From positions 32,001-96,000 of IMG/VR virus record IMGVR_UViG_3300032138_000942: a DNA stretch of 64,000 nucleotides; one strand, 5' to 3'. A program made the position numbers and the translations under genes. Source of the stretch: a virus (taxonomy: Duplodnaviria > Caudoviricetes). Positions 1 to 64,000 of this stretch are shown piece by piece; the stretch's first letter is position 1; each line of letters begins with the position of its first letter. The notes below the pieces were generated by a model, which was given only the letters and a program-made list of their open reading frames with translations, searched no databases and was not told the DNA's origin.

Positions 1-53
1 TCAACCCCACTAGTCGTGATTATATCTGCAGTAACTATAATAATACTAACTAA
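1..53 (+). CDS. 3' end of an upstream gene truncated by the window edge (…NPTSRDYICSNYNNTN*), probably baseplate region
   Basis: Open frame from nt 3 to TAA at 51-53, 11 nt before the next ATG. Confidence 0.55.
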   Translation, partial: NPTSRDYICSNYNNTN

Positions 54-64
54 TACTTAAACTA

Positions 65-3000
65 ATGTCCAAAGACAAAACTCCATATTTACCTTATAAA
101 ACCGATAACGGAGATTACGCTGTTAATCTCGCTTTTCTATGTACATCGGATTGGGACCGAATGTTCACAACGATGAATTCATCAAGCCCAATGTTGGACA
201 AGCTTCGATTTCACAATACGAGCATAGGAGAAGAGGGAACCAACACCGACAGGTGGATGGGCGTAAGCACTTCTCAGATACTGGGAGCAATAGGGTCAGC
301 CCTCTTATGTAATCGCTATGGAAAAGATTTTTACGATGTTTTCTCTTTGGGGGTTTCGGAAGAAAGGTATTTTCAACTGATGAAACAAAACTCTCCGAGC
401 GATATTACAACAATTTTTGAAAATCTTATACAGACGGGAGATTACCAACTGTCGGACACAAGAGAAAACTTTCCTCCTTATCCTAACAGTGTTTACTGGC
501 ACTTGACAGGGCCTCCTTCTGAGAAAGTTCTACAACGAAAGCCCGACTTATCAAATAAATTAGCCCTTATTCCAGACACCATGTATACAAGGGATGGATT
601 TCCACGAATTCAAGTTAAGTATTTGGGGATTAACCATGATCTAACAAAAGCCGCGTTGGCCACCCCAGGGGTGGACGATGAAGACCCAGACAACCTCCCC
701 CCTTTGATCGAGCTTAAGGCTTCAGTCTCCATTGTTCAGGTTATATATCCTAAGTTGGCATTCGAATCATTACCAGACGGAGACTTTTCACAAAAAATCA
801 GTATACTTGCCCAAAGCCAGATAAGTGGTTCGCCCATCTTTGAAGGAAGTCAAAAAACCCCATATGAGTTCGCTGGCATCCCCGATTTCGAAGAAAAAAT
901 GGAGGCAGTAAAAAATCTATTAGAATATTATCAAGAGGCTCAAACAGAAGCAGCACTCGTCTTCTCTGAGAGCGGCGCCCCTTTTGACTTCTTAGCTTAT
1001 CTGAGCCAAATAGACGAATTTAAGTCCGAAGTTAAAGAGCACTTTGAGATCAACGGGAAGAGCACTAATTCTTCTCAAAAGTTCCAAATCACGATGGCCG
1101 TTGATCTGAAGGTCGCTAACTACGCGATCGACGCACCCCTCCTTGTAACTGGTCGAAACCAGGACTTGGTTAAAAAAATAAACCAAGTAGGTCCGACCAG
1201 TCTAGAATATATAGATTTATTAGGGTCCTTACGAGAGGAGATTTCGAAAAATTATTTATATAAGGGAGCCTATATGCCAAGCGAGCCCGCCGGCCCCCAA
1301 GTCTCACACCAGCTTTTTGAAGATGGTAAGCTGAATCGAATTGAAAATTTATTTTCTCAAGAAATTTATACGAGATTTATAAAAACCTCATCAGGTTCTG
1401 GCCCAGCGATCTCCTGGCTTTCATCACTGATAAATTCCCTGGTTTACACCCAGGATTCAGAAGACAAGAAGGGGAAACTTCCCCCGCTTTATACTCCGTC
1501 TGCTTCTGGGCCGCCTTTGTCTTATAACCCAGATTCACTTGAGGACACCTTCCATCCCGGCACCCACGCAACTGCTGAGGAGATTTTCAGCACTACCACT
1601 TTTTTAAAAAGCGTAAGGGCTCAATACAGCACCCCAATCAAATACACTAATCCCCGTTTAATTTATTTCTTATATCACCTGAGATCACTGGTTAAAATGT
1701 CTGAAAAAACGTTTTCGGCCATTCACGGAGGTTGTGTGGCTGATATGAAGTCTAAAGCGGAAGCAATGAGGACAGCAGCTAAACTAATTTCCGATACGTC
1801 CACCATGACTCCCGCCCAATTGGCAGAGCAAGATCCTGGCCAAGCAGCCGCTGATGAATTAAAAGACGCCGAACTACAAGAGCCGCTTGATCCAAGTGTT
1901 TTCGCCAAAAGATATTTTCAGTGGCCACAGAGGGTCGACAATTCGTATGTTATCCCCTCCCGAGCATGGATGGTTCCGAACTCGCCACTGGTGACAAACC
2001 CTGAGACATATAAGGGCATCAGAGTTTCGCTCGTCGACGAACTATCCAACAAAGAAAAGATTAAAATTATAGAGACAGTTCGTAATCAACCCCCTCAGAC
2101 AACAGTTCCCGAGGTCCTGAAAAAGAGGCTGGCTCTTCAGGGGATCTCTCCGAACCGCCGGCTAACATCTCTTAGTCTGGGCGGGGCGTCGTCTTTTATC
2201 AACTCCAAGGGGGAGTTTGAGTTTAGTTATGATATAAATGACCTCATGGCAAAAAGAAATCGTAGTGCTGCCGATCAAATAGGGGATGAACTTTTCAAAA
2301 TCACGCCCCGAGCGCCAGCCAAGATTAGAAATCTTGATGATGCTTATAAATTTTTCTTGGCAAAGCTGGACTTAGCGTCTATTGCCCGAGAAGCCCTTAA
2401 ATGTACTTTTTTGAAGCACTCATTAGACGACGTAATCGAGATGATGTGTGATGAGTTACTGGAGAAGTTTTTCGGGATGTTTGGTTCAGATCCAGACGAG
2501 TTTGTTAAAGAACTTAACAGGATTAAAGCAAAGCAATATAAAGCAGGCCCTCTTGACTTAACATATTCGGTTCAACAAGTTTTAAAAGATCTGGAAGACA
2601 AATTCAGGGAATGGTCCCAGGCCCAAATGGTCCAAATGAGCGAGAATATAGTGGGCGAAAAAGCCGACGCTGTAGACAGCAGCAAGCCCCCTCCTGTCGG
2701 CTCCCCTTCGTTTTATGCCTCTGTTTCTTCAGGTTTTGACGGCAGCACGAAAAGAATGTTGTGTGAATTATTGATTGGAGGTGCAATGGGGGTCATCAAC
2801 TTGTTAGGCACCCTTTTCAAAAAATTGGATGAAACCCCGACAACCGAAGAGCTTAATCGTCCGGGAAACGAGTTAAAATTTAAAGAATGTGATTTTTCGT
2901 TAAGCTTGGATCTTCCCGACAGGCTCCCTCATTGGAGTAAAATCTTAGAGTCCATACTTGTTCAGGTTGAAGGGCTGGCCCGAGATTATGTGGAGCAATT

Positions 3001-6000
3001 TGTTATTATACCTTTGAGGAATAGCTTGTTAGAGATCCTCTCTTGTAATGAGTCTGATGACGCTTCCGTCGATGACTTCCTCGATGAATCCTCGCTGGAC
3101 GCCCTCTTCGGGGCACTTAGCACCGATCCAGAACTTACGAGACTGTTAAAGCTTTATGTTAAGGATGTGCTGGGGAATTTAACTATTTTAGAATCATGTG
3201 GCCTGTTAAAGGGAGAGCCGTCCACAAACGCCATGGGCGTGTGTTCTATGGTTCTTACTTTCGAGAAATATAGCACGAGTGAGCTTCAAACCCTTCTCAG
3301 CACAGAGGGTAACAAGATCAACTTCTTTAAGAGTATGGGAGAGAAAGCAGATTTTGAAGTGTGTAGAGTAATGGCCGCTATTGGCCAAACTTCTGATTTG
3401 TGCCGAGAATCGCCAAGCCCAAGTGTGGTGAGGCTGAGAACCATGTTAGCGAGCTATGGCTTTAGTCCGGAAGAAGTAGACTATCAAATGTCTTTGGAAG
3501 CCGAACAAGATAAGGCAAAGCTAAAGCACACCTTAACCGCCTTTTTCGGAAGTCCCGAGAACATCGTAAGCCCCTCACAAATTCAGGATATTGTTTCGAG
3601 ATCCGACGCCCTTACAAAGATAAACACAAAGGCCCTAAGTCAAGTGATGGACCCCATCAATATAGCAATGAGAAACTATGATTATAATGATTTCCAGACG
3701 GGATATCCTTATGTTGTGGGGCGAAAGCACCTCACTCAACTTCAAGATAATGTGGCCAATGACCCGTCTCAGTCAAACCAAGATGCCCTAGATAGTTTTT
3801 TGGCCGACCTTCAAAACAATGGGTGGACAGGAGCAACTCAGTTCATGAAACTCATTGGGTTATGGAAATATGATAAGCTCGAAGGGGCCAATACAGACGT
3901 TTCAGTAAGCATCCAAAAAAATAATATCTCCATAGACAATTATGATTATCACGAAGAAAAAGTTTTAGGCGACCCCGTTCAATTAGCTAATTCAATCTAT
4001 GGGCTGTCTCAAATCTCCGAATTCTTAGCAAACATTTACGGAAGTTCTTTTATTGACCCGTTTTTCAGCATTGACACCTCCCAACTGGATCCTCAGAAAG
4101 CAGATACTTATTCGGCCAATTTTAGATGGATTGGCGAAGGCGTAGCCGAGGTTTTTAAAAATTATGTAGCGTCCACTTCTGATGCCGAGACGACCGACTC
4201 TCTCGTAAGAAGCCTAACTCAGATGCCCTTTTCTGATTTTATTTTAGACGTGGACAATTTAAAACCCATAATATCCAACCTCAGTTCTCAAAATTTTAGA
4301 GAGTTGCCGGAAGGAGGTGATGTGCCCCCAACTCACCTTTATGATGCTGTGTTTGAAGGGGTGGTTGTTCTTTATACACGTATTTTTCTGGTTGAGCTTA
4401 TGCTAAGTGCCCCTTACATATATAAAGTTTTCTCCCCTGAACGAATTCTTGATTCTTGTATGGTTCGTGATTATATAGCAAAAGAGATGTATCCGGATTT
4501 AGGTGAGGGGTTCAATAAAATAAAAGAACAACTGGCAAGGATATCGGCAACTTATTTGGTTCCCAAGACGAATGTTAACATAAATTACGAAGCAAGCTTG
4601 GCTCAGTTAAATCAACTAAGTGCAGAGTTTTTCAATAAGCTTAAAAATACCCCATGTAAAGCCGTAGAGAGCCACCAGCAAGCAGTTCCTCTAAGCTTTG
4701 AGGATTCTCAAAAGGTCTTCAACTATGTGGATGCTGGAGATACGATGTTATTTCAAAATTCTTTGTTGGAAAATGAAGAAAAATTTGTTTTTGAAAAATA
4801 TTGTACTTTCGACAAGGTAAATATAGATCAGCTTACCTCCACTCAAGTTCAGGCACTTTCCAGCACGGGGATACTTAACACCCAGAATACAGCAAAACAA
4901 GTGCTCAGTGAAAAAGATCTGTTTAAAGTATATAAGATTCTTTATGATCAGACAGACTGGAGTTCAGAAAGTCACCGAAATTTAATTCCGCTGGGATTCT
5001 ATGTTGATGAAAGTACGGCGCCTGGGTGGGAGATAAGGAACGAAGCCGCCGAGGGCCGTAATAAAAACTTGTTTTATTCCCCCAATTTCCAAACTTATAA
5101 AATGTGGTATGGGTTGATGGCTCAGAAATATTTTAGAACCCTTATTCTGCAATTTGGAAATGGCCCTGTCGATCCCAAACCCAAGCCGGGTGTTGAAGGA
5201 GCAAAAGCTTGGCCCTCTTCTTGGTTTGAAATGATGCCTATTGAAGAATGGAAAGAGGGAGAAAGTGTATATGAGGCATATCCGGGTCACCTTCAAGATT
5301 TTGTATATGATCCTTCGATATCGGTTATAGGCAGCGGCCTTTCAAGCAAGGGCTTTTCAACACAGGCCATCATCGCTAAACTGCTGAATTATGAAACTTC
5401 GTTTTCAGACTTTATCGGGTATGAAGATTTGGACTCCCCAGATAAGCTGTTGGGAGAAGGCATCGGCCTCGGTCTATATGAGATACCCTACGACGCTTTT
5501 GCCACTCAGTTACAAAACCCCGGAGACCTGACGGAAGAGGAGTTCAACCTCGCCAAAGTCCAGATCGAAACACTTTATTGGCTTCCGCTTATTGGAGCGA
5601 CCAAGCTTAGTGAATTGGGGTATGATGTCGAAAGTATGTACGAATCTCTAAAGCCCCCACCGCCGACTCCCGAGCAGATAGCCGCCATGGAGGGAGTAAA
5701 AATAGCTGACATTCGAGATTTGTTCCTAAGAATAGAACGAGAGTTTTTCCCCGAGAGTAATTCAAGCATAAACAATTTTAAAGTTGAAATTCTTAAAAAT
5801 GTAGATGACGAATGGGATATGGACGGCCCAAGGGATAAAACATTCAAGAAATATTATAACCCAGAGGATTACACTCATAACGAATGGTATGCTGACCGAG
5901 AGGTGAAAGAAAAGTGGCTTTATAAAATGTTTTTCCCCAACTATTACAGGAGACACGACGGAGTAAACGTGGCCCCACGAGCAGTGTTCAGAACCGAAGA

Positions 6001-7603
6001 CTGGACCCAAGACGCCGATCTTATTTTGGAAGGGCCAATAAGCCAGCCCAGCTTCGACCCTGAAATAGCGATGACCACAAATCCAGTTTTCGTGAGAGAC
6101 TTTACTTACAAACACTTTAACGGTCTCGTTAAAGTAGGCGGCAACACGAAGGACATAGACGGAACAACGAAGGGGAGTGACCTCCCACAGATTCGGAAAG
6201 CCCCAGGCACCCCAGGTCGCCTTGTTGGTAAATTTATGTTTGACGAGATGTGGCCCGGAGGTTCGAAATATCTCCTTAACGAAGAAACTTCAACTAAGCT
6301 GATCACCCAAAACCAACCTCACTCCATGAGTTTATTAAGTAAAGAAGAATTTATATCTTCTTTTAATGAATACAGAAATTCTATTAATGAAATGTACGGA
6401 GAGCTTATATCAGCAGTAACCGATTCGGCACTTTCTTTTCTTGGTTCTGAGGGCACACCAGGCGAAGCCGCATCTATCGAGGGACATGGCATACCTACAA
6501 GCATTATTAAATTAGAAGATATCCCCAACACAAACTATATGAAAGCTATCGATGAAGAAGGGAATGAAAAGACTCTTTACTTCAAGCGGATTAACGTCAG
6601 AGTACCGACTCGATTGTTTCAGGAAAAGGGAAATGAGGACGGAGATTGGTTTAGTTCAAATGAGTTTCATCTGACCAAATCAGGAGTTTCTTACGTTGAC
6701 GACGCCGGGACATTATGCTTTATTGACACAAAAGTGATTCCAGTTATTCGAGTTTATTTAGTGGAGGATCCTTTAGAAGATTACACCGCTCTCCCATATT
6801 ACAATGGCAAATTTGAGCTTCAAAGCAGTTCAGAAAACATTTTAGCAGAGACAAAAATATGTGACATTTTTGAGAACTTCCGTTATGGCTTGAGGTTGTC
6901 ACTCCCAATTGCTCCCGGATTCTCAGGCGAGAAATCATTTGTGTGGCAAAAGAAAACCGAAGATGCTATTTTGTTCTCTTATGGTCTTGGTGTCGAGTCA
7001 GAAGTTAGATTGAGAGACATCTTCAGAGATGCCTTTAACGCTCCCAACGCTTATTTACAAATGTATTATCGAGAGAAAAAATATTTAAACGAACTTATTA
7101 GCGGAGCGGATACGATCACATTTGCCGAAGCTTTTAAAAACAATGAATATATTTCAGATGAGAACCCTGCTGTCCCAGGTCCCGCCATGTTGTTGCCTCT
7201 AGCATCTTATGAGTATTCGCTGGAAGATATAAGGAACTCCGAAAGTGGAATGCCCCTTAAAACAAATTATATGAAAGACGTGTTTAAGAATTTCCCAATT
7301 GAAGCCAATGCCTCCCCTCAAAGCAAGGTGAGCCCCTATTTGGACGCTTCCGAGACATATGGGGAAAAAATGGCATATGAGCTTTATTGTCGATTAACTC
7401 ACGACAATCCTGAATTGAAGAAACTATTTGCGGAAGGACTTAAAGTACAAAATATCGCCAGCTTCTTAACAATTCAAGCCAGAGCACAGCTTCAACTTAA
7501 TTTTGAACAGTATCAGGGGAAGGTTCCATTTAAAGTTACAAAAGATGCTTTACAAAATATTGTTGATTACATAATTAATAATAGAAATGGAGACGATATA
7601 TAA
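65..7603 (+). CDS. Giant hypothetical protein (2512 aa), probably virion/baseplate-associated
   Basis: Long ORF whose stop overlaps the gp25-like start (TAATG); no recognisable catalytic motif; function inferred from position only. Confidence 0.6.
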   Translation: MSKDKTPYLPYKTDNGDYAVNLAFLCTSDWDRMFTTMNSSSPMLDKLRFHNTSIGEEGTNTDRWMGVSTSQILGAIGSALLCNRYGKDFYDVFSLGVSEERYFQLMKQNSPSDITTIFENLIQTGDYQLSDTRENFPPYPNSVYWHLTGPPSEKVLQRKPDLSNKLALIPDTMYTRDGFPRIQVKYLGINHDLTKAALATPGVDDEDPDNLPPLIELKASVSIVQVIYPKLAFESLPDGDFSQKISILAQSQISGSPIFEGSQKTPYEFAGIPDFEEKMEAVKNLLEYYQEAQTEAALVFSESGAPFDFLAYLSQIDEFKSEVKEHFEINGKSTNSSQKFQITMAVDLKVANYAIDAPLLVTGRNQDLVKKINQVGPTSLEYIDLLGSLREEISKNYLYKGAYMPSEPAGPQVSHQLFEDGKLNRIENLFSQEIYTRFIKTSSGSGPAISWLSSLINSLVYTQDSEDKKGKLPPLYTPSASGPPLSYNPDSLEDTFHPGTHATAEEIFSTTTFLKSVRAQYSTPIKYTNPRLIYFLYHLRSLVKMSEKTFSAIHGGCVADMKSKAEAMRTAAKLISDTSTMTPAQLAEQDPGQAAADELKDAELQEPLDPSVFAKRYFQWPQRVDNSYVIPSRAWMVPNSPLVTNPETYKGIRVSLVDELSNKEKIKIIETVRNQPPQTTVPEVLKKRLALQGISPNRRLTSLSLGGASSFINSKGEFEFSYDINDLMAKRNRSAADQIGDELFKITPRAPAKIRNLDDAYKFFLAKLDLASIAREALKCTFLKHSLDDVIEMMCDELLEKFFGMFGSDPDEFVKELNRIKAKQYKAGPLDLTYSVQQVLKDLEDKFREWSQAQMVQMSENIVGEKADAVDSSKPPPVGSPSFYASVSSGFDGSTKRMLCELLIGGAMGVINLLGTLFKKLDETPTTEELNRPGNELKFKECDFSLSLDLPDRLPHWSKILESILVQVEGLARDYVEQFVIIPLRNSLLEILSCNESDDASVDDFLDESSLDALFGALSTDPELTRLLKLYVKDVLGNLTILESCGLLKGEPSTNAMGVCSMVLTFEKYSTSELQTLLSTEGNKINFFKSMGEKADFEVCRVMAAIGQTSDLCRESPSPSVVRLRTMLASYGFSPEEVDYQMSLEAEQDKAKLKHTLTAFFGSPENIVSPSQIQDIVSRSDALTKINTKALSQVMDPINIAMRNYDYNDFQTGYPYVVGRKHLTQLQDNVANDPSQSNQDALDSFLADLQNNGWTGATQFMKLIGLWKYDKLEGANTDVSVSIQKNNISIDNYDYHEEKVLGDPVQLANSIYGLSQISEFLANIYGSSFIDPFFSIDTSQLDPQKADTYSANFRWIGEGVAEVFKNYVASTSDAETTDSLVRSLTQMPFSDFILDVDNLKPIISNLSSQNFRELPEGGDVPPTHLYDAVFEGVVVLYTRIFLVELMLSAPYIYKVFSPERILDSCMVRDYIAKEMYPDLGEGFNKIKEQLARISATYLVPKTNVNINYEASLAQLNQLSAEFFNKLKNTPCKAVESHQQAVPLSFEDSQKVFNYVDAGDTMLFQNSLLENEEKFVFEKYCTFDKVNIDQLTSTQVQALSSTGILNTQNTAKQVLSEKDLFKVYKILYDQTDWSSESHRNLIPLGFYVDESTAPGWEIRNEAAEGRNKNLFYSPNFQTYKMWYGLMAQKYFRTLILQFGNGPVDPKPKPGVEGAKAWPSSWFEMMPIEEWKEGESVYEAYPGHLQDFVYDPSISVIGSGLSSKGFSTQAIIAKLLNYETSFSDFIGYEDLDSPDKLLGEGIGLGLYEIPYDAFATQLQNPGDLTEEEFNLAKVQIETLYWLPLIGATKLSELGYDVESMYESLKPPPPTPEQIAAMEGVKIADIRDLFLRIEREFFPESNSSINNFKVEILKNVDDEWDMDGPRDKTFKKYYNPEDYTHNEWYADREVKEKWLYKMFFPNYYRRHDGVNVAPRAVFRTEDWTQDADLILEGPISQPSFDPEIAMTTNPVFVRDFTYKHFNGLVKVGGNTKDIDGTTKGSDLPQIRKAPGTPGRLVGKFMFDEMWPGGSKYLLNEETSTKLITQNQPHSMSLLSKEEFISSFNEYRNSINEMYGELISAVTDSALSFLGSEGTPGEAASIEGHGIPTSIIKLEDIPNTNYMKAIDEEGNEKTLYFKRINVRVPTRLFQEKGNEDGDWFSSNEFHLTKSGVSYVDDAGTLCFIDTKVIPVIRVYLVEDPLEDYTALPYYNGKFELQSSSENILAETKICDIFENFRYGLRLSLPIAPGFSGEKSFVWQKKTEDAILFSYGLGVESEVRLRDIFRDAFNAPNAYLQMYYREKKYLNELISGADTITFAEAFKNNEYISDENPAVPGPAMLLPLASYEYSLEDIRNSESGMPLKTNYMKDVFKNFPIEANASPQSKVSPYLDASETYGEKMAYELYCRLTHDNPELKKLFAEGLKVQNIASFLTIQARAQLQLNFEQYQGKVPFKVTKDALQNIVDYIINNRNGDDI

Positions 7604-7998
7604 TGGCTTATGGAGTATCAGTTCAATTGCCGCTTTCTTTAGATGTGAACGACGGGGCGTATACGCTCAATAAAGATGTCAAACAAAGCGTCAAGCAAAA
7701 TTTTAAAAACCTTATTTTAACAGCACCCGGTGAGAGGATCATGGACCCAGGTTTTGGGGTGGGGATTAGAAACTATCTATTTGAGAATAGCGACGACTTT
7801 ACTTCAGATGATATTAAATCTAAAATTAATGAGCAGGTCGGCATTTATTTGCCATTCATTAGCATTCTCGAAATTCGAATTGCCAATGCTCAAAACGTAG
7901 CTCCTCTCTCTGATCTTGGACGAAACGAGATCCATGTGAGTATTGTTTACCATATAAAACAGCTTAACGCTTCCGATACATTAGACATAAAATTTTGA
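7603..7998 (+). CDS. Baseplate wedge protein, T4 gp25/GPW-like
   Basis: VKQNFKNLILTAPGERIMDPGFGVGIRNYLFE matches the gp25 family signature (LxTxxGER..P.FG); 131 aa; directly upstream of a gp6-like gene. Confidence 0.9.
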   Translation: MAYGVSVQLPLSLDVNDGAYTLNKDVKQSVKQNFKNLILTAPGERIMDPGFGVGIRNYLFENSDDFTSDDIKSKINEQVGIYLPFISILEIRIANAQNVAPLSDLGRNEIHVSIVYHIKQLNASDTLDIKF

Positions 7999-8037
7999 TT
8001 TAACTAATTATTTTGTGTTTTGGAGATAAATTAAGTC

Positions 8038-9870
8038 ATGGCTAAAAAAGATGTGCCCATAAGATATACGAGTAGAGATTACGATAGCATTAGAAATGAT
8101 CTTCTGGATCATGCGAAGAGATATTATTCTTCGAACTATAAAGATTTTAACGAGGCCACATTTGGGGCGATGATGGTGGATGCTGTTGCTTACATCGGTG
8201 ACATCTTATCGTTTTACACTGATTATCAGGCCAACGAATCCTTTTTTGACACCGCTATTGAATACGAAAATGTGGTAAAACAGGCTCGACAATTAGGTTA
8301 TAAGTTTAATTATACAGCTATAGCCACAGGAAAAATAGATATATTCTTGTCCATTCCAGCCAATAACATGGGGGGAATAGATTCTACATATTTGCCTGTT
8401 TTGAAGCGTGGAACAACTATGTCCGCCGGAAATAACACTTATACTTTAATGGAAGACGTAGACTTTGGCGATACTGATCTTATTTCTCAGGCTGTGGGGA
8501 CCGTTAATCAAACCACAGGCCTGGTAGAAACATTTGCTGTCCGAGCGACTGGGAGGGTCATTTCGGGAGAGCTATCTTATATGACTTACGACGTGGGAAA
8601 CTTTCGAAAGTTTCTATCAGTCGATATTGAGAATTCGAATGTAGTGGAAGTGCTGGAAGTCACCGATTCAGAAGGACACAAATATATAGAGGTCGAAAAT
8701 TTAGCTCAAAATGTGGTTTACAAGGCCATCAAGAGTAAGCGAACAGATAAAAACTTGGCACCCTATCTTCTTAAGCCCTTTATGGCGAGCAGAAGATTCA
8801 CCGTGGAAAAGTCACGATTTAAGACCACGCTCCAATTTGGTCATGGGTCTGATAGTGAAATCAAAAATCCTTCCGTAGCTGACCCAAGCGATGTGATTCT
8901 GGATGTCTATGGAAAGGAATATGTTTCGGACCCCTCTTTTGATCCCGCTAAGCTTAACTCGACTGACAAGTTCGGAATAGCTCCGGCCAACACCACCCTT
9001 TCGATCAGCTATCGGGTTGCCACGAGCGAGAATATGAACGCTGCCCCTGGAGCGATAACTCAGGTTGGAAATGCAGTTTTTGAATTTGATGTTAATCAAA
9101 CTTTAACTGGCCCTAACACCCAGTTGGTTCGAGGAAGTATTGAGGTAAACAATCCCGAAGCTATAGTGGGAGACTCTACTCTTCCCACAATCGACGAATT
9201 AAAAATGCTGGCCAAAAACCATTTTGCCGCCCAGAATAGAGCAGTAACTAAACAGGACTATATTAGTTTGACATATGCTATGCCAAGCAAGTTTGGCGCT
9301 GTAAAAAGAGCCAGCGTTGTTCAGGATACAGATTCATTTAAGCGAAACCTTAATTTATATGCTATTTGCCAAGACGTTAATAACAACTTGATTACGGCCA
9401 CTGGCACTATTAAAGAAAACTTAAAAACGTGGTTGAATAACTATAAAATGATTAACGACACGATTGATTTGTTGGACGCTCAAATTATAAATATTGGTAT
9501 TAATTTTTCCCTTGTGGGAGAAAGGAATGTCGACCCAACAGATCTTTTACTTTCATGCCGCTCTCAACTAACCCAATTATATGCCGAAAAGTTTAATATT
9601 GGAGAGCCGCTTAATATAGCCGAGGTTTACCAGACCCTTAATCGGGTAGAAGGGGTAATCGACACCACGGATGTCACGATAGTTAAGAAAACTGGCACCA
9701 ATTATGCTGACACCAAATATAATGTAGACGAGCATATGTCGGAAGATGGAAGGCTTTTGTTCGTTCCTCAAGATACAATTTTAGAAATTAAATTTATGGC
9801 ATCGGATATAGTCGGAGATGTGATTGGCAAGAACGTCGATGCCTTTAAATCCGGCGGAGGAACAACATAG
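8038..9870 (+). CDS. Baseplate wedge subunit, T4 gp6-like
   Basis: N-terminal YTSRDYDSIRNDL…YKDFNEATFG…ANESFFDTA…ARQLGY, plus LQFG and QNRAVTKQDY motifs typical of gp6/baseplate J. Confidence 0.9.
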   Translation: MAKKDVPIRYTSRDYDSIRNDLLDHAKRYYSSNYKDFNEATFGAMMVDAVAYIGDILSFYTDYQANESFFDTAIEYENVVKQARQLGYKFNYTAIATGKIDIFLSIPANNMGGIDSTYLPVLKRGTTMSAGNNTYTLMEDVDFGDTDLISQAVGTVNQTTGLVETFAVRATGRVISGELSYMTYDVGNFRKFLSVDIENSNVVEVLEVTDSEGHKYIEVENLAQNVVYKAIKSKRTDKNLAPYLLKPFMASRRFTVEKSRFKTTLQFGHGSDSEIKNPSVADPSDVILDVYGKEYVSDPSFDPAKLNSTDKFGIAPANTTLSISYRVATSENMNAAPGAITQVGNAVFEFDVNQTLTGPNTQLVRGSIEVNNPEAIVGDSTLPTIDELKMLAKNHFAAQNRAVTKQDYISLTYAMPSKFGAVKRASVVQDTDSFKRNLNLYAICQDVNNNLITATGTIKENLKTWLNNYKMINDTIDLLDAQIINIGINFSLVGERNVDPTDLLLSCRSQLTQLYAEKFNIGEPLNIAEVYQTLNRVEGVIDTTDVTIVKKTGTNYADTKYNVDEHMSEDGRLLFVPQDTILEIKFMASDIVGDVIGKNVDAFKSGGGTT

Positions 9871-9875
9871 TAAAA

Positions 9876-11507
9876 ATGAGTATTAAACGCTACATAGCTG
9901 ACGCTGACAACACAATTACGAACGCCTTTAAGGCTAGTCTTACCACTCGTGGAACAGGCTCTAATATGGGCGCCTCTGACGTTTTAGAGGTATTCTCAAT
10001 TTACGGACAAGTATCCAGTTCTGCGCCAGTTGGCTATACTGAGGAATTGGCGAGAATTCTCATTCGCTTTCCAGTTGATGATATCGCCACAGATCGAACT
10101 AATAAAAATATACCAGCCAGTGGAAATGTTTCTTTTTTCCTTAGAATGTACAATGCCAAACACTCTTTTACATTGCCCACTGACATGAAATTGGTTGTTG
10201 CCCCACTTAAGCAGTATTGGGAAGAAGGCTTCGGTCTGGATATGGAAGAATATACTGATCTCACATATGATGGCTCAGGGTCTAACTGGCTTAGAAGGGC
10301 CACCTCTTCTGCAGGAACCCTGAGTTGGGACGGGATCGGAGGAGACTATTACGATCATACCCATCTGGGAACCAACTACACCGTCAACTTTGCTCATGGG
10401 TGGGAAGACATGGAGGTGGATATATCCGGACTAGTTGAGGAGTGGATTGCTGGCACCAAAACCAATCATGGAATAATTATAAAGCTTACTGGATCACAGG
10501 AAGCCTTTTCGGACACCGAGAGTTCAACCGCTGTTCTCCTTAACGACACGGGCTCTAAACGATCTTACTATACTAAAAGATTTTTCGCTCGAACAAGTGA
10601 ATATTTCTTTAAGCGCCCTTGTATTGAGGCTCGCTTCGATGAGTCGATTAAAGATGATCGAGGAAATTTTTATTATAGTAGCTCGTTAGCACCAAAAGAT
10701 GATAATGTGAGTCACCTTTATCTTTATAATTACGTGAGAGGTAAACTGGCCGACATCCCAGGTATTTCTTCGGATTACAAGGGAGAGATCTATGTCTCTT
10801 TCTTCTCGGGGAATTTGGCCAACTCGGCAGCCACCGAGAAGGGAGGCCCCATTGAGTGTGTGGATACCACGGGGTTCGTAAACCAGCCGAATCCGTATGT
10901 CGTGTCAGGCGGCTATGTTTCTACTGGAATTTATTCTGCTTCAGTATGCCTCACGGCAGCATCCGATCCTTTAACACGGATCTACGATGTCTGGTTCACG
11001 GGCAGCATCCAGGTCGGAAACCCGACTATGGACAATGCTATAATTTTTAAAACAGGAAGTTTTGTGCCGAACATTTTGAGTAGTTCCCCCATTTATGAGA
11101 CACCTCGTTACAGCACTAAAATTACTAACTTAAAAACACTTTATGGATCTAATGAGAAGCCTCGTTTGAGAGCGTTTGTCAGAACCGTCGGAGAAGATTA
11201 CAATATTTACACCAGAGTTAACGCCGAGGCACAAAATACTATTATTGAAGACGCTTGTTATAAGGTTTACAGATTGACTGACGATTTAACGGCAGTAAGC
11301 TACGGAACCGGCTCCTCTCCTGGTGTAACAGGGTCAAAAGAAGATTATACTCGCCTTTCTTTTGACGTTTCAGGGGGGTATTTCGACTTTGATATGTCCC
11401 TCCTTGAAAAGGGATATGGTTATGGTATTAAATTCGCTTACTATAACGGAATAGAGTATTTAGAACAACCGGAGATTTTTAAATTTAGGATCGAAGACAA
11501 GTCATGA
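9876..11507 (+). CDS. Putative virion protein with DNRLRE-like beta-sandwich domain
   Basis: Pattern ADADNTI…N.G…ARILIRF…WEEG…W…DISGLVEEW…NHGIIIK…RP resembles DNRLRE/disaggregatase-related domains; lies in the baseplate cluster. Confidence 0.6.
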   Translation: MSIKRYIADADNTITNAFKASLTTRGTGSNMGASDVLEVFSIYGQVSSSAPVGYTEELARILIRFPVDDIATDRTNKNIPASGNVSFFLRMYNAKHSFTLPTDMKLVVAPLKQYWEEGFGLDMEEYTDLTYDGSGSNWLRRATSSAGTLSWDGIGGDYYDHTHLGTNYTVNFAHGWEDMEVDISGLVEEWIAGTKTNHGIIIKLTGSQEAFSDTESSTAVLLNDTGSKRSYYTKRFFARTSEYFFKRPCIEARFDESIKDDRGNFYYSSSLAPKDDNVSHLYLYNYVRGKLADIPGISSDYKGEIYVSFFSGNLANSAATEKGGPIECVDTTGFVNQPNPYVVSGGYVSTGIYSASVCLTAASDPLTRIYDVWFTGSIQVGNPTMDNAIIFKTGSFVPNILSSSPIYETPRYSTKITNLKTLYGSNEKPRLRAFVRTVGEDYNIYTRVNAEAQNTIIEDACYKVYRLTDDLTAVSYGTGSSPGVTGSKEDYTRLSFDVSGGYFDFDMSLLEKGYGYGIKFAYYNGIEYLEQPEIFKFRIEDKS

Positions 11508-14500
11508 GTTTAAAAGACTTATTTAAGCAAGGAAATATTTCAAAAATTCTTGTGGCTAAAAGTGCCGAAGAGATCGGAAAAGAAGCCGAATCCGAGAGAT
11601 ATGTGTGGTCCAGAAAAGAAGAGAGAAACCGCCTTATTCCTCAAATCGACTTCTCGGATCCAAAAAACTTTGCTAAATTTGGTTCTGCTGAAGAATATTA
11701 TGTTCAATCGATTAAGAGAATATACAGCACCTATCCATATGATGGGTCTCGTTATGAAAAGCAGGCTTGGGAAAATAGCTCTTCTTATTTAGACTTATAT
11801 GTTTTCGAGGAGCTTTATCCACGAACCACAGGGCATGCCATCTTTTCTCCCGATAATGCCGGAAACGGATGGGGAACTATTTCCAACACCATTGGACAAT
11901 ACGACCTTCCTTCAGATCAAGAATATATCTTTTTCAAAGGTGGCCCTCATCCTAACCGGAATAGTTCAAAAATTAAAGAAGCCTTCCCCAATTTAGAAAC
12001 CCGGCAGTCGGGAAATGTTGGAGCCAATTTATATGAGTTAGCCGATCACAGAGAATCCAACCTTAAAATTGGAGGAATCGACGGGAACACAGTTGAATTT
12101 TGGCTTAAAAAGCCCAATCTCTTGCCGGATATTAATGACGGAGGCTTTGAAGTTCTCTTTGATTGTTACACCACAAGCAGCGTTTCTTCCAGCACTGACT
12201 ATGCCAGACTGAGAATTGAAATTTCCGGAGCGACCACCGACGACGCTACTGTGGGGGCGACGAGTGGTTCTCCGTTTTATGTTACTTATATGTCGGGAAC
12301 TAATGGCCTCCATCGAGAGCAAATCGGAAACATCACCGCGGAAGATGTGGCTGATGAGAAATGGCACCATTACGCCCTCACATTTAAGAATACGGGAGCT
12401 TTAGGCCCTGTCGAAGATCAACTACCTCCTATTTGGCAAAATAATAGAAAAGATATTCAAGTCAACTTTTATGTAGATGGTCGCTATGATGCCGGAATCG
12501 TTACAGGTTCTAGCGTAGATTATGTAAGTGGCGCCCTGGTGGCAAACATCGGATCCCTCGTGGCAGCGCCCTCGGCCTCCGGCATGACAGACTCGGCAGT
12601 CTTTTCGGCTACCCCTGGTAATGGCACCCTTGTGGATATGGGGTTTATGAAAGGTTATGGAAAACTATCAGGATCTCTGGACGAATTCCGATTTTGGAAG
12701 GAGGGGCGAACAGCGAGAGAAGTTGGATTAAACTGGAAAAGCCCGATTGGTGCCGGAACAAACTTGGATCTGGCCAACACCCAACTCGGAGTCTATTATA
12801 AGTTCAACGAAGGAATAACCCAAACCTCAAGTGTCGACTCGACGGTTATCGACTATTCGGGCCGTGTAACAAACGGCTACTGGACAGGCTATGTGGAAGC
12901 CGCTCGTGCCACAGGTTCGGCAATTGTAGAGTCTTCAGCTTCTGCAGAAGAATTTAAAGACCCAATTTTATACTCTTTCCACCCTAAAGTGGACAGCTTA
13001 GAGTATCATAAAAAATATGAGGGACGAGCTTACGACCTTAACAACCCCGGTAGTTTCTATAGAATGTTTCCGGACTGGATTCTGTCGGAGGACTCCGAAA
13101 GCGGACAGAATTTATTAAAATTAACACAGATAATGTCGAGTTATTTCGACACCTTATATCTACAACTGAAACAACTCCCGGCCATTAAAAATGTCCAATA
13201 TTTAAGCTCTAGTGTTGGGGCAACCGGAAGTTACAAACCTCTTCCTTTTATGGATCGAGTCTTGGAATCTCAAGGTTTTGTTACAGCCGACATGTTTGCT
13301 GACGCCACAATTATAGAAAAATATCTTGATAAAGATGATCACAAACTCTTCACTGAAAAACTGTCGGATATCAAAAATCTAATTTATCAAAACATTCATA
13401 ACAACCTTGTGAACATTTACAAAACTAAAGGAACAGAAAACTCTTTTAGAAACTTTATTCGATGCTTTGGAATAGACGAAGATTTAATTCAGTTAAACAT
13501 CTACACCAATAATCAATCATATGAAATAAAACAAAATTATCGATATCGCTCTGAACGTAAAAATTATATTGACTTCGGAACTTATGGAGATCATGAAGCG
13601 GCTGTATATCAATTTAAATCAGGATCTGCTAGTTCGGGCTTTCTTTCGGCTTCCAAGACAGCGTTTTCGGAATCGGGCATGTCTCAAACTTTTGAGTGTG
13701 AGCTTATTGCTCCGCCACCTCCAAACCCCACAGTTCAGGGAGTCTCTCTATATCCCTATATTACTTCCTCAGTTTTTGGAGTTCAGCAGGTTAATTATTC
13801 CGCGGACGGGACTGTCGATGAAGACGACACCAGTTGGGAGCTTGGTCGAACAGAAGATGATTACGCCAACTTCCAGGTATTTATAGCTCGTCCTGGAGTG
13901 GGCTCAACAACAGGCAAGTTTGTCTTAACAGGCTCAAACGCCAGCGGAATTACAGAACTCACCAGTAGCTATTATGTAGATTTGTATGATGATCGAAAAT
14001 GGAATCTCGCCGTTAGAGTTGTGCCCAAGGCTAGTCCATGGATGGACACCGTGTCGGGAAGCGAACCCCAAGGGGACGAGGATGGTCTTGGATATCGAGT
14101 AGAATTTTATGGGGTAAATTATGATGCTAATACCGTGAGGGACAGTTTTTATTTGACCGCATCTTTAGCCCCACAAGCATCATCGGCTGATACGAATGAT
14201 GCCCGAGGAGATGGCTTCTTACAAAACGGCAAACGAATGTATATCGGAGCTTTAAGGACTAACTTTACAGGAGCAGTGGTTCAACGAACAGACCTCAAAA
14301 TCTCTTCGACGAGAGCCTGGATGGGGAATATTTCCAATGAAGTTGTTAACGCCCATGCTATTGATGCTTCTAACATCGGAACTCTACGCCCTTATGAAAG
14401 CGCCTATTTGTTTGAAAACAGTGCCTCTTACGCCCTCAGCCCGGTGAGCCCGATGTCAAAAACAAACCAGGGAAGCAACCAATATGTCCCAAGTATCGCC

Positions 14501-17500
14501 ACTTTAGCTCTTAACTGGGACTTTAAAACGCTTACTGGCTCTTCAGGCGGCGGAACGTTCTCAGTATTGGACGCTTCTTCTGGATCTACGGCAGATATCG
14601 GTCGTTATGGTTGGTTAGGAAATATTCTAGAAATGCAACACCCAGGAAAGGGAAGCTTTTTCCGAAACAGTCAAACTAACGTTGTCGACACAAATTACTT
14701 AAACTCGGCCAAACAACTTGACCCTGAATCAGTTAATAGCTTGGATATGGTTGAAATATTAAGTCGAGATGACACTTATTTCACCCGAGAGACTCGGCCC
14801 ATTAACTATTATTTCATGCTTGAAAAAAGTATGTATCGAACCATTACGGAGCAGATGTTGAATTATTTCGGAACGATTAAGGATTTTAATGACTTAATCG
14901 GAAGTCCGGTTTATCGCTACAGGAAAGAGTATAAAGCGATGGAAAAACTTCGACAGCTTTTCTTTGAGAAAGTTGGGAACACACCGGATCTCGATAAGTA
15001 TATTGAGTATTATCGATGGCTTGACTCCGCAATTGGAACCATGGCTGAACAACTTTACCCAGCTTCAGCAGACCACACCCAAGGCCTCAAAACAGTTATT
15101 GAAAGCCATGTTTTAGAGAGGAACAAGTATCAGTATAAGTATCCCTCCATCGAACGAGGACGAGACTATGATAAAATCGGAGAAGGGGAGTCCCAAATCC
15201 GATTTGCCGCTGGGCAAACAATGAGAGAGACGGTGGGTAACTGGTTTACTTATGGATATCCCATAAAACTAAATCCTCTTGACCTTGCCGCGGCCCCCAA
15301 CTGGTGGAACGCCCGAGCAGAAAGAGACAAAACACCAGAAATTACTTCGGGAGTGGCCAGTGTTGATGTTCTAAGGGAAATATATAGAAAAATTATCTAT
15401 AACCCCAAGACTTTGGCTTTAGGGGCGTACAACTACAGAAGAGGGACAAAAACTAATTTAAATGATGTTTATAATCCCCCCACGGCCAAGTCCGGACCAT
15501 CCAGAGCTTATCCTCAAACTCGTCTAACTCACGGTTTCGCCAATGGGGCGAACTCATTTAGAGACAGCAGTTCAGATCTTATCAAGCCAGATCTTCAACT
15601 TGAGTCCGGCTCCGTCCCTGACCTGAGATATAATCAGTCACCAGATGTTCAACCAAGCCCCCTTCATGACGTCGATGTTAATCTTGAAAGGTTCCCTAAA
15701 ATTAAAATTGAGCCGAAAATAAATATATTAGATGAGGAGCGAGCAGAACGAAATCAAATTAAAACGATGGAAGGGCTCCCCTCTTTGTATAGTAGTAGTC
15801 TGGGCCTTCGGTTTGCCAATATTCAGCAAGATGTCTCTCATGGCGCTGAGGTCCCCCTCCAAGGTCCTTTTGTAAAAAAATATGTTGGAGGATACGAAAG
15901 TCGGAATGTGCCGATCAGCACAGCATCTCAAGGCTCCTCGGATAGAATCGAAAGATTTAGAATCTCCGCGCCCGCCAGTGATCTAGTTGCTTCAACTGCC
16001 GCTTCTTTGGCTGATATTTTAACATTAGCTGGCTTCAGCGATAATGATAAATTTACAGTTAACATACCCTCCGCCATGGGAGGCACCGGCACAGATATAA
16101 CTATCAAAATGGTGGGTGGAACCCCATCAGCCGCCACCTCGAACCAAGTAGAAATTAGCACAGCGGGAACCGTCGCCGCAATTCTTGCCCGATTTGTTAT
16201 TGCTATTGCTGGAGGCACTCCGTCGCCTTCCACCTCTGTCGCATATGGAGCGGGATCCGGCGATGTAACTAATGGTGTGGCAGGCATCACCGCCGCCCTC
16301 GGGACCAGCCCGACGCTAACTGTAACTGCAACTAATACGGGACGAGCAGGAAATGACATTATTTTCACAGATGTTGTGGGAACAATGGTCGCTGGTGGAT
16401 CCCACGGATCATCCCCGGCCTATCTGATCGGTGGCGTCGGCGGCGATGTTTATATTTACCCCCCAACCAAGACAAACGCTGGCGTTGAGAACTTACACTT
16501 GCCTCGTGCTGATATTAATCGAGGAACTCGACGACCTTACAATATTCGTAATATCCAACAATTAACAGCTTCCGCCTTACAAACATCGACGGTGCTCGGA
16601 AATTACGAAGAGAACTATCAAATTGTAATGACATCAGGTCGAAGCATCAACGACCCATGGTTTGCTAAAAACTCCGGCAGCATCGGAAGCACCACTCCTG
16701 AGATGCCATTTTTAACTGGAACATTGAATTATGAAATTCCAGTGAGAACAGTTGTTAAATCAATTATAGTGGAGCGCTTTTCTAGTCCGGGAGGGTTTGA
16801 AGTTCAATCACTTGGCTATCTCGACCCTCAAGCTGAAGAAAAATCTGTCTACAACGCGTTACCCTTCAAGAATCGAATGGTTCTAAACGGATCAGGCAGT
16901 TCAGATTGGACAACCACAGAAGACAACGACAGAACTCATTTAGGAATTTATACAAACATTCATTCCGCTTCCGGCGATGGTTATAATCTACTCTCTAGTC
17001 GCCATTGTGGCAAATTCGGAATTGATAGTGTTTATGGAACGATCCGAGCCAATGACTATGACACCGTTCCATCATATCAGAACGTTCCTCGAAACACCTT
17101 ACACACTCTTAAATATAGTAATACGGCCTTCAGTGACGCTCTTGTGGAGTACAACTCTCTAAACTACATCACCGCCTCAGTTTATAATAACCTCTTTTAT
17201 AATGCCCCCATTCCCCAAAGTGAGCTTCAATATGCTTGGATCAGCGCATCATTAGAAAGCGCTTCTATTCACCCGTTGGTGGGCTATACATCAAATGGTC
17301 GAGTGTTTAACGGGCTAGTATCGGGATCCAATGGGTTTGAAGATCCCATTCACTTTTATAAAGGAGAGGAAGCCTCAGCTTATTACGGCGGATATCCCTC
17401 CGATTTGGTCGGCCTTAATACTTTAGTGGTCGACACTATTTTAACAGCAAGTAATCTTATCTCAGCATCGACGACCACAGATTATAGAAACACCGCTTTC

Positions 17501-20500
17501 GCCACTGTAACTGATGGGCAGCAATTCATGGTTTTGATGAATCATAGAAACGCGGGCCTACAGGCCCCGAGTTGGAAGTTAACTTTTAAATCTTCTAATC
17601 CGTTGGTGAGAAAACAACGAGAGAATAACTTAATTAATATTCTCGAATATAAAACACTTCCCAAGCCTTATAAAGGGGACACAACGACTAATCTGAATTT
17701 AGATAACTTAAATCAAATACCACAGACAAGAGTCGTGAGACAATACATCGTGCCAGCCCCGACAAGCAAGTTTAAGCCACTAACGTTGACTCTTGTGAAT
17801 AAAGATGGCACAGGCCCCGAGATGACCGTAAAGACTACTTATTCCAATAATTTTGATTTTATGACCACCCCAGAAATCGATTTGAAACTTGGCCTGAGTC
17901 AAACTAATCAGCAGGAGTTTGACACAATCAAAAATTCAGGCGATCTTTCAATTTGTAAATTGATTTATCCGGAGACGATTTATCCTAAAGAGCAATACAC
18001 TTATTTGGCAAAGGTTCGTGGAAGAATTTCTTACTTCGAGTCCAGCGCAAGTGTTGACTTTAATCGGCAATTGGGGACACAAAGAACCTTCTGGAGAGAT
18101 ACTCCTAAAAACAGAAGACGAAGCAGCGACCATCAAGCTGTAAATTCACAAGGAATTCTTCTTTATCAAGGAGTTGGTTCGGCTTCTGTGGACGCGGGAT
18201 CAGGAGAGCTTTATAATCAATTCCGAGAATATTCGTGTGCCCTGTCTGTTTGGCCTCTTGATGCCGGCTATTTAAGTAACTCTTACGGTGAAGAATTTGC
18301 CAACTATTGGTATGACCCCGCGGGAGGAGACACTCTTGCCCTAGAGCCCCCTCAAGGGGCCTGGTACGACCAGCCTAACGGTGAACTTCTGACGCCCACA
18401 ATCAACCAGCTTTTGGCAGCAGTTTCACAAGAAGAGTTCCCAAGCGTGGATGATGACTATGATTGGAGAGGCCCCGTAACGGCGTCCCAGCAGCTTCTCT
18501 ATCCTAATAAATGGACGTCCAATCTCTCCGAGTCTGACGGAACTGTGGGAAGTAATCGTGGATATGACCAACGATATTTAACTTATAACTTTTATCGAGC
18601 AGACTCTCAATCCGGCAATCGTCCCTGGCTAGATTCATATGATGAATACGCTTCGGACATTAGAGTTATGGCTCAAGGCCACACTGTTCTGCCCGAGTTT
18701 AGAATTTCCGAACATATGGAATATTATATTGACAACGGGTTTGACTTCAATAATAAGTTTTTAACTTTGGCAGGAGCAAATATATCGGCCAGCGCCAATA
18801 CTGCCACTTCTAGTTATAATGAAGACTTCTTTAAGATATACTCTCATTCTGACTTCATGAAACACTTTGCCGCCCTGGATACTGCCGACAACAAGCTTTC
18901 GAGAATGACACTTAAATGCCACGGAATTAAAAAATTGCTTCCATATAATGGATTTTATCCAGCCCTTCGAACCACTCAATTAGGGAGTATGTTCTCTCAG
19001 TCATTTGGTCCATATATTTCAGGCTCCACGGCGGCTCAAACCGGCTCTTACGATGGGGAACGTATGAAGTCTATTCTTCAGCCTTTCTTCGCTCCTGGGA
19101 TCATGTACAACACAATTAAATCAGGTATCGCTGTTGACTTTCCCGTTTATACTGGCTCGATAGGGGGCGGAAGCTCATTCCTGGGCCGGTTCAGAAGACT
19201 GAGTGTGGCAGAGGGGTCTTTTTATAATTATAGAATGCCGTTTGAAGCCATTGTTGAACCCCAAAGATATCTCCCAGTCGACAACCCAACGGATTCCACC
19301 TCCGCTGCCATTTCCTTTCTTTATAATTGGACCGGCAGCACAGGCGTGAATCCCCCTATTTTTCCAGAACAAATATATGGGTCATGGACAGGAGAGTCGG
19401 ACTATAATTATAATTTGGCGATGAACAACTTCTTGGCGGAAGTTCCCAAGTTTTTCTTGAAAGACGGGAGCTTCACAACTTTTACATCAAAACCAGAAAA
19501 TCAATTTAAAACAATGAAGTCTGGGTCGACTTATTATATGGATGTCGTATTGGCTAAAACCTCTAAAATGATAATGGCTCAAGGACTGGGCAATGTTCCC
19601 CTTTTAGAGGTTACAGCGAGCGACGACAGCAGCAAAGGCCTTGTGGGTAATGATTTCCATGGACAGATCTTTGGACCAGCGTGTGAATACTTTAGAACAT
19701 CTGATGATATTCCTCATCCGAATTATGCTTCTGGCCAAGGTGCATATTATGCCGACACCATTTGTCAGGCAGATCCAGGGTTCGCCCCTCATACTCCCCC
19801 TTATTTTTACGGAGACGCCATAGCCAGAGTTTCTTTCACGCCAGAAAATCATGTGGTTCTTTTGGAAGGGGAAAGTAAATTCTTTACTTTAGATGAGATA
19901 TTAGCAGGTTGTAAAATCGACACCATTTACACATCGAGTTACACAGAGAATACCAATTGGCTACAGTTTGCTGTAAACAACTCTTATCCCGCTGGCTTAT
20001 CACAAATGAGATTATCCTCCTCAGTTAACCTTTTTGGAAAAAGCAGTATTAAAAAGGTAACCTATCAAGCTAATGCTCAAGAAGAGGGCAAGTTTGTGGC
20101 AGACACTGCCGAGGATCCCTCCGATTCGTCTTTTGATTTGTGGACCATTAGTCCTAAATTCGAATGTCCAGTTATAAATGTCTCATCGTCCACAGCTTCG
20201 GGCTCAGCCTACTCAACGTTGAAAGAAGCCTCCTTTGGTTATCAAACTGGCGATAGTGACGATCTATCAAACAAGCAAGGTCAATTTGGAGACATCACCT
20301 CAGTTAAATCTGTGTGGGGCCAGTATGGCACCCCCCCAAGTTCGTCCGAGGGAATTTTCCTCAAGCTCAAAGAAAGCTATCCAGACGTCTTAGAGGATCC
20401 GTCTTCAGGAGCACAGACCACGGGCTCGCTCATTGACATCTGTGGATTTCAACAGAGCACGAAAAGAGTTGGAGAGCTATCAGCAGAAAAAACAATTTCT

Positions 20501-21259
20501 GAAGCTGTTGTGGCAGTTCCTTTCGTTCAAAAAGCCGGGAAAAGAAAGTTCTTCCCTGTGTTAAAAACTCAGGTTAAATATGTTTTGGGAACGGCCACGA
20601 AGGGGGAAACCACGAAATTAACCAATAACGGGAAACTGCCGGGAGAGTCTATTACAACGATGGTGACGGCTTTACAAAAATATGTGCTCCCTCCTCATCT
20701 AGATTTCATCAATAACAAATCAGTTCAACCTTATGTTGCTTATGTTTTCGAGTTCGAACACAAACTAGACAGAAATGATTTATCGGACATTTGGCAAAAT
20801 CTCATGCCACAGATTGCCAAGACGGCTCAAGAGCAGACTGTTACTCTTTCTCACTCAATGGACAAGAACGAATTCTTCGCTGGATGCTCCATCCCACCAG
20901 AAACTCAATGGATGATCTTTAAGGTCAAGAGGCGAGCTTCATTTAATTATTTTGCGGCGACAGCGGATTCCACAGACGATGATCGATTTGCTTTCCAGTT
21001 CGAGGTTGGCGGAGAGAAGAAGGTTCCAGATTATAGTTATAACTGGCCTTATGATTATTTCTCTCTCGTTGAATTGGCAAAGATTGACGCCGAAGCTGAG
21101 TTTGACTTTCCTCATTGTAAGCCCCCTCCTGGAACACCACCCCCACCATCAGCAGAAGCAGGGGGAGATTCCCAAGATAACGGCACCAGTCCACCACCGC
21201 CCCCAGATCCACCCACTCCTCCTTCCCCCGGTAATGTTGGTGGCACCGTAGTCTATTAA
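11504..21259 (+). CDS. Giant virion protein (3251 aa) with LamG/concanavalin-A-like domain; probably baseplate/receptor-binding
   Basis: TVEFWLK…WHHYALT…FYVDG…SGSLDEFRFW…YYKFNEG is a LamG-like signature (~12070-12820); IYKTKGTENS resembles tail protein I-type motifs; Pro-rich C-terminus; ATGA coupling to the previous gene. Confidence 0.7.
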   Translation: MSLKDLFKQGNISKILVAKSAEEIGKEAESERYVWSRKEERNRLIPQIDFSDPKNFAKFGSAEEYYVQSIKRIYSTYPYDGSRYEKQAWENSSSYLDLYVFEELYPRTTGHAIFSPDNAGNGWGTISNTIGQYDLPSDQEYIFFKGGPHPNRNSSKIKEAFPNLETRQSGNVGANLYELADHRESNLKIGGIDGNTVEFWLKKPNLLPDINDGGFEVLFDCYTTSSVSSSTDYARLRIEISGATTDDATVGATSGSPFYVTYMSGTNGLHREQIGNITAEDVADEKWHHYALTFKNTGALGPVEDQLPPIWQNNRKDIQVNFYVDGRYDAGIVTGSSVDYVSGALVANIGSLVAAPSASGMTDSAVFSATPGNGTLVDMGFMKGYGKLSGSLDEFRFWKEGRTAREVGLNWKSPIGAGTNLDLANTQLGVYYKFNEGITQTSSVDSTVIDYSGRVTNGYWTGYVEAARATGSAIVESSASAEEFKDPILYSFHPKVDSLEYHKKYEGRAYDLNNPGSFYRMFPDWILSEDSESGQNLLKLTQIMSSYFDTLYLQLKQLPAIKNVQYLSSSVGATGSYKPLPFMDRVLESQGFVTADMFADATIIEKYLDKDDHKLFTEKLSDIKNLIYQNIHNNLVNIYKTKGTENSFRNFIRCFGIDEDLIQLNIYTNNQSYEIKQNYRYRSERKNYIDFGTYGDHEAAVYQFKSGSASSGFLSASKTAFSESGMSQTFECELIAPPPPNPTVQGVSLYPYITSSVFGVQQVNYSADGTVDEDDTSWELGRTEDDYANFQVFIARPGVGSTTGKFVLTGSNASGITELTSSYYVDLYDDRKWNLAVRVVPKASPWMDTVSGSEPQGDEDGLGYRVEFYGVNYDANTVRDSFYLTASLAPQASSADTNDARGDGFLQNGKRMYIGALRTNFTGAVVQRTDLKISSTRAWMGNISNEVVNAHAIDASNIGTLRPYESAYLFENSASYALSPVSPMSKTNQGSNQYVPSIATLALNWDFKTLTGSSGGGTFSVLDASSGSTADIGRYGWLGNILEMQHPGKGSFFRNSQTNVVDTNYLNSAKQLDPESVNSLDMVEILSRDDTYFTRETRPINYYFMLEKSMYRTITEQMLNYFGTIKDFNDLIGSPVYRYRKEYKAMEKLRQLFFEKVGNTPDLDKYIEYYRWLDSAIGTMAEQLYPASADHTQGLKTVIESHVLERNKYQYKYPSIERGRDYDKIGEGESQIRFAAGQTMRETVGNWFTYGYPIKLNPLDLAAAPNWWNARAERDKTPEITSGVASVDVLREIYRKIIYNPKTLALGAYNYRRGTKTNLNDVYNPPTAKSGPSRAYPQTRLTHGFANGANSFRDSSSDLIKPDLQLESGSVPDLRYNQSPDVQPSPLHDVDVNLERFPKIKIEPKINILDEERAERNQIKTMEGLPSLYSSSLGLRFANIQQDVSHGAEVPLQGPFVKKYVGGYESRNVPISTASQGSSDRIERFRISAPASDLVASTAASLADILTLAGFSDNDKFTVNIPSAMGGTGTDITIKMVGGTPSAATSNQVEISTAGTVAAILARFVIAIAGGTPSPSTSVAYGAGSGDVTNGVAGITAALGTSPTLTVTATNTGRAGNDIIFTDVVGTMVAGGSHGSSPAYLIGGVGGDVYIYPPTKTNAGVENLHLPRADINRGTRRPYNIRNIQQLTASALQTSTVLGNYEENYQIVMTSGRSINDPWFAKNSGSIGSTTPEMPFLTGTLNYEIPVRTVVKSIIVERFSSPGGFEVQSLGYLDPQAEEKSVYNALPFKNRMVLNGSGSSDWTTTEDNDRTHLGIYTNIHSASGDGYNLLSSRHCGKFGIDSVYGTIRANDYDTVPSYQNVPRNTLHTLKYSNTAFSDALVEYNSLNYITASVYNNLFYNAPIPQSELQYAWISASLESASIHPLVGYTSNGRVFNGLVSGSNGFEDPIHFYKGEEASAYYGGYPSDLVGLNTLVVDTILTASNLISASTTTDYRNTAFATVTDGQQFMVLMNHRNAGLQAPSWKLTFKSSNPLVRKQRENNLINILEYKTLPKPYKGDTTTNLNLDNLNQIPQTRVVRQYIVPAPTSKFKPLTLTLVNKDGTGPEMTVKTTYSNNFDFMTTPEIDLKLGLSQTNQQEFDTIKNSGDLSICKLIYPETIYPKEQYTYLAKVRGRISYFESSASVDFNRQLGTQRTFWRDTPKNRRRSSDHQAVNSQGILLYQGVGSASVDAGSGELYNQFREYSCALSVWPLDAGYLSNSYGEEFANYWYDPAGGDTLALEPPQGAWYDQPNGELLTPTINQLLAAVSQEEFPSVDDDYDWRGPVTASQQLLYPNKWTSNLSESDGTVGSNRGYDQRYLTYNFYRADSQSGNRPWLDSYDEYASDIRVMAQGHTVLPEFRISEHMEYYIDNGFDFNNKFLTLAGANISASANTATSSYNEDFFKIYSHSDFMKHFAALDTADNKLSRMTLKCHGIKKLLPYNGFYPALRTTQLGSMFSQSFGPYISGSTAAQTGSYDGERMKSILQPFFAPGIMYNTIKSGIAVDFPVYTGSIGGGSSFLGRFRRLSVAEGSFYNYRMPFEAIVEPQRYLPVDNPTDSTSAAISFLYNWTGSTGVNPPIFPEQIYGSWTGESDYNYNLAMNNFLAEVPKFFLKDGSFTTFTSKPENQFKTMKSGSTYYMDVVLAKTSKMIMAQGLGNVPLLEVTASDDSSKGLVGNDFHGQIFGPACEYFRTSDDIPHPNYASGQGAYYADTICQADPGFAPHTPPYFYGDAIARVSFTPENHVVLLEGESKFFTLDEILAGCKIDTIYTSSYTENTNWLQFAVNNSYPAGLSQMRLSSSVNLFGKSSIKKVTYQANAQEEGKFVADTAEDPSDSSFDLWTISPKFECPVINVSSSTASGSAYSTLKEASFGYQTGDSDDLSNKQGQFGDITSVKSVWGQYGTPPSSSEGIFLKLKESYPDVLEDPSSGAQTTGSLIDICGFQQSTKRVGELSAEKTISEAVVAVPFVQKAGKRKFFPVLKTQVKYVLGTATKGETTKLTNNGKLPGESITTMVTALQKYVLPPHLDFINNKSVQPYVAYVFEFEHKLDRNDLSDIWQNLMPQIAKTAQEQTVTLSHSMDKNEFFAGCSIPPETQWMIFKVKRRASFNYFAATADSTDDDRFAFQFEVGGEKKVPDYSYNWPYDYFSLVELAKIDAEAEFDFPHCKPPPGTPPPPSAEAGGDSQDNGTSPPPPPDPPTPPSPGNVGGTVVY

Positions 21260-21306
21260 TTTAGTTGATGTTAAAAGTTATAAAGCTGGATAATTATTGA
21301 AAGAAT

Positions 21307-22320
21307 ATGAAGTTTTTTAATCCTAAAGAAGAAGTTATTGATATACAGCTTAGCCCATATGGGAAACGTCTGCTGGCCAAAGGGGAGCTTAAGCCCGTTT
21401 ATTATGCTTTTTATGATGATGACATTCTATATGACGGAGCACTCGGTGGAATAACTGAGAATCAAAACGAGGCTCAAGAGAGGATTAAAAACAACACTCC
21501 AAGATTACAAACACAAGGTGTTCATGAAAGTATCCGTTCTACAATTGGACAGAACTTAGAAATATTAGATAATCAATATCAATATCAGACTTTCAAAGAA
21601 AGTGAACATGTTCTTGGCCTTCCATTGGGGCAGTCTTCTTTATCTGGAAATGTCGCTCCGGCTTGGAATATAAAATATTATCATAATAAACTTAACGAAT
21701 GTAACTCTTATATCACTAGCTCTGGCGGGACTTTAAGGGTCCCCCAATTGGATTCCAAGATTGAATACACCACATATATCTCTTATTTAACACCAGGTGG
21801 CGGGGCTCCCACAGAAGAAATGGCCCGACGACAACAAAATTATATAGCCAATAGTTTTCCAAGCTTAGATGAGGAGCCAGGTGAAAGTGATCCGAGCCCA
21901 CCAGGCCCTGGAATGTATCTGGAAAATTATATATTCGATGATTATTCTAAGATATTTGTTAAAGAAGACGGCATCTTTTTAGACGTTAGAGAGGCAAATA
22001 CTCAATATCTCCGAGAGAATTTTGATATTGAAGTTTATATAAGTGATATCGAAGGGGGCGAAGAAAAAAACACCAGTCAACTTTATTTTAGAGGAGACGT
22101 ATTGTCGGACCCAACTCCGGCTAATGTCGAATACTGGTTAGAAATCGCCGCCGACGGAGAAATACCAGAAGCAGCCTATTGCCAATTACAGATCCCATTA
22201 ACAAAGAAAGAAACAATGGGGGATTCAGTATATGGATGTCCTGATATAAGTGGAGATAAGGGCGGAACCACCTTGAGAAACCTCTATGCTCAGGTTGAGC
22301 CCGACGAGGAGCCCTGCTAA
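21307..22320 (+). CDS. Hypothetical virion protein with tail-collar-like N-terminal segment
   Basis: N-terminus (IDIQLSPYGKRLLAKGEL…YAFYDDDILY) parallels that of ORF 28831. Confidence 0.55.
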   Translation: MKFFNPKEEVIDIQLSPYGKRLLAKGELKPVYYAFYDDDILYDGALGGITENQNEAQERIKNNTPRLQTQGVHESIRSTIGQNLEILDNQYQYQTFKESEHVLGLPLGQSSLSGNVAPAWNIKYYHNKLNECNSYITSSGGTLRVPQLDSKIEYTTYISYLTPGGGAPTEEMARRQQNYIANSFPSLDEEPGESDPSPPGPGMYLENYIFDDYSKIFVKEDGIFLDVREANTQYLRENFDIEVYISDIEGGEEKNTSQLYFRGDVLSDPTPANVEYWLEIAADGEIPEAAYCQLQIPLTKKETMGDSVYGCPDISGDKGGTTLRNLYAQVEPDEEPC

Positions 22321-25247
22321 TGGCGTATCAGGATTATAAAAATTCACTTGTAAAATTAATGAATCCTCGAATTTTTATCGAAGGAACGCCCACTGCTCCT
22401 CTGGCGACTGTAGATTTCGAAGCAGAAATGCTCATTTCGGGAATCAACGGAGTGTATAATCTTCAATCTGGGTGGTTTTTTGATTCCTATTTTAATAAGT
22501 CTTTGGTGGTGTATGTTTTTCAAATTCAGGATACAGAACAGTTTAATTTGCTTCAACAAATGAACATTAATGATTTAGCAACCTTTCTTTACGACATAAA
22601 AAAGAATCTTGCCCATCAAGCCGCCACCACCCCCAAGTTGGATGCCTCTGACATTGAAAAGCTCGGATTTGCTTACGACGATAAAGGAAACAAGGTTTAT
22701 AAAATCCCCTTTAATCTAGATAAACCATTTCAATTGACACCAAACTCCCCAACTTTGGCTTATATTTTCCTCCCAGTTGTGGAGACGGGCACAAAGCCGG
22801 TTTTTGGAGGAGCTATTTGGAAAGAGGCACTTCGTAATGGAGATGTGGCAACAGAGACTAAACAATATGTGGTCAGTCCCACTAATGCCGAGCGGCTCCC
22901 CAGGACAACCGTCGAACAAAAACATTATCATGTTTATTCTATTGACGATAGCGGGAATGGCACAGCCACCTCAGCTTTTCCAGAAGGAGCAAGCCCCACC
23001 GCGGAAAACTATAACGAATCTGCCCAACACCAGCATAACGTTGTTAACGGAAAAGTCCAGTCATCCGTGTCCACCGTAACTGGCAAGGCCCACATTCATG
23101 AGCTAGAAGATGTTTCGGTCGTTTCTAAAGAAAACACAGGGGTGGTTAAAGTTTCCGTTGTTTCAAAAGAACACCTGGGCGATCTTTTGGGCGAAAAAAC
23201 CCCACTCCAAAAAGAGGTGCCCATGCTTCGAACGCCAATTGGAACAGTGCCCACTGTGCCGTCACTAGTGGGAAATTTAAGTAAAACGAATATTTTAAGA
23301 GAAATGAACCGGATGCCCATGTTTTCAGAATTAATGCTTTCAAAAAACGAACAAAATGTAAATGTCTTTATATTTGGCATTAATTTGAATCAGGTTATCA
23401 AGAAAAGCACAGTGTTTCCACACTTGTCACCTTCTAGTCCCCTTAAACGACAATTGGTCTCTAATTCACGAATATCTTCACTTAAGGTTTATCGGATACA
23501 AATAGGCGCTGGAGATAAAACACCAGAAGTGAACTCATTTGAATCACCTTTTTTGGTGGCCAGTTCGCTCGATGGTCCGGTTTCGGGGGTCCTTGAAACA
23601 CAAAAACGATATCTCAACCACCAGAATCAGGTCACCATCCCAAAAACATCCAAGGCCGCGGCGAAGCTGAAATACATCGGAGAGATCCGGCAGATAAACA
23701 TTCCAAATATTAATCCAGGGGTTAGACATTATCAAGTAACGGACCACAATTCTTCCACTTTAATCAATGGGAATTTTAAATATTATGTTGAGGTGGAAAT
23801 CGAAGATGCCATCTTCGCCGCCCTTACGGGAGCAATTCAAAAACTGAAATCCTCAGAGACTAATCTGAGCACGTATTTAACCACAGCAGAAGCTAATTTT
23901 GATCCAATAAGTCAACGATTTAGACCTGACTTCGTAAACGAAACCCACAAAAATTCTAATTTTATGGGGGAGCTATCCAACTATGCCAGCACTTACATTA
24001 ACATACTTTCCTATTTTTCTTCAACAGTCAATATTACTCCCAAACTAGTGATGGGCCTATTGGATCCGAAGACTGCAACCTTGACCACTATAAGTCGAGT
24101 TGTTGAGGCTCACAACACTTTAATTGAGTTTATAAACTCTATATTAAACAAGTCTGTGGGAGGGGAAACCAAGAAGACCGCCGTTGAGGGTATTCGTGCT
24201 GATGAGTCGGGAAAGAACTCTCTTAAACGAAAAATTGAATTGATCCACAACTTTAATAATAACCCCTTTTTAAGATCGGTCATGAGCCCTCGGTCGGTGG
24301 GATATGCTTTTTTTGACAGGGTTGACTCGCCCCAAGCAGCCATCAACTCGTTCCCTCACATAAGCACGACCCAGCTAAGAAGCAGGTTCCAAAAAGAAAT
24401 AAAAAAAGTAAATTTACCTTCGGGAGGAGAAAACATTACTATATTAGGAAAACAGGTCCCAATTAACTCGGTGGGAGAACTCACCCCTTCAAGAGTATTG
24501 TTGGGATCCCCGGAAGACAAGCTCGTTAACACTTCAAGTAATTTAGAAAATCTTAATGTAAATTTACAAATAACTCAAATAAACGACAATGACAATATAC
24601 ATGTGACCCAAAAAAGATCAACAGAAGAAGAAACACTCAGTAACTTATATAAATGTAATCATGATAATAACATGTGTGTTCAGGAGGCCACCCAGATCGA
24701 GGGCTGTGTACAATCCCATTCTCTGGTGGATGTCGTGGATGACAAAACAGAAATGACCCAACCAGGAGAAGACACAACTCAGATAGAGAAAGAAATACAA
24801 AGTAAAGAACATACCAACTTGGCCAACTTGACTCTTTTAGAGGGCTTGTTCAATGCTTCTTTTTCGAATAACCCCTTTATAAAAAATAGCCAATTCGTCT
24901 CAGAAATTAAAAAAATGACCCAAGAAGAACTGAATACTCTTCCTTTTCACATTTTAGCTTTAGCTCCCCAGGCATTGTCCCCAAAGCCAACCATTAATTG
25001 GTCTCAAGCTTATCAAAGTTATATGAACGTATATAAGATGGAGGTTTTCAATGGTTATGAGGTCTTGGGAGATGGAGAGTGTTCTGTCCTTTCTCCAATT
25101 TTTCAAGAAGTAACAAGCCTAGATCAGGTTAAGAGTCCATCAATTTGTCGATTGGTAAGTTATGAAAATGCTTTACTAAAAGTTGGGAAAGAAGAGAGGC
25201 TTTCACTCCCACTAATTGGGACTTATTTTCTTGGAGGCGGTGAATAA
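22320..25247 (+). CDS. Hypothetical protein (975 aa) with a small HxH-repeat insert
   Basis: Long ORF coupled by TAATG at both ends; HYH, HQH and HIH motifs. Confidence 0.55.
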   Translation: MAYQDYKNSLVKLMNPRIFIEGTPTAPLATVDFEAEMLISGINGVYNLQSGWFFDSYFNKSLVVYVFQIQDTEQFNLLQQMNINDLATFLYDIKKNLAHQAATTPKLDASDIEKLGFAYDDKGNKVYKIPFNLDKPFQLTPNSPTLAYIFLPVVETGTKPVFGGAIWKEALRNGDVATETKQYVVSPTNAERLPRTTVEQKHYHVYSIDDSGNGTATSAFPEGASPTAENYNESAQHQHNVVNGKVQSSVSTVTGKAHIHELEDVSVVSKENTGVVKVSVVSKEHLGDLLGEKTPLQKEVPMLRTPIGTVPTVPSLVGNLSKTNILREMNRMPMFSELMLSKNEQNVNVFIFGINLNQVIKKSTVFPHLSPSSPLKRQLVSNSRISSLKVYRIQIGAGDKTPEVNSFESPFLVASSLDGPVSGVLETQKRYLNHQNQVTIPKTSKAAAKLKYIGEIRQINIPNINPGVRHYQVTDHNSSTLINGNFKYYVEVEIEDAIFAALTGAIQKLKSSETNLSTYLTTAEANFDPISQRFRPDFVNETHKNSNFMGELSNYASTYINILSYFSSTVNITPKLVMGLLDPKTATLTTISRVVEAHNTLIEFINSILNKSVGGETKKTAVEGIRADESGKNSLKRKIELIHNFNNNPFLRSVMSPRSVGYAFFDRVDSPQAAINSFPHISTTQLRSRFQKEIKKVNLPSGGENITILGKQVPINSVGELTPSRVLLGSPEDKLVNTSSNLENLNVNLQITQINDNDNIHVTQKRSTEEETLSNLYKCNHDNNMCVQEATQIEGCVQSHSLVDVVDDKTEMTQPGEDTTQIEKEIQSKEHTNLANLTLLEGLFNASFSNNPFIKNSQFVSEIKKMTQEELNTLPFHILALAPQALSPKPTINWSQAYQSYMNVYKMEVFNGYEVLGDGECSVLSPIFQEVTSLDQVKSPSICRLVSYENALLKVGKEERLSLPLIGTYFLGGGE

Positions 25248-28200
25248 TGAACGGCTACAACCCCCCATTTGATCTTAAGAAGGCTTTTAAAGAATTTGTA
25301 GAAAAAACTGAAGCTTCTAAAGAGTTTAAAAAAGTAGAAACAAACCCAGGCAAAAAAGGCCCCGCCGTTGTAGAAAAAACTGAAGCTTCTAAAGAGTTTA
25401 AAAAAGTAGAGACAGCACCAGGCAAGAATAACAATGTTTCCCCTCAAGATATCCCTTTCGAGACCATAGCTCAGATTGCCGAGTTCAACGCCAAGCCACT
25501 CCCCCAGGCACCATCGGTGTTTGGCCCTCGATTTTTTAATGCCGGAACGCTCGTTAATGATAATACTCATCCCGACGTGTGGCCGATGTTAAAAACCTCG
25601 TTACAGTTGGACTCGACGAATTTTAAATACATTGCCTGGAGCCAGCCAAGTAAGTTAGTAAAGGTGGACCACGGACGACTCTATACTGGAAATACGTGGA
25701 CAACTTCTCGCCCCTTAAACGCCCAACCAGGCTCCCAGGCCTCCCTGTTGTTGATGAAAGATCTGCTTGGTCCGCAACAAAACTATGGAGCGCCAAATGG
25801 AGTCACTATCGTTACAAAGGATTTTGTAGATGTGGTCAAGCTTCCCTTCACTTTAGAAATAAAAGATGCTATAGTTTATTTAAATGAAAACACTTTTTCT
25901 AAACTTTATGAGAATAATAATATGGCAGAAAGGCTGGTGTCTCTCTATTATGGCACTCCCTCATACACAGTAAAGGTCTGGGCCAACCCTTCAGGTCTTG
26001 GCTGGTCCCTAGACAATACAGTCCACGAGCCAGATCCTTCAACAGGAGTGGGAACAATTGTTGGGGATAAAAACACCTGTGTCAAAGAGTCCTTTCTGTT
26101 CAGGGTGCCGCCCAACACCCCTAACGATACGGGACCATATCGAGATCAGCTTCAAGCATTACGATATTTAAGGACTAAAGTGGCACAGTCATCTGGGGCG
26201 ACTAACGGGATGTGGTACGACCATGTGTGTGAATATGACACTCCCGCCTTCACTGATAATTTTCAAGAAATCACAAGCCAACTCACCACGGAACGATCTT
26301 TAAAGATAGAGTCTTCGGCCACCTATAATTACTATAAGCCGGGATACGAGAAAGTTATCGCCCCCACTGAATTCTCTCACAATTCGTTACCCGATTATAA
26401 TATTATGGCGGCCCACCAAAGATGGTCCCCATCTCAGAAAGCAATGCTGGAGACTTTTGATAATGACGAAAGCATGGTTAATAATTCAGATTTCAATGCT
26501 TATTATAAATATGTGTCATTGGAGGCCCAACTAGATAGCGATATTGAAAAGCCATTTGCCAACTATGGGTCTTTACAAGGAAACACATGGTATTATCTGG
26601 ACAAATGGACCAAGGTTATGGAAGCTGGATATCCTAATCAGTGGTTCGATAAAAAGTATAGTAATTTAACATTCCCTGCTTTCGCCATGATGGATCATTG
26701 CTTAAAAGAACTTCCGGGAGGAACCATTAATCAGTATCCCATGTTTAACCACATTCGCCTGAAACTGCCTAATTCTAAGCCAGTATCTCCCAACACTACT
26801 GAGGACTCACCCATGAAGTGGAATTATAAAATGTTCACTGGCGTAGAAGATGGCATAAAACGACAGTCTCTAGACTTAGCCTACTTAAGCCGTTTTAATA
26901 AATACCAAGAGGGAACAAAGGCTGGAGGACCCCAGGTTTACCCCACTTTTGTTCAAGGAGATTCGGCTGTTAATCCCTGGAGCGAGGCTCAATATTGGAA
27001 AGACTTGAGCCCTGTGAAGGGGAATTATGTTCAGCCTTATAAGTCGGGGCTGGAGTGGAAATACACCACTACTGGGGGTCACGATGGGGACCTCCACACG
27101 GCCATGGATTTCATCAAGTTTTTGGGGAATTTATTAAAATTTGGGTCTAGACTTTATGGCTACACGTATGGCCTCCTTAATGATCCCTGGCCCGATTCGT
27201 TGCCGTTTTTAATGAGCAACAATAAAAATGTGGAAGTAGCTTTACAAATGATAGAACCAAATTGGATAGGCGGACACAATAATACACTAGATAACTGGCT
27301 TGACCGCCTAACTCCCTATCTGAGACGAACTAGGAGTTTTTCTGAAATACTGGAAGGGAAACTCGCCCCCTCTATCACCCTTGGTTTTAAAATATTAAAA
27401 TATGGTTTTGACGCCCAGGGGAACAGGACACCCGATCCTATTTCAACCTATTTTCTTTCCAACACCAATGATCTAAAAGAGCAAAAAAATAAATATTTTG
27501 ATTTTTACGACACACGAGTAAAATACGGAGAAAAATATCAATATGATATTGTTGGACTACACCTGATCCTGGGCACTCGTTACGCCTATACTCATGTGGG
27601 TGACAAAGTTATAGAGGGCGACCCCACCGGTGACATAGGTCCTTTGAATAGTTGGCACAAATTTACAGCAGAAGTAACATCGTGGCCAGATATCAAAATA
27701 GTAGAGCTTCCTTATCAGAATAATATCGTCCTCCGAATGATGGACAAGCCACCTTTGGCACCGGAAATCGAGCCGGTTCCATTTAAAGGGGTCGATAACA
27801 AATTACTCTGGCTTATTCGTCCTCAATATGGCTCTAGAAAAGAGGTTCCTATTTCTATTTTACCCCAAGACACAGGGATTTTCAACAAACAATACGAAGC
27901 CCAATACGGGGGTGTCGTTGGACAAGGAGAATTTTCAAGCGGAACGGGACAAATGGCCGAACAAGAACAGTGGGCTGAAAAGCAACAGGGCTTCGCTGAG
28001 ATCGGGATTACCCCATTGGAATTTAAGGGAGACGACCTTACCCAAAAATATCAAATGTTTAGGCTGTCTACACCGCCTAAGAGTTATGGATCCTTCGCTA
28101 ACGCCGAATTGATAACTGAAATATCAAGCGAAAGATCGACCTCAACAAGCTTTCTCGATACTTTGACCCCAAATCACAAATATTATTATACTTTTAGATC

Positions 28201-28750
28201 GATAGATGTACACAATAATTTGTCTAATCCGTCACCAATCTATGAAATAGAACTGATTAATGATTTGGGGACAATCTATATCGTTACTAAAATATATGAC
28301 TTCCCGACAGAAGTAAAAGTGGGATCTAAATCAGCAAAAAGGTTTATCGCCATCCAGCCCGCTTTAAGCCAGCGGCTTCTAAATATGTCCGCGACAGGAC
28401 TTGAATCAGGCGAAAACGGCGAGATGACCACGGATGGGAAAAGCATGGAAATAAAATTGGGTCTCGATAATGAACTTCTGTTTGGGGGAAATAAGAGGAT
28501 TAAGATACGACTTAATTCCAAAAAGACCAATCGAAAGATCGACTTCAATCTGGACTTTAATTTAAAAAATGTTCAAACCGAGGAGAGCTTAGAACCCGAT
28601 GAATGGAAGTGGGCACCTGATAGTGCCACTACTGGGCAAATACCAGCATCCCCTCCACCCCCGTGTGGAGAAGGTCAGATTTATAATGATGAAACGGGAG
28701 AGTGTGAAGACATCGTGACCACCCCAGAGCCCGATGACGATAAGTGCTAA
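25247..28750 (+). CDS. Hypothetical virion protein (1167 aa) with a possible FnIII-like segment
   Basis: FLDTLTPNHKYYYTFRSIDVHNNLSNPSPIY resembles an FnIII C-terminal strand pattern; N-terminal 24-aa duplication. Confidence 0.55.
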   Translation: MNGYNPPFDLKKAFKEFVEKTEASKEFKKVETNPGKKGPAVVEKTEASKEFKKVETAPGKNNNVSPQDIPFETIAQIAEFNAKPLPQAPSVFGPRFFNAGTLVNDNTHPDVWPMLKTSLQLDSTNFKYIAWSQPSKLVKVDHGRLYTGNTWTTSRPLNAQPGSQASLLLMKDLLGPQQNYGAPNGVTIVTKDFVDVVKLPFTLEIKDAIVYLNENTFSKLYENNNMAERLVSLYYGTPSYTVKVWANPSGLGWSLDNTVHEPDPSTGVGTIVGDKNTCVKESFLFRVPPNTPNDTGPYRDQLQALRYLRTKVAQSSGATNGMWYDHVCEYDTPAFTDNFQEITSQLTTERSLKIESSATYNYYKPGYEKVIAPTEFSHNSLPDYNIMAAHQRWSPSQKAMLETFDNDESMVNNSDFNAYYKYVSLEAQLDSDIEKPFANYGSLQGNTWYYLDKWTKVMEAGYPNQWFDKKYSNLTFPAFAMMDHCLKELPGGTINQYPMFNHIRLKLPNSKPVSPNTTEDSPMKWNYKMFTGVEDGIKRQSLDLAYLSRFNKYQEGTKAGGPQVYPTFVQGDSAVNPWSEAQYWKDLSPVKGNYVQPYKSGLEWKYTTTGGHDGDLHTAMDFIKFLGNLLKFGSRLYGYTYGLLNDPWPDSLPFLMSNNKNVEVALQMIEPNWIGGHNNTLDNWLDRLTPYLRRTRSFSEILEGKLAPSITLGFKILKYGFDAQGNRTPDPISTYFLSNTNDLKEQKNKYFDFYDTRVKYGEKYQYDIVGLHLILGTRYAYTHVGDKVIEGDPTGDIGPLNSWHKFTAEVTSWPDIKIVELPYQNNIVLRMMDKPPLAPEIEPVPFKGVDNKLLWLIRPQYGSRKEVPISILPQDTGIFNKQYEAQYGGVVGQGEFSSGTGQMAEQEQWAEKQQGFAEIGITPLEFKGDDLTQKYQMFRLSTPPKSYGSFANAELITEISSERSTSTSFLDTLTPNHKYYYTFRSIDVHNNLSNPSPIYEIELINDLGTIYIVTKIYDFPTEVKVGSKSAKRFIAIQPALSQRLLNMSATGLESGENGEMTTDGKSMEIKLGLDNELLFGGNKRIKIRLNSKKTNRKIDFNLDFNLKNVQTEESLEPDEWKWAPDSATTGQIPASPPPPCGEGQIYNDETGECEDIVTTPEPDDDKC
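25296..25410 (+). repeat. 43-bp exact direct repeat with 72-bp period inside the CDS
   Basis: ttgtagaaaaaactgaagcttctaaagagtttaaaaaagtaga at 25296-25338 and 25368-25410; encodes VEKTEASKEFKKVET twice. Confidence 0.9.
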
Positions 28751-28780
28751 AGGATAATAATTAATTTTTGTGTTACAAGA

Positions 28781-28808
28781 ACTATTTAAGAGGACGAACC
28801 TACTTATA
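28781..28808 (+). promoter_or_regulatory. Putative late promoter motifs ACTATTTA (28781) and CCTACTTA (28799)
   Basis: Recurrent intergenic motif; see finding. Confidence 0.6.
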
Positions 28809-28830
28809 GTATAAAAAGAGGAGTAAAAAC

Positions 28831-29796
28831 ATGGGGTTTCTTGATAATTCCGGAGATATTATTTTAGATGCTGTTTTGACAGACACGGGCCGAATGAGGC
28901 TCGCTAAGGCTGATGGCAGTTTTAAGATTACAAAATTTGCTCTGGGTGATGATGAAATAAATTATGAGCTTTACAGGAACGCTAACAGCCCAAAGGGTGC
29001 CCACCCCAGCGGCAGCGCTTATTACGATCTAGATATTAAGCAGACTCCGGTTTTAGAAGCTTTCACCAACAATACGTCTCTTTTAAAATCTAAATTAGTA
29101 ACCCTGGCAAACATGAACCACACATATCTGCCTGTTTTGAGGTTGAATGAGGTGGTGGCCGAGAATGCCAGAAACCAATCTACGACCCAGGCTAACGAAA
29201 AGTTTGTTGTAACCGTCAACGACACTACCTCGAAGTTTGTGCCAACAGGCCTCAGAGAGGCGGGCGATCCAGTTGGTATTATTGACGGCGTTACTGGTGA
29301 GGGAGTCACAATTAGAGTCGACCAAGGTCTTGATACTCAGGACATTAGTCCAACTCAGGCTCTCGACCCAGATCTTTATGAAAGTCAATATTTGATAGAG
29401 ATGGATAATCGGTTTGGCTCCATAACGAGTCCCACTTCTCCGGCATCAGCAATGGCTTATTCTTTTCTTGATGACGACAACATCGCCGCTTATTATGTTA
29501 CAGCCACCTCACCTGGCGACTATGTGATGCCGAATGGTAACACCCTGACAACAGAAGAGGCAAGCCAGATAATTTCAGGCCCACGAGGATCCATTTTACA
29601 ATTTAAGCTTTTGGCGAGTACGGATCTTCAAACAAGCAACACCCTCTTTTTGAAAATGGGGGTTAACGACCAAACCTGGACAGATTCAGTCCCCACCGCG
29701 GAGGACGTCCGATACATTGACACCACGGTCAGAGTAACGGGTCTTACAACAGGCTACAGAATCGACATCCCAGTAAGATTTATTAAATTAAGGTAA
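28831..29796 (+). CDS. Virion structural protein with tail-collar-like N-terminus
   Basis: LDAVLTDTGRMRLAKADGSFKITKFALGDDEINY; strong SD (GAGGAG) and late-type motifs upstream. Confidence 0.6.
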   Translation: MGFLDNSGDIILDAVLTDTGRMRLAKADGSFKITKFALGDDEINYELYRNANSPKGAHPSGSAYYDLDIKQTPVLEAFTNNTSLLKSKLVTLANMNHTYLPVLRLNEVVAENARNQSTTQANEKFVVTVNDTTSKFVPTGLREAGDPVGIIDGVTGEGVTIRVDQGLDTQDISPTQALDPDLYESQYLIEMDNRFGSITSPTSPASAMAYSFLDDDNIAAYYVTATSPGDYVMPNGNTLTTEEASQIISGPRGSILQFKLLASTDLQTSNTLFLKMGVNDQTWTDSVPTAEDVRYIDTTVRVTGLTTGYRIDIPVRFIKLR

Positions 29797-29801
29797 GAAT
29801 T

Positions 29802-30857
29802 ATGGCAAACGTATTTAAAAGTGTAAACGCTGACGACATCACAGTTACAAGAACCCCTCTTCATGAGGCCATCCCACTTTCGGGAACAATCGTATCGGGA
29901 ACATATCCCGAAGATCAAGGGACCTCACACACCAATATCAAGAATTATTCCCACGGAATATTCGAGTCGGTTTATGACTATCCCTATCTCAGTTCATCGG
30001 CCAATCATATTTTTGACCTTAGTTTTGGATATAGTGCTAATTCTACCATTTCCCAGTCGGTATCACCAGATGTGACCGGATATGCTGGCTTTCAGCAGGA
30101 CAAAAAGATTAATATTTACAATGAGATGGCCCAGGTTTTGATGGGGCACGATGCCACAGGGTCCATTAAAGAGTTCAAAATCCCTGGGGGCGATTATATT
30201 CGGGAAGCAGTCTTTGTTAGTTTTGCTCGGCTTTTATCTAAAGATGAAATTGACAAGAACAACTGGTCGTGGAAGCTGAATAAAAAGCTTGCTTATGCCT
30301 GGACAACAGCCCGAGCAGAGATGATTCTTGATGAGATAACTCTCCCCACTTCCAATAACGAAACAGTGTTCTATACAGACTCGCCAGCAGGCGAATATTC
30401 CGTTTTGTCTAGTGCCATGTCTGGAAATGTTGGACTACTGTTCTATCAGGCCGGCATTGCTGTTCTCGGAACATCTTCTATTTCTCAGTTGACCGGAACG
30501 ATTCTTGGTGGCGGAAACATTTATAACACCATGATTAGTTCTTCGATCAGCGCCTCTTGTGATAGTTTCCGACACCACTGGGCAACACAGAACTTCAACA
30601 ATACGACAGAGTTGAATTCAACAATTTATTTCTGTCGAGCAAACCACAACCAGTTCAATTATAGTGCTAATCCCACCTATTTGACAGGTAGTAAAATTCG
30701 AGTAAAGGCAAGTAGTCTGGACCAGCCAGTCTCATATGTCACCACTGTCGGCCTTTATAGTGCTGATAATGAACTACTCGCCACAGCGAAACTATCCGAG
30801 CCCCTCAAAAAGACTCCTGATACTGAATTGACGCTGAGAGTTCGACTGGACTACTAA
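29802..30857 (+). CDS. Virion structural protein with tail-collar-like C-terminus
   Basis: C-terminal YVTTVGLYSADNELLATAKLSEPLKK…RVRLDY. Confidence 0.6.
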   Translation: MANVFKSVNADDITVTRTPLHEAIPLSGTIVSGTYPEDQGTSHTNIKNYSHGIFESVYDYPYLSSSANHIFDLSFGYSANSTISQSVSPDVTGYAGFQQDKKINIYNEMAQVLMGHDATGSIKEFKIPGGDYIREAVFVSFARLLSKDEIDKNNWSWKLNKKLAYAWTTARAEMILDEITLPTSNNETVFYTDSPAGEYSVLSSAMSGNVGLLFYQAGIAVLGTSSISQLTGTILGGGNIYNTMISSSISASCDSFRHHWATQNFNNTTELNSTIYFCRANHNQFNYSANPTYLTGSKIRVKASSLDQPVSYVTTVGLYSADNELLATAKLSEPLKKTPDTELTLRVRLDY

Positions 30858-30884
30858 AGTGCTAAAAACTTTATCGATCACCTA

Positions 30885-30892
30885 ACTATTTA
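30885..30892 (+). promoter_or_regulatory. Putative late promoter ACTATTTA
   Basis: Intergenic, 26 nt before the start codon. Confidence 0.6.
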
Positions 30893-30918
30893 ATTTAACA
30901 AGGTATAGGTGGATTTAG

Positions 30919-32430
30919 GTGTCTTATTATAGGTTCAAAGAAAACGATATTTTTACCAATACTATAGTGGCTCACCCCCACAGTAGTTTTATGATCTACA
31001 GCGGGAGCGTTTACTATAGAAACACTCCATATGAGAGTGGAAGTATTTTTTATGGGAATGTCACACATGTTCCGGTCGGAGCCATTAGTCTTTACGAAGT
31101 GAACGTTGACCGCCCCGAGAGCGATCATGATTACGATTATGAGAACAACACCGGAACCAAGACCATGATTCATCCCTTTGTGGTGAAAAGTGGTGACAAC
31201 ATCAAATTTAAAACCATCTCCACAGGGTCTTACAATGAAGAAGACTGGGGATCAACTCTCACATCGAGCTTCAATTACCCCCTCTCAGCCAGTCTATCTA
31301 GAGATTTATATCCTGAAAAGCATTTGGCCAGTGCAATTAATTACAGCGCCCAACACAATCTGCAGCTGTCACCTCATGAGTATGATGCTTATAGCGTTGA
31401 TTCGGAATCCGAAGACGCCGGGATCGTTACAGTTTCTAGTTCATATATAGAAGCCCTAAAGAACACTTTGAACTATTACACCCCTCTGAGCGACCAATAC
31501 GCTTTTACTTCTTCTGCTCGAAACGGCGCCGACACAACTGATCAATTCCCGACAGGAACACCCTATTGGGATAAAGGCGTTCAACCCATCAACCTGATTA
31601 GCATCCCTTCGATTTATTATGGAGAGTCAATAAAAAGAGGCTCAGTGAGTGTTAAGTTTTATATTAGTGGAACTCTGGCTGCTGAATGTGCTGATGTTTA
31701 TGAAAATGGAGAATTAATTGAGGTAAGCGGGACTTACGACCGCTTCGAATCGGGGTCTATTGCAGGAGTCGTGCTTTATAATGAAGGTTTTCTCTTACTG
31801 ACAGGCAGTTGGGACATCAGCGCTGGCCATCAAGCACCTTATACTGGAGGCTCCGCCACGAGCCCTTCATGGCTTTACTGGGGCGTTGGGATCACTTCAA
31901 GCCTCAATGCCACCGGATCCCTTGTTCCCGCTGGTTATCAAATAGGCTCAAAGGCAACTTTTAATGGAAGTGTGGACTACACTAAATCCCCCGGATATAA
32001 CCTCCCCTCATCGAGCTTTTCGCTGGATTTTCAGGGAGTAGAGCATATTCCTGTGAAAACTATGTTGGCACACGCCCCTATTGGAGAGCTTTATTATTCG
32101 AATAACCCCACCTTTACAGTGGCCAACACCGCTTCGCTGGGAGATGAGCCAGCAGATTTTGGTGTGGCTCATGAGAACTTTATATCCGGCTCTATTCAAA
32201 AGGCCGTAACGGGCTCCACCTTTTATATTGAAGATAAAGATCTAGAAATTAAAAACATTAACAGCAGTTCTTTTCCCAATTATACGGCTAGTTTTGAGAA
32301 AACAACTTATATTTCTAAAATAGCTCTTTACGATGATCAAAAAAATATTATTGGAATAGCAAAATTGGCCCAACCGGTTAAGAAGACGATCAACAGGAAT
32401 CTTACATTTAAACTTAAGTTGGATCTCTGA
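30919..32430 (+). CDS. Virion structural protein, paralogue of the 29802 protein
   Basis: C-terminal YISKIALYDDQKNIIGIAKLAQPVKK…KLKLDL; shares G.(L/V).Y..G and YS.NPT segments with ORF 29802; GTG start. Confidence 0.6.
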   Translation: MSYYRFKENDIFTNTIVAHPHSSFMIYSGSVYYRNTPYESGSIFYGNVTHVPVGAISLYEVNVDRPESDHDYDYENNTGTKTMIHPFVVKSGDNIKFKTISTGSYNEEDWGSTLTSSFNYPLSASLSRDLYPEKHLASAINYSAQHNLQLSPHEYDAYSVDSESEDAGIVTVSSSYIEALKNTLNYYTPLSDQYAFTSSARNGADTTDQFPTGTPYWDKGVQPINLISIPSIYYGESIKRGSVSVKFYISGTLAAECADVYENGELIEVSGTYDRFESGSIAGVVLYNEGFLLLTGSWDISAGHQAPYTGGSATSPSWLYWGVGITSSLNATGSLVPAGYQIGSKATFNGSVDYTKSPGYNLPSSSFSLDFQGVEHIPVKTMLAHAPIGELYYSNNPTFTVANTASLGDEPADFGVAHENFISGSIQKAVTGSTFYIEDKDLEIKNINSSSFPNYTASFEKTTYISKIALYDDQKNIIGIAKLAQPVKKTINRNLTFKLKLDL

Positions 32431-32436
32431 TATAAT
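32428..32436 (+). promoter_or_regulatory. Putative sigma70-type extended -10 promoter (TGaTATAAT) for the ruvC-primase-sbcCD island
   Basis: Perfect TGnTATAAT 5 nt before ATG 32442; no SD. Confidence 0.5.
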
Positions 32437-32441
32437 AAAGT

Positions 32442-32972
32442 ATGCTTTTAGGATTAGATATTTCGACATCTATTGTTGGAGCAACGGTTTTAAATGATGA
32501 GGGTGAAGTTGTTTATTGTGACTTTTGGGATCTCCGCAATAAAAATCAGTTCCCGACCCTTTATGATAAAGCGGAACGAGTAAAACAGATGTTGGCCATG
32601 TTATATGATGTTAAGAGGCTTCGATTCGACTCGATCTTCATTGAACAGTCGTTGTTGTCTTTCCGACCCGGCTTCTCCTCAGCACGAACTATAGTGACTT
32701 TAGCTAAATTCAATGGAATCATCTCATATATTTGTGAAAGAGACTTTAAAATTACGCCTGAATATGTGGGAGCAACGACAGCCAGAAAGACTTGTGGCAT
32801 AAAAGTTCCCAAAGGCCAGAAGGCTAAAGAAGTAGTTTTAAATTTTGTTCTTGACAACGAGGGTGCTTTTGATATAGAATATACTAAGCATGGTAATCCA
32901 AGACCAGGAACTTATGACAAGGCAGATAGTTATATTATAGCAAAAGCAGGATGGAAAAGCACAAAATCTTAA
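32442..32972 (+). CDS. RuvC-like Holliday junction resolvase
   Basis: LLGLDIS N-terminus, IFIEQ, and C-terminal D..D (YDKADS) RNase H-fold acidic residues. Confidence 0.85.
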   Translation: MLLGLDISTSIVGATVLNDEGEVVYCDFWDLRNKNQFPTLYDKAERVKQMLAMLYDVKRLRFDSIFIEQSLLSFRPGFSSARTIVTLAKFNGIISYICERDFKITPEYVGATTARKTCGIKVPKGQKAKEVVLNFVLDNEGAFDIEYTKHGNPRPGTYDKADSYIIAKAGWKSTKS

Positions 32973-33889
32973 AAGATATACTTGGGAAACCTTTTGTTTC
33001 CAATAACGAGTACTTGTTTCATTGCCCATATTGTCGACATCACAAACGAAAGATGTCGGTGAATGTGGAAAAGGACGTTTTCAAGTGTTGGGTTTGTGAC
33101 ACTCACGGGAGAACTATCAGGCGAGTTGTGAAGAGATTTGGATCTTATGCTCAACTTAAAGAGTGGGACACCCTCTCTGGCCAAACCGATATTCTGGAAT
33201 TTGACAAGCTCTTTGAAGAGGTCAAAGAAAAAAGTTCAAAAAATTACTTGACATTGCCTGGAGAGTTTGTTACACTGACAGGTGAGAACAAAAGTTTAGC
33301 TTCCATTCGAGTGCTAAACTACCTTCAGAATCGTGGAATAACTCAACAAGATATCGTTAACTGGAAAATAGGATATTGTCTTCAGGGACCGTTTAAAGAC
33401 AGAGTGATTGTGCCATCATTTGATGATAAGGGCTACGTTAACTACTTTGTTGCTCGAACGTTTTCTGGAGACTGGAAAAAATACTTGAACCCCTCAGCAT
33501 CTAAAGACATAATATTTAATCACCTGTTTATCAACTGGGATAAGGATTTGGTGATTGTAGAGGGCATCTTCGATGCCATCAAAGCCGGCACTAACTCCAT
33601 CCCCCTCTTGGGATCGACCCTTCGGGCTAATAGTGTGTTGTTCCAACAGATTATTAAAAGAGACACATCAGTCTTTATTGCCCTTGATCAGGATGCTGAG
33701 AAGAAAGGTGCCGGAATTATCGGCAAATTATTATCTTATGGCGCCGAAGTCTTTAAAATAGACACATCAGGCTTCGAGGATGTTGGAAGCATGACCCAAG
33801 ATGAATTCCAGCAGAGAAAATCAAACGCAAAGTTTATGAACCCAGACACGTTTCTAATGGAACATGCTCTGGATTCTATTAAAATTTAG
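32951..33889 (+). CDS. DNA primase (Zn finger plus TOPRIM; DnaG/gp61-like)
   Basis: CPYC…H…CWVC zinc-binding domain, YLQNRGI, VIVEGIFDA and ALDQDA TOPRIM motifs. Confidence 0.9.
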   Translation: MEKHKILKDILGKPFVSNNEYLFHCPYCRHHKRKMSVNVEKDVFKCWVCDTHGRTIRRVVKRFGSYAQLKEWDTLSGQTDILEFDKLFEEVKEKSSKNYLTLPGEFVTLTGENKSLASIRVLNYLQNRGITQQDIVNWKIGYCLQGPFKDRVIVPSFDDKGYVNYFVARTFSGDWKKYLNPSASKDIIFNHLFINWDKDLVIVEGIFDAIKAGTNSIPLLGSTLRANSVLFQQIIKRDTSVFIALDQDAEKKGAGIIGKLLSYGAEVFKIDTSGFEDVGSMTQDEFQQRKSNAKFMNPDTFLMEHALDSIKI

Positions 33890-33898
33890 GAGAATATT

Positions 33899-36800
33899 TT
33901 GAAATTTGCCCATATAGCGGACACCCATATCCGTAATTTAAAATATCATTATGAATACCGAGAGGTCTTCACGAAGATGTTTAATATCCTTAAGGACGAA
34001 AAGGTGGACTATATTGTTCACTGTGGGGACTTGGCTCACACAAAAACCCAACTAAGCCCAGAATACTTCGATATGGCCCAGTGGTTTCTAAAGAGCTTAG
34101 CCGATATTGCTCCGCTTTATATTATTCCAGGTAATCATGATGGAAATCTCAAGAATAGTTCTCGTCAAGATGCCATCACTCCGATTGTCGAAGCCTTAGC
34201 TCATCCAGATTTACACTTTATCAAGAAGTCGGAGGAGATTTGCTTGAATGACAAGTTTGCTTTCAACGTTCTCTCCATCTTTGATGAAGAAAACTGGAAA
34301 GAGCCTTCAGATTATGATCGAATTAATATTGCTCTCCACCACGGTTCAATTAACGGATGTAAAACTGACCAAGAATGGGTGATGGAATACGGAGACAACG
34401 ACATCGCCATCTTCAAAGACTTTGATTATGTCTTTTTGGGCGATATTCACAAGACCAACCAAACGCTTGATGATGACGGTCGAGTCCGTTACTGTGGATC
34501 AACCGTTCAGCAAAACCATGGCGAAACCAACGATAAAGGATTTCTTATTTGGGAAATTGAAGACAAAGAAAGGTTTACATGTAAACATATCTCAGTCCCC
34601 AACCCTAAGCCGTTTATCACACTCGAATTGACACCGAAGGGCAAACTCCCTCGAAAAGCAGCCGTTCCAGAGAAAGCTCGCTTACGGGTCGTGGCCAACA
34701 ACAACTTACCCCTGAACGTTCTTAAAAAAGCCGTTGATGTGGCAAAAGCCAAATTTAATCCAGAATCGGTCACGTTCCTTAACCGAGCGGCAGGTAAACG
34801 AGGAAGTGTCGACGATCTTACCGGCGATCTGGCTCAAGAAGATCTTCGAGACACGGCCATCCAAGAGAAGTTTATCCGAGAGTATCTTAAGGATTACGAA
34901 GCTCCAGACGATATTATGACAAGAATCCTCGACCTGAACCGAAAGTTCAACACTGTTGTCGAGGAAGGAGAGGACGTTATCCGTAATGTAAACTGGAGCA
35001 TCGACTCCGTGGAATGGGATAACCTCTTTAATTATGGTGAGGGGAACAAAGTAAGTTTTAAGAACCTCGAAGGGATCGTCGGTATTTTTGGCAAGAACTA
35101 TTCTGGCAAATCCAGTGTGGTCGACAGTCTATTATATACGTTGTTTGACAAAACTTCAAAAAATAACAGAAAGAATCTTCATGTTATTAACCAGAATAAA
35201 GATTATTGTCGAGGATCTGTCAACATCTCAGTGGGGGATAAGGTTTACAATGTGGAAAGAACTTCAGAGAAGTATATAAAGACTCTTCATGGACAGACAA
35301 CTCAAGAGGCCAAGACAAATGTCGAATTTACGGCTAAAAACAACGTCTTAGGCGAGGAAGAAGAACTTAATGGTCTGAGTCGCCAAGACACCGATAAGAG
35401 GATTAGAAAGGTATTTGGGACCTCTGAGGACTTCCTTCTGACATCGATGGCCTCACAACTAGATTCTTTAGCGTTTATTAAGGAAGGATCGGTTAAAAGA
35501 AAGGAAATTCTGGCTAAATTCCTTGACTTAGAGATTTTCGATAAGAAATACAAATTAGCAAAGGAAGAGGGGGCAGAACTAAGGGTGGCGATTAAAAGAT
35601 TGGAAGAAAAGGATTTTGCTGCTGAACTGGAGACAGTGGAGGAAGAAACGGAAAGAAACGTTTCTGAAACTCGGAAGCAAAAAAGACAATGCACCAAAAT
35701 TAAAAAGTCGATTGAGAAGCTCCACACGAACCTCTCAGAAGTCGACATCAAAATAGGCTCCATCCCCGCGGAAGTAATTGATTATGAAAGCGTGAAGACA
35801 GAGCTTGAAACTAAGCAAAAAAAAGTCCAAACGATTATTCAAGCTAACAGAGGTGGAGAAAACGAAATTCGACAACACAAGGAGTACTTGGAGAAAGTTG
35901 AAAACCTTAAATCCGTTTTTGACATTGAAGAATTCAAAAGTAAACAGAGCATTATTACTGAACACAAAAAACAAATTAATACTTTGGTGGGAGAAAAGGG
36001 CTTCAAAAAAAGAAAGCTTGGAGATCTAAACAACAGGCTCAAGCTTCTCGACGAAGTTCCTTGTGGATCCGAATTTTCTCACTGTAAGTTCATTAAAGAT
36101 GCTTATGATGCCAATAAAGACGTGGACATCATTGAAGAAGCTATTCGTCGGATAGATCAAGCACAAGAGCACTTCGAAGGAGAGATCGAGAAGTTAGAAC
36201 CTAAAAAGGTCGAGGAGTACATTAACAAATTTGAAGATATCGAAAAGAAAGAATCAGAAACAAGCAGCACAATATCAGATCTTTCATTAAATATCGAAAA
36301 GAATAATAACAATATAATAACTTTACAGCTCGACATTGACAAATTAAGCACGAAGCTCTTTGAATATGAAGAGAATCGAGAGTTCATTGAAAATCTTGAG
36401 CAGCTTCTGAAAGAGAAAGCGGCCCTCAACGGCGAAGTCAGTAATAAAAACGAAGAATTAGAAAAGTGTGAGCAGGAACTTCTCATCATTCATAAGGTTC
36501 ATGGCTCCCTGGAACAAAAGCTCCAGAATCTCCATGATCAAAAAGAAGAACTCGACACACTCAGAAAAGATTACGCAGCATATGACCTTTATGAAAAGTG
36601 TATGAGGTCAAAGGATGGGATTCCATATGACATTATTAAAAAGAAGTTGCCGATCATTAATGAAGAGGTTTCCAAGATTTTATCTAATATTGTTGATTTT
36701 GAAGTATTCTTTGAAACAAGCGATAAGAAACTTGAAATCAATATTAAGCACGCTCGTTTTGAGCCCCGCCCGCTTGAACTGGGCTCAGGTGCCGAGAAGA

Positions 36801-37057
36801 CTATTTCGGCCATGGCTATTAGGCTTGCTTTACTTAGCGTGTCGAATTTGCCAAAGCCTGACCTATTTATTCTTGACGAACCCGGAACAGCGCTCGACGA
36901 GGACAACATGGAAGGGTTCATCAGAATCTTAACAGATATGATAAAAACACAGTTTAAAACAGTCCTTCTTATTTCTCACCTTGATTCTCTCAAGGATTGT
37001 GTCGACACAACAATTGAGATTGAAAAAGTGGATGGACTAGCACATGTCAACCAATAA
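33899..37057 (+). CDS. Fused Mre11/SbcD nuclease + Rad50/SbcC ATPase (T4 gp47-gp46-like)
   Basis: ADTH, GDLAH, PGNHD, HH and LGDIH phosphoesterase motifs, then Walker A GKNYSGKS, long coiled coil, LGSGAE signature, LFILDEP Walker B and ISH; TTG start with AGGAG SD. Confidence 0.92.
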   Translation: MKFAHIADTHIRNLKYHYEYREVFTKMFNILKDEKVDYIVHCGDLAHTKTQLSPEYFDMAQWFLKSLADIAPLYIIPGNHDGNLKNSSRQDAITPIVEALAHPDLHFIKKSEEICLNDKFAFNVLSIFDEENWKEPSDYDRINIALHHGSINGCKTDQEWVMEYGDNDIAIFKDFDYVFLGDIHKTNQTLDDDGRVRYCGSTVQQNHGETNDKGFLIWEIEDKERFTCKHISVPNPKPFITLELTPKGKLPRKAAVPEKARLRVVANNNLPLNVLKKAVDVAKAKFNPESVTFLNRAAGKRGSVDDLTGDLAQEDLRDTAIQEKFIREYLKDYEAPDDIMTRILDLNRKFNTVVEEGEDVIRNVNWSIDSVEWDNLFNYGEGNKVSFKNLEGIVGIFGKNYSGKSSVVDSLLYTLFDKTSKNNRKNLHVINQNKDYCRGSVNISVGDKVYNVERTSEKYIKTLHGQTTQEAKTNVEFTAKNNVLGEEEELNGLSRQDTDKRIRKVFGTSEDFLLTSMASQLDSLAFIKEGSVKRKEILAKFLDLEIFDKKYKLAKEEGAELRVAIKRLEEKDFAAELETVEEETERNVSETRKQKRQCTKIKKSIEKLHTNLSEVDIKIGSIPAEVIDYESVKTELETKQKKVQTIIQANRGGENEIRQHKEYLEKVENLKSVFDIEEFKSKQSIITEHKKQINTLVGEKGFKKRKLGDLNNRLKLLDEVPCGSEFSHCKFIKDAYDANKDVDIIEEAIRRIDQAQEHFEGEIEKLEPKKVEEYINKFEDIEKKESETSSTISDLSLNIEKNNNNIITLQLDIDKLSTKLFEYEENREFIENLEQLLKEKAALNGEVSNKNEELEKCEQELLIIHKVHGSLEQKLQNLHDQKEELDTLRKDYAAYDLYEKCMRSKDGIPYDIIKKKLPIINEEVSKILSNIVDFEVFFETSDKKLEINIKHARFEPRPLELGSGAEKTISAMAIRLALLSVSNLPKPDLFILDEPGTALDEDNMEGFIRILTDMIKTQFKTVLLISHLDSLKDCVDTTIEIEKVDGLAHVNQ

Positions 37058-37068
37058 GGAGATTACCC

Positions 37069-37317
37069 ATGACAGCAGCACAACTTAATAAATTTAAACA
37101 ATCGATTTTAGCGGACACCAACGGTGAAAAGATCGAGGAATTTTTTAAATATGTAACAAGGCTCGAAAGGCTGAAAGAAGAGGCTGACCAATATAGAGAG
37201 GTAATGAATGATGAGCACTCTTCATTCGGAGAGGAAAAAATAGCTTTTGAAAAATTGGAGGAAGCATTCTTGGAATATGACCTATTTTTAGGTAATTCCA
37301 ACTATTTATCTCACTAA
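37069..37317 (+). CDS. Hypothetical protein (82 aa)
   Basis: Strong SD AAGGAG; fills the gap between genes. Confidence 0.6.
   Translation: MTAAQLNKFKQSILADTNGEKIEEFFKYVTRLERLKEEADQYREVMNDEHSSFGEEKIAFEKLEEAFLEYDLFLGNSNYLSH
37301..37308 (+). promoter_or_regulatory. Putative late promoter ACTATTTA upstream of the lysis-like trio
   Basis: Recurrent motif. Confidence 0.6.
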
Positions 37318-37329
37318 GGGAGACATATC

Positions 37330-37536
37330 ATGAGCGAAGAAACGAAAGCAAGATTAGACCGGTGGATGGAACGATGGGCTTCACGAAAGCTGATTGTTTG
37401 GGCCACAGCAACGGCCTTCCTGGCAATGGACAAGTTGGGTTCAGATGAATGGGTTGCTGTTGCTTTGACATATATCGGAATCGAAGGCCTTGCTGATATC
37501 GCCAGCCGCTGGAAACATGGCGATAACCGACGATGA
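37330..37536 (+). CDS. Putative small holin (two hydrophobic segments)
   Basis: 68 aa; SRKLIVWATATAFLAM and WVAVALTYIGIEG; SD GGGAG; ACTATTTA upstream. Confidence 0.55.
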   Translation: MSEETKARLDRWMERWASRKLIVWATATAFLAMDKLGSDEWVAVALTYIGIEGLADIASRWKHGDNRR

Positions 37537-37940
37537 CTTGGCTGGCTGTAAAGACAGCGATCACAAAAGTCTGGCTCTGGTGTAAACACAACTGGAAAAT
37601 TGTGGCACTTTTGGCATACACATTTGTTCTTTATCTTTTGTTCAGCAAGAACACCAGAAACGCAAAGAAGATGCTTTCTGATGCCCGAGCAGCCCACAAG
37701 GCGGAGGTGGAGGCTTTGGAAAAGGCCCACCAAGAACAAATCGAGAAGAGAAATAAAAATCTTGAAGAATATAGGCTTGCCTTAGAGTTAATTGAGTTTA
37801 AACTTAAAGAGAGAAGTGAAGAGATAACAGAGAAGCAAAAACAAAGAGTTAAGGAAATTGTCGAAGAAACAAAAGATGATCCAAACAAGTTGGCCGAACT
37901 AATTAAAGAAGAGTTCGGATTCGAGATATGGAATGACTAA
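37533..37940 (+). CDS. N-terminally anchored coiled-coil membrane protein (i-spanin-like)
   Basis: TM segment IVALLAYTFVLYLLF followed by a charged coiled coil; ATGA overlap with the holin-like gene. Confidence 0.5.
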   Translation: MTWLAVKTAITKVWLWCKHNWKIVALLAYTFVLYLLFSKNTRNAKKMLSDARAAHKAEVEALEKAHQEQIEKRNKNLEEYRLALELIEFKLKERSEEITEKQKQRVKEIVEETKDDPNKLAELIKEEFGFEIWND

Positions 37941-38355
37941 ACTAGTCTCAATATTTTTAATAATGCTGTTTCCTTTTCAGGCAATGGCAGACGATCTTCC
38001 TCAAATCACACCATTGAACGAAGGGCAGGAAGCTCCATATAGCGGCGTATTATATAATGCCGCCGCCGTTGCTGAGACAATTGCTCAAAGAGAAGCTTTG
38101 ATCGCTCAACACAATCTTAATCTGGAGATTTTGGAAGAGAGACTAAAAGCAGAGTGTACTCTCCAGCTTGATAATTTGACCGCTGATCTGGATTTATGTA
38201 ATCAAAAGTATAATTCCATGGTCGAGATAAAAGACGAGCAAATCAGAAACTTACAAGATATGGCCCTCGAAAAGCCTAATTCTAGTTGGTGGTTCATCGG
38301 AGGCATCGGAACTGGTGTACTACTTACTATAGGGGTTGTTTACGCCCTTAAGTAA
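37933..38355 (+). CDS. Exported coiled-coil protein with C-terminal hydrophobic anchor (spanin-like)
   Basis: Signal peptide ending QAMA, coiled coil, C-terminal WWFIGGIGTGVLLTIGVVYALK. Confidence 0.5.
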   Translation: MTKLVSIFLIMLFPFQAMADDLPQITPLNEGQEAPYSGVLYNAAAVAETIAQREALIAQHNLNLEILEERLKAECTLQLDNLTADLDLCNQKYNSMVEIKDEQIRNLQDMALEKPNSSWWFIGGIGTGVLLTIGVVYALK

Positions 38356-38369
38356 GAGGAGGCTCTATT

Positions 38370-39179
38370 GTGGGTCAATCATTCAGGCCAGGTGTTGGGA
38401 ACATTGCTCTTTATACTGAGGGCAAGTTAAGAGAGAAGATCCGAGTTTATTCCACTGCGGGAGCCGGCGAGGTAAACACCGGAGCTAATGTTGGCAACGG
38501 CGATGGAACCTTTTATCAAAAGTCAGGAACAGAACTTCAATTCAAAAGCTTCACAGCCGGCACGAATATTACTATTTCGGACGACGGCTCAGGAACCATA
38601 ACAATTTCCGCTGTTCAGTCTGAAGACGATGTGGGCTGGATCGCCAGAAGCCCAGGCCAGATTGACACAACTGGCTCAGTGGGCATTACAGGATCTCTGG
38701 ATGTTTTTGGCAACACTACTTTAGGAAACGCTGTTTCGGATACTATTACGGTGACAGGGCAATTGACGGGTTCCACGGGAGCCTACTTCAATGGGTTGGT
38801 CGGAATCGGAACCACTCCAGACTCAAATTACGGTCTAATCCTTCCTAACGATGCCACGACTGGTCAAATTAAAGCGACAGCATATGTGACTTATTCTGAC
38901 GAGAGAATTAAAACAAATATTCAACCGATTCTCGGGGCAATTAATAAAGTTAAGTCGATGCAGGGCGTAACTTATAATTTAAAAAGCGGAGGCTCACTAG
39001 AAATCGGCCTGATCGCTCAAGAAATAGAAAAAATTGCCCCCGAAGTTGTGGACTCAAACAGCGATCTTCTGGGGATTGAGTATTCCCGCTTAACTCCAAT
39101 TTTAATTGAAGCGATAAAAGATCAACAAAAACAGATAGATGCTTTACAAAGCGCCTTAGTCGCTCTTTTAGATTCTTAA
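38370..39179 (+). CDS. Short fibre protein with peptidase S74 intramolecular chaperone
   Basis: YSDERIK…GLIAQEIEKIAPEVV…IEYSRLTPILIEAIKDQQ; GTG start with GAGGAGG SD. Confidence 0.85.
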   Translation: MGQSFRPGVGNIALYTEGKLREKIRVYSTAGAGEVNTGANVGNGDGTFYQKSGTELQFKSFTAGTNITISDDGSGTITISAVQSEDDVGWIARSPGQIDTTGSVGITGSLDVFGNTTLGNAVSDTITVTGQLTGSTGAYFNGLVGIGTTPDSNYGLILPNDATTGQIKATAYVTYSDERIKTNIQPILGAINKVKSMQGVTYNLKSGGSLEIGLIAQEIEKIAPEVVDSNSDLLGIEYSRLTPILIEAIKDQQKQIDALQSALVALLDS

Positions 39180-39324
39180 AAGCTCTATTTTTTACGGTGA
39201 ATTCCAAGACGTCATGGCTATTTAGTTATGGCGAGAGGGTCGCCACTCCATGCCCATTGTGGCAACTGAATGGCTATATCTTTCGCCCAACCATAAAAAA
39301 CACATAATATGGAGGGTTTTTTAA

Positions 39325-42123
39325 ATGGCAACAACTTATACCGAGTACGCGAAGTTTAACTTTGTGGAGGGAGTCTCTGGTTCTGAAAATAAAGAACCGA
39401 GAATCTTTGCATCTGGTTCTTCGGCAAGTACTCCTAAACTTTACATTTCCCAGTCGACTGGTATCGTCGACTTGGCCGGTGGTAATACTCTTACTGTAGC
39501 CGGTGACTCAGGATCGGGTGATATCGATCTTGGTTCTGATACTTTTACAATTGCTGGTACTTCGAATGAGGTTGATACTTCGTTCGCTGGTACGACATTA
39601 ACAGTTGGTCTTCCGACCAACGTTACTGTGGCTGGCAACCTCACCCTTGGTGGAAACATCATCGGTGACGCAGACGAAAACAAAGCGATTTTCGTTGCCA
39701 CAACAACAGCAACCAACACCATTACACTTGGTGGTGGTGGACAGGTAGTCGCTGCTGGCGACCTCGACGTCGCTGACGACGTTACCTTGAGTTCCGACTC
39801 CGCTGTTCTTTCTTTAGGTGCTGGCGCTGATGCCACACTTACTCACGATGGCACAACTGGTCTTACCATTGCTGCTACTCCAATCTCTATTGATTCTACT
39901 GGTGGATTAGATCTTAACTCAACCACTGGAGACATTAACTTCCAAGACGGTGGCACCAACCAAATTTCGTTGGACATGGACGGCACGGCTGGCGAAGTTA
40001 TTATGCAACTCAAGGTGGATAGTGACGATTTCGTCTTTAAACAGTTCGATGGCACTGAAGTTTTCCGAGTAGAAGACAACGGTGATTTCGATATCGCTGG
40101 AGGTCTTGGATCTTCTGGTGTTACTGTATCCTCCGCTGGAGCACTCTCCGCGGACGGCAGAATCGTGACTGACGATACAACTGAGGCCACAAGCACTACT
40201 GACGGATCTTTACAGACCGATGGTGGTTTGAGCGTTGCTAAGAGCGCCGTTGTCGGTGACGACCTCGACTTGCTCTCTGACTCAGCTATCCTTAGTATGG
40301 GTGCTGGCAAAGATGCTACACTTACTCACGATGGAACAACTGGTTTGACTATCGCTGCAACACCTATTTCTATCAATTCCACAGGCGACCTTACCTTGGA
40401 TTCTAGCACCGACATCGTTCTTGATGCTGGTGGCGCTGACGTCATTCTTAAGGATGATGGAACAGCTTTTGGACAATTCACCAAAAGCACCAACACCTTT
40501 CAGATGTCCGCTTCCCTTGGAGATCTCACCTTAGTTGGTGGTGCAGCCGCCGACATCAACCTCGACGCTGCTGACAAGGTTATCCTTGACGCTGATGGTG
40601 GTGCCGTTCTTCTTAAAGATGGTGGCACACTCCAACTTAAGTTGAATATGGCTCACGCCTCTGGGCAGTCCATTTCGTCTTCCGTAAGTGGCGATGACAT
40701 TCTCTTTGAGTGTAATCCAGTGGGCGAAATTGCTCGCTTTGATGCTTCGGCAACATCCTTGCTTATGGCTGAGAGCAACAAAATTGAGTTCTATGATGCA
40801 ACTCAGTTTATCCATGGTTCTTCGGCAGCAGATCTTTCGATTGGTGCCACTACGGACGTAAACGTTGATTGTACTACTTTGGACGTCAATGCTGCCATGA
40901 ACGTATCTGGAGAGGCAGTTTTTCAAACTGGTATCGCTCCTGACGCCAACGATGGCGCTTACTTAGGTCAAGCAGGCACAGCCTTTTCCGACCTCTTCCT
41001 TGCTGAAGGTGGAGTAATCAACTGGGATAGTGGTGACGTCACCATGACTCAAACTGGCGACCTTCTTAGCGTTGCTGGTGGTAACCTTCGAACAATCCGC
41101 CTTGAGCTGGACAGTGCTGCTGATTACCTTGACGTCGACACCGACCTTAAGGTAGTTGCTGCTGCTGACATCGTGCTTTCGGCAGGCGGCGGGAACGTTC
41201 TTCCTGGCTCTGCTGACGGGGCCGCTCTTGGTAGTGCCGCAGCAGAGTGGTCTGACCTTTTCCTTGCTGATAGTTCCACTATCCAGTTTGGTAATGACCA
41301 AGACACCACCCTTACTCATACTGACGGCACAGGCCTCACTCTGAATAGCACCAACAAGCTTTGTTTCCAAGACACTGCTACTTTCGTTAACTCTAGTGCT
41401 GACGGACAACTTGACATCGACGCTGACGTCGAGGTTGAGATCTCCACACTCACTTTGGATATCGACGCCACTACTGCTGTTGCAATTACTTCGCCAAGCG
41501 TTGTGATTGATAGCGGCACAAGTGATAAACCACTCGTTGTAATTTCGAACACCAACGCCGATGCTAACCCAGGAACTTTGAAATTCCTCAAGGATAGCGC
41601 TTCACCAGCTGACGACGATGAGCTTGGTGAGATCGAGTTCTATGGTGACGACACTGGTGGTAGCTCCGACATGATGGCTAAAATTCTTGTAACTCAAACT
41701 GACGTTACAGCTACAGAAGAAGATGCCAAGATGGAATTCAAAGTTCGTGTTGCTGGTGCAATTAAAACTTTGACTTGGGGTAATGCTGCTGGTCTTGTGC
41801 TTCCAAACGATTCCACTAATGGTATTGTTACAGCACATTCCTACGTTACTTACTCTGACGAGACTCTCAAGACTAACATCAACTCGCTTGATAATGCTCT
41901 TGATACAGTCAAGTCCCTTCGTGGTGTAAGCTACGACTGGAAAAACGACGGAAAGTCCGATATCGGATTTATCGCTCAAGAAGTAAATCAGGTTATTCCT
42001 GAAGTTGTCCGAGCCAACAATGGCGAAGGCGACCACTTCGGTCTTGACTATGCCCGTCTTACCGCTGTTCTCGTAGAAGCTGTCAAGGAATTGGCTGCTA
42101 AGGTTGAGAACAACGACAAGTAA
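39325..42123 (+). CDS. Fibre/spike protein (932 aa) with C-terminal S74 chaperone
   Basis: G/D/T/A-rich beta-repeat body; YSDETLK…IGFIAQEV…PEVV…LDYARLTAVLVEAVKEL. Confidence 0.85.
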   Translation: MATTYTEYAKFNFVEGVSGSENKEPRIFASGSSASTPKLYISQSTGIVDLAGGNTLTVAGDSGSGDIDLGSDTFTIAGTSNEVDTSFAGTTLTVGLPTNVTVAGNLTLGGNIIGDADENKAIFVATTTATNTITLGGGGQVVAAGDLDVADDVTLSSDSAVLSLGAGADATLTHDGTTGLTIAATPISIDSTGGLDLNSTTGDINFQDGGTNQISLDMDGTAGEVIMQLKVDSDDFVFKQFDGTEVFRVEDNGDFDIAGGLGSSGVTVSSAGALSADGRIVTDDTTEATSTTDGSLQTDGGLSVAKSAVVGDDLDLLSDSAILSMGAGKDATLTHDGTTGLTIAATPISINSTGDLTLDSSTDIVLDAGGADVILKDDGTAFGQFTKSTNTFQMSASLGDLTLVGGAAADINLDAADKVILDADGGAVLLKDGGTLQLKLNMAHASGQSISSSVSGDDILFECNPVGEIARFDASATSLLMAESNKIEFYDATQFIHGSSAADLSIGATTDVNVDCTTLDVNAAMNVSGEAVFQTGIAPDANDGAYLGQAGTAFSDLFLAEGGVINWDSGDVTMTQTGDLLSVAGGNLRTIRLELDSAADYLDVDTDLKVVAAADIVLSAGGGNVLPGSADGAALGSAAAEWSDLFLADSSTIQFGNDQDTTLTHTDGTGLTLNSTNKLCFQDTATFVNSSADGQLDIDADVEVEISTLTLDIDATTAVAITSPSVVIDSGTSDKPLVVISNTNADANPGTLKFLKDSASPADDDELGEIEFYGDDTGGSSDMMAKILVTQTDVTATEEDAKMEFKVRVAGAIKTLTWGNAAGLVLPNDSTNGIVTAHSYVTYSDETLKTNINSLDNALDTVKSLRGVSYDWKNDGKSDIGFIAQEVNQVIPEVVRANNGEGDHFGLDYARLTAVLVEAVKELAAKVENNDK

Positions 42124-42140
42124 TTCATTTTTGATTTACA

Positions 42141-42210
42141 GTTGATTAGTTTCGACTAACCAATAATAGGTGCCCCGTTCAGGTTTCGACTTGGGCGGGG
42201 CATCTTGCTT
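42141..42210 (+). terminator. Two tandem UUCG hairpins; the second is a rho-independent terminator
   Basis: ttgattagt-TTCG-actaaccaa, then tgccccgttcaggt-TTCG-acttgggcggggca followed by tcttgcttt. Confidence 0.75.
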
Positions 42211-42227
42211 TAAACTTTATGAAAACC

Positions 42228-42236
42228 TGGTATAAT
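42228..42236 (+). promoter_or_regulatory. Putative sigma70-type extended -10 promoter (TGgTATAAT)
   Basis: Perfect TGnTATAAT 7 nt before ATG 42244, immediately after the terminator. Confidence 0.5.
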
Positions 42237-42243
42237 TACTAAT

Positions 42244-42681
42244 ATGAAAAGAGATCAAAAATTTGTTGTTGAAGTCGAAAGAGCCATGTCAAAAAAATAT
42301 GGAGAAGAGACCGTTCAGAATCCGAAGAGACATTGGGATGACGAAAAGGAAAAAGATTACCTCGAACAATTAAAGAAAGTTCAAGAAAAAGAAGACGCCT
42401 TAAAACATAAAAGGCAGAAGGTGAAACAGGGTGATGTCTTTATAGACAAAAGATTTTTAGATAAAAAAGATGATCGAAGCTGTCCGGTGTGCTCGACTTA
42501 TTCTTTTTCCCCTCAAGATGATTTATATATTAATAAGTTTTCTTGTTGTAAGCCCTGCTATATAGTATTTGTAGAAGACCGAGAAGAAAAGTGGAAGACG
42601 GGATGGAGACCAACTAAAGATGAAGTTAAAAGTAGAAGATTTACGAAAGATAATAATGGAAGAAGTGAAAAAAGCACTTGA
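42244..42681 (+). CDS. Hypothetical Zn-finger protein
   Basis: CPVC…CCKPC. Confidence 0.6.
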   Translation: MKRDQKFVVEVERAMSKKYGEETVQNPKRHWDDEKEKDYLEQLKKVQEKEDALKHKRQKVKQGDVFIDKRFLDKKDDRSCPVCSTYSFSPQDDLYINKFSCCKPCYIVFVEDREEKWKTGWRPTKDEVKSRRFTKDNNGRSEKST

Positions 42682-42859
42682 TGAAGTCTCACCCGAAGAC
42701 GAAACGATGATCTTTACCCAAATGATTCGAGACGTCGCCAAGGATCTCATCGTGACCCACAAAAGTTTAAACCCAACTCAGCAAGAGGCTTATGAGAACT
42801 TATTAGTCCAGGCTGGCAACGCTTTGGCAGAAAAACGAGAGCAGGAAGAAAAGTTCTAA
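42620..42859 (+). CDS. Small putative head-internal protein
   Basis: N-terminal MKLKVEDLRKIIMEE motif shared with ORF 51790; GGAG upstream; overlaps the previous gene by 62 nt. Confidence 0.55.
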   Translation: MKLKVEDLRKIIMEEVKKALDEVSPEDETMIFTQMIRDVAKDLIVTHKSLNPTQQEAYENLLVQAGNALAEKREQEEKF

Positions 42860-42877
42860 CAATTCATCAGGTTGGAG

Positions 42878-42885
42878 ACTATTTA
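42878..42885 (+). promoter_or_regulatory. Putative late promoter ACTATTTA
   Basis: Intergenic recurrent motif. Confidence 0.6.
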
Positions 42886-42916
42886 AACGGAGAGTTAACA
42901 CCGTTGGAGAATTTGA

Positions 42917-45406
42917 ATGAGCCCACTTAAAACTGACTTTGAAAATTGGAGGGGTTTTCTGAATGAAAGCCTGATAATTGAAAGCCGGTTCTCTGATGCC
43001 CTGGCATATGCCCAGAACTTTAATAAGGGAGCTAAACAGTTCAAAGTCAAAGATGTAATTGACCAGATGTCGGATGAACAAATTGCCATCCTCAAGAAGG
43101 GGGTGGAGAGAGCCATTGAGGCCGCCAAAGAAGATGATCCAAGTGGAGATAACAAGTATCTTATGTGGGTCGCTCGATTTATTAGAAAAGACCTGATGAG
43201 AAGACTACAGAAGTACGGCAAACAGTGGAACACAACCCCTGTTCTGTGGAATGATCCCGATGCCGTAAAGGATAGCATACACGACCCTGACTATGTAGTG
43301 ACGAATATTGCCTCGCTCATCGTCGACAATGTTGTTGGCCTTGGCACGCCAATCAAAAATTATCACTTGCTGAAACAAAAAGGGGTCGTTACAAAAGATA
43401 TATATGATTTTGATCCCACGAACGAGGTTGGCGATTTTAAGAACTATGTTGAAGGAGCGACTCAGATACTCCGAGACAAAGAAAAAAAGGCAGAACTAAA
43501 GAAACAAGCAGCGGGGGAAGCGGACGACGTTCTTGAAACCGAAGACTATGCCGTCATTCGCCCCAACACTGAGGGAGCCTCCTGTTATTATGGCTGGGGC
43601 ACCCGCTGGTGTATTTCAGCGAGAGAATCAAAGAATTATTTTAATCAGTATGCCGGCGAGGGAAAAGCGTTTTATTTCGTTATGTTCCGACATTTGTCCA
43701 AGACCAACAGCCCCAACAAAAAGATGGCTCTTGTGTATGGAAAGGACCAGACTCACGGCGACGACCCAGAACAGGTTTTTGATGCTCTAGATGACGAAGT
43801 TGGAGAACCAGGCCTGGTTGAAGGAATCACTGACAACCTGCTTTTCAAGATTATAGAGAGAGCCGACGCTCTCAAAACAGCAAGAGAGACCATCAAGAAC
43901 CTCGACCATGATCTAGATCGGCAAGACCGAACCAACGTAGTAAAAGATGAGGTGGCTAGGATTATAGAAGACCCCGCCGACTCAGGCAAATCGATTGAGG
44001 CGGTTTTGAGCATAGCACAGGTTCTTTTCCCAGATACATATGAGGATGAAACTGATTTTGAAATCCAGCCTTTCCAAGATAAATTTGATGAGTTGGTCCA
44101 GGAGCAATATAGTGATATTGTTGGCAACGCAGGTTATCACGCTGAAGAAAACCCCTCCGGCCCAAAGCACGATGACTACGAGAAGGTGTTTGATCAGTAC
44201 GCCCCGTTCAACAATATCTATGTGAACTATGATGAATACGATACAGGCTCGTGGTATTGGGATGCTAGTTTTAGCATTGCTTCAGACGATCCTCACTTTA
44301 AAGATTTACAGATTCCCGAAGATGTTGACATGGACGACTTTGCAAATGCTATTCACAAAGGCATAGACGGCGCCGGCATTTATCCGGACGAAGTTGAATC
44401 TGATGGCTATGAAAATGAAGCTCGTGTAAGGCTCACGCCCGATTATGATGAAACGAATGGCATCGATGGTTTCGAAAGATTCCTTAGTAGAATGAACGAT
44501 GCTGATGAGATATTGGGCGATGATAGTTTTTGGGACTCTCTTTCAGAGGCTTTAATGGATGCTGGCTTGACATCCGGAGGTTTGAAAGAATTAGAAGATA
44601 AACTTGACGAGATTGACTTTAAGAACATAGAGTACGGCATGGAAGGCACAGAGTTTAACATTGTATTAGAATTGGATCCTGTTCTTGGCAGACCAAAAGG
44701 GATTTCAGGAATGTATTTTGGTCGTCTGATAAACACATTTACCGGCGGGAGATTGTCCGGACCCAAATTGAGCGACCCAGAGATTTACGCCACCGGTCCT
44801 GGCATTGACCCCGCTGAGGCCACAAGAATCGCCAACGCTATTGGAGAGGGCACCCTTGCCAAGATTGAAAATGTAATTAGGGATAGATACAGCGACATAT
44901 GGAACCAGCTGGATCTCCCTGGTTTTGAACGAGATGAGGTTGAGGCAGAAGAAATTGACTCCTTTCCAATGATAGATATGGCCATGATCCCTCGCCCAGA
45001 CAAAATAGTCCAGTTTACTCCCGATACAGCGAAAGTGCCATTTGCTTCGAAGGAAAGGGATAAGGGCGGATCCGGAATCAATATTATATATCCTTATAAC
45101 CTTGTCCTTACATTAACTAACGAACAGTATTGGGCGTCAATCGGCGTCGACGAAGAAGAACAGCGGGCATTAATAGCTTTCCTTAAATGGATCGATCAGG
45201 ATGAAGTTAAGGATCAAATCGAGGCACTGCTCCAAGAAACGTTAAACAACGCTGTTCGTCAATCTATAAAGGATTATCCCCAGCGAACTGAAAAAGATTT
45301 GGAGGATAAGGGGCTTAGCAAACATTACGCCGACGTCGAAGATGAACCCCAGGTTGCAGAGCAACTTAATGAGCTTTACAAAAGATGGGGAAAGATGATA
45401 AAATAG
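42917..45406 (+). CDS. Hypothetical acidic protein (829 aa) with a PcfJ-like WC motif
   Basis: ASCYYGWGTRWCISARESKNYFNQY; ACTATTTA and GGAG upstream. Confidence 0.55.
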   Translation: MSPLKTDFENWRGFLNESLIIESRFSDALAYAQNFNKGAKQFKVKDVIDQMSDEQIAILKKGVERAIEAAKEDDPSGDNKYLMWVARFIRKDLMRRLQKYGKQWNTTPVLWNDPDAVKDSIHDPDYVVTNIASLIVDNVVGLGTPIKNYHLLKQKGVVTKDIYDFDPTNEVGDFKNYVEGATQILRDKEKKAELKKQAAGEADDVLETEDYAVIRPNTEGASCYYGWGTRWCISARESKNYFNQYAGEGKAFYFVMFRHLSKTNSPNKKMALVYGKDQTHGDDPEQVFDALDDEVGEPGLVEGITDNLLFKIIERADALKTARETIKNLDHDLDRQDRTNVVKDEVARIIEDPADSGKSIEAVLSIAQVLFPDTYEDETDFEIQPFQDKFDELVQEQYSDIVGNAGYHAEENPSGPKHDDYEKVFDQYAPFNNIYVNYDEYDTGSWYWDASFSIASDDPHFKDLQIPEDVDMDDFANAIHKGIDGAGIYPDEVESDGYENEARVRLTPDYDETNGIDGFERFLSRMNDADEILGDDSFWDSLSEALMDAGLTSGGLKELEDKLDEIDFKNIEYGMEGTEFNIVLELDPVLGRPKGISGMYFGRLINTFTGGRLSGPKLSDPEIYATGPGIDPAEATRIANAIGEGTLAKIENVIRDRYSDIWNQLDLPGFERDEVEAEEIDSFPMIDMAMIPRPDKIVQFTPDTAKVPFASKERDKGGSGINIIYPYNLVLTLTNEQYWASIGVDEEEQRALIAFLKWIDQDEVKDQIEALLQETLNNAVRQSIKDYPQRTEKDLEDKGLSKHYADVEDEPQVAEQLNELYKRWGKMIK

Positions 45407-45410
45407 TCCC

Positions 45411-45578
45411 ATGTGTATTATCTGTGTTGAAATAGAAAAAGACAAATTAAAGTTCCGAGAAGCAATTAAAAACCTTAGAGAAATGTATTCAACCATTGGT
45501 CGAGATCATATCGACGAGGTTACAAAAAAAGTTTTAGATTTAGAAATGAAAGAATTAAAAAAGAAGAGGAAAAAATGA
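45411..45578 (+). CDS. Small CxxC protein (55 aa; not in the ORF track)
   Basis: MCIICVEIEKDKLKFREAIKNLREMYSTIGRDHIDEV…KKKRKK*; fills the gap and overlaps the next ATG (ATGA). Confidence 0.65.
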   Translation: MCIICVEIEKDKLKFREAIKNLREMYSTIGRDHIDEVTKKVLDLEMKELKKKRKK

Positions 45579-45982
45579 AACAAGTTTTATTGGCGACATT
45601 ATTGTTGCTCACGACAATGGGGTGCTCGGCCACCACCTTAAACAAGAAAGAGGTAAGCCCCGTTGAACAGCCTCATGTTGTAATGTATTCTGCCTCTTGG
45701 TGTGGCTGGTGTAAAAAGGCAAAAGCTTTCTTGGAGGCAAATCACGTTTCATATGTTGAAAAGGATTTTGACAATCCAGACCATCGTAAGGAATTAATTC
45801 AGTTTGCCAAAAGAGTGGGATATACTGGTGAGCTAAACGCTATTCCTCTTTTTATTATTGAAAGCACAATTATTGTGGGCTTTAACAAAAACGCCATTAT
45901 GTGTGCTATTGGTCTACGAAGATGTATTGATGCCGATTTTATAGATACTCGGCATTATTCAATCACGGCTGACTACTTATAA
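45575..45982 (+). CDS. Glutaredoxin/NrdH-like redoxin with lipoprotein-like signal
   Basis: VVMYSASWCGWCKKAKAFL…AIPLFII…IVGFN; N-terminus MKQVLLATLLLLTTMGC. Confidence 0.8.
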   Translation: MKQVLLATLLLLTTMGCSATTLNKKEVSPVEQPHVVMYSASWCGWCKKAKAFLEANHVSYVEKDFDNPDHRKELIQFAKRVGYTGELNAIPLFIIESTIIVGFNKNAIMCAIGLRRCIDADFIDTRHYSITADYL

Positions 45983-46008
45983 AGTAACTTTATTTTAGGA
46001 GAATTCTC

Positions 46009-46527
46009 ATGGCAGATATCATGGATGTTTTAAGAGGCATCTCACAAGCAGCTTCACTAGCTTACGATGGCTCTCACGATGAGCGAACGCTTGTCGGAGG
46101 CGAGGCTAAAACAGCAGGTCTTAAAAGAGAACGAGGGGATCTAAATTTGGAAGCCCGAGTCTTGGATGGCTTTAAGGTTAGAGTCCGGGGAACTCATTTA
46201 TTGATTACTTATCACTCCGAATGCCAACTCAAAGATGTCCATAAGGCCAACAAGTTTGAATCCGATATTGAACAACATTTGGCTGATATTGTCAAATATC
46301 TCAAGAAAGAATATAAGAAAATTACAGGGGATGCTTTGACACTGACTATGGCTGATAAGCCCGATATCAAAGTAGAATATATGAACAATATCCGTTGTTG
46401 GGTAATTGCCACTTGTAATTATGAAATTGGAAATCTTAAGGGAGTGGCCGAAGTTGAAGCACCTTCCGAAGACCGGCTCAGCAAGGCGGTTAGAGACTGG
46501 TTATCGCTCGGAAAGAACAGCGCTTGA
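46009..46527 (+). CDS. Hypothetical protein upstream of terminase
   Basis: ORF with AGGAG SD and ACTACTTA motif. Confidence 0.6.
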   Translation: MADIMDVLRGISQAASLAYDGSHDERTLVGGEAKTAGLKRERGDLNLEARVLDGFKVRVRGTHLLITYHSECQLKDVHKANKFESDIEQHLADIVKYLKKEYKKITGDALTLTMADKPDIKVEYMNNIRCWVIATCNYEIGNLKGVAEVEAPSEDRLSKAVRDWLSLGKNSA

Positions 46528-46549
46528 CTTAAGAGAATAAGAAAAGTGT

Positions 46550-48139
46550 ATGTCCTTTCAGCTAACAAAGCAACAAATAACCAAAGAGATTATTAAATCT
46601 GGGAAAGACCCAGTTTACTTTATTAATAATTATGCCAAGATCTCCCACCCACTGCGTGGGCTAATCCCTTTTAAATTATATGACTATCAAGAAGAACTGA
46701 TTACGGATTTTAATGATTATCGGTTTAACGTGATATTAAAAGCTCGCCAATTAGGGATATCTACAGTTTCGGCTGCTTATATCGCTTGGCTTATGATGTT
46801 CCATCGAGACAAAAACATCCTTGTTATGGCAACAAAATATGGAACAGCGGCCAACCTGGTTAAAAAAGTGAAAGGAATTATAAGGAATTTACCTGAGTGG
46901 ATTAAAATAACCGATGTTGAAATCGATAATCGAAACAGCTTCGAACTCACAAACGGTTCTCAGATAAAAGCTTCCACCACTTCCGGTGACGCTGGTCGCT
47001 CCGAAGCATTATCACTTTTAGTGATTGACGAGGCTGCCCATGTTGATGGTCTCGAAGACCTGTGGACAGGCCTTTATCCCACTCTGTCAACGGGTGGTCG
47101 TTGTATTGCCCTGTCGACCCCCAATGGCGTGGGGAACTGGTTCCACAAAACTTTTGTTGAAGCAGACCAGGGAATTAATGACTTTAAACCCACCACCTTG
47201 ATGTGGGAGGCTCACCCCGACAGGGATCAGGAGTGGTTTGAAAAGGAAACTAGAAATATGTCTCGCCGCCAGATTGCTCAAGAACTTCAATGTAACTTTA
47301 ATACTTCAGGTGAAACAGTAATCCACCCCGATGACATCGGTCGGATTAACCAACAAGTAAGAGAACCAGAACATAGAGTTGGGTTCGATAGAAATTTTTG
47401 GATTTGGGAAAACTATGATCCAGCTGCCACCTATCTGCTTTCCGCCGACGTCGCCCGAGGAGACGGAAAAGACTATTCAGTTTTCCATATCTTCAAATTA
47501 GAAACAATGGAAGTGGTTGGAGAATATCAGGGAAAAGTCACTCCTGATATATTTTCTAATGTCGTGGCTGACGCAGGGCGAGAATATGGGAACTGTATGA
47601 TAGTTGTGGAAAATAATACTGTCGGCTTTTCTGTTTTAGAAAAGTTGAAAGAGAAAGAATACCCCAATGTTTATCATTCAATTAAATCAACCCATGAATT
47701 TATTGAACAAAACCAGGCAGAGTATCACAACTCTTCAGTTCCGGGGTTTACCACCTCTTTAAAGACTCGACCAATGATTATCGCCAAGATGGAAGAATTC
47801 GTAAGAAACAAGATCGTAACTATTTATTCTTCGAGATTGTTTAATGAATTCAAGACCTTTGTATGGGTTAACGGGAGACCACAAGCGATGAGAAGTTATC
47901 ACGATGATTTAATTATGTCCTTTGCTATTGGCTGCTGGGTTCGTGACACAGTTTTCGTCGAGAGCGAAAAAGATTTAAATTTTCAGAAAGCTATGATAAA
48001 CTCTATGTTTAAGAGTGATACTTGTATATCGACAGCCATCCCAGGAATGAGAGGGTATAAAGCGTTACATCAAGATCCTCATAAAATTAAACAACACATA
48101 GATGAATTAAAAGAATTCATTTGGTTATTAAAGGGATAA
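46550..48139 (+). CDS. Terminase large subunit (T4 gp17-like)
   Basis: LYDYQ, KARQLGIST Walker A, LLVIDEAAH Walker B, STPNG, ADVARGDGKDYS nuclease motif, HDDL. Confidence 0.95.
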   Translation: MSFQLTKQQITKEIIKSGKDPVYFINNYAKISHPLRGLIPFKLYDYQEELITDFNDYRFNVILKARQLGISTVSAAYIAWLMMFHRDKNILVMATKYGTAANLVKKVKGIIRNLPEWIKITDVEIDNRNSFELTNGSQIKASTTSGDAGRSEALSLLVIDEAAHVDGLEDLWTGLYPTLSTGGRCIALSTPNGVGNWFHKTFVEADQGINDFKPTTLMWEAHPDRDQEWFEKETRNMSRRQIAQELQCNFNTSGETVIHPDDIGRINQQVREPEHRVGFDRNFWIWENYDPAATYLLSADVARGDGKDYSVFHIFKLETMEVVGEYQGKVTPDIFSNVVADAGREYGNCMIVVENNTVGFSVLEKLKEKEYPNVYHSIKSTHEFIEQNQAEYHNSSVPGFTTSLKTRPMIIAKMEEFVRNKIVTIYSSRLFNEFKTFVWVNGRPQAMRSYHDDLIMSFAIGCWVRDTVFVESEKDLNFQKAMINSMFKSDTCISTAIPGMRGYKALHQDPHKIKQHIDELKEFIWLLKG

Positions 48140-48147
48140 TTATATAA

Positions 48148-50115
48148 ATGGCACGACGAAATACAAAAAACCCCAGGAACACTCAATCTTCCTTATATAA
48201 AAGGCTGACACGACTTTTGTCTGGTCCTTTGACCAACTACAGAAGGCAAACCCCAAGAAGGGAGAAAAGAAGGCAGCTTGATAAACATTATTTCCAGTCA
48301 GCCACTGGACAGCAATTTAAAAAGGCGACTTATGATCCTTTTGAGAACTTAACTTCTAATATTTTGGCAAATCAAAATCGAGTCGAGCGTTATGCCGACT
48401 TCGACATGATGGAATATGAGCCAATCATCGCTTCTGCTTTAGATATTTATGGCGACGAGATGTCCACTTCGAATGCTTTTAACGACGTTCTTGACATCAA
48501 GTGCTCCAACGAAGAACTTAAAGCGATTTTGGAACATCTATATGACAATGTTCTCAATATTGAGTTTAATCTCTTCGGCTGGTGCCGAACAATGTGTAAA
48601 TATGGTGACTATTTTCTTTATCTCGATATTGATGATACGGTCGGAGTCACCAACGTTATCGGCTTGCCAGCCTCCGAAATAGAACGACTCGAAGGAGAAG
48701 ACAAGACAAACCCCAGTTATGTTCAATATCAATGGAACTCTGGCGGCCTTACTTTTGAGAACTGGCAAATTGCCCATTTTCGTGTTTTGGGAAATGACAA
48801 GTATTCGCCATATGGAACATCGGTCCTGGAAGCTTCGAGGCGAATCTTTAGACAGCTGAATCTTCTTGAGGACGCCGTAATGGCTTATCGAATTGTTCGA
48901 TCACCAGAGCGAAGAGTGTTTTATGTGGATGTTGGATCGATTCAACCAGACGACGTTGAACAATATATGCAAAAGGTCATGACCCAGATGAAGCGAAACC
49001 AGGTGGTGGACGCCGGCACCGGTCGAGTGGACCTTCGTTATAATCCATTGAGTATCGAGGAGGATTATTTTATCCCGGTTCGTGGAAACGTTAGTTCAAA
49101 GGTTGAAACATTACCCGGCGGGACTTATACAGGCGACATTGATGACATTAAATATTTGAAGGACAAGTTGTTCGCTGCCCTGAAGATCCCCCAGTCTTAT
49201 CTGTTTAGAGGTGAGGGGGCCGATGAAGATAAAACAACTTTGGCCCAAAAGGACGTGAGATTCGCCAGAACGATTCAGCGCCTCCAACGAGCAGTTGTGG
49301 CTGAATTAGAAAAAATAGGAATTATCCATTTATACACTCTTGGATATCGTGGAGAAGATTTAGTCTCCTTTGATCTCACCCTCAATAATCCGTCTAAGAT
49401 TGCCCAGCTTCAAGAGCTTGAACACCTTAATCAGAAGTTTCAGGTGGCCTCAGCTGCCACCGAGGGATACTTTAGTAAACGATGGGTGGCGGAACATATC
49501 TTTGGAATTTCTCATGAAGAGTTTGTCCGAAATCAGAGAGAACTGTTTTACGATAGAAAGTTTGAAGCGGCTCTCCAGGCTGAATCCGAAGTGGCGGTGG
49601 ACGCCACAGGCGGAACGGGTGGCGGACTCGGCGGAGGGCTTCCCGGTCTTCCGGGAGCCGATATGGGAACAGAAACAGGGGCAGCGCCCGAAACGCCCGA
49701 AACTCCAGCCGCCCCAGGCACCGAGCCAACGCCAGAACCCCCAGCAGCCGGAGGAGAAGAAGAATCTACTCTCCTGGCAGCACCCGGAAATAGAAATGAT
49801 AAAATTGCCGTTAGATCGGCAGACGGCACAAAGTTAACTCGAAAAAATAATGGAGGATATTATAAGCCTTCAGCCACTGACACTCGTAAATCTGCCGGTC
49901 GAGGGAAGAACATGAAACGAGCAACAATGCCGGAACTCAGCCCTCGAACCACTATTCCAGGACTTGGGGACATGGCATCTTTAGCCAAGGGCAGTATTTA
50001 TGAGAACAAACAAACTAGTTATGATGACTCTGAAGAAAAACTTTTGCAAACAAACTTCGAAGTCATGAAACTAATTGAAAAGCTTGAGGAGAAGAAAGGT
50101 GAAGTCGAAACATAA
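48148..50115 (+). CDS. Portal protein (T4 gp20-like)
   Basis: LLEDAVMAYRIVRSPERRVFYVDVG, EEDYFIPVRG, TLPGG, DIKYL..KLF.AL.IP. Confidence 0.95.
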   Translation: MARRNTKNPRNTQSSLYKRLTRLLSGPLTNYRRQTPRREKRRQLDKHYFQSATGQQFKKATYDPFENLTSNILANQNRVERYADFDMMEYEPIIASALDIYGDEMSTSNAFNDVLDIKCSNEELKAILEHLYDNVLNIEFNLFGWCRTMCKYGDYFLYLDIDDTVGVTNVIGLPASEIERLEGEDKTNPSYVQYQWNSGGLTFENWQIAHFRVLGNDKYSPYGTSVLEASRRIFRQLNLLEDAVMAYRIVRSPERRVFYVDVGSIQPDDVEQYMQKVMTQMKRNQVVDAGTGRVDLRYNPLSIEEDYFIPVRGNVSSKVETLPGGTYTGDIDDIKYLKDKLFAALKIPQSYLFRGEGADEDKTTLAQKDVRFARTIQRLQRAVVAELEKIGIIHLYTLGYRGEDLVSFDLTLNNPSKIAQLQELEHLNQKFQVASAATEGYFSKRWVAEHIFGISHEEFVRNQRELFYDRKFEAALQAESEVAVDATGGTGGGLGGGLPGLPGADMGTETGAAPETPETPAAPGTEPTPEPPAAGGEEESTLLAAPGNRNDKIAVRSADGTKLTRKNNGGYYKPSATDTRKSAGRGKNMKRATMPELSPRTTIPGLGDMASLAKGSIYENKQTSYDDSEEKLLQTNFEVMKLIEKLEEKKGEVET

Positions 50116-50926
50116 TAAGAAGAGAAACACAGCACTTATATATGAGGCCCTGGCACGTCATTTAACTAAGTCTATAATAGCTAAAAATGTTGAGGCTAAA
50201 GACAAGATCATCTCCATTATAAAAGAACATTTTCACAAAGAGACTGTGATGGCCAAGGAGCTTCAGCTTTATCGGGTTTTGTGTGAAACATATGACCTTA
50301 AACCCCATATGGCAGAGAAGATGATTTTCGAAATTAGAAAACTTCATGGAAGTTTAGATAAACAGCAATTGTTTACAGAGCAAAGCGCCATCATTAAAAA
50401 GATCAATCAGTCGTTGGGCAAATCTTTTTTCTCAAGCTTCGTCCCCAATTATAAAACATTGGCCACGATTAGTCAGGTTTTTAGTATGGAAGTTCCCACT
50501 AAAAAAAGACTTGTCCTCGAAGAGTCGCTGGTGGAGAAACTAACCTCTCCAGAGAACTCTTCCGGTGATCTAAAATCTGTGGACAGTTTGACTGTTAAAA
50601 CGTTTACAAACAAGTTTAACAGTGAATACTCCAAAGAATTATTTAAAGAGCAAGCCGAGCTTCTGTCTAAATATATTACCTCTTTTGTTGATAATGGACT
50701 TGATCTAAAAGTGTTTTTAAATGAAGAGGTTACTCGTTTAAAAGAAGTTGTTTCTTCCTCACTTAAATTAAGTGAGATCAAAGAAGATCCAAACATGGTG
50801 GAGAAAACTAAAAAAGTCTTAGCCATGCTCAACGAATTTAGGGTTGAGAAAATAGAGAAAGCTCTGGTCGAGAAAGTTCTTAAGATTCAGTCTTTGGCCA
50901 GAGAGGTAATAGCAGATGGCAATTGA
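50099..50926 (+). CDS. Head-cluster protein (putative prohead core component)
   Basis: Likely GTG start at 50099 with GAGGAG SD; KHNKKRNTALIYEAL; directly follows the portal. Confidence 0.6.
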   Translation: MKSKHNKKRNTALIYEALARHLTKSIIAKNVEAKDKIISIIKEHFHKETVMAKELQLYRVLCETYDLKPHMAEKMIFEIRKLHGSLDKQQLFTEQSAIIKKINQSLGKSFFSSFVPNYKTLATISQVFSMEVPTKKRLVLEESLVEKLTSPENSSGDLKSVDSLTVKTFTNKFNSEYSKELFKEQAELLSKYITSFVDNGLDLKVFLNEEVTRLKEVVSSSLKLSEIKEDPNMVEKTKKVLAMLNEFRVEKIEKALVEKVLKIQSLAREVIADGN

Positions 50927-51479
50927 TATCGAAATAAACCCATCTGCTCCCGAGGTCGCTCCTCCAAAAGAGCCACAAAAGGTGGTTGAACTTGATATGA
51001 GAAGAAGTCTCGATGGAAATCTTATGATTTTTGATCACGAAGACATTGACATTGTTCTGGTGCCAGCCACCAACAAGGTTATTGCTTTCCCAAAAGAACT
51101 AATGGAAGACAGAGTTTATGCCACACAAGATCGATTTTTTTACTTTCTTCGGAAAAAAGGTGTTATCAATCCCGACACGGTTAAGGGCGGCGCTGTATAT
51201 GGCTCGTTTGAAGCGACGATTTCAACACCAATTGAAGAAGGAGTAAGCGCCCCACAGGTTGCCCTCAATGTTATTGATAAGTTCATTAAAGAGGAAAAAC
51301 CGTATTTCCGTAAATATCATGAGCTTGAAGACGAGTGGGAAGAGAACCTCACCGATCCAAGCAATATGGATTCCACTGCCTTGGGCGACGTTCCACAGGC
51401 TTCAAAGAAAGGCTCCTTACGCCCAGGTTATATTCGTGGGCCATATGGAATGACATCGTTCTATCGTTACGAGGAGTAA
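50916..51479 (+). CDS. Hypothetical protein
   Basis: Coupled ORF in the head cluster with GAGG SD. Confidence 0.6.
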   Translation: MAIDIEINPSAPEVAPPKEPQKVVELDMRRSLDGNLMIFDHEDIDIVLVPATNKVIAFPKELMEDRVYATQDRFFYFLRKKGVINPDTVKGGAVYGSFEATISTPIEEGVSAPQVALNVIDKFIKEEKPYFRKYHELEDEWEENLTDPSNMDSTALGDVPQASKKGSLRPGYIRGPYGMTSFYRYEE

Positions 51480-51803
51480 ATGGAGCTTATATACTTTATC
51501 TTATGCTCTTATGGCATAACTTCCATTATTGTGTATAGTCATCTTTTTCGATCTCCTCGAAAATATATTTCTTCACAGTCGGACTGGTTATGTGAACTGT
51601 TTCACTGCCCCATGTGTGTTGGCTTTTGGGTTGGCGTATTCTTATGTGGCATAAACAAATCCACGGAACTATTTAATTTTGATTATAATTTTATCAATTT
51701 TCTGCTTTTAGGTTCATTAAGTGCTGGAACTTCTTATTTGCTGAACATGATTGTGGATGATGATGGAATAAAAATTAGGAGCACAAATAATGAAATTAAG
51801 TAA
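51480..51803 (+). CDS. Small membrane protein with CxxC (DUF1360-like)
   Basis: About three hydrophobic segments; LFHCPMCVGFWVG. Confidence 0.6.
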   Translation: MELIYFILCSYGITSIIVYSHLFRSPRKYISSQSDWLCELFHCPMCVGFWVGVFLCGINKSTELFNFDYNFINFLLLGSLSAGTSYLLNMIVDDDGIKIRSTNNEIK

Positions 51804-52203
51804 AAAGGATCTTAAGAAACTCATCCTTGAAGAAATGAATTCGGTTATTAAAACCATGACGGAAGTCGGGGAATTAAGCGATGAAGAGATCGAAGCAGAA
51901 TTCGCCGGAGCACCAACGACCGCCACACAAACAACAACTGGCACCCCAGAAGTCGATGCCACCGCCACCCCGGAAGGTGAAGAGGCTCTTAAGATGAAGG
52001 CCAACTCGGTCCGCCAACAATTCATGGAACTCGTCCCGGAGTTGGTTCAAGGCTCCATTTCCGAGGAGGAAAGAGCTTTTATCTTTACAGTGCTCGACCG
52101 CCTCGCTGGAGCCGCCCAAGGCGGTGACATTAAGCCCTTAATCCCCAAGATCGACAAAAATATTGGCCTTACTGGCGTCGACCGTTTGGCCAAAAAGACA
52201 TAA
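51790..52203 (+). CDS. Putative head-internal protein
   Basis: MKLSKKDLKKLILEE N-terminus; AGGAG SD. Confidence 0.55.
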   Translation: MKLSKKDLKKLILEEMNSVIKTMTEVGELSDEEIEAEFAGAPTTATQTTTGTPEVDATATPEGEEALKMKANSVRQQFMELVPELVQGSISEEERAFIFTVLDRLAGAAQGGDIKPLIPKIDKNIGLTGVDRLAKKT

Positions 52204-52213
52204 GGAGAGTCCG

Positions 52214-52348
52214 ATGAATTCAGAAACATATACACAGAAGTGGATGCTCCAACCAGTTAGACGCTGTTGCAAGGGCAGCATAAACGAGCGGGTAACGCCC
52301 GTATTTAAGGATCAAAATGAGCAAGTATTTATTAAGAGAGTATTATGA
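52214..52348 (+). CDS. Putative small peptide (44 aa; MNSETYTQKWMLQPVRRCCKGS…)
   Basis: Strong TAAGGAG SD before ATG 52214; overlaps the protease start. Confidence 0.4.
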   Translation: MNSETYTQKWMLQPVRRCCKGSINERVTPVFKDQNEQVFIKRVL

Positions 52349-52931
52349 ACTTTGTGAAGGTGGTGTTTGCCAAGACCTTCTTACGGAAGACGAAAAAAGA
52401 ATGGTTCGAGAGAACAAAGCTGTCTTCCTCACGGGAATTATGCAGAGAGCCGAAGTCCAAAATGGCAACGGTCGAGTTTACCCTCGAACAGTTCTTGAAA
52501 GAGAACTAAAGAATTACACGAAGATCGTCCAGGAAAGAAGAGCACTGGGCGAACTGGACCACCCAGAAGACTCTGTTGTTAATCTTAAGAATGCTTCTCA
52601 TATGGTGACCGAGGTCTGGTGGGATGGAGACGACGTAATGGGAAAAGTTCAAGTGCTCAACACCCCCTCTGGTCAAGTCCTCAAGTCTCTAGTGGAAGCC
52701 GGCGTGAAGCTCGGCATCTCCTCTCGTGGACTGGGGTCCGTTCATGAGTCACAAGGAAAGACCATCGTCGAAGACGACTTCCAACTTATTTGTTTTGACT
52801 TTGTTTCAGAGCCTTCCACCCAGGGAGCGTTTATGATGACAGAGGGCAAGAACGTTAATTTGGATGCCGTGTTTACAAAGGCAGATCGAATCAACCGAGC
52901 CCTCAACGAAATTTTACGAGAGAAAGAATAA
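52317..52931 (+). CDS. Prohead core protease (T4 gp21-like)
   Basis: NGNGRVYP, ALGELDHP, SH, LGISSRGLGS, DFVSEPS motifs. Confidence 0.95.
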   Translation: MSKYLLREYYELCEGGVCQDLLTEDEKRMVRENKAVFLTGIMQRAEVQNGNGRVYPRTVLERELKNYTKIVQERRALGELDHPEDSVVNLKNASHMVTEVWWDGDDVMGKVQVLNTPSGQVLKSLVEAGVKLGISSRGLGSVHESQGKTIVEDDFQLICFDFVSEPSTQGAFMMTEGKNVNLDAVFTKADRINRALNEILREKE

Positions 52932-55787
52932 GTGGCATTTTTAGATGAAAAGCACGTTGATCAACTGGTTAAAGAAGCATTTGTTAGACACCAAGTTAAC
53001 GGCCTAATTGCCGAAGCCCAGCGTTTGAGCGACTTGCTCAACGAAGTGGTTCCCCAAGCCAGAGCCGGCCAAGACTTGAGAAGAAAAACAAAGGGCCAGA
53101 AGAGAACAGCCACCCCCGGCCTTCCAGGCGCCGAGCCTGTTTACAAGTTCACTCAAGGAGAGGAAGGGGCTGAATCCGCCCCCACCCCTCCCGCTGGAGG
53201 CACAGAGGTGAAACATGGTTTCTGGGATGGGGTCAAACATTGGTTATCTAAAGCTGGGTCGCTTGAGAAGAAGGGCAAAGTTTTTAGTGGCCGATCTAAG
53301 CGAGTCCAGGGTGCTAAAGAAGAGTTTGGTGCTGCTCTAGAAAAGGCTTCAAATGAGGCGATCAAATCGTTGTTTGACGAGATCAACAAGGAATTCCCGG
53401 AATTCCCCAATATGAAAGATAAGTGGCAATTTCGAAATGGCGTGGCAGCACTTGCTCAAACTTATGATTCCCTCGTGGGAGCCACCAAACTTTATAAGCC
53501 AGGACAAGAACAACAACAAAAAGGCGCCCTATCGCCAGTAATTGCTAATGAGCTTATTGGTGTCTTGAGGATGTATGTTAATAAATTGTTAGATTATGAC
53601 CTGGCTGACGTTTATAAACATTTTACGGAAAATACTCAAATTTATGATGATGGCGAACTTGAATGGCTTTTTGAGCTTTCCCCAAAAGAAATGGCAGCTA
53701 TAGCCGCCGCTCCAGAAGACGAAGCATCAACACCTGGTGGGTATCTTAGTTCTAAATATGGCGACTCGGAAACCATGAAAGGTCTCCGGAGCAATCGTTT
53801 GCCGCTGATTCTTGGATTAATTGGATCAGCAGGAATAGGCGCTTACGTTACAGGCGCCGCCACTTCCTCAGATATATCTGGCGGGGCCAATGGCGGAGAG
53901 GTAGATCCTAAAACAGGAAAGATCACGGCTCTTGATCCAAAAACTGGCAAGCCGACTGTCTCAATTGATCCAAAAACAGGAAAAGGGATTGAACAACTAG
54001 TTGACACTCGTTTTGAGATGACAGCTTCCCCCCGAGGAACCTTAAATAACTTTGCCGCGGCAGCCAAGGAGTATGGCGGTTCAGGTAATTATCAGGACTT
54101 AGCCGGCAATGTTGAAATTCTTGCCAAGCAGGCCAACGTGAGCCCAGAAGATTTCATGGCCCAATATGGAAGTCAAGCACGTTTAGGCGAAGCTTCCGAA
54201 CAATGGTTTAAGGCCGTTTATGACTGGCAGGCTAACGAAGGTGGGACCACCGCTGCCTGGAATGTTAGCGGCAAGCTAGACCCTAAATTCTCAGAGTTCA
54301 TTAACAGCAATCCTGAATATGCTCAGGCCGCTGAAGTGGTTCAGGGCAAGGGAATGGTCGCTCCTGGTCCTGATGGTTCGCTCCCCGCTTCACAAGGCAT
54401 GGGGACTGGGCGTAAGGGAATTAGCGACCTTATGGCCCTGGACTCTGGTCAGAAAACTGTAATTGTTGGTAAAGTTGCCAAGGCTCTTGTTACGGGTCTG
54501 GCAATGAGGGGAGCCGCCGGAGCAGCCGGTGGAGCAGCAGCAAAAGCAGTCGGCATGGGGGCCAATCCCCTGGTGGGAGCTTTAGGAATCGGCCTTGTTG
54601 CCTCTGGAGCGGCTGTGGCCCTCTTGAGAGCGAAGGGCAGGTGGAAATCCCGAGCAAAAGAGCTTGACGTTTTGGCCAAGGCTCTTAAAGATGTCCCTGT
54701 TCCTAAAGAGGAAAAGACGATTGTTGACCCAATTACCCCGCCAACGCCACCAACCCCGCCAACACCGCCTGTAAGTGAAGGTGTCGTCCCGGTTTATTAT
54801 GTGGTAAAGCTGGATAACGATGGTGATCTCAAGGTTCATCCTCTTCCCAAAACTTTATCTCGCTCATATCAAGGGAGCAAGCAAAAGCAAGAAGAACTTC
54901 GACAAGTAGCCCAGGCTGTACAAAATCAAATAGTAATGGGTGACGACCGACTAGAGGCAGTGGAAGACCGAGCCGACGAAAAGGCACAGGAGGGGGAACC
55001 TTCCGAGCCGGAAGCTGCAGCGCCCACCGACGACAGAGATATGGCAGACATTTTTGAAAGCTGGGGCCACGATATCGACGACGAGTATTCAGCTTTTCAA
55101 AATCTTAATGAGGACGAGGAACTGGACGAGCAGGAGCGACGATATTCAGATGAGTTTGAGGGCAAGTATAATAGAATAAGAAAGAGTGTCTCTCAGATCA
55201 ATAAACGAATTCGTCGTCAGATGAAAAATCCACTTAAAAGCGGAAAGACAAGAGCCCCTGAGATTTATTATGTATTTGATCAGTCTGTTGAGACTGATCT
55301 CCCAGAAGGAACCGACAAAAACAAATTGAGGGGAATGTTAAAAAAGGTCTTAACCAAACTAAAAGAAAAATCAGATCAAACAAAACAGATCCAACCCTTG
55401 ACCGCCGAAGAGGTTAAAGAAGCTCTTGGAGGAAGAACCAGGGTTAAGGGATATAAGTTGGGTGTGGCCTTGAAGATGCTCCAGAAACATGGAGCCACAA
55501 CGGCGACCAAGAAAGCGGTGAAACAAGCCATGAAGAAGACAAAGACAAAAACGTCGACTGGCACCTCAACCGATTCATCTGGTGGAACATCTACTTCTGA
55601 GATGTCGCCCGAAGAACGGGCCGCCGCGGCCATTGCCAAAGCAGAGAAGAAACCAACCAAAAAGCTTCCAAAGAGAAAGAAAAAGGTTGGAGGGTTCTTA
55701 TCCGGTCCCGAGCGAGATATCGCCAAGAAGGCTGTTGCCGAATCTAAGCAAAAAGATCGCTGGAAAAAAATAGCAGGTTTAAAATGA
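52932..55787 (+). CDS. Large putative head-internal/ejection protein (951 aa)
   Basis: Two hydrophobic Gly/Ala-rich segments, DPKTGK x3, Pro-rich linker, C-terminal RWKKIAGL shared with the scaffold. Confidence 0.5.
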   Translation: MAFLDEKHVDQLVKEAFVRHQVNGLIAEAQRLSDLLNEVVPQARAGQDLRRKTKGQKRTATPGLPGAEPVYKFTQGEEGAESAPTPPAGGTEVKHGFWDGVKHWLSKAGSLEKKGKVFSGRSKRVQGAKEEFGAALEKASNEAIKSLFDEINKEFPEFPNMKDKWQFRNGVAALAQTYDSLVGATKLYKPGQEQQQKGALSPVIANELIGVLRMYVNKLLDYDLADVYKHFTENTQIYDDGELEWLFELSPKEMAAIAAAPEDEASTPGGYLSSKYGDSETMKGLRSNRLPLILGLIGSAGIGAYVTGAATSSDISGGANGGEVDPKTGKITALDPKTGKPTVSIDPKTGKGIEQLVDTRFEMTASPRGTLNNFAAAAKEYGGSGNYQDLAGNVEILAKQANVSPEDFMAQYGSQARLGEASEQWFKAVYDWQANEGGTTAAWNVSGKLDPKFSEFINSNPEYAQAAEVVQGKGMVAPGPDGSLPASQGMGTGRKGISDLMALDSGQKTVIVGKVAKALVTGLAMRGAAGAAGGAAAKAVGMGANPLVGALGIGLVASGAAVALLRAKGRWKSRAKELDVLAKALKDVPVPKEEKTIVDPITPPTPPTPPTPPVSEGVVPVYYVVKLDNDGDLKVHPLPKTLSRSYQGSKQKQEELRQVAQAVQNQIVMGDDRLEAVEDRADEKAQEGEPSEPEAAAPTDDRDMADIFESWGHDIDDEYSAFQNLNEDEELDEQERRYSDEFEGKYNRIRKSVSQINKRIRRQMKNPLKSGKTRAPEIYYVFDQSVETDLPEGTDKNKLRGMLKKVLTKLKEKSDQTKQIQPLTAEEVKEALGGRTRVKGYKLGVALKMLQKHGATTATKKAVKQAMKKTKTKTSTGTSTDSSGGTSTSEMSPEERAAAAIAKAEKKPTKKLPKRKKKVGGFLSGPERDIAKKAVAESKQKDRWKKIAGLK

Positions 55788-56212
55788 AATCAAGTGAGTT
55801 TAAAAAATTAATCAAGCCCCTCGTTAAAGAATGTATTCAAGAGGCCCTTTTAGAAGAAGGGCTTCTTTCGAATGTTATTTCTGAAGTCGTAAAGGGGCTG
55901 AGCAAACAACCCCTGGTGGAAAGCAAAAATACAGAAACAGAAGAGACAAGAGAAGAACGGAATCGTCTTGCTCAAGAAGAAATTGAGAGACGGAAGTCAA
56001 AAATTAACGAGACCAGACAAAAGATGATATCCGCTGTCGGAGGAACAAGTTATAATGGAGTCGACCTTTTTGAAGGGACTGCCCCAATGACACAAACGAG
56101 TAACCCCCACAGCCCCCTGGCTAACACCGCTCCAAGCGATGCCGGAATTGACATCTCCAATCTTATGGGAAACAAGAAAGTCTGGAATGCTTTATTAGAA
56201 GGTAAGAAATGA
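55784..56212 (+). CDS. Hypothetical head-cluster protein
   Basis: MKSSEFKKLIKPLVKECIQEALLEE N-terminus; ATGA coupling on both sides. Confidence 0.6.
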   Translation: MKSSEFKKLIKPLVKECIQEALLEEGLLSNVISEVVKGLSKQPLVESKNTETEETREERNRLAQEEIERRKSKINETRQKMISAVGGTSYNGVDLFEGTAPMTQTSNPHSPLANTAPSDAGIDISNLMGNKKVWNALLEGKK

Positions 56213-56421
56213 AACCAATAAATATTGATGTAAAGGTTCGTGACAACGAGTCAATTGAACGAGCACTTAAAAGATTTACACGAAAGGTCAAGAAAGAAGG
56301 AATCCTTCAGGATGTCCGGGAGAGAATGAGGTTTGAAAAGCCATCGGCTAAAAAAGCCCGTGTTGCCAAGCAACGAAAAAAAGTTTTGGATAAGCTAAAA
56401 CGAGAAAGAGATACTATTTAA
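56209..56421 (+). CDS. rpsU: Phage-encoded 30S ribosomal protein bS21
   Basis: VKVRDNESIERALKRFTRKVKKEGILQDVRERMRFEKPSAKK matches the bS21 consensus; 70 aa, basic. Confidence 0.93.
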   Translation: MKPINIDVKVRDNESIERALKRFTRKVKKEGILQDVRERMRFEKPSAKKARVAKQRKKVLDKLKRERDTI

Positions 56422-56454
56422 TAATAGAAATTGAGCACTTAGGAGTTTTAAGAA

Positions 56455-56874
56455 ATGGGAGCAGCATACGATAAAGGATCTACACATCCACGAACAATGA
56501 GAACACGGCAGCCAACTAACTTAGTTGAAGTCTCCGGCTCTTTCGGGGTCGAAGTACAAACCCTAGCCTCTGCCCATCCGGTGGGAGCTATAAATAAGTT
56601 TCCCTCGTATTCGACAGGAAACCAGAGATTTTTACATGTTTATCTCGACGCTACCGGGACTGCCAACGCCGTTAATATCACCGTTTATGGGGCGAATAGG
56701 TCTTTTGGTAAGTGGGGACCGCTCTATGATGTAAGGGGAACACAGGTCAAGGTCACAGCGAATAATGCCATAAAAATGCAGGTTTTTGAAATAGCTGGTG
56801 TTGATCGAGTTTATTTTTTAGCGGATACCTTCGACCCGGATGATGCCCTCTTTGCCGGCACCTGTACTTTTTAA
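56455..56874 (+). CDS. Hypothetical beta-rich protein (possible head decoration)
   Basis: AGGAG SD and ACTATTTA upstream. Confidence 0.55.
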   Translation: MGAAYDKGSTHPRTMRTRQPTNLVEVSGSFGVEVQTLASAHPVGAINKFPSYSTGNQRFLHVYLDATGTANAVNITVYGANRSFGKWGPLYDVRGTQVKVTANNAIKMQVFEIAGVDRVYFLADTFDPDDALFAGTCTF

Positions 56875-56899
56875 CAAATGGCGTTTTCTAGTTATACCA

Positions 56900-56907
56900 A
56901 CTATTTA
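56900..56907 (+). promoter_or_regulatory. Putative late promoter ACTATTTA for scaffold-MCP
   Basis: Intergenic recurrent motif. Confidence 0.65.
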
Positions 56908-56941
56908 TCTTTGATTGCAACCACTTTATGGAGTACATGAC

Positions 56942-58030
56942 ATGTCAAAGATGCTAGAACAAGCTATTATCGACGCCGAAGCACTTCGAGAAGCCGCTCT
57001 TCAAAACGCTGAGCAGGCTATTATCGAGAAGTATTCTTCGGAGGTCAAAGAAGCTGTGAACCAAATTTTAGAGCAACCCGAAGAGGAAGCTCTCCCCCTT
57101 GGAGGTGAAGTCGCCCCAGACGAAGGTGCCGTCGCTCCCGAAGGTGAATTTGCCGACGTCGCCCGTGCTGATATGGATGGTGACGATTTGTGTCCATGTC
57201 CTGATGAAGGAGACGATATTGAAATCGATCTTATGGCCATTGCTCGTGAGCTTGAAACAGATCAAGAAAAAGAAAAAGTTTCAAGAGACGCTGTGGTTGA
57301 CATCCAGCCAGAGGAAGGCGAAGAAGAGGAAGAAGAGGAAGAATTAGTTGGACTTAGTGAAGATTTTGAAATTCCAGATGAGTTTATTGACCATCTGTTG
57401 GAAAAGCTCTCTTTTAACACTCACCCCGTCCCTTCTGGTGTCCCTGGTGGTGGAACGAACATCACTACGGAAAGAGAAATAGAAGATGTAGTTAAAGCTC
57501 GTATGGCTGTTGAAGAACTTGAAGACAGTGTAAACGAGGAGGAAGAAGCCCAAGAGTCCTTTGCTGACCAGGCTAATTCCGAACGACCGCTCGTTAAAGT
57601 CGACTCTAAGCAAGAGCTTGAGTTAACCGAGCAAATTGAAAATTTGACAAACCAAAGAAATAATCTTGTTCAAGAAAATAACGAGATTAAGTCTTTGTTG
57701 TTAAAAGCAAAGGTAAAGCTTCAAGAGGTCAACCTGACCAATGCTCAGCTTTACTATACAAACAAAGTTTTGGGTAGCACCTCCCTGAATGAGCGACAAA
57801 AAAATACAATTGTCGAGTCTCTATCCAATACTTCAACTGTTGAGGAGACAAAAATCATTTATGAAACTCTTCAAAGCTCAGTGGGGCAAGACGTTAAGTC
57901 TAGGCCACAATCACTGAGCGAAGTGGTAAGTCGACCTTCAGCAGTTATTCCTCGAAGAGAGGAAAAAGTTGTTAAGGATACAGTGTCTAATCGCTGGAAA
58001 GCCTTAGCAGGTATTGATAAAAAACGATAA
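56942..58030 (+). CDS. Prohead scaffold protein (gp22-like position)
   Basis: Very acidic with a coiled coil, immediately upstream of the major capsid gene; ATG 56942 with GGAG SD preferred over TTG 56915. Confidence 0.8.
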   Translation: MSKMLEQAIIDAEALREAALQNAEQAIIEKYSSEVKEAVNQILEQPEEEALPLGGEVAPDEGAVAPEGEFADVARADMDGDDLCPCPDEGDDIEIDLMAIARELETDQEKEKVSRDAVVDIQPEEGEEEEEEEELVGLSEDFEIPDEFIDHLLEKLSFNTHPVPSGVPGGGTNITTEREIEDVVKARMAVEELEDSVNEEEEAQESFADQANSERPLVKVDSKQELELTEQIENLTNQRNNLVQENNEIKSLLLKAKVKLQEVNLTNAQLYYTNKVLGSTSLNERQKNTIVESLSNTSTVEETKIIYETLQSSVGQDVKSRPQSLSEVVSRPSAVIPRREEKVVKDTVSNRWKALAGIDKKR

Positions 58031-58047
58031 TATAAGGAGAATTCAAA

Positions 58048-59784
58048 ATGTCCGTTTTAGAAAAACTTACCGAAGGTATCGTTAATAGAGACTTACAAAA
58101 GGAAGGTGCTGCACTGCTTGACAAGTGGGAACGTACTGGTCTTTTGGAAGGAATTGTTACCGACTCCGAAAAAAATGGTATGGCCCGCCTCCTGGAAAAC
58201 CAGGCAAAAGAGCTACTTCGTGAGGCTTCCACAATGGCAGCTGGTGATGTTGAGGGATTTGCTTCTGTAGCATTCCCTCTCGTTCGCCGTGTCTTTGGTG
58301 GCCTTATTGCTAACGATCTTGTTAGTGTACAACCAATGAGCCTCCCATCGGGACTCATTTTCTTCCTTGACTTTACGTTCCAAGCAGCTAAGTTGGGTGA
58401 AGAGACTGATAGTTCCATCTATGGTGGTGGCGTTGTTGGTCAACAATTGACCGGTGGTGTATCCCTCACTGGGGAGAATGCTGAAGATGGTCCGTATAAC
58501 CTTAATAATGGTTATGCTTCCCCAACAGCATCCACAGGCGAGGCTATCGACGTCGGCGCAGCAGCCGCTACGCTCGGCGATGTCATTGCCGGAACCGCTT
58601 CTTTCGGTGACGAGGCCCTTGACCTCGCCATCCGATTCGATCCAGACCTCTCTGGCTCTGGTGTAGTAGTCGCGTCTATGACCGGTTCTGCCAATTGGGC
58701 ACAACTGAACCTCCGTGACCTTGTGGCAATTTCCGCCACTGGTTCAACTGGTAATGGTACTTTGGTCCGTCGATTGACTTCGATTCACTCTGGTTCAACC
58801 TCGGATGCAGATCCAACCAATGCCAACTTCAAATTGAAGATGGTTTGGCAAGCCAGTTCACTTGCTGTAACGGATAATCTCCGAAAAGAGCTTGAGGATA
58901 ATGGTGCCCTACGCTTGAACTTCCCAATCACAGACAACTTCGACAACGTAACCCAGGTTGCTGATGCTCGTGGTATTGGTGCTGTTGTTGGTGCTGACAC
59001 TTGGGGTCTTGAAAACCAATCCGACATCCCAGAGATCGACCTTAAAGTCGATTCCGTGTCCGTAACAGCCATGACCAAAAAGCTGAAGGCCCGCTGGACC
59101 CCAGAACTTGGTCAGGATCTTAATGCTTATCACAATCTCGACGCCGAGGTTGAGCTTACTGGCATTCTCTCTGAGCAGATCGCTTTGGAGATTGACCGTG
59201 AGATTCTTGAAGATCTGATCATGGGTGCCACAGGCGCTACTCTTTACTGGTCTAGAAATGCTGGTAAATTTGTTAACCGTGAGACTGGTGCTGAAATTGG
59301 AGCAACAACCGTTACTCCAGACTTCACCGGTACAGTGTCTGAGTGGTATGAGACTCTCTGTGAGACAATTAATGATTGCTCCGCTCGTATCCACCGTAAG
59401 ACACTTCGTGGTGGAGCTAACTTCATTGTTTGTTCCCCCGAGGTTGCCAGCATCCTTGAGTTTACCTCTGGCTTCCGTGCTGACGTAACCGGCGACGGCG
59501 ACCGTGGCTCGGTTGGCGCTGTTAAGGTTGGTTCTCTCACCAAGAAGTGGGACGTATATGTCGACCCTTACTTCCCACGTAATGTGGTTCTTGTAGGTCG
59601 TCGTGGAGGCTCTTTCCTTGAAAGTGGCTACGTGTACGCTCCATATGTACCTCTCCAGGTCACACCGACTATTTTCGGTATCGATGACTTCACCCCACGT
59701 AAGGGTGTAATGACTCGCTACGCTAAGAAGATGGTTAGACCTGATATGTATGGTCTTGTTATTGTTGAGAACCTTGTTGGTTAA
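58048..59784 (+). CDS. Major capsid protein (T4 gp23-like)
   Basis: PLVRRVF..LIA.DLVSVQPM.LPSGLIFFLD, KLKARWTPELGQDL.AYH.LDAE.EL, YAPYVPL, GVMTRY. Confidence 0.97.
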   Translation: MSVLEKLTEGIVNRDLQKEGAALLDKWERTGLLEGIVTDSEKNGMARLLENQAKELLREASTMAAGDVEGFASVAFPLVRRVFGGLIANDLVSVQPMSLPSGLIFFLDFTFQAAKLGEETDSSIYGGGVVGQQLTGGVSLTGENAEDGPYNLNNGYASPTASTGEAIDVGAAAATLGDVIAGTASFGDEALDLAIRFDPDLSGSGVVVASMTGSANWAQLNLRDLVAISATGSTGNGTLVRRLTSIHSGSTSDADPTNANFKLKMVWQASSLAVTDNLRKELEDNGALRLNFPITDNFDNVTQVADARGIGAVVGADTWGLENQSDIPEIDLKVDSVSVTAMTKKLKARWTPELGQDLNAYHNLDAEVELTGILSEQIALEIDREILEDLIMGATGATLYWSRNAGKFVNRETGAEIGATTVTPDFTGTVSEWYETLCETINDCSARIHRKTLRGGANFIVCSPEVASILEFTSGFRADVTGDGDRGSVGAVKVGSLTKKWDVYVDPYFPRNVVLVGRRGGSFLESGYVYAPYVPLQVTPTIFGIDDFTPRKGVMTRYAKKMVRPDMYGLVIVENLVG

Positions 59785-59811
59785 ACAATAATTTAACGCT
59801 TCTCAAAGAGC

Positions 59812-59848
59812 AAGCCCCTCTTGGATTCGTCCTTGAGGGGCTTTTTTT
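59812..59848 (+). terminator. Rho-independent terminator after the major capsid gene
   Basis: aagcccctcttgga-TTCG-tccttgaggggc followed by T7. Confidence 0.9.
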
Positions 59849-59870
59849 GTTGGTAAACGTGCCATGGAGC

Positions 59871-59880
59871 ACTATTTATA
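59871..59880 (+). promoter_or_regulatory. Putative late promoter ACTATTTATA
   Basis: Just after the MCP terminator. Confidence 0.7.
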
Positions 59881-59948
59881 ATACACACCCTTTTACAGGT
59901 TGTGAATGCATTCATTTAAAGAAACAAACAAAAGGAGGGTTTTTTATT

Positions 59949-60395
59949 ATGTCTAAAAGATCAGTTAATTTATTGAGAAAGGGGATGGACCCGCAGATGA
60001 CAATCAGCGGTGCTGCCCAAGTTCAGAGAGTCATTGCCGTAGGTGATGCCGAAACAAAAGAATTGGCAGCGTCGGATTCGGGAGCGCTTGTCACACTCGA
60101 AGGAAGTTCAGGTGTTGCAACGGTGACGTTACCAGCAGTGGGCGCCGGCCTTCGCTTTACTATTATGGCGATATCGGCACATGTCCATATCATAAACGGT
60201 GGAGCTTCTGTAATCCAGGGTTCGTACTTTCATAGTGCGAACAAGGGAACAGTTGCTCATGTGGCTATTGCTAACAAAACTAGCCTTACACTTCACGCGT
60301 CTAATCCCGCCATTGGCGACACATTAGAGTTCTGGTGTAACGGTACCAACTGGTATGTTACCGGTCTGGTTAACAACGCGATTACACAAGCCTAA
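59949..60395 (+). CDS. Hypothetical protein (148 aa), possible capsid decoration
   Basis: ATG 59949 with AGGAGG SD; LTLPA…GL.F-type and W..NGTNWY patterns; flanked by its own promoter motif and terminator. Confidence 0.6.
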   Translation: MSKRSVNLLRKGMDPQMTISGAAQVQRVIAVGDAETKELAASDSGALVTLEGSSGVATVTLPAVGAGLRFTIMAISAHVHIINGGASVIQGSYFHSANKGTVAHVAIANKTSLTLHASNPAIGDTLEFWCNGTNWYVTGLVNNAITQA

Positions 60396-60427
60396 TTCTA
60401 ATTTCTTAATAATAATTTCTTAATTAT

Positions 60428-60464
60428 GGCCCCCCTTTCCTTCGGGAGAGGGGGGTTTCTTTTT
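60428..60464 (+). terminator. Rho-independent terminator
   Basis: ggcccccctttcc-TTCG-ggagagggggg followed by tttctttt. Confidence 0.9.
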
Positions 60465-60470
60465 GTCAAA

Positions 60471-60480
60471 ACTATTTATA
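60471..60480 (+). promoter_or_regulatory. Putative late promoter ACTATTTATA
   Basis: Just after a terminator, before the neck gene. Confidence 0.7.
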
Positions 60481-60497
60481 TCACGAGGATCAAATGA

Positions 60498-61811
60498 ATG
60501 TCGACAACAAACCTATCACCTGTCAGTGTCACTAGCTCAATTACGCTGCCCGCTTCCGGGACCTTTGTTGGTCAGGGAGCCGGCGGAACCGAGGTAAAAA
60601 GCGGAGTAGTTTTCGGCATATACACAGGAAGTGTTTCTTTCATTACAGGCGCTCAAGACCAAGTTGCTTACGTTTATAAGAAGCTTGGCGGCGATGTTCT
60701 GGACATCGAAATTACAGAAGGCCAGGTGTATGCCGCTTACGAAGAGGCAGTTCTGGAATATTCTTATATTGTGAACCTCCACCAGGCAAAAAATTCTTTA
60801 TCTGATTTATTGGGCTCTGAGACAGGAAGTTTCGACAGCAAAGGTGAATATATGGATGGGGGAATTTCTTCCTCTCTCGGTCATAATCCATATGGCGGAG
60901 ACAATGTGGCTGAAAAGTACCCCAATATTACTTTCTCTTACGAAAGAAAAACAGGCCAAGCGGTGTCTAATGATGTCAATTTAAATGGATATGAAACAGT
61001 TTATTCAGCCTCATTCAATACCACAGGCGGAGTTCAGGATTATGATCTTCAGGCCATTATATCCGAGAAGGCAGGAGATGATTCAGCCCTTGCTTATTAT
61101 AATAAGGTTGGCAATAATCGACTGATGATTAGAAAAGTGTTTTATAAATCCCCTGCTGCCATGTGGAGATTTTATGGATATTATGGAGGTCTCAACACCG
61201 TGGGAAATTTACAGAACTACGGCCAGTGGGCTGATGATTCACAATTTCAAATTATTCCAGTATGGCAAAACAAACTTCAAAATATGGCCTTTCAAGATGC
61301 CATTTACACACGAAATTCTCAATACTCTTTCGAATTAAAAAATAATAAATTAAGAATATTTCCAAACGCGACTTCTGCCGGTCCTAAAAAAATGTGGGTG
61401 GAATTTGTCATTGCCAACGAACAACAACCATGGGAAGAGGATGCTGATAGACTCAACAACGTGAGCGGAGTTAATAATGTTAACACCGTTCCATTTAAGA
61501 ATCTTATTTATGAGCACATCAACTCCATGGGCAAACAATGGATTCGTCGATTCACCTTATCTCTGTGTAAAGAAATGCTCGGCCTCGTCCGAAGCAAGTT
61601 CGGAACTATCCCAATCCCAGGGAATAATTTATCTTTGAACGGAGACGCCTTAGTAAGCCAGGGCAAAGAAGAACAAACAGCACTGAGGGACGAATTGAAG
61701 ACAATACTTGAAGACTTAACGTATTCCAAGCTCGTTGCCGAAGATGCCGCCAAGATAGAGTCGGTCTTAAAAGTCCAAGAAAGAATGCCCCTTCCAGTAT
61801 TCACGGGGTAA
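60498..61811 (+). CDS. Neck/head-completion protein (T4 gp13-like)
   Basis: LGGDVLDIEI…, WIRRFTLSLCKEMLGLVRSKF..IPIPG…LNG. Confidence 0.8.
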   Translation: MSTTNLSPVSVTSSITLPASGTFVGQGAGGTEVKSGVVFGIYTGSVSFITGAQDQVAYVYKKLGGDVLDIEITEGQVYAAYEEAVLEYSYIVNLHQAKNSLSDLLGSETGSFDSKGEYMDGGISSSLGHNPYGGDNVAEKYPNITFSYERKTGQAVSNDVNLNGYETVYSASFNTTGGVQDYDLQAIISEKAGDDSALAYYNKVGNNRLMIRKVFYKSPAAMWRFYGYYGGLNTVGNLQNYGQWADDSQFQIIPVWQNKLQNMAFQDAIYTRNSQYSFELKNNKLRIFPNATSAGPKKMWVEFVIANEQQPWEEDADRLNNVSGVNNVNTVPFKNLIYEHINSMGKQWIRRFTLSLCKEMLGLVRSKFGTIPIPGNNLSLNGDALVSQGKEEQTALRDELKTILEDLTYSKLVAEDAAKIESVLKVQERMPLPVFTG

Positions 61812-61815
61812 ATAA

Positions 61816-62313
61816 ATGTCGAACGATAAAAATAAATGGTCCCAACCGGCTGCCCCGCCCCCCCCGCTTTTTGTTGGGCAAAAAGAAAGGAACCTCATTA
61901 AACAAGTTAATGATGAGCTAATTGAAGATGTCATCGGCCAACAGGTGCTTTATTTTCCGATAAGCCAAGAATACACCAATTATCACCCTGTATATGGGGA
62001 GGCCATTCATAAAACTTTTATGCCCCCAATTCGAGTCTATGTTCTGGTTGACTGGGAAGGGGACGCAACAACATTTATGAATAACGTTGCCGTTGACCGA
62101 TACACCAGCATCACACTTCACTTTCATAAACGCCGACTTACAGAGGATCAAGATCTTAATGTTCGTGTCGGAGACTTCGTTCAATATGGCGACAGCTTTT
62201 ATGAGATCGTGACGCTGGACGAACCAACCGAGATCTACGGACAAAATAAACACCGAATGGAAATCTCAGCCAAGTGTATTTACTCAAGAGAGGGATTGTT
62301 CAATGCCGAATGA
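61816..62313 (+). CDS. Neck protein (T4 gp14-like)
   Basis: IGQQVLYF…YGE…VGDFVQYGDSFYEI; synteny. Confidence 0.7.
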   Translation: MSNDKNKWSQPAAPPPPLFVGQKERNLIKQVNDELIEDVIGQQVLYFPISQEYTNYHPVYGEAIHKTFMPPIRVYVLVDWEGDATTFMNNVAVDRYTSITLHFHKRRLTEDQDLNVRVGDFVQYGDSFYEIVTLDEPTEIYGQNKHRMEISAKCIYSREGLFNAE

Positions 62314-63181
62314 TAAAGACCATACTGGAGTCGATGACCCAAGCATTGTTGAAGAGAGAATTATTACTCCTTCGACTTTGGAAACTATCGATGAAGCGTT
62401 CTTCAAATATATGGACGAGAGCTTTAATATTCATTGTGAAACAAACAAAGGTTTTGCCAAGGTTCCTCTGCTGTGGCTCTCGGCAGAAAGAGCATTCCAA
62501 ATTAAAAATAACCGAGACGTCAGAAACAACAAAGACGCTCTGGTCCTCCCAGTAATGACAGTGGAGAGGACGTCCGTTATCAAAGACCCCAATCGAAAAG
62601 GGATTTTTTACGGAAACATTCCGGAAATGTTTGATGCCCAGGGTGGCTCAATCGTTATTGCTCGGAGAATCAACCAAGACAAGACTAAAAACTTTGCCAA
62701 CGCTGACACATATCGTTACGCCCGAGGAGGGAGCCATCAAATAAACTTCCCCAGAAAAAATGATAAAGTGGTTTATCAAAGCATCTCTATTCCAATGCCG
62801 GTTTATGTGACCATTAATTATAATGTGGTTCTCACGTCTCAATATCAACAACAGATGAATCAGATGGTAACACCTTTTATGTCGAGAACAGGAGCAATTA
62901 ATACTTTTGTAATCCGCCGAGATGGACATGTGTATGAGTCGTTCATCCAACAGGACTTTTCACAAAATAATAATGTCGCTAGTTTAGGCGAGGACGAGAG
63001 AAGTTATCAAACCACAGTGGCGATTGAAGTGCTTGGATATCTCATCGGAGATGACGTAAACCAAGAGAAACCCAAGATCGTGGTAAGAGAGAATGCCGTC
63101 CAGGTTAGACTCCCTCGTGAGCATGTGATTATGGGTGACATCCCCAGCCAAATTGACAAGCGTGGCTTTTATCGATCCTAA
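62303..63181 (+). CDS. Tail terminator/sheath stabiliser (T4 gp15-like)
   Basis: KVPLLW…, LVLPVM, PVYVTINY…QQQMNQ; lies between the neck and sheath genes. Confidence 0.7.
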   Translation: MPNDKDHTGVDDPSIVEERIITPSTLETIDEAFFKYMDESFNIHCETNKGFAKVPLLWLSAERAFQIKNNRDVRNNKDALVLPVMTVERTSVIKDPNRKGIFYGNIPEMFDAQGGSIVIARRINQDKTKNFANADTYRYARGGSHQINFPRKNDKVVYQSISIPMPVYVTINYNVVLTSQYQQQMNQMVTPFMSRTGAINTFVIRRDGHVYESFIQQDFSQNNNVASLGEDERSYQTTVAIEVLGYLIGDDVNQEKPKIVVRENAVQVRLPREHVIMGDIPSQIDKRGFYRS

Positions 63182-63204
63182 AAGGTCTTTTAGCTCTAAC
63201 TCTT

Positions 63205-63212
63205 ACTATTTA
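63205..63212 (+). promoter_or_regulatory. Putative late promoter ACTATTTA for the tail sheath
   Basis: Intergenic recurrent motif. Confidence 0.65.
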
Positions 63213-63246
63213 TTTAAGAATTATTCTGTAAAGGAGAATACACGCT

Positions 63247-64000
63247 ATGTCATCAAGAAAATTTAAATTTGTCTCTCCAGGCATCTTTCTCTCGGAGATT
63301 GATAACTCCGCCCTTTCAAATCAAGGAGTGGGAACACCAATCGGCCCTGTAGTCGTCGGTAGAACGTTGAGAGGCCCAGCCCTCCGTCCCGTCACAGTAA
63401 ACTCGTTTTCTGAGTTTGTCACCATCTTTGGTGAGCCACAACCTGGAGGAAACGGCCAAGATATTTGGAGAGAGGGATCAGATCGTCTTGGGCCAACTTA
63501 TGCTGCTTATGCTGCCCAAGCTTGGTTAAGGAACAATTCTCCACTTACAGTAATCAGACTTCTGGGTGATCAAGGACCCAACGCCGCTTCCGAAGGTTAT
63601 GCCGGATACGGTGGAACCAACAAAACAGCGCCTGTTGATTTTGGAAGTGTCGGCGGGGGCACAGATCCAGGCTATGCTGGCTATGGCGGCGCTTATGGTG
63701 TCTTCACAATGAACTCTGGCAGCGGTGTAGGCATCGACGCCAACAACGGCCCCAACCATGGAGCCGTCTTGAGCGCCATCATTTATACCAATAATACGGT
63801 GACGCCCGCTCTTTATGGAACCCCACTCAGTGGAGCCATGACCGTGTTCACGTCTGCCGCCACAGCTTCTCAGGCGGTTGTGATGCCAACTAACTCAGCT
63901 GGCAACTTTGTGGTGGCTATTGGAACTGTTGGCCAGCACGGCGCCGGCACTGCGGGCCGTTTCGAATTTAACTTTAACAGGAATAGTGATAAGTATATCC
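63247..64000 (+). CDS. Tail sheath protein (gp18-like), truncated at the window end
   Basis: MSSRKFKFVSPGIFLSEIDNS…VVGRTLRGP…V.SFSEFVTIFG; AAGGAG SD; open to the window edge, so absent from the ORF track. Confidence 0.9.
   Translation, partial: MSSRKFKFVSPGIFLSEIDNSALSNQGVGTPIGPVVVGRTLRGPALRPVTVNSFSEFVTIFGEPQPGGNGQDIWREGSDRLGPTYAAYAAQAWLRNNSPLTVIRLLGDQGPNAASEGYAGYGGTNKTAPVDFGSVGGGTDPGYAGYGGAYGVFTMNSGSGVGIDANNGPNHGAVLSAIIYTNNTVTPALYGTPLSGAMTVFTSAATASQAVVMPTNSAGNFVVAIGTVGQHGAGTAGRFEFNFNRNSDKYI

Follow-up and report, generated by a model that had tools for sequence, protein, structure and literature searches.

Why should one short tripeptide, [ST]-[GAS]-S, recur so often in virion proteins of a T4-like phage? 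The question is raised by a marine uncultured phage represented by a 123-kb record (approximately 70% complete), of which a stretch of 64,000 nucleotides, referred to below as the window, was examined. T4-like markers are present in the form of a gp23-type capsid protein and of portal, terminase, gp25-like and gp6-like wedge and tail sheath proteins recognised through PHROG. An initial annotation of this DNA had put the tripeptide forward as a pervasive motif and a candidate virion-wide sequon for modification. The analyses described here point to a narrower answer, which we regard as evenly balanced: [ST]-[GAS]-S would be an O-glycosylation sequon on a subset of the virion proteins, read by soluble glycosyltransferases (GTs) of the phage.

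An ordered tripeptide is enriched in a subset of virion proteins

Six motif-rich proteins were pooled, namely those of 543, 3251, 503 and 351 amino acids, the gp23-like capsid protein and a 437-aa neck protein. Together they contain 102 copies of [ST][GAS]S where composition-preserving shuffles give an expectation of 24.4 (z 16.8), so that the excess in this subset amounts to 4-5 times chance; the remaining genome lies near expectation (76 versus 66). In an unbiased scan of all tripeptides, TGS ranked top in the motif-rich proteins (22 versus 2.9). The by-eye counts of the initial annotation (13, 55, 6, 17 and 5 copies in the 543-, 3251-, 351- and 503-aa proteins and the neck protein, respectively) proved exact, as did its statement that gp6, gp25, terminase and portal lack the motif and that primase and SbcC hold one copy each. 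We could also confirm that the copies are isolated and do not lie in low-complexity runs, and that all six proteins exceed the composition-preserving expectation, with a z of 11.4 for the 3251-aa protein, for example.

Enrichment is limited to tripeptides with S or T first, G, A or S in the middle and S last, and [ST][GAS]T reaches only 1.2 times its expectation. Their order matters as well: T-x-S was counted 54 times against 14 for its mirror S-x-T, the mirror-image motif being at no excess, and TGS occurred 28 times whereas SGT (6), GST (11), GTS (4), STG (5) and TSG (4) were not enriched. The motif is preferentially flanked by hydrophobic residues, with fractions of 0.53 at position -1 and 0.51 at position +3 against a background of 0.32. 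Its serine codons are mixed, coming from both the AGY and the TCN family, and the signal therefore lies at the protein level, which rules out a DNA-level word as its source. One might still suspect an artefact of composition or low complexity in proteins rich in Ser, Gly and Thr, given that the carriers are somewhat Ser-rich (10-13%). Whole-protein shuffles and shuffles inside 20- or 40-residue blocks nevertheless give z values of 7-11 and leave the enrichment unchanged, permutations of the same residues are at no excess, and the motifs stand in isolation; the shuffles and the orientation test thus rule out this explanation, to which we attach next to no probability. Two other sequons are not enriched in the motif-rich proteins, namely D[ST][AILVMT] (22 versus 20.6 in the six proteins, z 0.3) and N-x-[ST] (48 versus 56.8).

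Motif sites are retained in mutually unrelated carriers

The densest carrier is the 503-aa protein (positions 30919-32430 of the window, + strand), with 3.4 motifs per 100 residues (17 versus 3.5, z 7.4 in composition-preserving shuffles). Of its homologues, 119 of 120 are enriched (observed/expected 4.7). Motif sites at aa 115, 123, 278, 295, 364, 449 and 456 are retained in 73-97% of these homologues and substitutions there remain within the motif class, while copies away from the conserved columns occur near the chance rate. The 351-aa paralogue (29802-30857, + strand) is modestly enriched itself (6 versus 2.2, z 2.7) and strongly so as a family (615 motifs versus 174 expected, n=79), with conserved sites at aa 64 (99%), 224 (82%), 246 (65%) and 295 (66%). 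Alignment of the two families by hhalign gave a probability of 99.1% (E 7.6e-19), and the paralogues have one motif column in common. Directly downstream of gp6, a motif-rich virion protein of 543 aa (9876-11507, + strand), of unassigned family and without a match in Pfam or PHROG, carries 13 copies versus 2.5 (z 6.9 in shuffles). Every one of the 12 family members in relatives shows an excess, and 8-11 of them retain the sites at aa 27, 205, 268, 354 and 478, sometimes within surroundings that are only about 33% identical. Judged from the sequences of these families, the motif sites are under purifying selection.

The adjoining gene encodes a giant virion protein of 3251 aa (11504-21259, + strand), in which shuffles give 13.5 expected copies against the 55 present (z 11.4). 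These are dispersed over the first ~3000 residues, and the last ~250 hold none. The protein has no Pfam or PHROG match, and BLAST finds no internal repeat in it. Among the carriers, the sole BLAST similarity is between the 351- and 503-aa proteins, over their final 43 residues, so that a shared repeated domain, or paralogy, was rejected as the source of the motif. With this one pair excepted, the carriers are mutually non-homologous, which therefore argues for a reader acting in trans.

Searches with the 351/503 family returned no match in PHROGs or Pfam, nothing meaningful in PDB profile searches and no Foldseek match at E <= 0.001. The wide VIA-align search peaked at a Z of 4.7 and gave scattered matches to phage neck and tail proteins, and the ESM Atlas matches were unnamed viral clusters only. 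AlphaFold models of the pair are weak (pLDDT 63-66); in both, the DSSP strings place most motifs in coil adjoining strands, low-confidence examples being a hairpin of two residues (aa 28-30) and the ends of strands, at aa 295 in the 503-aa and aa 224 in the 351-aa protein.

In capsid, neck and sheath the motif is confined to accessory regions

The gp23-like major capsid protein (gene 58048-59784, + strand; Pfam Gp23, E 5.8e-74) contains six motifs versus 1.5 expected (z 3.9 in shuffles), and all six lie inside a variable central insertion (aa 150-260; 58495-58827). Across 11 genomes this insertion, whose region is 15-37% identical, holds 34 motifs versus ~9.5 expected, against 13 versus ~12.7 in the conserved core. 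A similar partition is seen in the 437-aa neck protein or head-tail adaptor (gene 60498-61811, + strand; 5 versus 1.2 overall, z 3.7), of which aa 203-405 match PHROG 211, head-tail adaptor Ad2: the non-conserved N-terminal half (aa 1-202; 60498-61103) has five motifs versus 1.5, and the Ad2-homologous part none versus 0.2. The gene for the 1032-aa tail sheath protein starts at 63247 (+ strand), occupies the window to its end at 64000 and extends to genome position 98345. Its overall signal is modest (9 versus 3.6), with eight of the nine motifs in the lineage-specific aa 101-665 (2.9 expected) and one versus 0.7 in the core, aa 666-1030 matching the PHROG tail sheath. In all three proteins, then, the motif is confined to lineage-specific accessory regions. 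In established T4 structures, the capsid and sheath regions that correspond to the motif-bearing parts face outward.

Other proteins of the phage show no such excess. The 975- and 1167-aa proteins (22320-28750, + strand), called fibres in the initial annotation and without a match to any PHROG family, serve as internal negative controls, with 1 motif versus 2.6 and 0 versus 2.0, respectively; in 80 loci their families are depleted (0.61x and 0.51x). Fibre proteins of 932 aa (7 versus 5.2) and 269 aa (3 versus 1.2), a 2512-aa protein (6 versus 6.2), and gp6, gp25, portal, terminase and the replication proteins are likewise at chance. The motif is thus neither pervasive nor virion-wide, as had been claimed, and the view that it marks outer virion proteins as such is not supported, since the fibres lack an excess; where copies had been noted in both fibres and the sheath, the latter does carry a modest excess and the former are at chance.

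A glycosyltransferase pair at the head of a glycan island

A 19-kb glycan island ends ~4.8 kb upstream of the window, with a tandem pair of GT4 genes at its head (genome 7745-10263). It contains five GTs together with sugar-nucleotide tailoring genes. The genes downstream of the pair are variable and encode epimerases/dehydratases, an aminotransferase, acetyl-, formyl- and methyl-transferases, a GT2, a GT11 and a CgeB-like GT. Of 13 long relatives, 12 have kept the pair itself, among them all four that are at least 90% complete. By Pfam score the two proteins belong to glycosyltransferase family 4 (Glycos_transf_1, GT-B fold). Member 1 matches PF00534 (39.7 bits, cut-off 26.4) and PF20706 (32.8 bits, cut-off 26); member 2 matches PF20706 (28.5 bits, cut-off 26), its PF00534 score of 26.2 bits falling slightly below the cut-off. 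Both keep the EX7E signature of the C-terminal domain, in the form of EGFGLATLE (aa 290, member 1) and EGFGLPIFE (aa 296, member 2).

No ORF with more than one hydrophobic segment was found in the 123-kb, ~70% complete record, and the island has no Pfam family for polytopic proteins of lipid-carrier glycan pathways (initiating transferase, flippase, polymerase, ligase); host enzymes could replace such phage-encoded membrane proteins. A ThyA-like dCMP/dUMP hydroxymethylase (PF00303), which would supply the DNA acceptor if the GTs instead served T4-type DNA glucosylation, was absent from all five genomes searched, four of them at least 90% complete, whereas control genomes match, and DNA acceptors other than the ThyA/hydroxymethylase type may be targets of the GTs. 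The late-promoter-like word ACTANTTA is found 13-51 nt upstream of many virion genes. Shared late-promoter control of island and virion genes was not seen: the nearest ACTANTTA lies 205 nt upstream of the first island gene, within the preceding gene.

The co-variation of enzyme and motif that the initial annotation had proposed to look for is positive but small: from lineage to lineage, richness in the motif goes together with GT4 member 2. Both are present in the marine clade, in Flavobacterium phage immuto and in Microcystis phage Mel-JY01; among 50,697 phage records, member 2 was found only in the latter two. The motif-poor phages LR756508 and RM378 have member 2 in absent or degenerate form, P-HM2 is motif-poor and without both members, and S-SSM7 is motif-poor and not among the member 2 matches in the 50,697 records. 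On the capsid tree, which has long branches and moderate support, at least two co-changes of motif richness and member 2 are needed. RM378 is not a clean case of no enzyme and no motif, since it retains member 1 and a degenerate member 2; LR756508 also retains member 1, so that the link depends on member 2 and on a small number of cases that cluster in the phylogeny. In the homologues from both of these phages the fold is the same and P-T-S or T-N-S stands at a motif column. A literature search on immuto and Mel-JY01 returned only unrelated papers.

A candidate O-glycosylation sequon and its rivals

We infer the enzymes that would act on these proteins, the residue modified and the role of the glycan as follows. 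The tripeptide, usually flanked by hydrophobic residues, would be an acceptor motif on defined virion proteins and probably the attachment point of a sugar coat made by the phage, with the nearly invariant serine at position 3 the most likely attachment residue. Modification would take place in the host cytoplasm by the phage's own soluble GTs, among which the GT4 pair is the best candidate for motif reading or glycan initiation, and within the pair it is member 2 that occurs together with the motif; a strain-specific sugar may then be supplied by the variable island genes that follow. The glycan would sit on accessory parts, probably turned outward, of the capsid, sheath and neck and of several proteins of the baseplate region. 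The fuller proposal, that an ordered sequon read by a conserved GT4 pair combines with hypervariable sugar islands to give aquatic T4-like phages a strain-specific glycan coat, we hold a little more tentatively, at somewhat below an even chance. Compared with the modification sequon first suggested, this reading gains selection on the motif, trans-read behaviour and candidate enzymes and gives up the virion-wide scope. Several points count against it: the motif is missing from the fibres, although no part of the particle is more exposed; three residues are too few to confer specificity in the cytoplasm, and non-virion proteins are not depleted (76 versus 66); the late-promoter-like word of the virion genes is absent from the island; the soluble GT4s could instead serve host lipid-linked glycans through a host flippase and ligase; RM378 is motif-poor despite its GT4 member 1 and degenerate member 2; and positional conservation is expected of a structural motif too.

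The last of these leads to an account that we consider doubtful, yet well within the range to be taken seriously, in which Phi-[ST]-[GAS]-S-phi is a strand-end or tight-turn element stabilising beta-rich accessory folds or contacts, while the glycan island serves something else, for example remodelling of the host envelope with host export machinery. Sites conserved in position like fold determinants fit this account equally well, as do the hydrophobic flanks at -1 and +3, the placement of most sites in coil next to strands in the two models (pLDDT 63-66), the motif column common to the 351- and 503-aa paralogues and an island without the late-promoter word. It is harder to reconcile with unrelated carriers that have no detectable common domain, with equally beta-rich fibres of the same phage that lack the motif, and with the T4-type cores of P-HM2 and S-SSM7, which do without it; in the RM378 and LR756508 homologues, moreover, the fold is retained although P-T-S or T-N-S occupies a motif column. 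A strict serine at position 3 combined with a free S/T swap at position 1 would also be unusual for a plain turn, and the phyletic link to member 2 would have to be coincidence.

The features that point to a reader in trans do not by themselves specify a sugar, and an invariant serine suits several Ser-directed modifications. The reader might accordingly be something other than a GT, be it a host or phage enzyme for phosphorylation, acylation or ADP-ribosylation, or a docking decoration protein, chaperone or assembly factor. We think this improbable: some 30 Pfam-scanned ORFs of the upstream region include no protein kinase, ADP-ribosyltransferase or similar enzyme, no enzyme set other than the GT4 pair goes along with the motif, and a docking role leaves 55 copies in one protein unexplained.

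Comparison with known glycosylation systems

To our knowledge, mycobacteriophages are the only phages whose particles have been shown by chemical means to be glycosylated, and we know of no sequence rule for such glycosylation. A literature search found no published phage sequon of the [ST][GAS]S kind. In mycobacteriophages, phage-encoded glycosyltransferases are reported to glycosylate the virion (Freeman et al. 2023, as cited in PMC12619734), the glycans being located at the C-termini of capsid and tail-tube subunits (PMC12619734). The system proposed here would be similar in using soluble GTs encoded by the phage (five island GT genes) with virion structural proteins as putative acceptors, and such a system needs no export machinery because assembly is cytoplasmic. 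It differs in that the motifs are internal, isolated and positionally conserved tripeptides in many proteins. In the capsid protein (578 aa) they are located between aa 160 and 250, and the last 30 residues contain one Thr and no Ser. The enzyme set, a 19-kb island, is also much larger.

Chlorovirus PBCV-1 provides a second comparison, as glycans on its capsid protein Vp54 are N-linked at NTXT or NIPG (PMC9614988). Virus-encoded, host-independent machinery, a major capsid protein as substrate and atypical short sequons would be common to both, these features being only proposed here; in addition, GT4 member 1 is weakly similar to the chlorovirus GT-B enzyme B736L (E 4.1e-5), whose own function is putative. 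Unlike the chloroviruses, with their eukaryotic algal hosts and N-linkage, the phages considered here have bacterial hosts, and their Ser/Thr motif would imply O-linkage.

Among bacterial systems, the Gram-positive GtfA/GtfB pair of cytoplasmic GT-B proteins primes serines in S-A-S-type sequences of SRR adhesins before export, the two interacting through DUF1975 and GtfB being a non-catalytic chaperone (PMC5796085). The phage GT4 proteins are likewise proposed to act together, as two GT-B proteins, on serine in the cytoplasm. Membership of the pair in GtfA/GtfB was nonetheless rejected: DUF1975 gave no match at E <= 0.001, the only NCBIfam match was SdgA at 17.5 bits (cut-off 800), with the GtfA/GtfB models unlisted, and both members keep EX7E, whereas GtfA/GtfB would combine a catalytic with a non-catalytic partner. 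SRR substrates, furthermore, are long low-complexity repeats, whereas the phage motifs are isolated within folded proteins. In the Lactobacillus buchneri S-layer, O-glucosylation was mapped experimentally to serines in Ser-Ala-Ser repeats, which form one clustered low-complexity stretch thought to be modified extracellularly (PMC5796085); the phage has dozens of dispersed sites instead, with Gly preferred at the middle position. Finally, the general O-glycosylation sequon of Bacteroidota, D-(S/T)-(A/I/L/M/T/V), is used in the periplasm (PMC5796085). It resembles the sequon proposed here in having three residues, and the nearest cultured relative of our phage infects Flavobacterium, but the sequence is different and the Bacteroidota sequon is at chance here.

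It is commonly supposed that the 'LPS-like' glycan islands carried by aquatic phages target the host. If the sequon reading is confirmed, it would offer another function for these large islands, and a three-residue sequon together with a marker enzyme would make glycosylated virions and their attachment sites predictable straight from the sequence in thousands of environmental phages. It would also matter for the stability and adsorption of particles, for the evasion of grazers or host receptors and perhaps for the engineering of glyco-decorated particles. Phage 'serotypes' would then be written into virion proteins as conserved attachment sites, in a very large group whose metagenomic members number in the thousands and to which cultured phages of Flavobacterium and Microcystis belong. 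Since immuto and Mel-JY01, two of these cultured phages, possess the motif together with the enzyme pair, the hypothesis can be tested at the bench now.

A Ser/Thr tripeptide enriched in six virion proteins

The source record is a single contig of 123 kb, about 70% complete, of which the window covers bases 32001-96000; the source phage is one of a distant T4-like group of aquatic phages. The closest cultured phages by capsid protein are Flavobacterium phage vB_FspM_immuto (50%), Microcystis phage Mel-JY01 (50%) and Rhodothermus phage RM378 (43%). The long ORFs of the window all lie on the + strand, and encode a gp23-type capsid protein (58048-59784; Pfam Gp23, E 5.8e-74), portal, large terminase, gp25-like and gp6-like baseplate wedge proteins, tail fibres, an Ad2/gp13-like neck adaptor (60498-61811) and a 1032-aa tail sheath, the gene for which (+ strand; piece L117) starts at the window edge (63247-64000) and runs on to genome position 98345.

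The initial annotation proposed the tripeptide [ST][GAS]S as a virion-wide, glycosylation-like sequon, from by-eye counts that were exact on recount. The enrichment it expected was borne out against composition-preserving shuffles, the source of the expected counts: six proteins, hereafter the carriers, together hold 102 motifs vs 24.4 (z 16.8). These are the 543-aa protein (9876..11507; 13 vs 2.5, z 6.9), the 3251-aa giant protein (11504..21259; 55 vs 13.5, z 11.4), the 351-aa (29802..30857; 6 vs 2.2, z 2.7) and 503-aa (30919..32430; 17 vs 3.5, z 7.4) proteins, the capsid (6 vs 1.5, z 3.9) and the 437-aa neck (5 vs 1.2, z 3.7). Block shuffles of 20 or 40 residues left the enrichment unchanged. 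Among 109 ORFs genome-wide the only outliers are the carriers and, weakly, the sheath; the proteome outside the carriers holds 76 vs 66.

All six variants of the motif are 3- to 7-fold enriched, and TGS ranks first in an unbiased listing of all tripeptides (22 vs 2.9). Enrichment is limited to S (52 vs 13.7) and T (50 vs 10.3) at position 1, to G (5.9x), A (4.2x) and S (3x) at position 2, and to S at position 3 ([ST][GAS]S 4.25x vs [ST][GAS]T 1.2x), a profile found independently in the immuto and Mel-JY01 proteins. Order also matters, with T-x-S at 54 vs 14 for the mirror S-x-T, and TGS at 28 vs 4-11 for each of the five other orderings of T, G and S. The motif has hydrophobic flanks at -1 and +3. 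Since motif codons are mixed, the signal lies at the level of protein and not DNA. Two other known sequons, D[ST][AILVMT] (22 vs 20.6) and N-x-[ST] (48 vs 56.8), are not enriched in the carriers. PPP ranks third for over-representation among the tripeptides of the enriched set (8 vs 0.6), and the giant protein has a proline-rich tail at its C-terminus (...SPPPPPDPPTPPSP...; window 21100-21259).

Distribution and conservation of motif sites

The motif is not, as had been supposed, virion-wide: the fibres (975 aa, 1 vs 2.6; 1167 aa, 0 vs 2.0; 932 aa, 7 vs 5.2; 269 aa, 3 vs 1.2), the 2512-aa protein (6 vs 6.2), gp6, gp25, portal and terminase are all at chance, and the families of the 975- and 1167-aa proteins, initially called fibres, are depleted (0.5-0.6x) across 80 related loci. 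Every capsid motif lies inside a variable central insertion, which over 11 genomes holds 34 vs about 9.5, compared with 13 vs about 12.7 in the conserved core. Sheath profiles match aa 666-1030 only, pointing to a lineage-specific addition of about 560 residues (aa 101-665) that holds eight of the nine sheath motifs (2.9 expected; profile-matching core 1 vs 0.7). Likewise, the Ad2 core of the neck protein has no motif, all five being in its non-conserved N-terminal half. Going by published T4 structures, we take the insertion in the capsid protein and the sheath domains outside the core to be outward-facing. In two AlphaFold models, both weak (pLDDT 63-66), the majority of motifs lie in coil at strand ends.

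The only similarity that BLAST found among the carriers is C-terminal, between the neighbouring 351- and 503-aa proteins, and by sequence comparison the motif is not derived from a domain common to the carriers. These two proteins are distant paralogues (hhalign 99.1%, E 7.6e-19), with one motif column aligned between them. Their family is multi-copy in outgroups: Mel-JY01 has five consecutive genes (L109:3247-12193; 357, 352, 954, 718 and 591 aa) with a common conserved C-terminus of ~80 aa, immuto has two (L107:7233-9323), and some metagenomic homologues (P0026, P0032, P0101) are fused to Laminin_G_3 domains. This arrangement suggests variable outer parts on a conserved anchor domain. PHROG and Pfam profiles gave no hit to the family, PDB profile searches no meaningful one, and Foldseek none at E <= 0.001.

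The 503-aa protein has >3,000 homologues, many of them marine metagenomic; 119 of 120 examined are enriched (obs/exp 4.7), and the motif is retained at seven sites in 73-97% of sequences, with substitutions confined to the S/T, G/A/S and S classes. The motif is also enriched 3.5x in the 351-aa family (n=79) and in 12/12 members of the 543-aa family, where some sites persist in 9-11 of 12 genomes amid surroundings only about 33% identical. Outside conserved columns the motif occurs at about the chance rate, so the excess stems from fixed sites.

A glycan island upstream of the window

The initial annotation saw no modifying enzyme within the window; a glycan island lies at genome 7745-27166, ending about 4.8 kb upstream. 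It encodes five glycosyltransferases (two tandem GT4, at 7745-10263, one GT2, one GT11 and one CgeB-like), together with WecB, five SDR epimerase/dehydratases, a DegT aminotransferase, a GNAT, a formyltransferase, three methyltransferases, a GDSL esterase, a PfkB kinase, a cytidylyltransferase and a cupin. Within the 123-kb record, about 70% complete, each ORF has at most one hydrophobic segment, and the phage accordingly appears to encode no flippase, polymerase, ligase or initiating transferase. Neither this genome nor any of four relatives at least 90% complete has a ThyA-like hydroxymethylase, a finding that speaks against T4-style DNA glucosylation.

Both GT4 members retain EX7E, their top PDB matches are BshA and chlorovirus B736L, and at the sequence level they are generic GT4 enzymes; by the sequence tests they are not GtfA/GtfB/SdgA. 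Member 2 has >3,900 metagenomic homologues, some with a GT2 fusion and one (P0134) fused to a PF01973 domain, the family to which Maf flagellin glycosyltransferases belong. In Mel-JY01 (PP395634.1, 83444-84539) the match to the member 1 orthologue falls in two distinct open frames (198 and 313 aa), which may reflect a split, a frameshift or an interruption of the gene.

Of 13 long relatives, 12 carry the GT4 pair and the epimerases, among them all four that are at least 90% complete; the thirteenth is a fragment (56% complete). In the co-variation check that the initial annotation proposed, motif richness tracks GT4 member 2, in a sample that is small and phylogenetically clustered. The marine clade (the source phage and relatives), immuto (e.g. 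7 vs 1.3; 11 vs 4.1) and Mel-JY01 (e.g. 11 vs 2.0; 9 vs 2.2) are motif-rich and have both members. Uncultured LR756508 (484 kb), with member 1 present and member 2 absent, has 1 vs 1.1 in its capsid, 0 in one 351/503-type homologue and 4 vs 1.1 in the other, and RM378, with member 1 present and member 2 degenerate, is motif-poor (1 vs 1.2). Structural proteins of P-HM2, which lacks both members, and of S-SSM7 have no motif; a scan of 50,697 phage records matched member 2 in immuto and Mel-JY01 only, and not in S-SSM7. In the capsid tree LR756508 is sister to immuto plus Mel-JY01, with RM378 basal to these, a topology (long branches, moderate support) that requires at least two co-changes of motif and member 2. 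One conserved site reads T-G-S or S-A-S in motif-rich phages, T-N-S in LR756508 and P-T-S in RM378; the fold thus tolerates a loss of the motif.

The word ACTANTTA occurs 13-51 nt upstream of many virion genes, mostly in intergenic positions (+ strand; window 8003, 28781, 30885, 42878, 56413, 56900, 60471, 63205 and others), with 23 + strand copies vs 13.5 expected; it looks like a late promoter. No copy lies inside the glycan island, and the nearest one is 205 nt upstream of the first island gene, within the gene before it.

Interpretation

The best-supported reading, to which we give an even chance, is that the motif is a sequon at which soluble transferases of the phage would O-glycosylate accessory regions of certain virion proteins in the cytoplasm. 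GT4 member 2 would then be the motif-linked component, and strain-specific sugars would be supplied by the variable island. The main rival, which seems to us rather unlikely, is that the motif is a structural strand-end or turn element and that the island serves another purpose, such as host-envelope remodelling via host machinery. Conservation of the sites by position, fibres that lack the motif, a late-promoter word missing upstream of the island, and the small, clustered co-variation sample all speak for such a structural role.

Among known systems, virion glycosylation is established in mycobacteriophages, where the capsid and tail-tube subunits carry it at their C-termini (as cited in PMC12619734); in the source phage, by contrast, the motif sites are internal, with nothing unusual at the capsid C-terminus. 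Chlorovirus capsid protein is glycosylated by virus-encoded enzymes at atypical N-sequons (PMC9614988). GtfA/GtfB and the Lactobacillus buchneri S-layer demonstrate O-glycosylation in S-A-S contexts (PMC5796085). The features defining GtfA/GtfB were not found in the phage GT4 pair when tested. Reviews of bacterial O-glycosylation give no [ST]-G-S sequon (PMC12645811), and the literature searched yielded no phage sequon of the [ST][GAS]S kind.

Further genes upstream of the window

Upstream of the island lie genes for a ClpP-like protease (221 aa, L001:2182-2847), a PIN-PhoH fusion protein (440 aa, L001:4317-5639) and a 226-aa ORF (L001:5940-6620, genome coordinates) that weakly matches the Pfam family for the N/C-terminal domain of anthrax lethal factor (PF07737, E 1.5e-7, 31.8 bits) and may have a metalloprotease-like or ADP-ribosyltransferase-like fold. 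Finally, a 699-aa protein encoded just before the window (genome 29004-31103; L002:11004-13103), directly upstream of the 2512-aa protein, has a weak match to Amidase_2 (N-acetylmuramoyl-L-alanine amidase) and may be a virion-associated cell-wall hydrolase.
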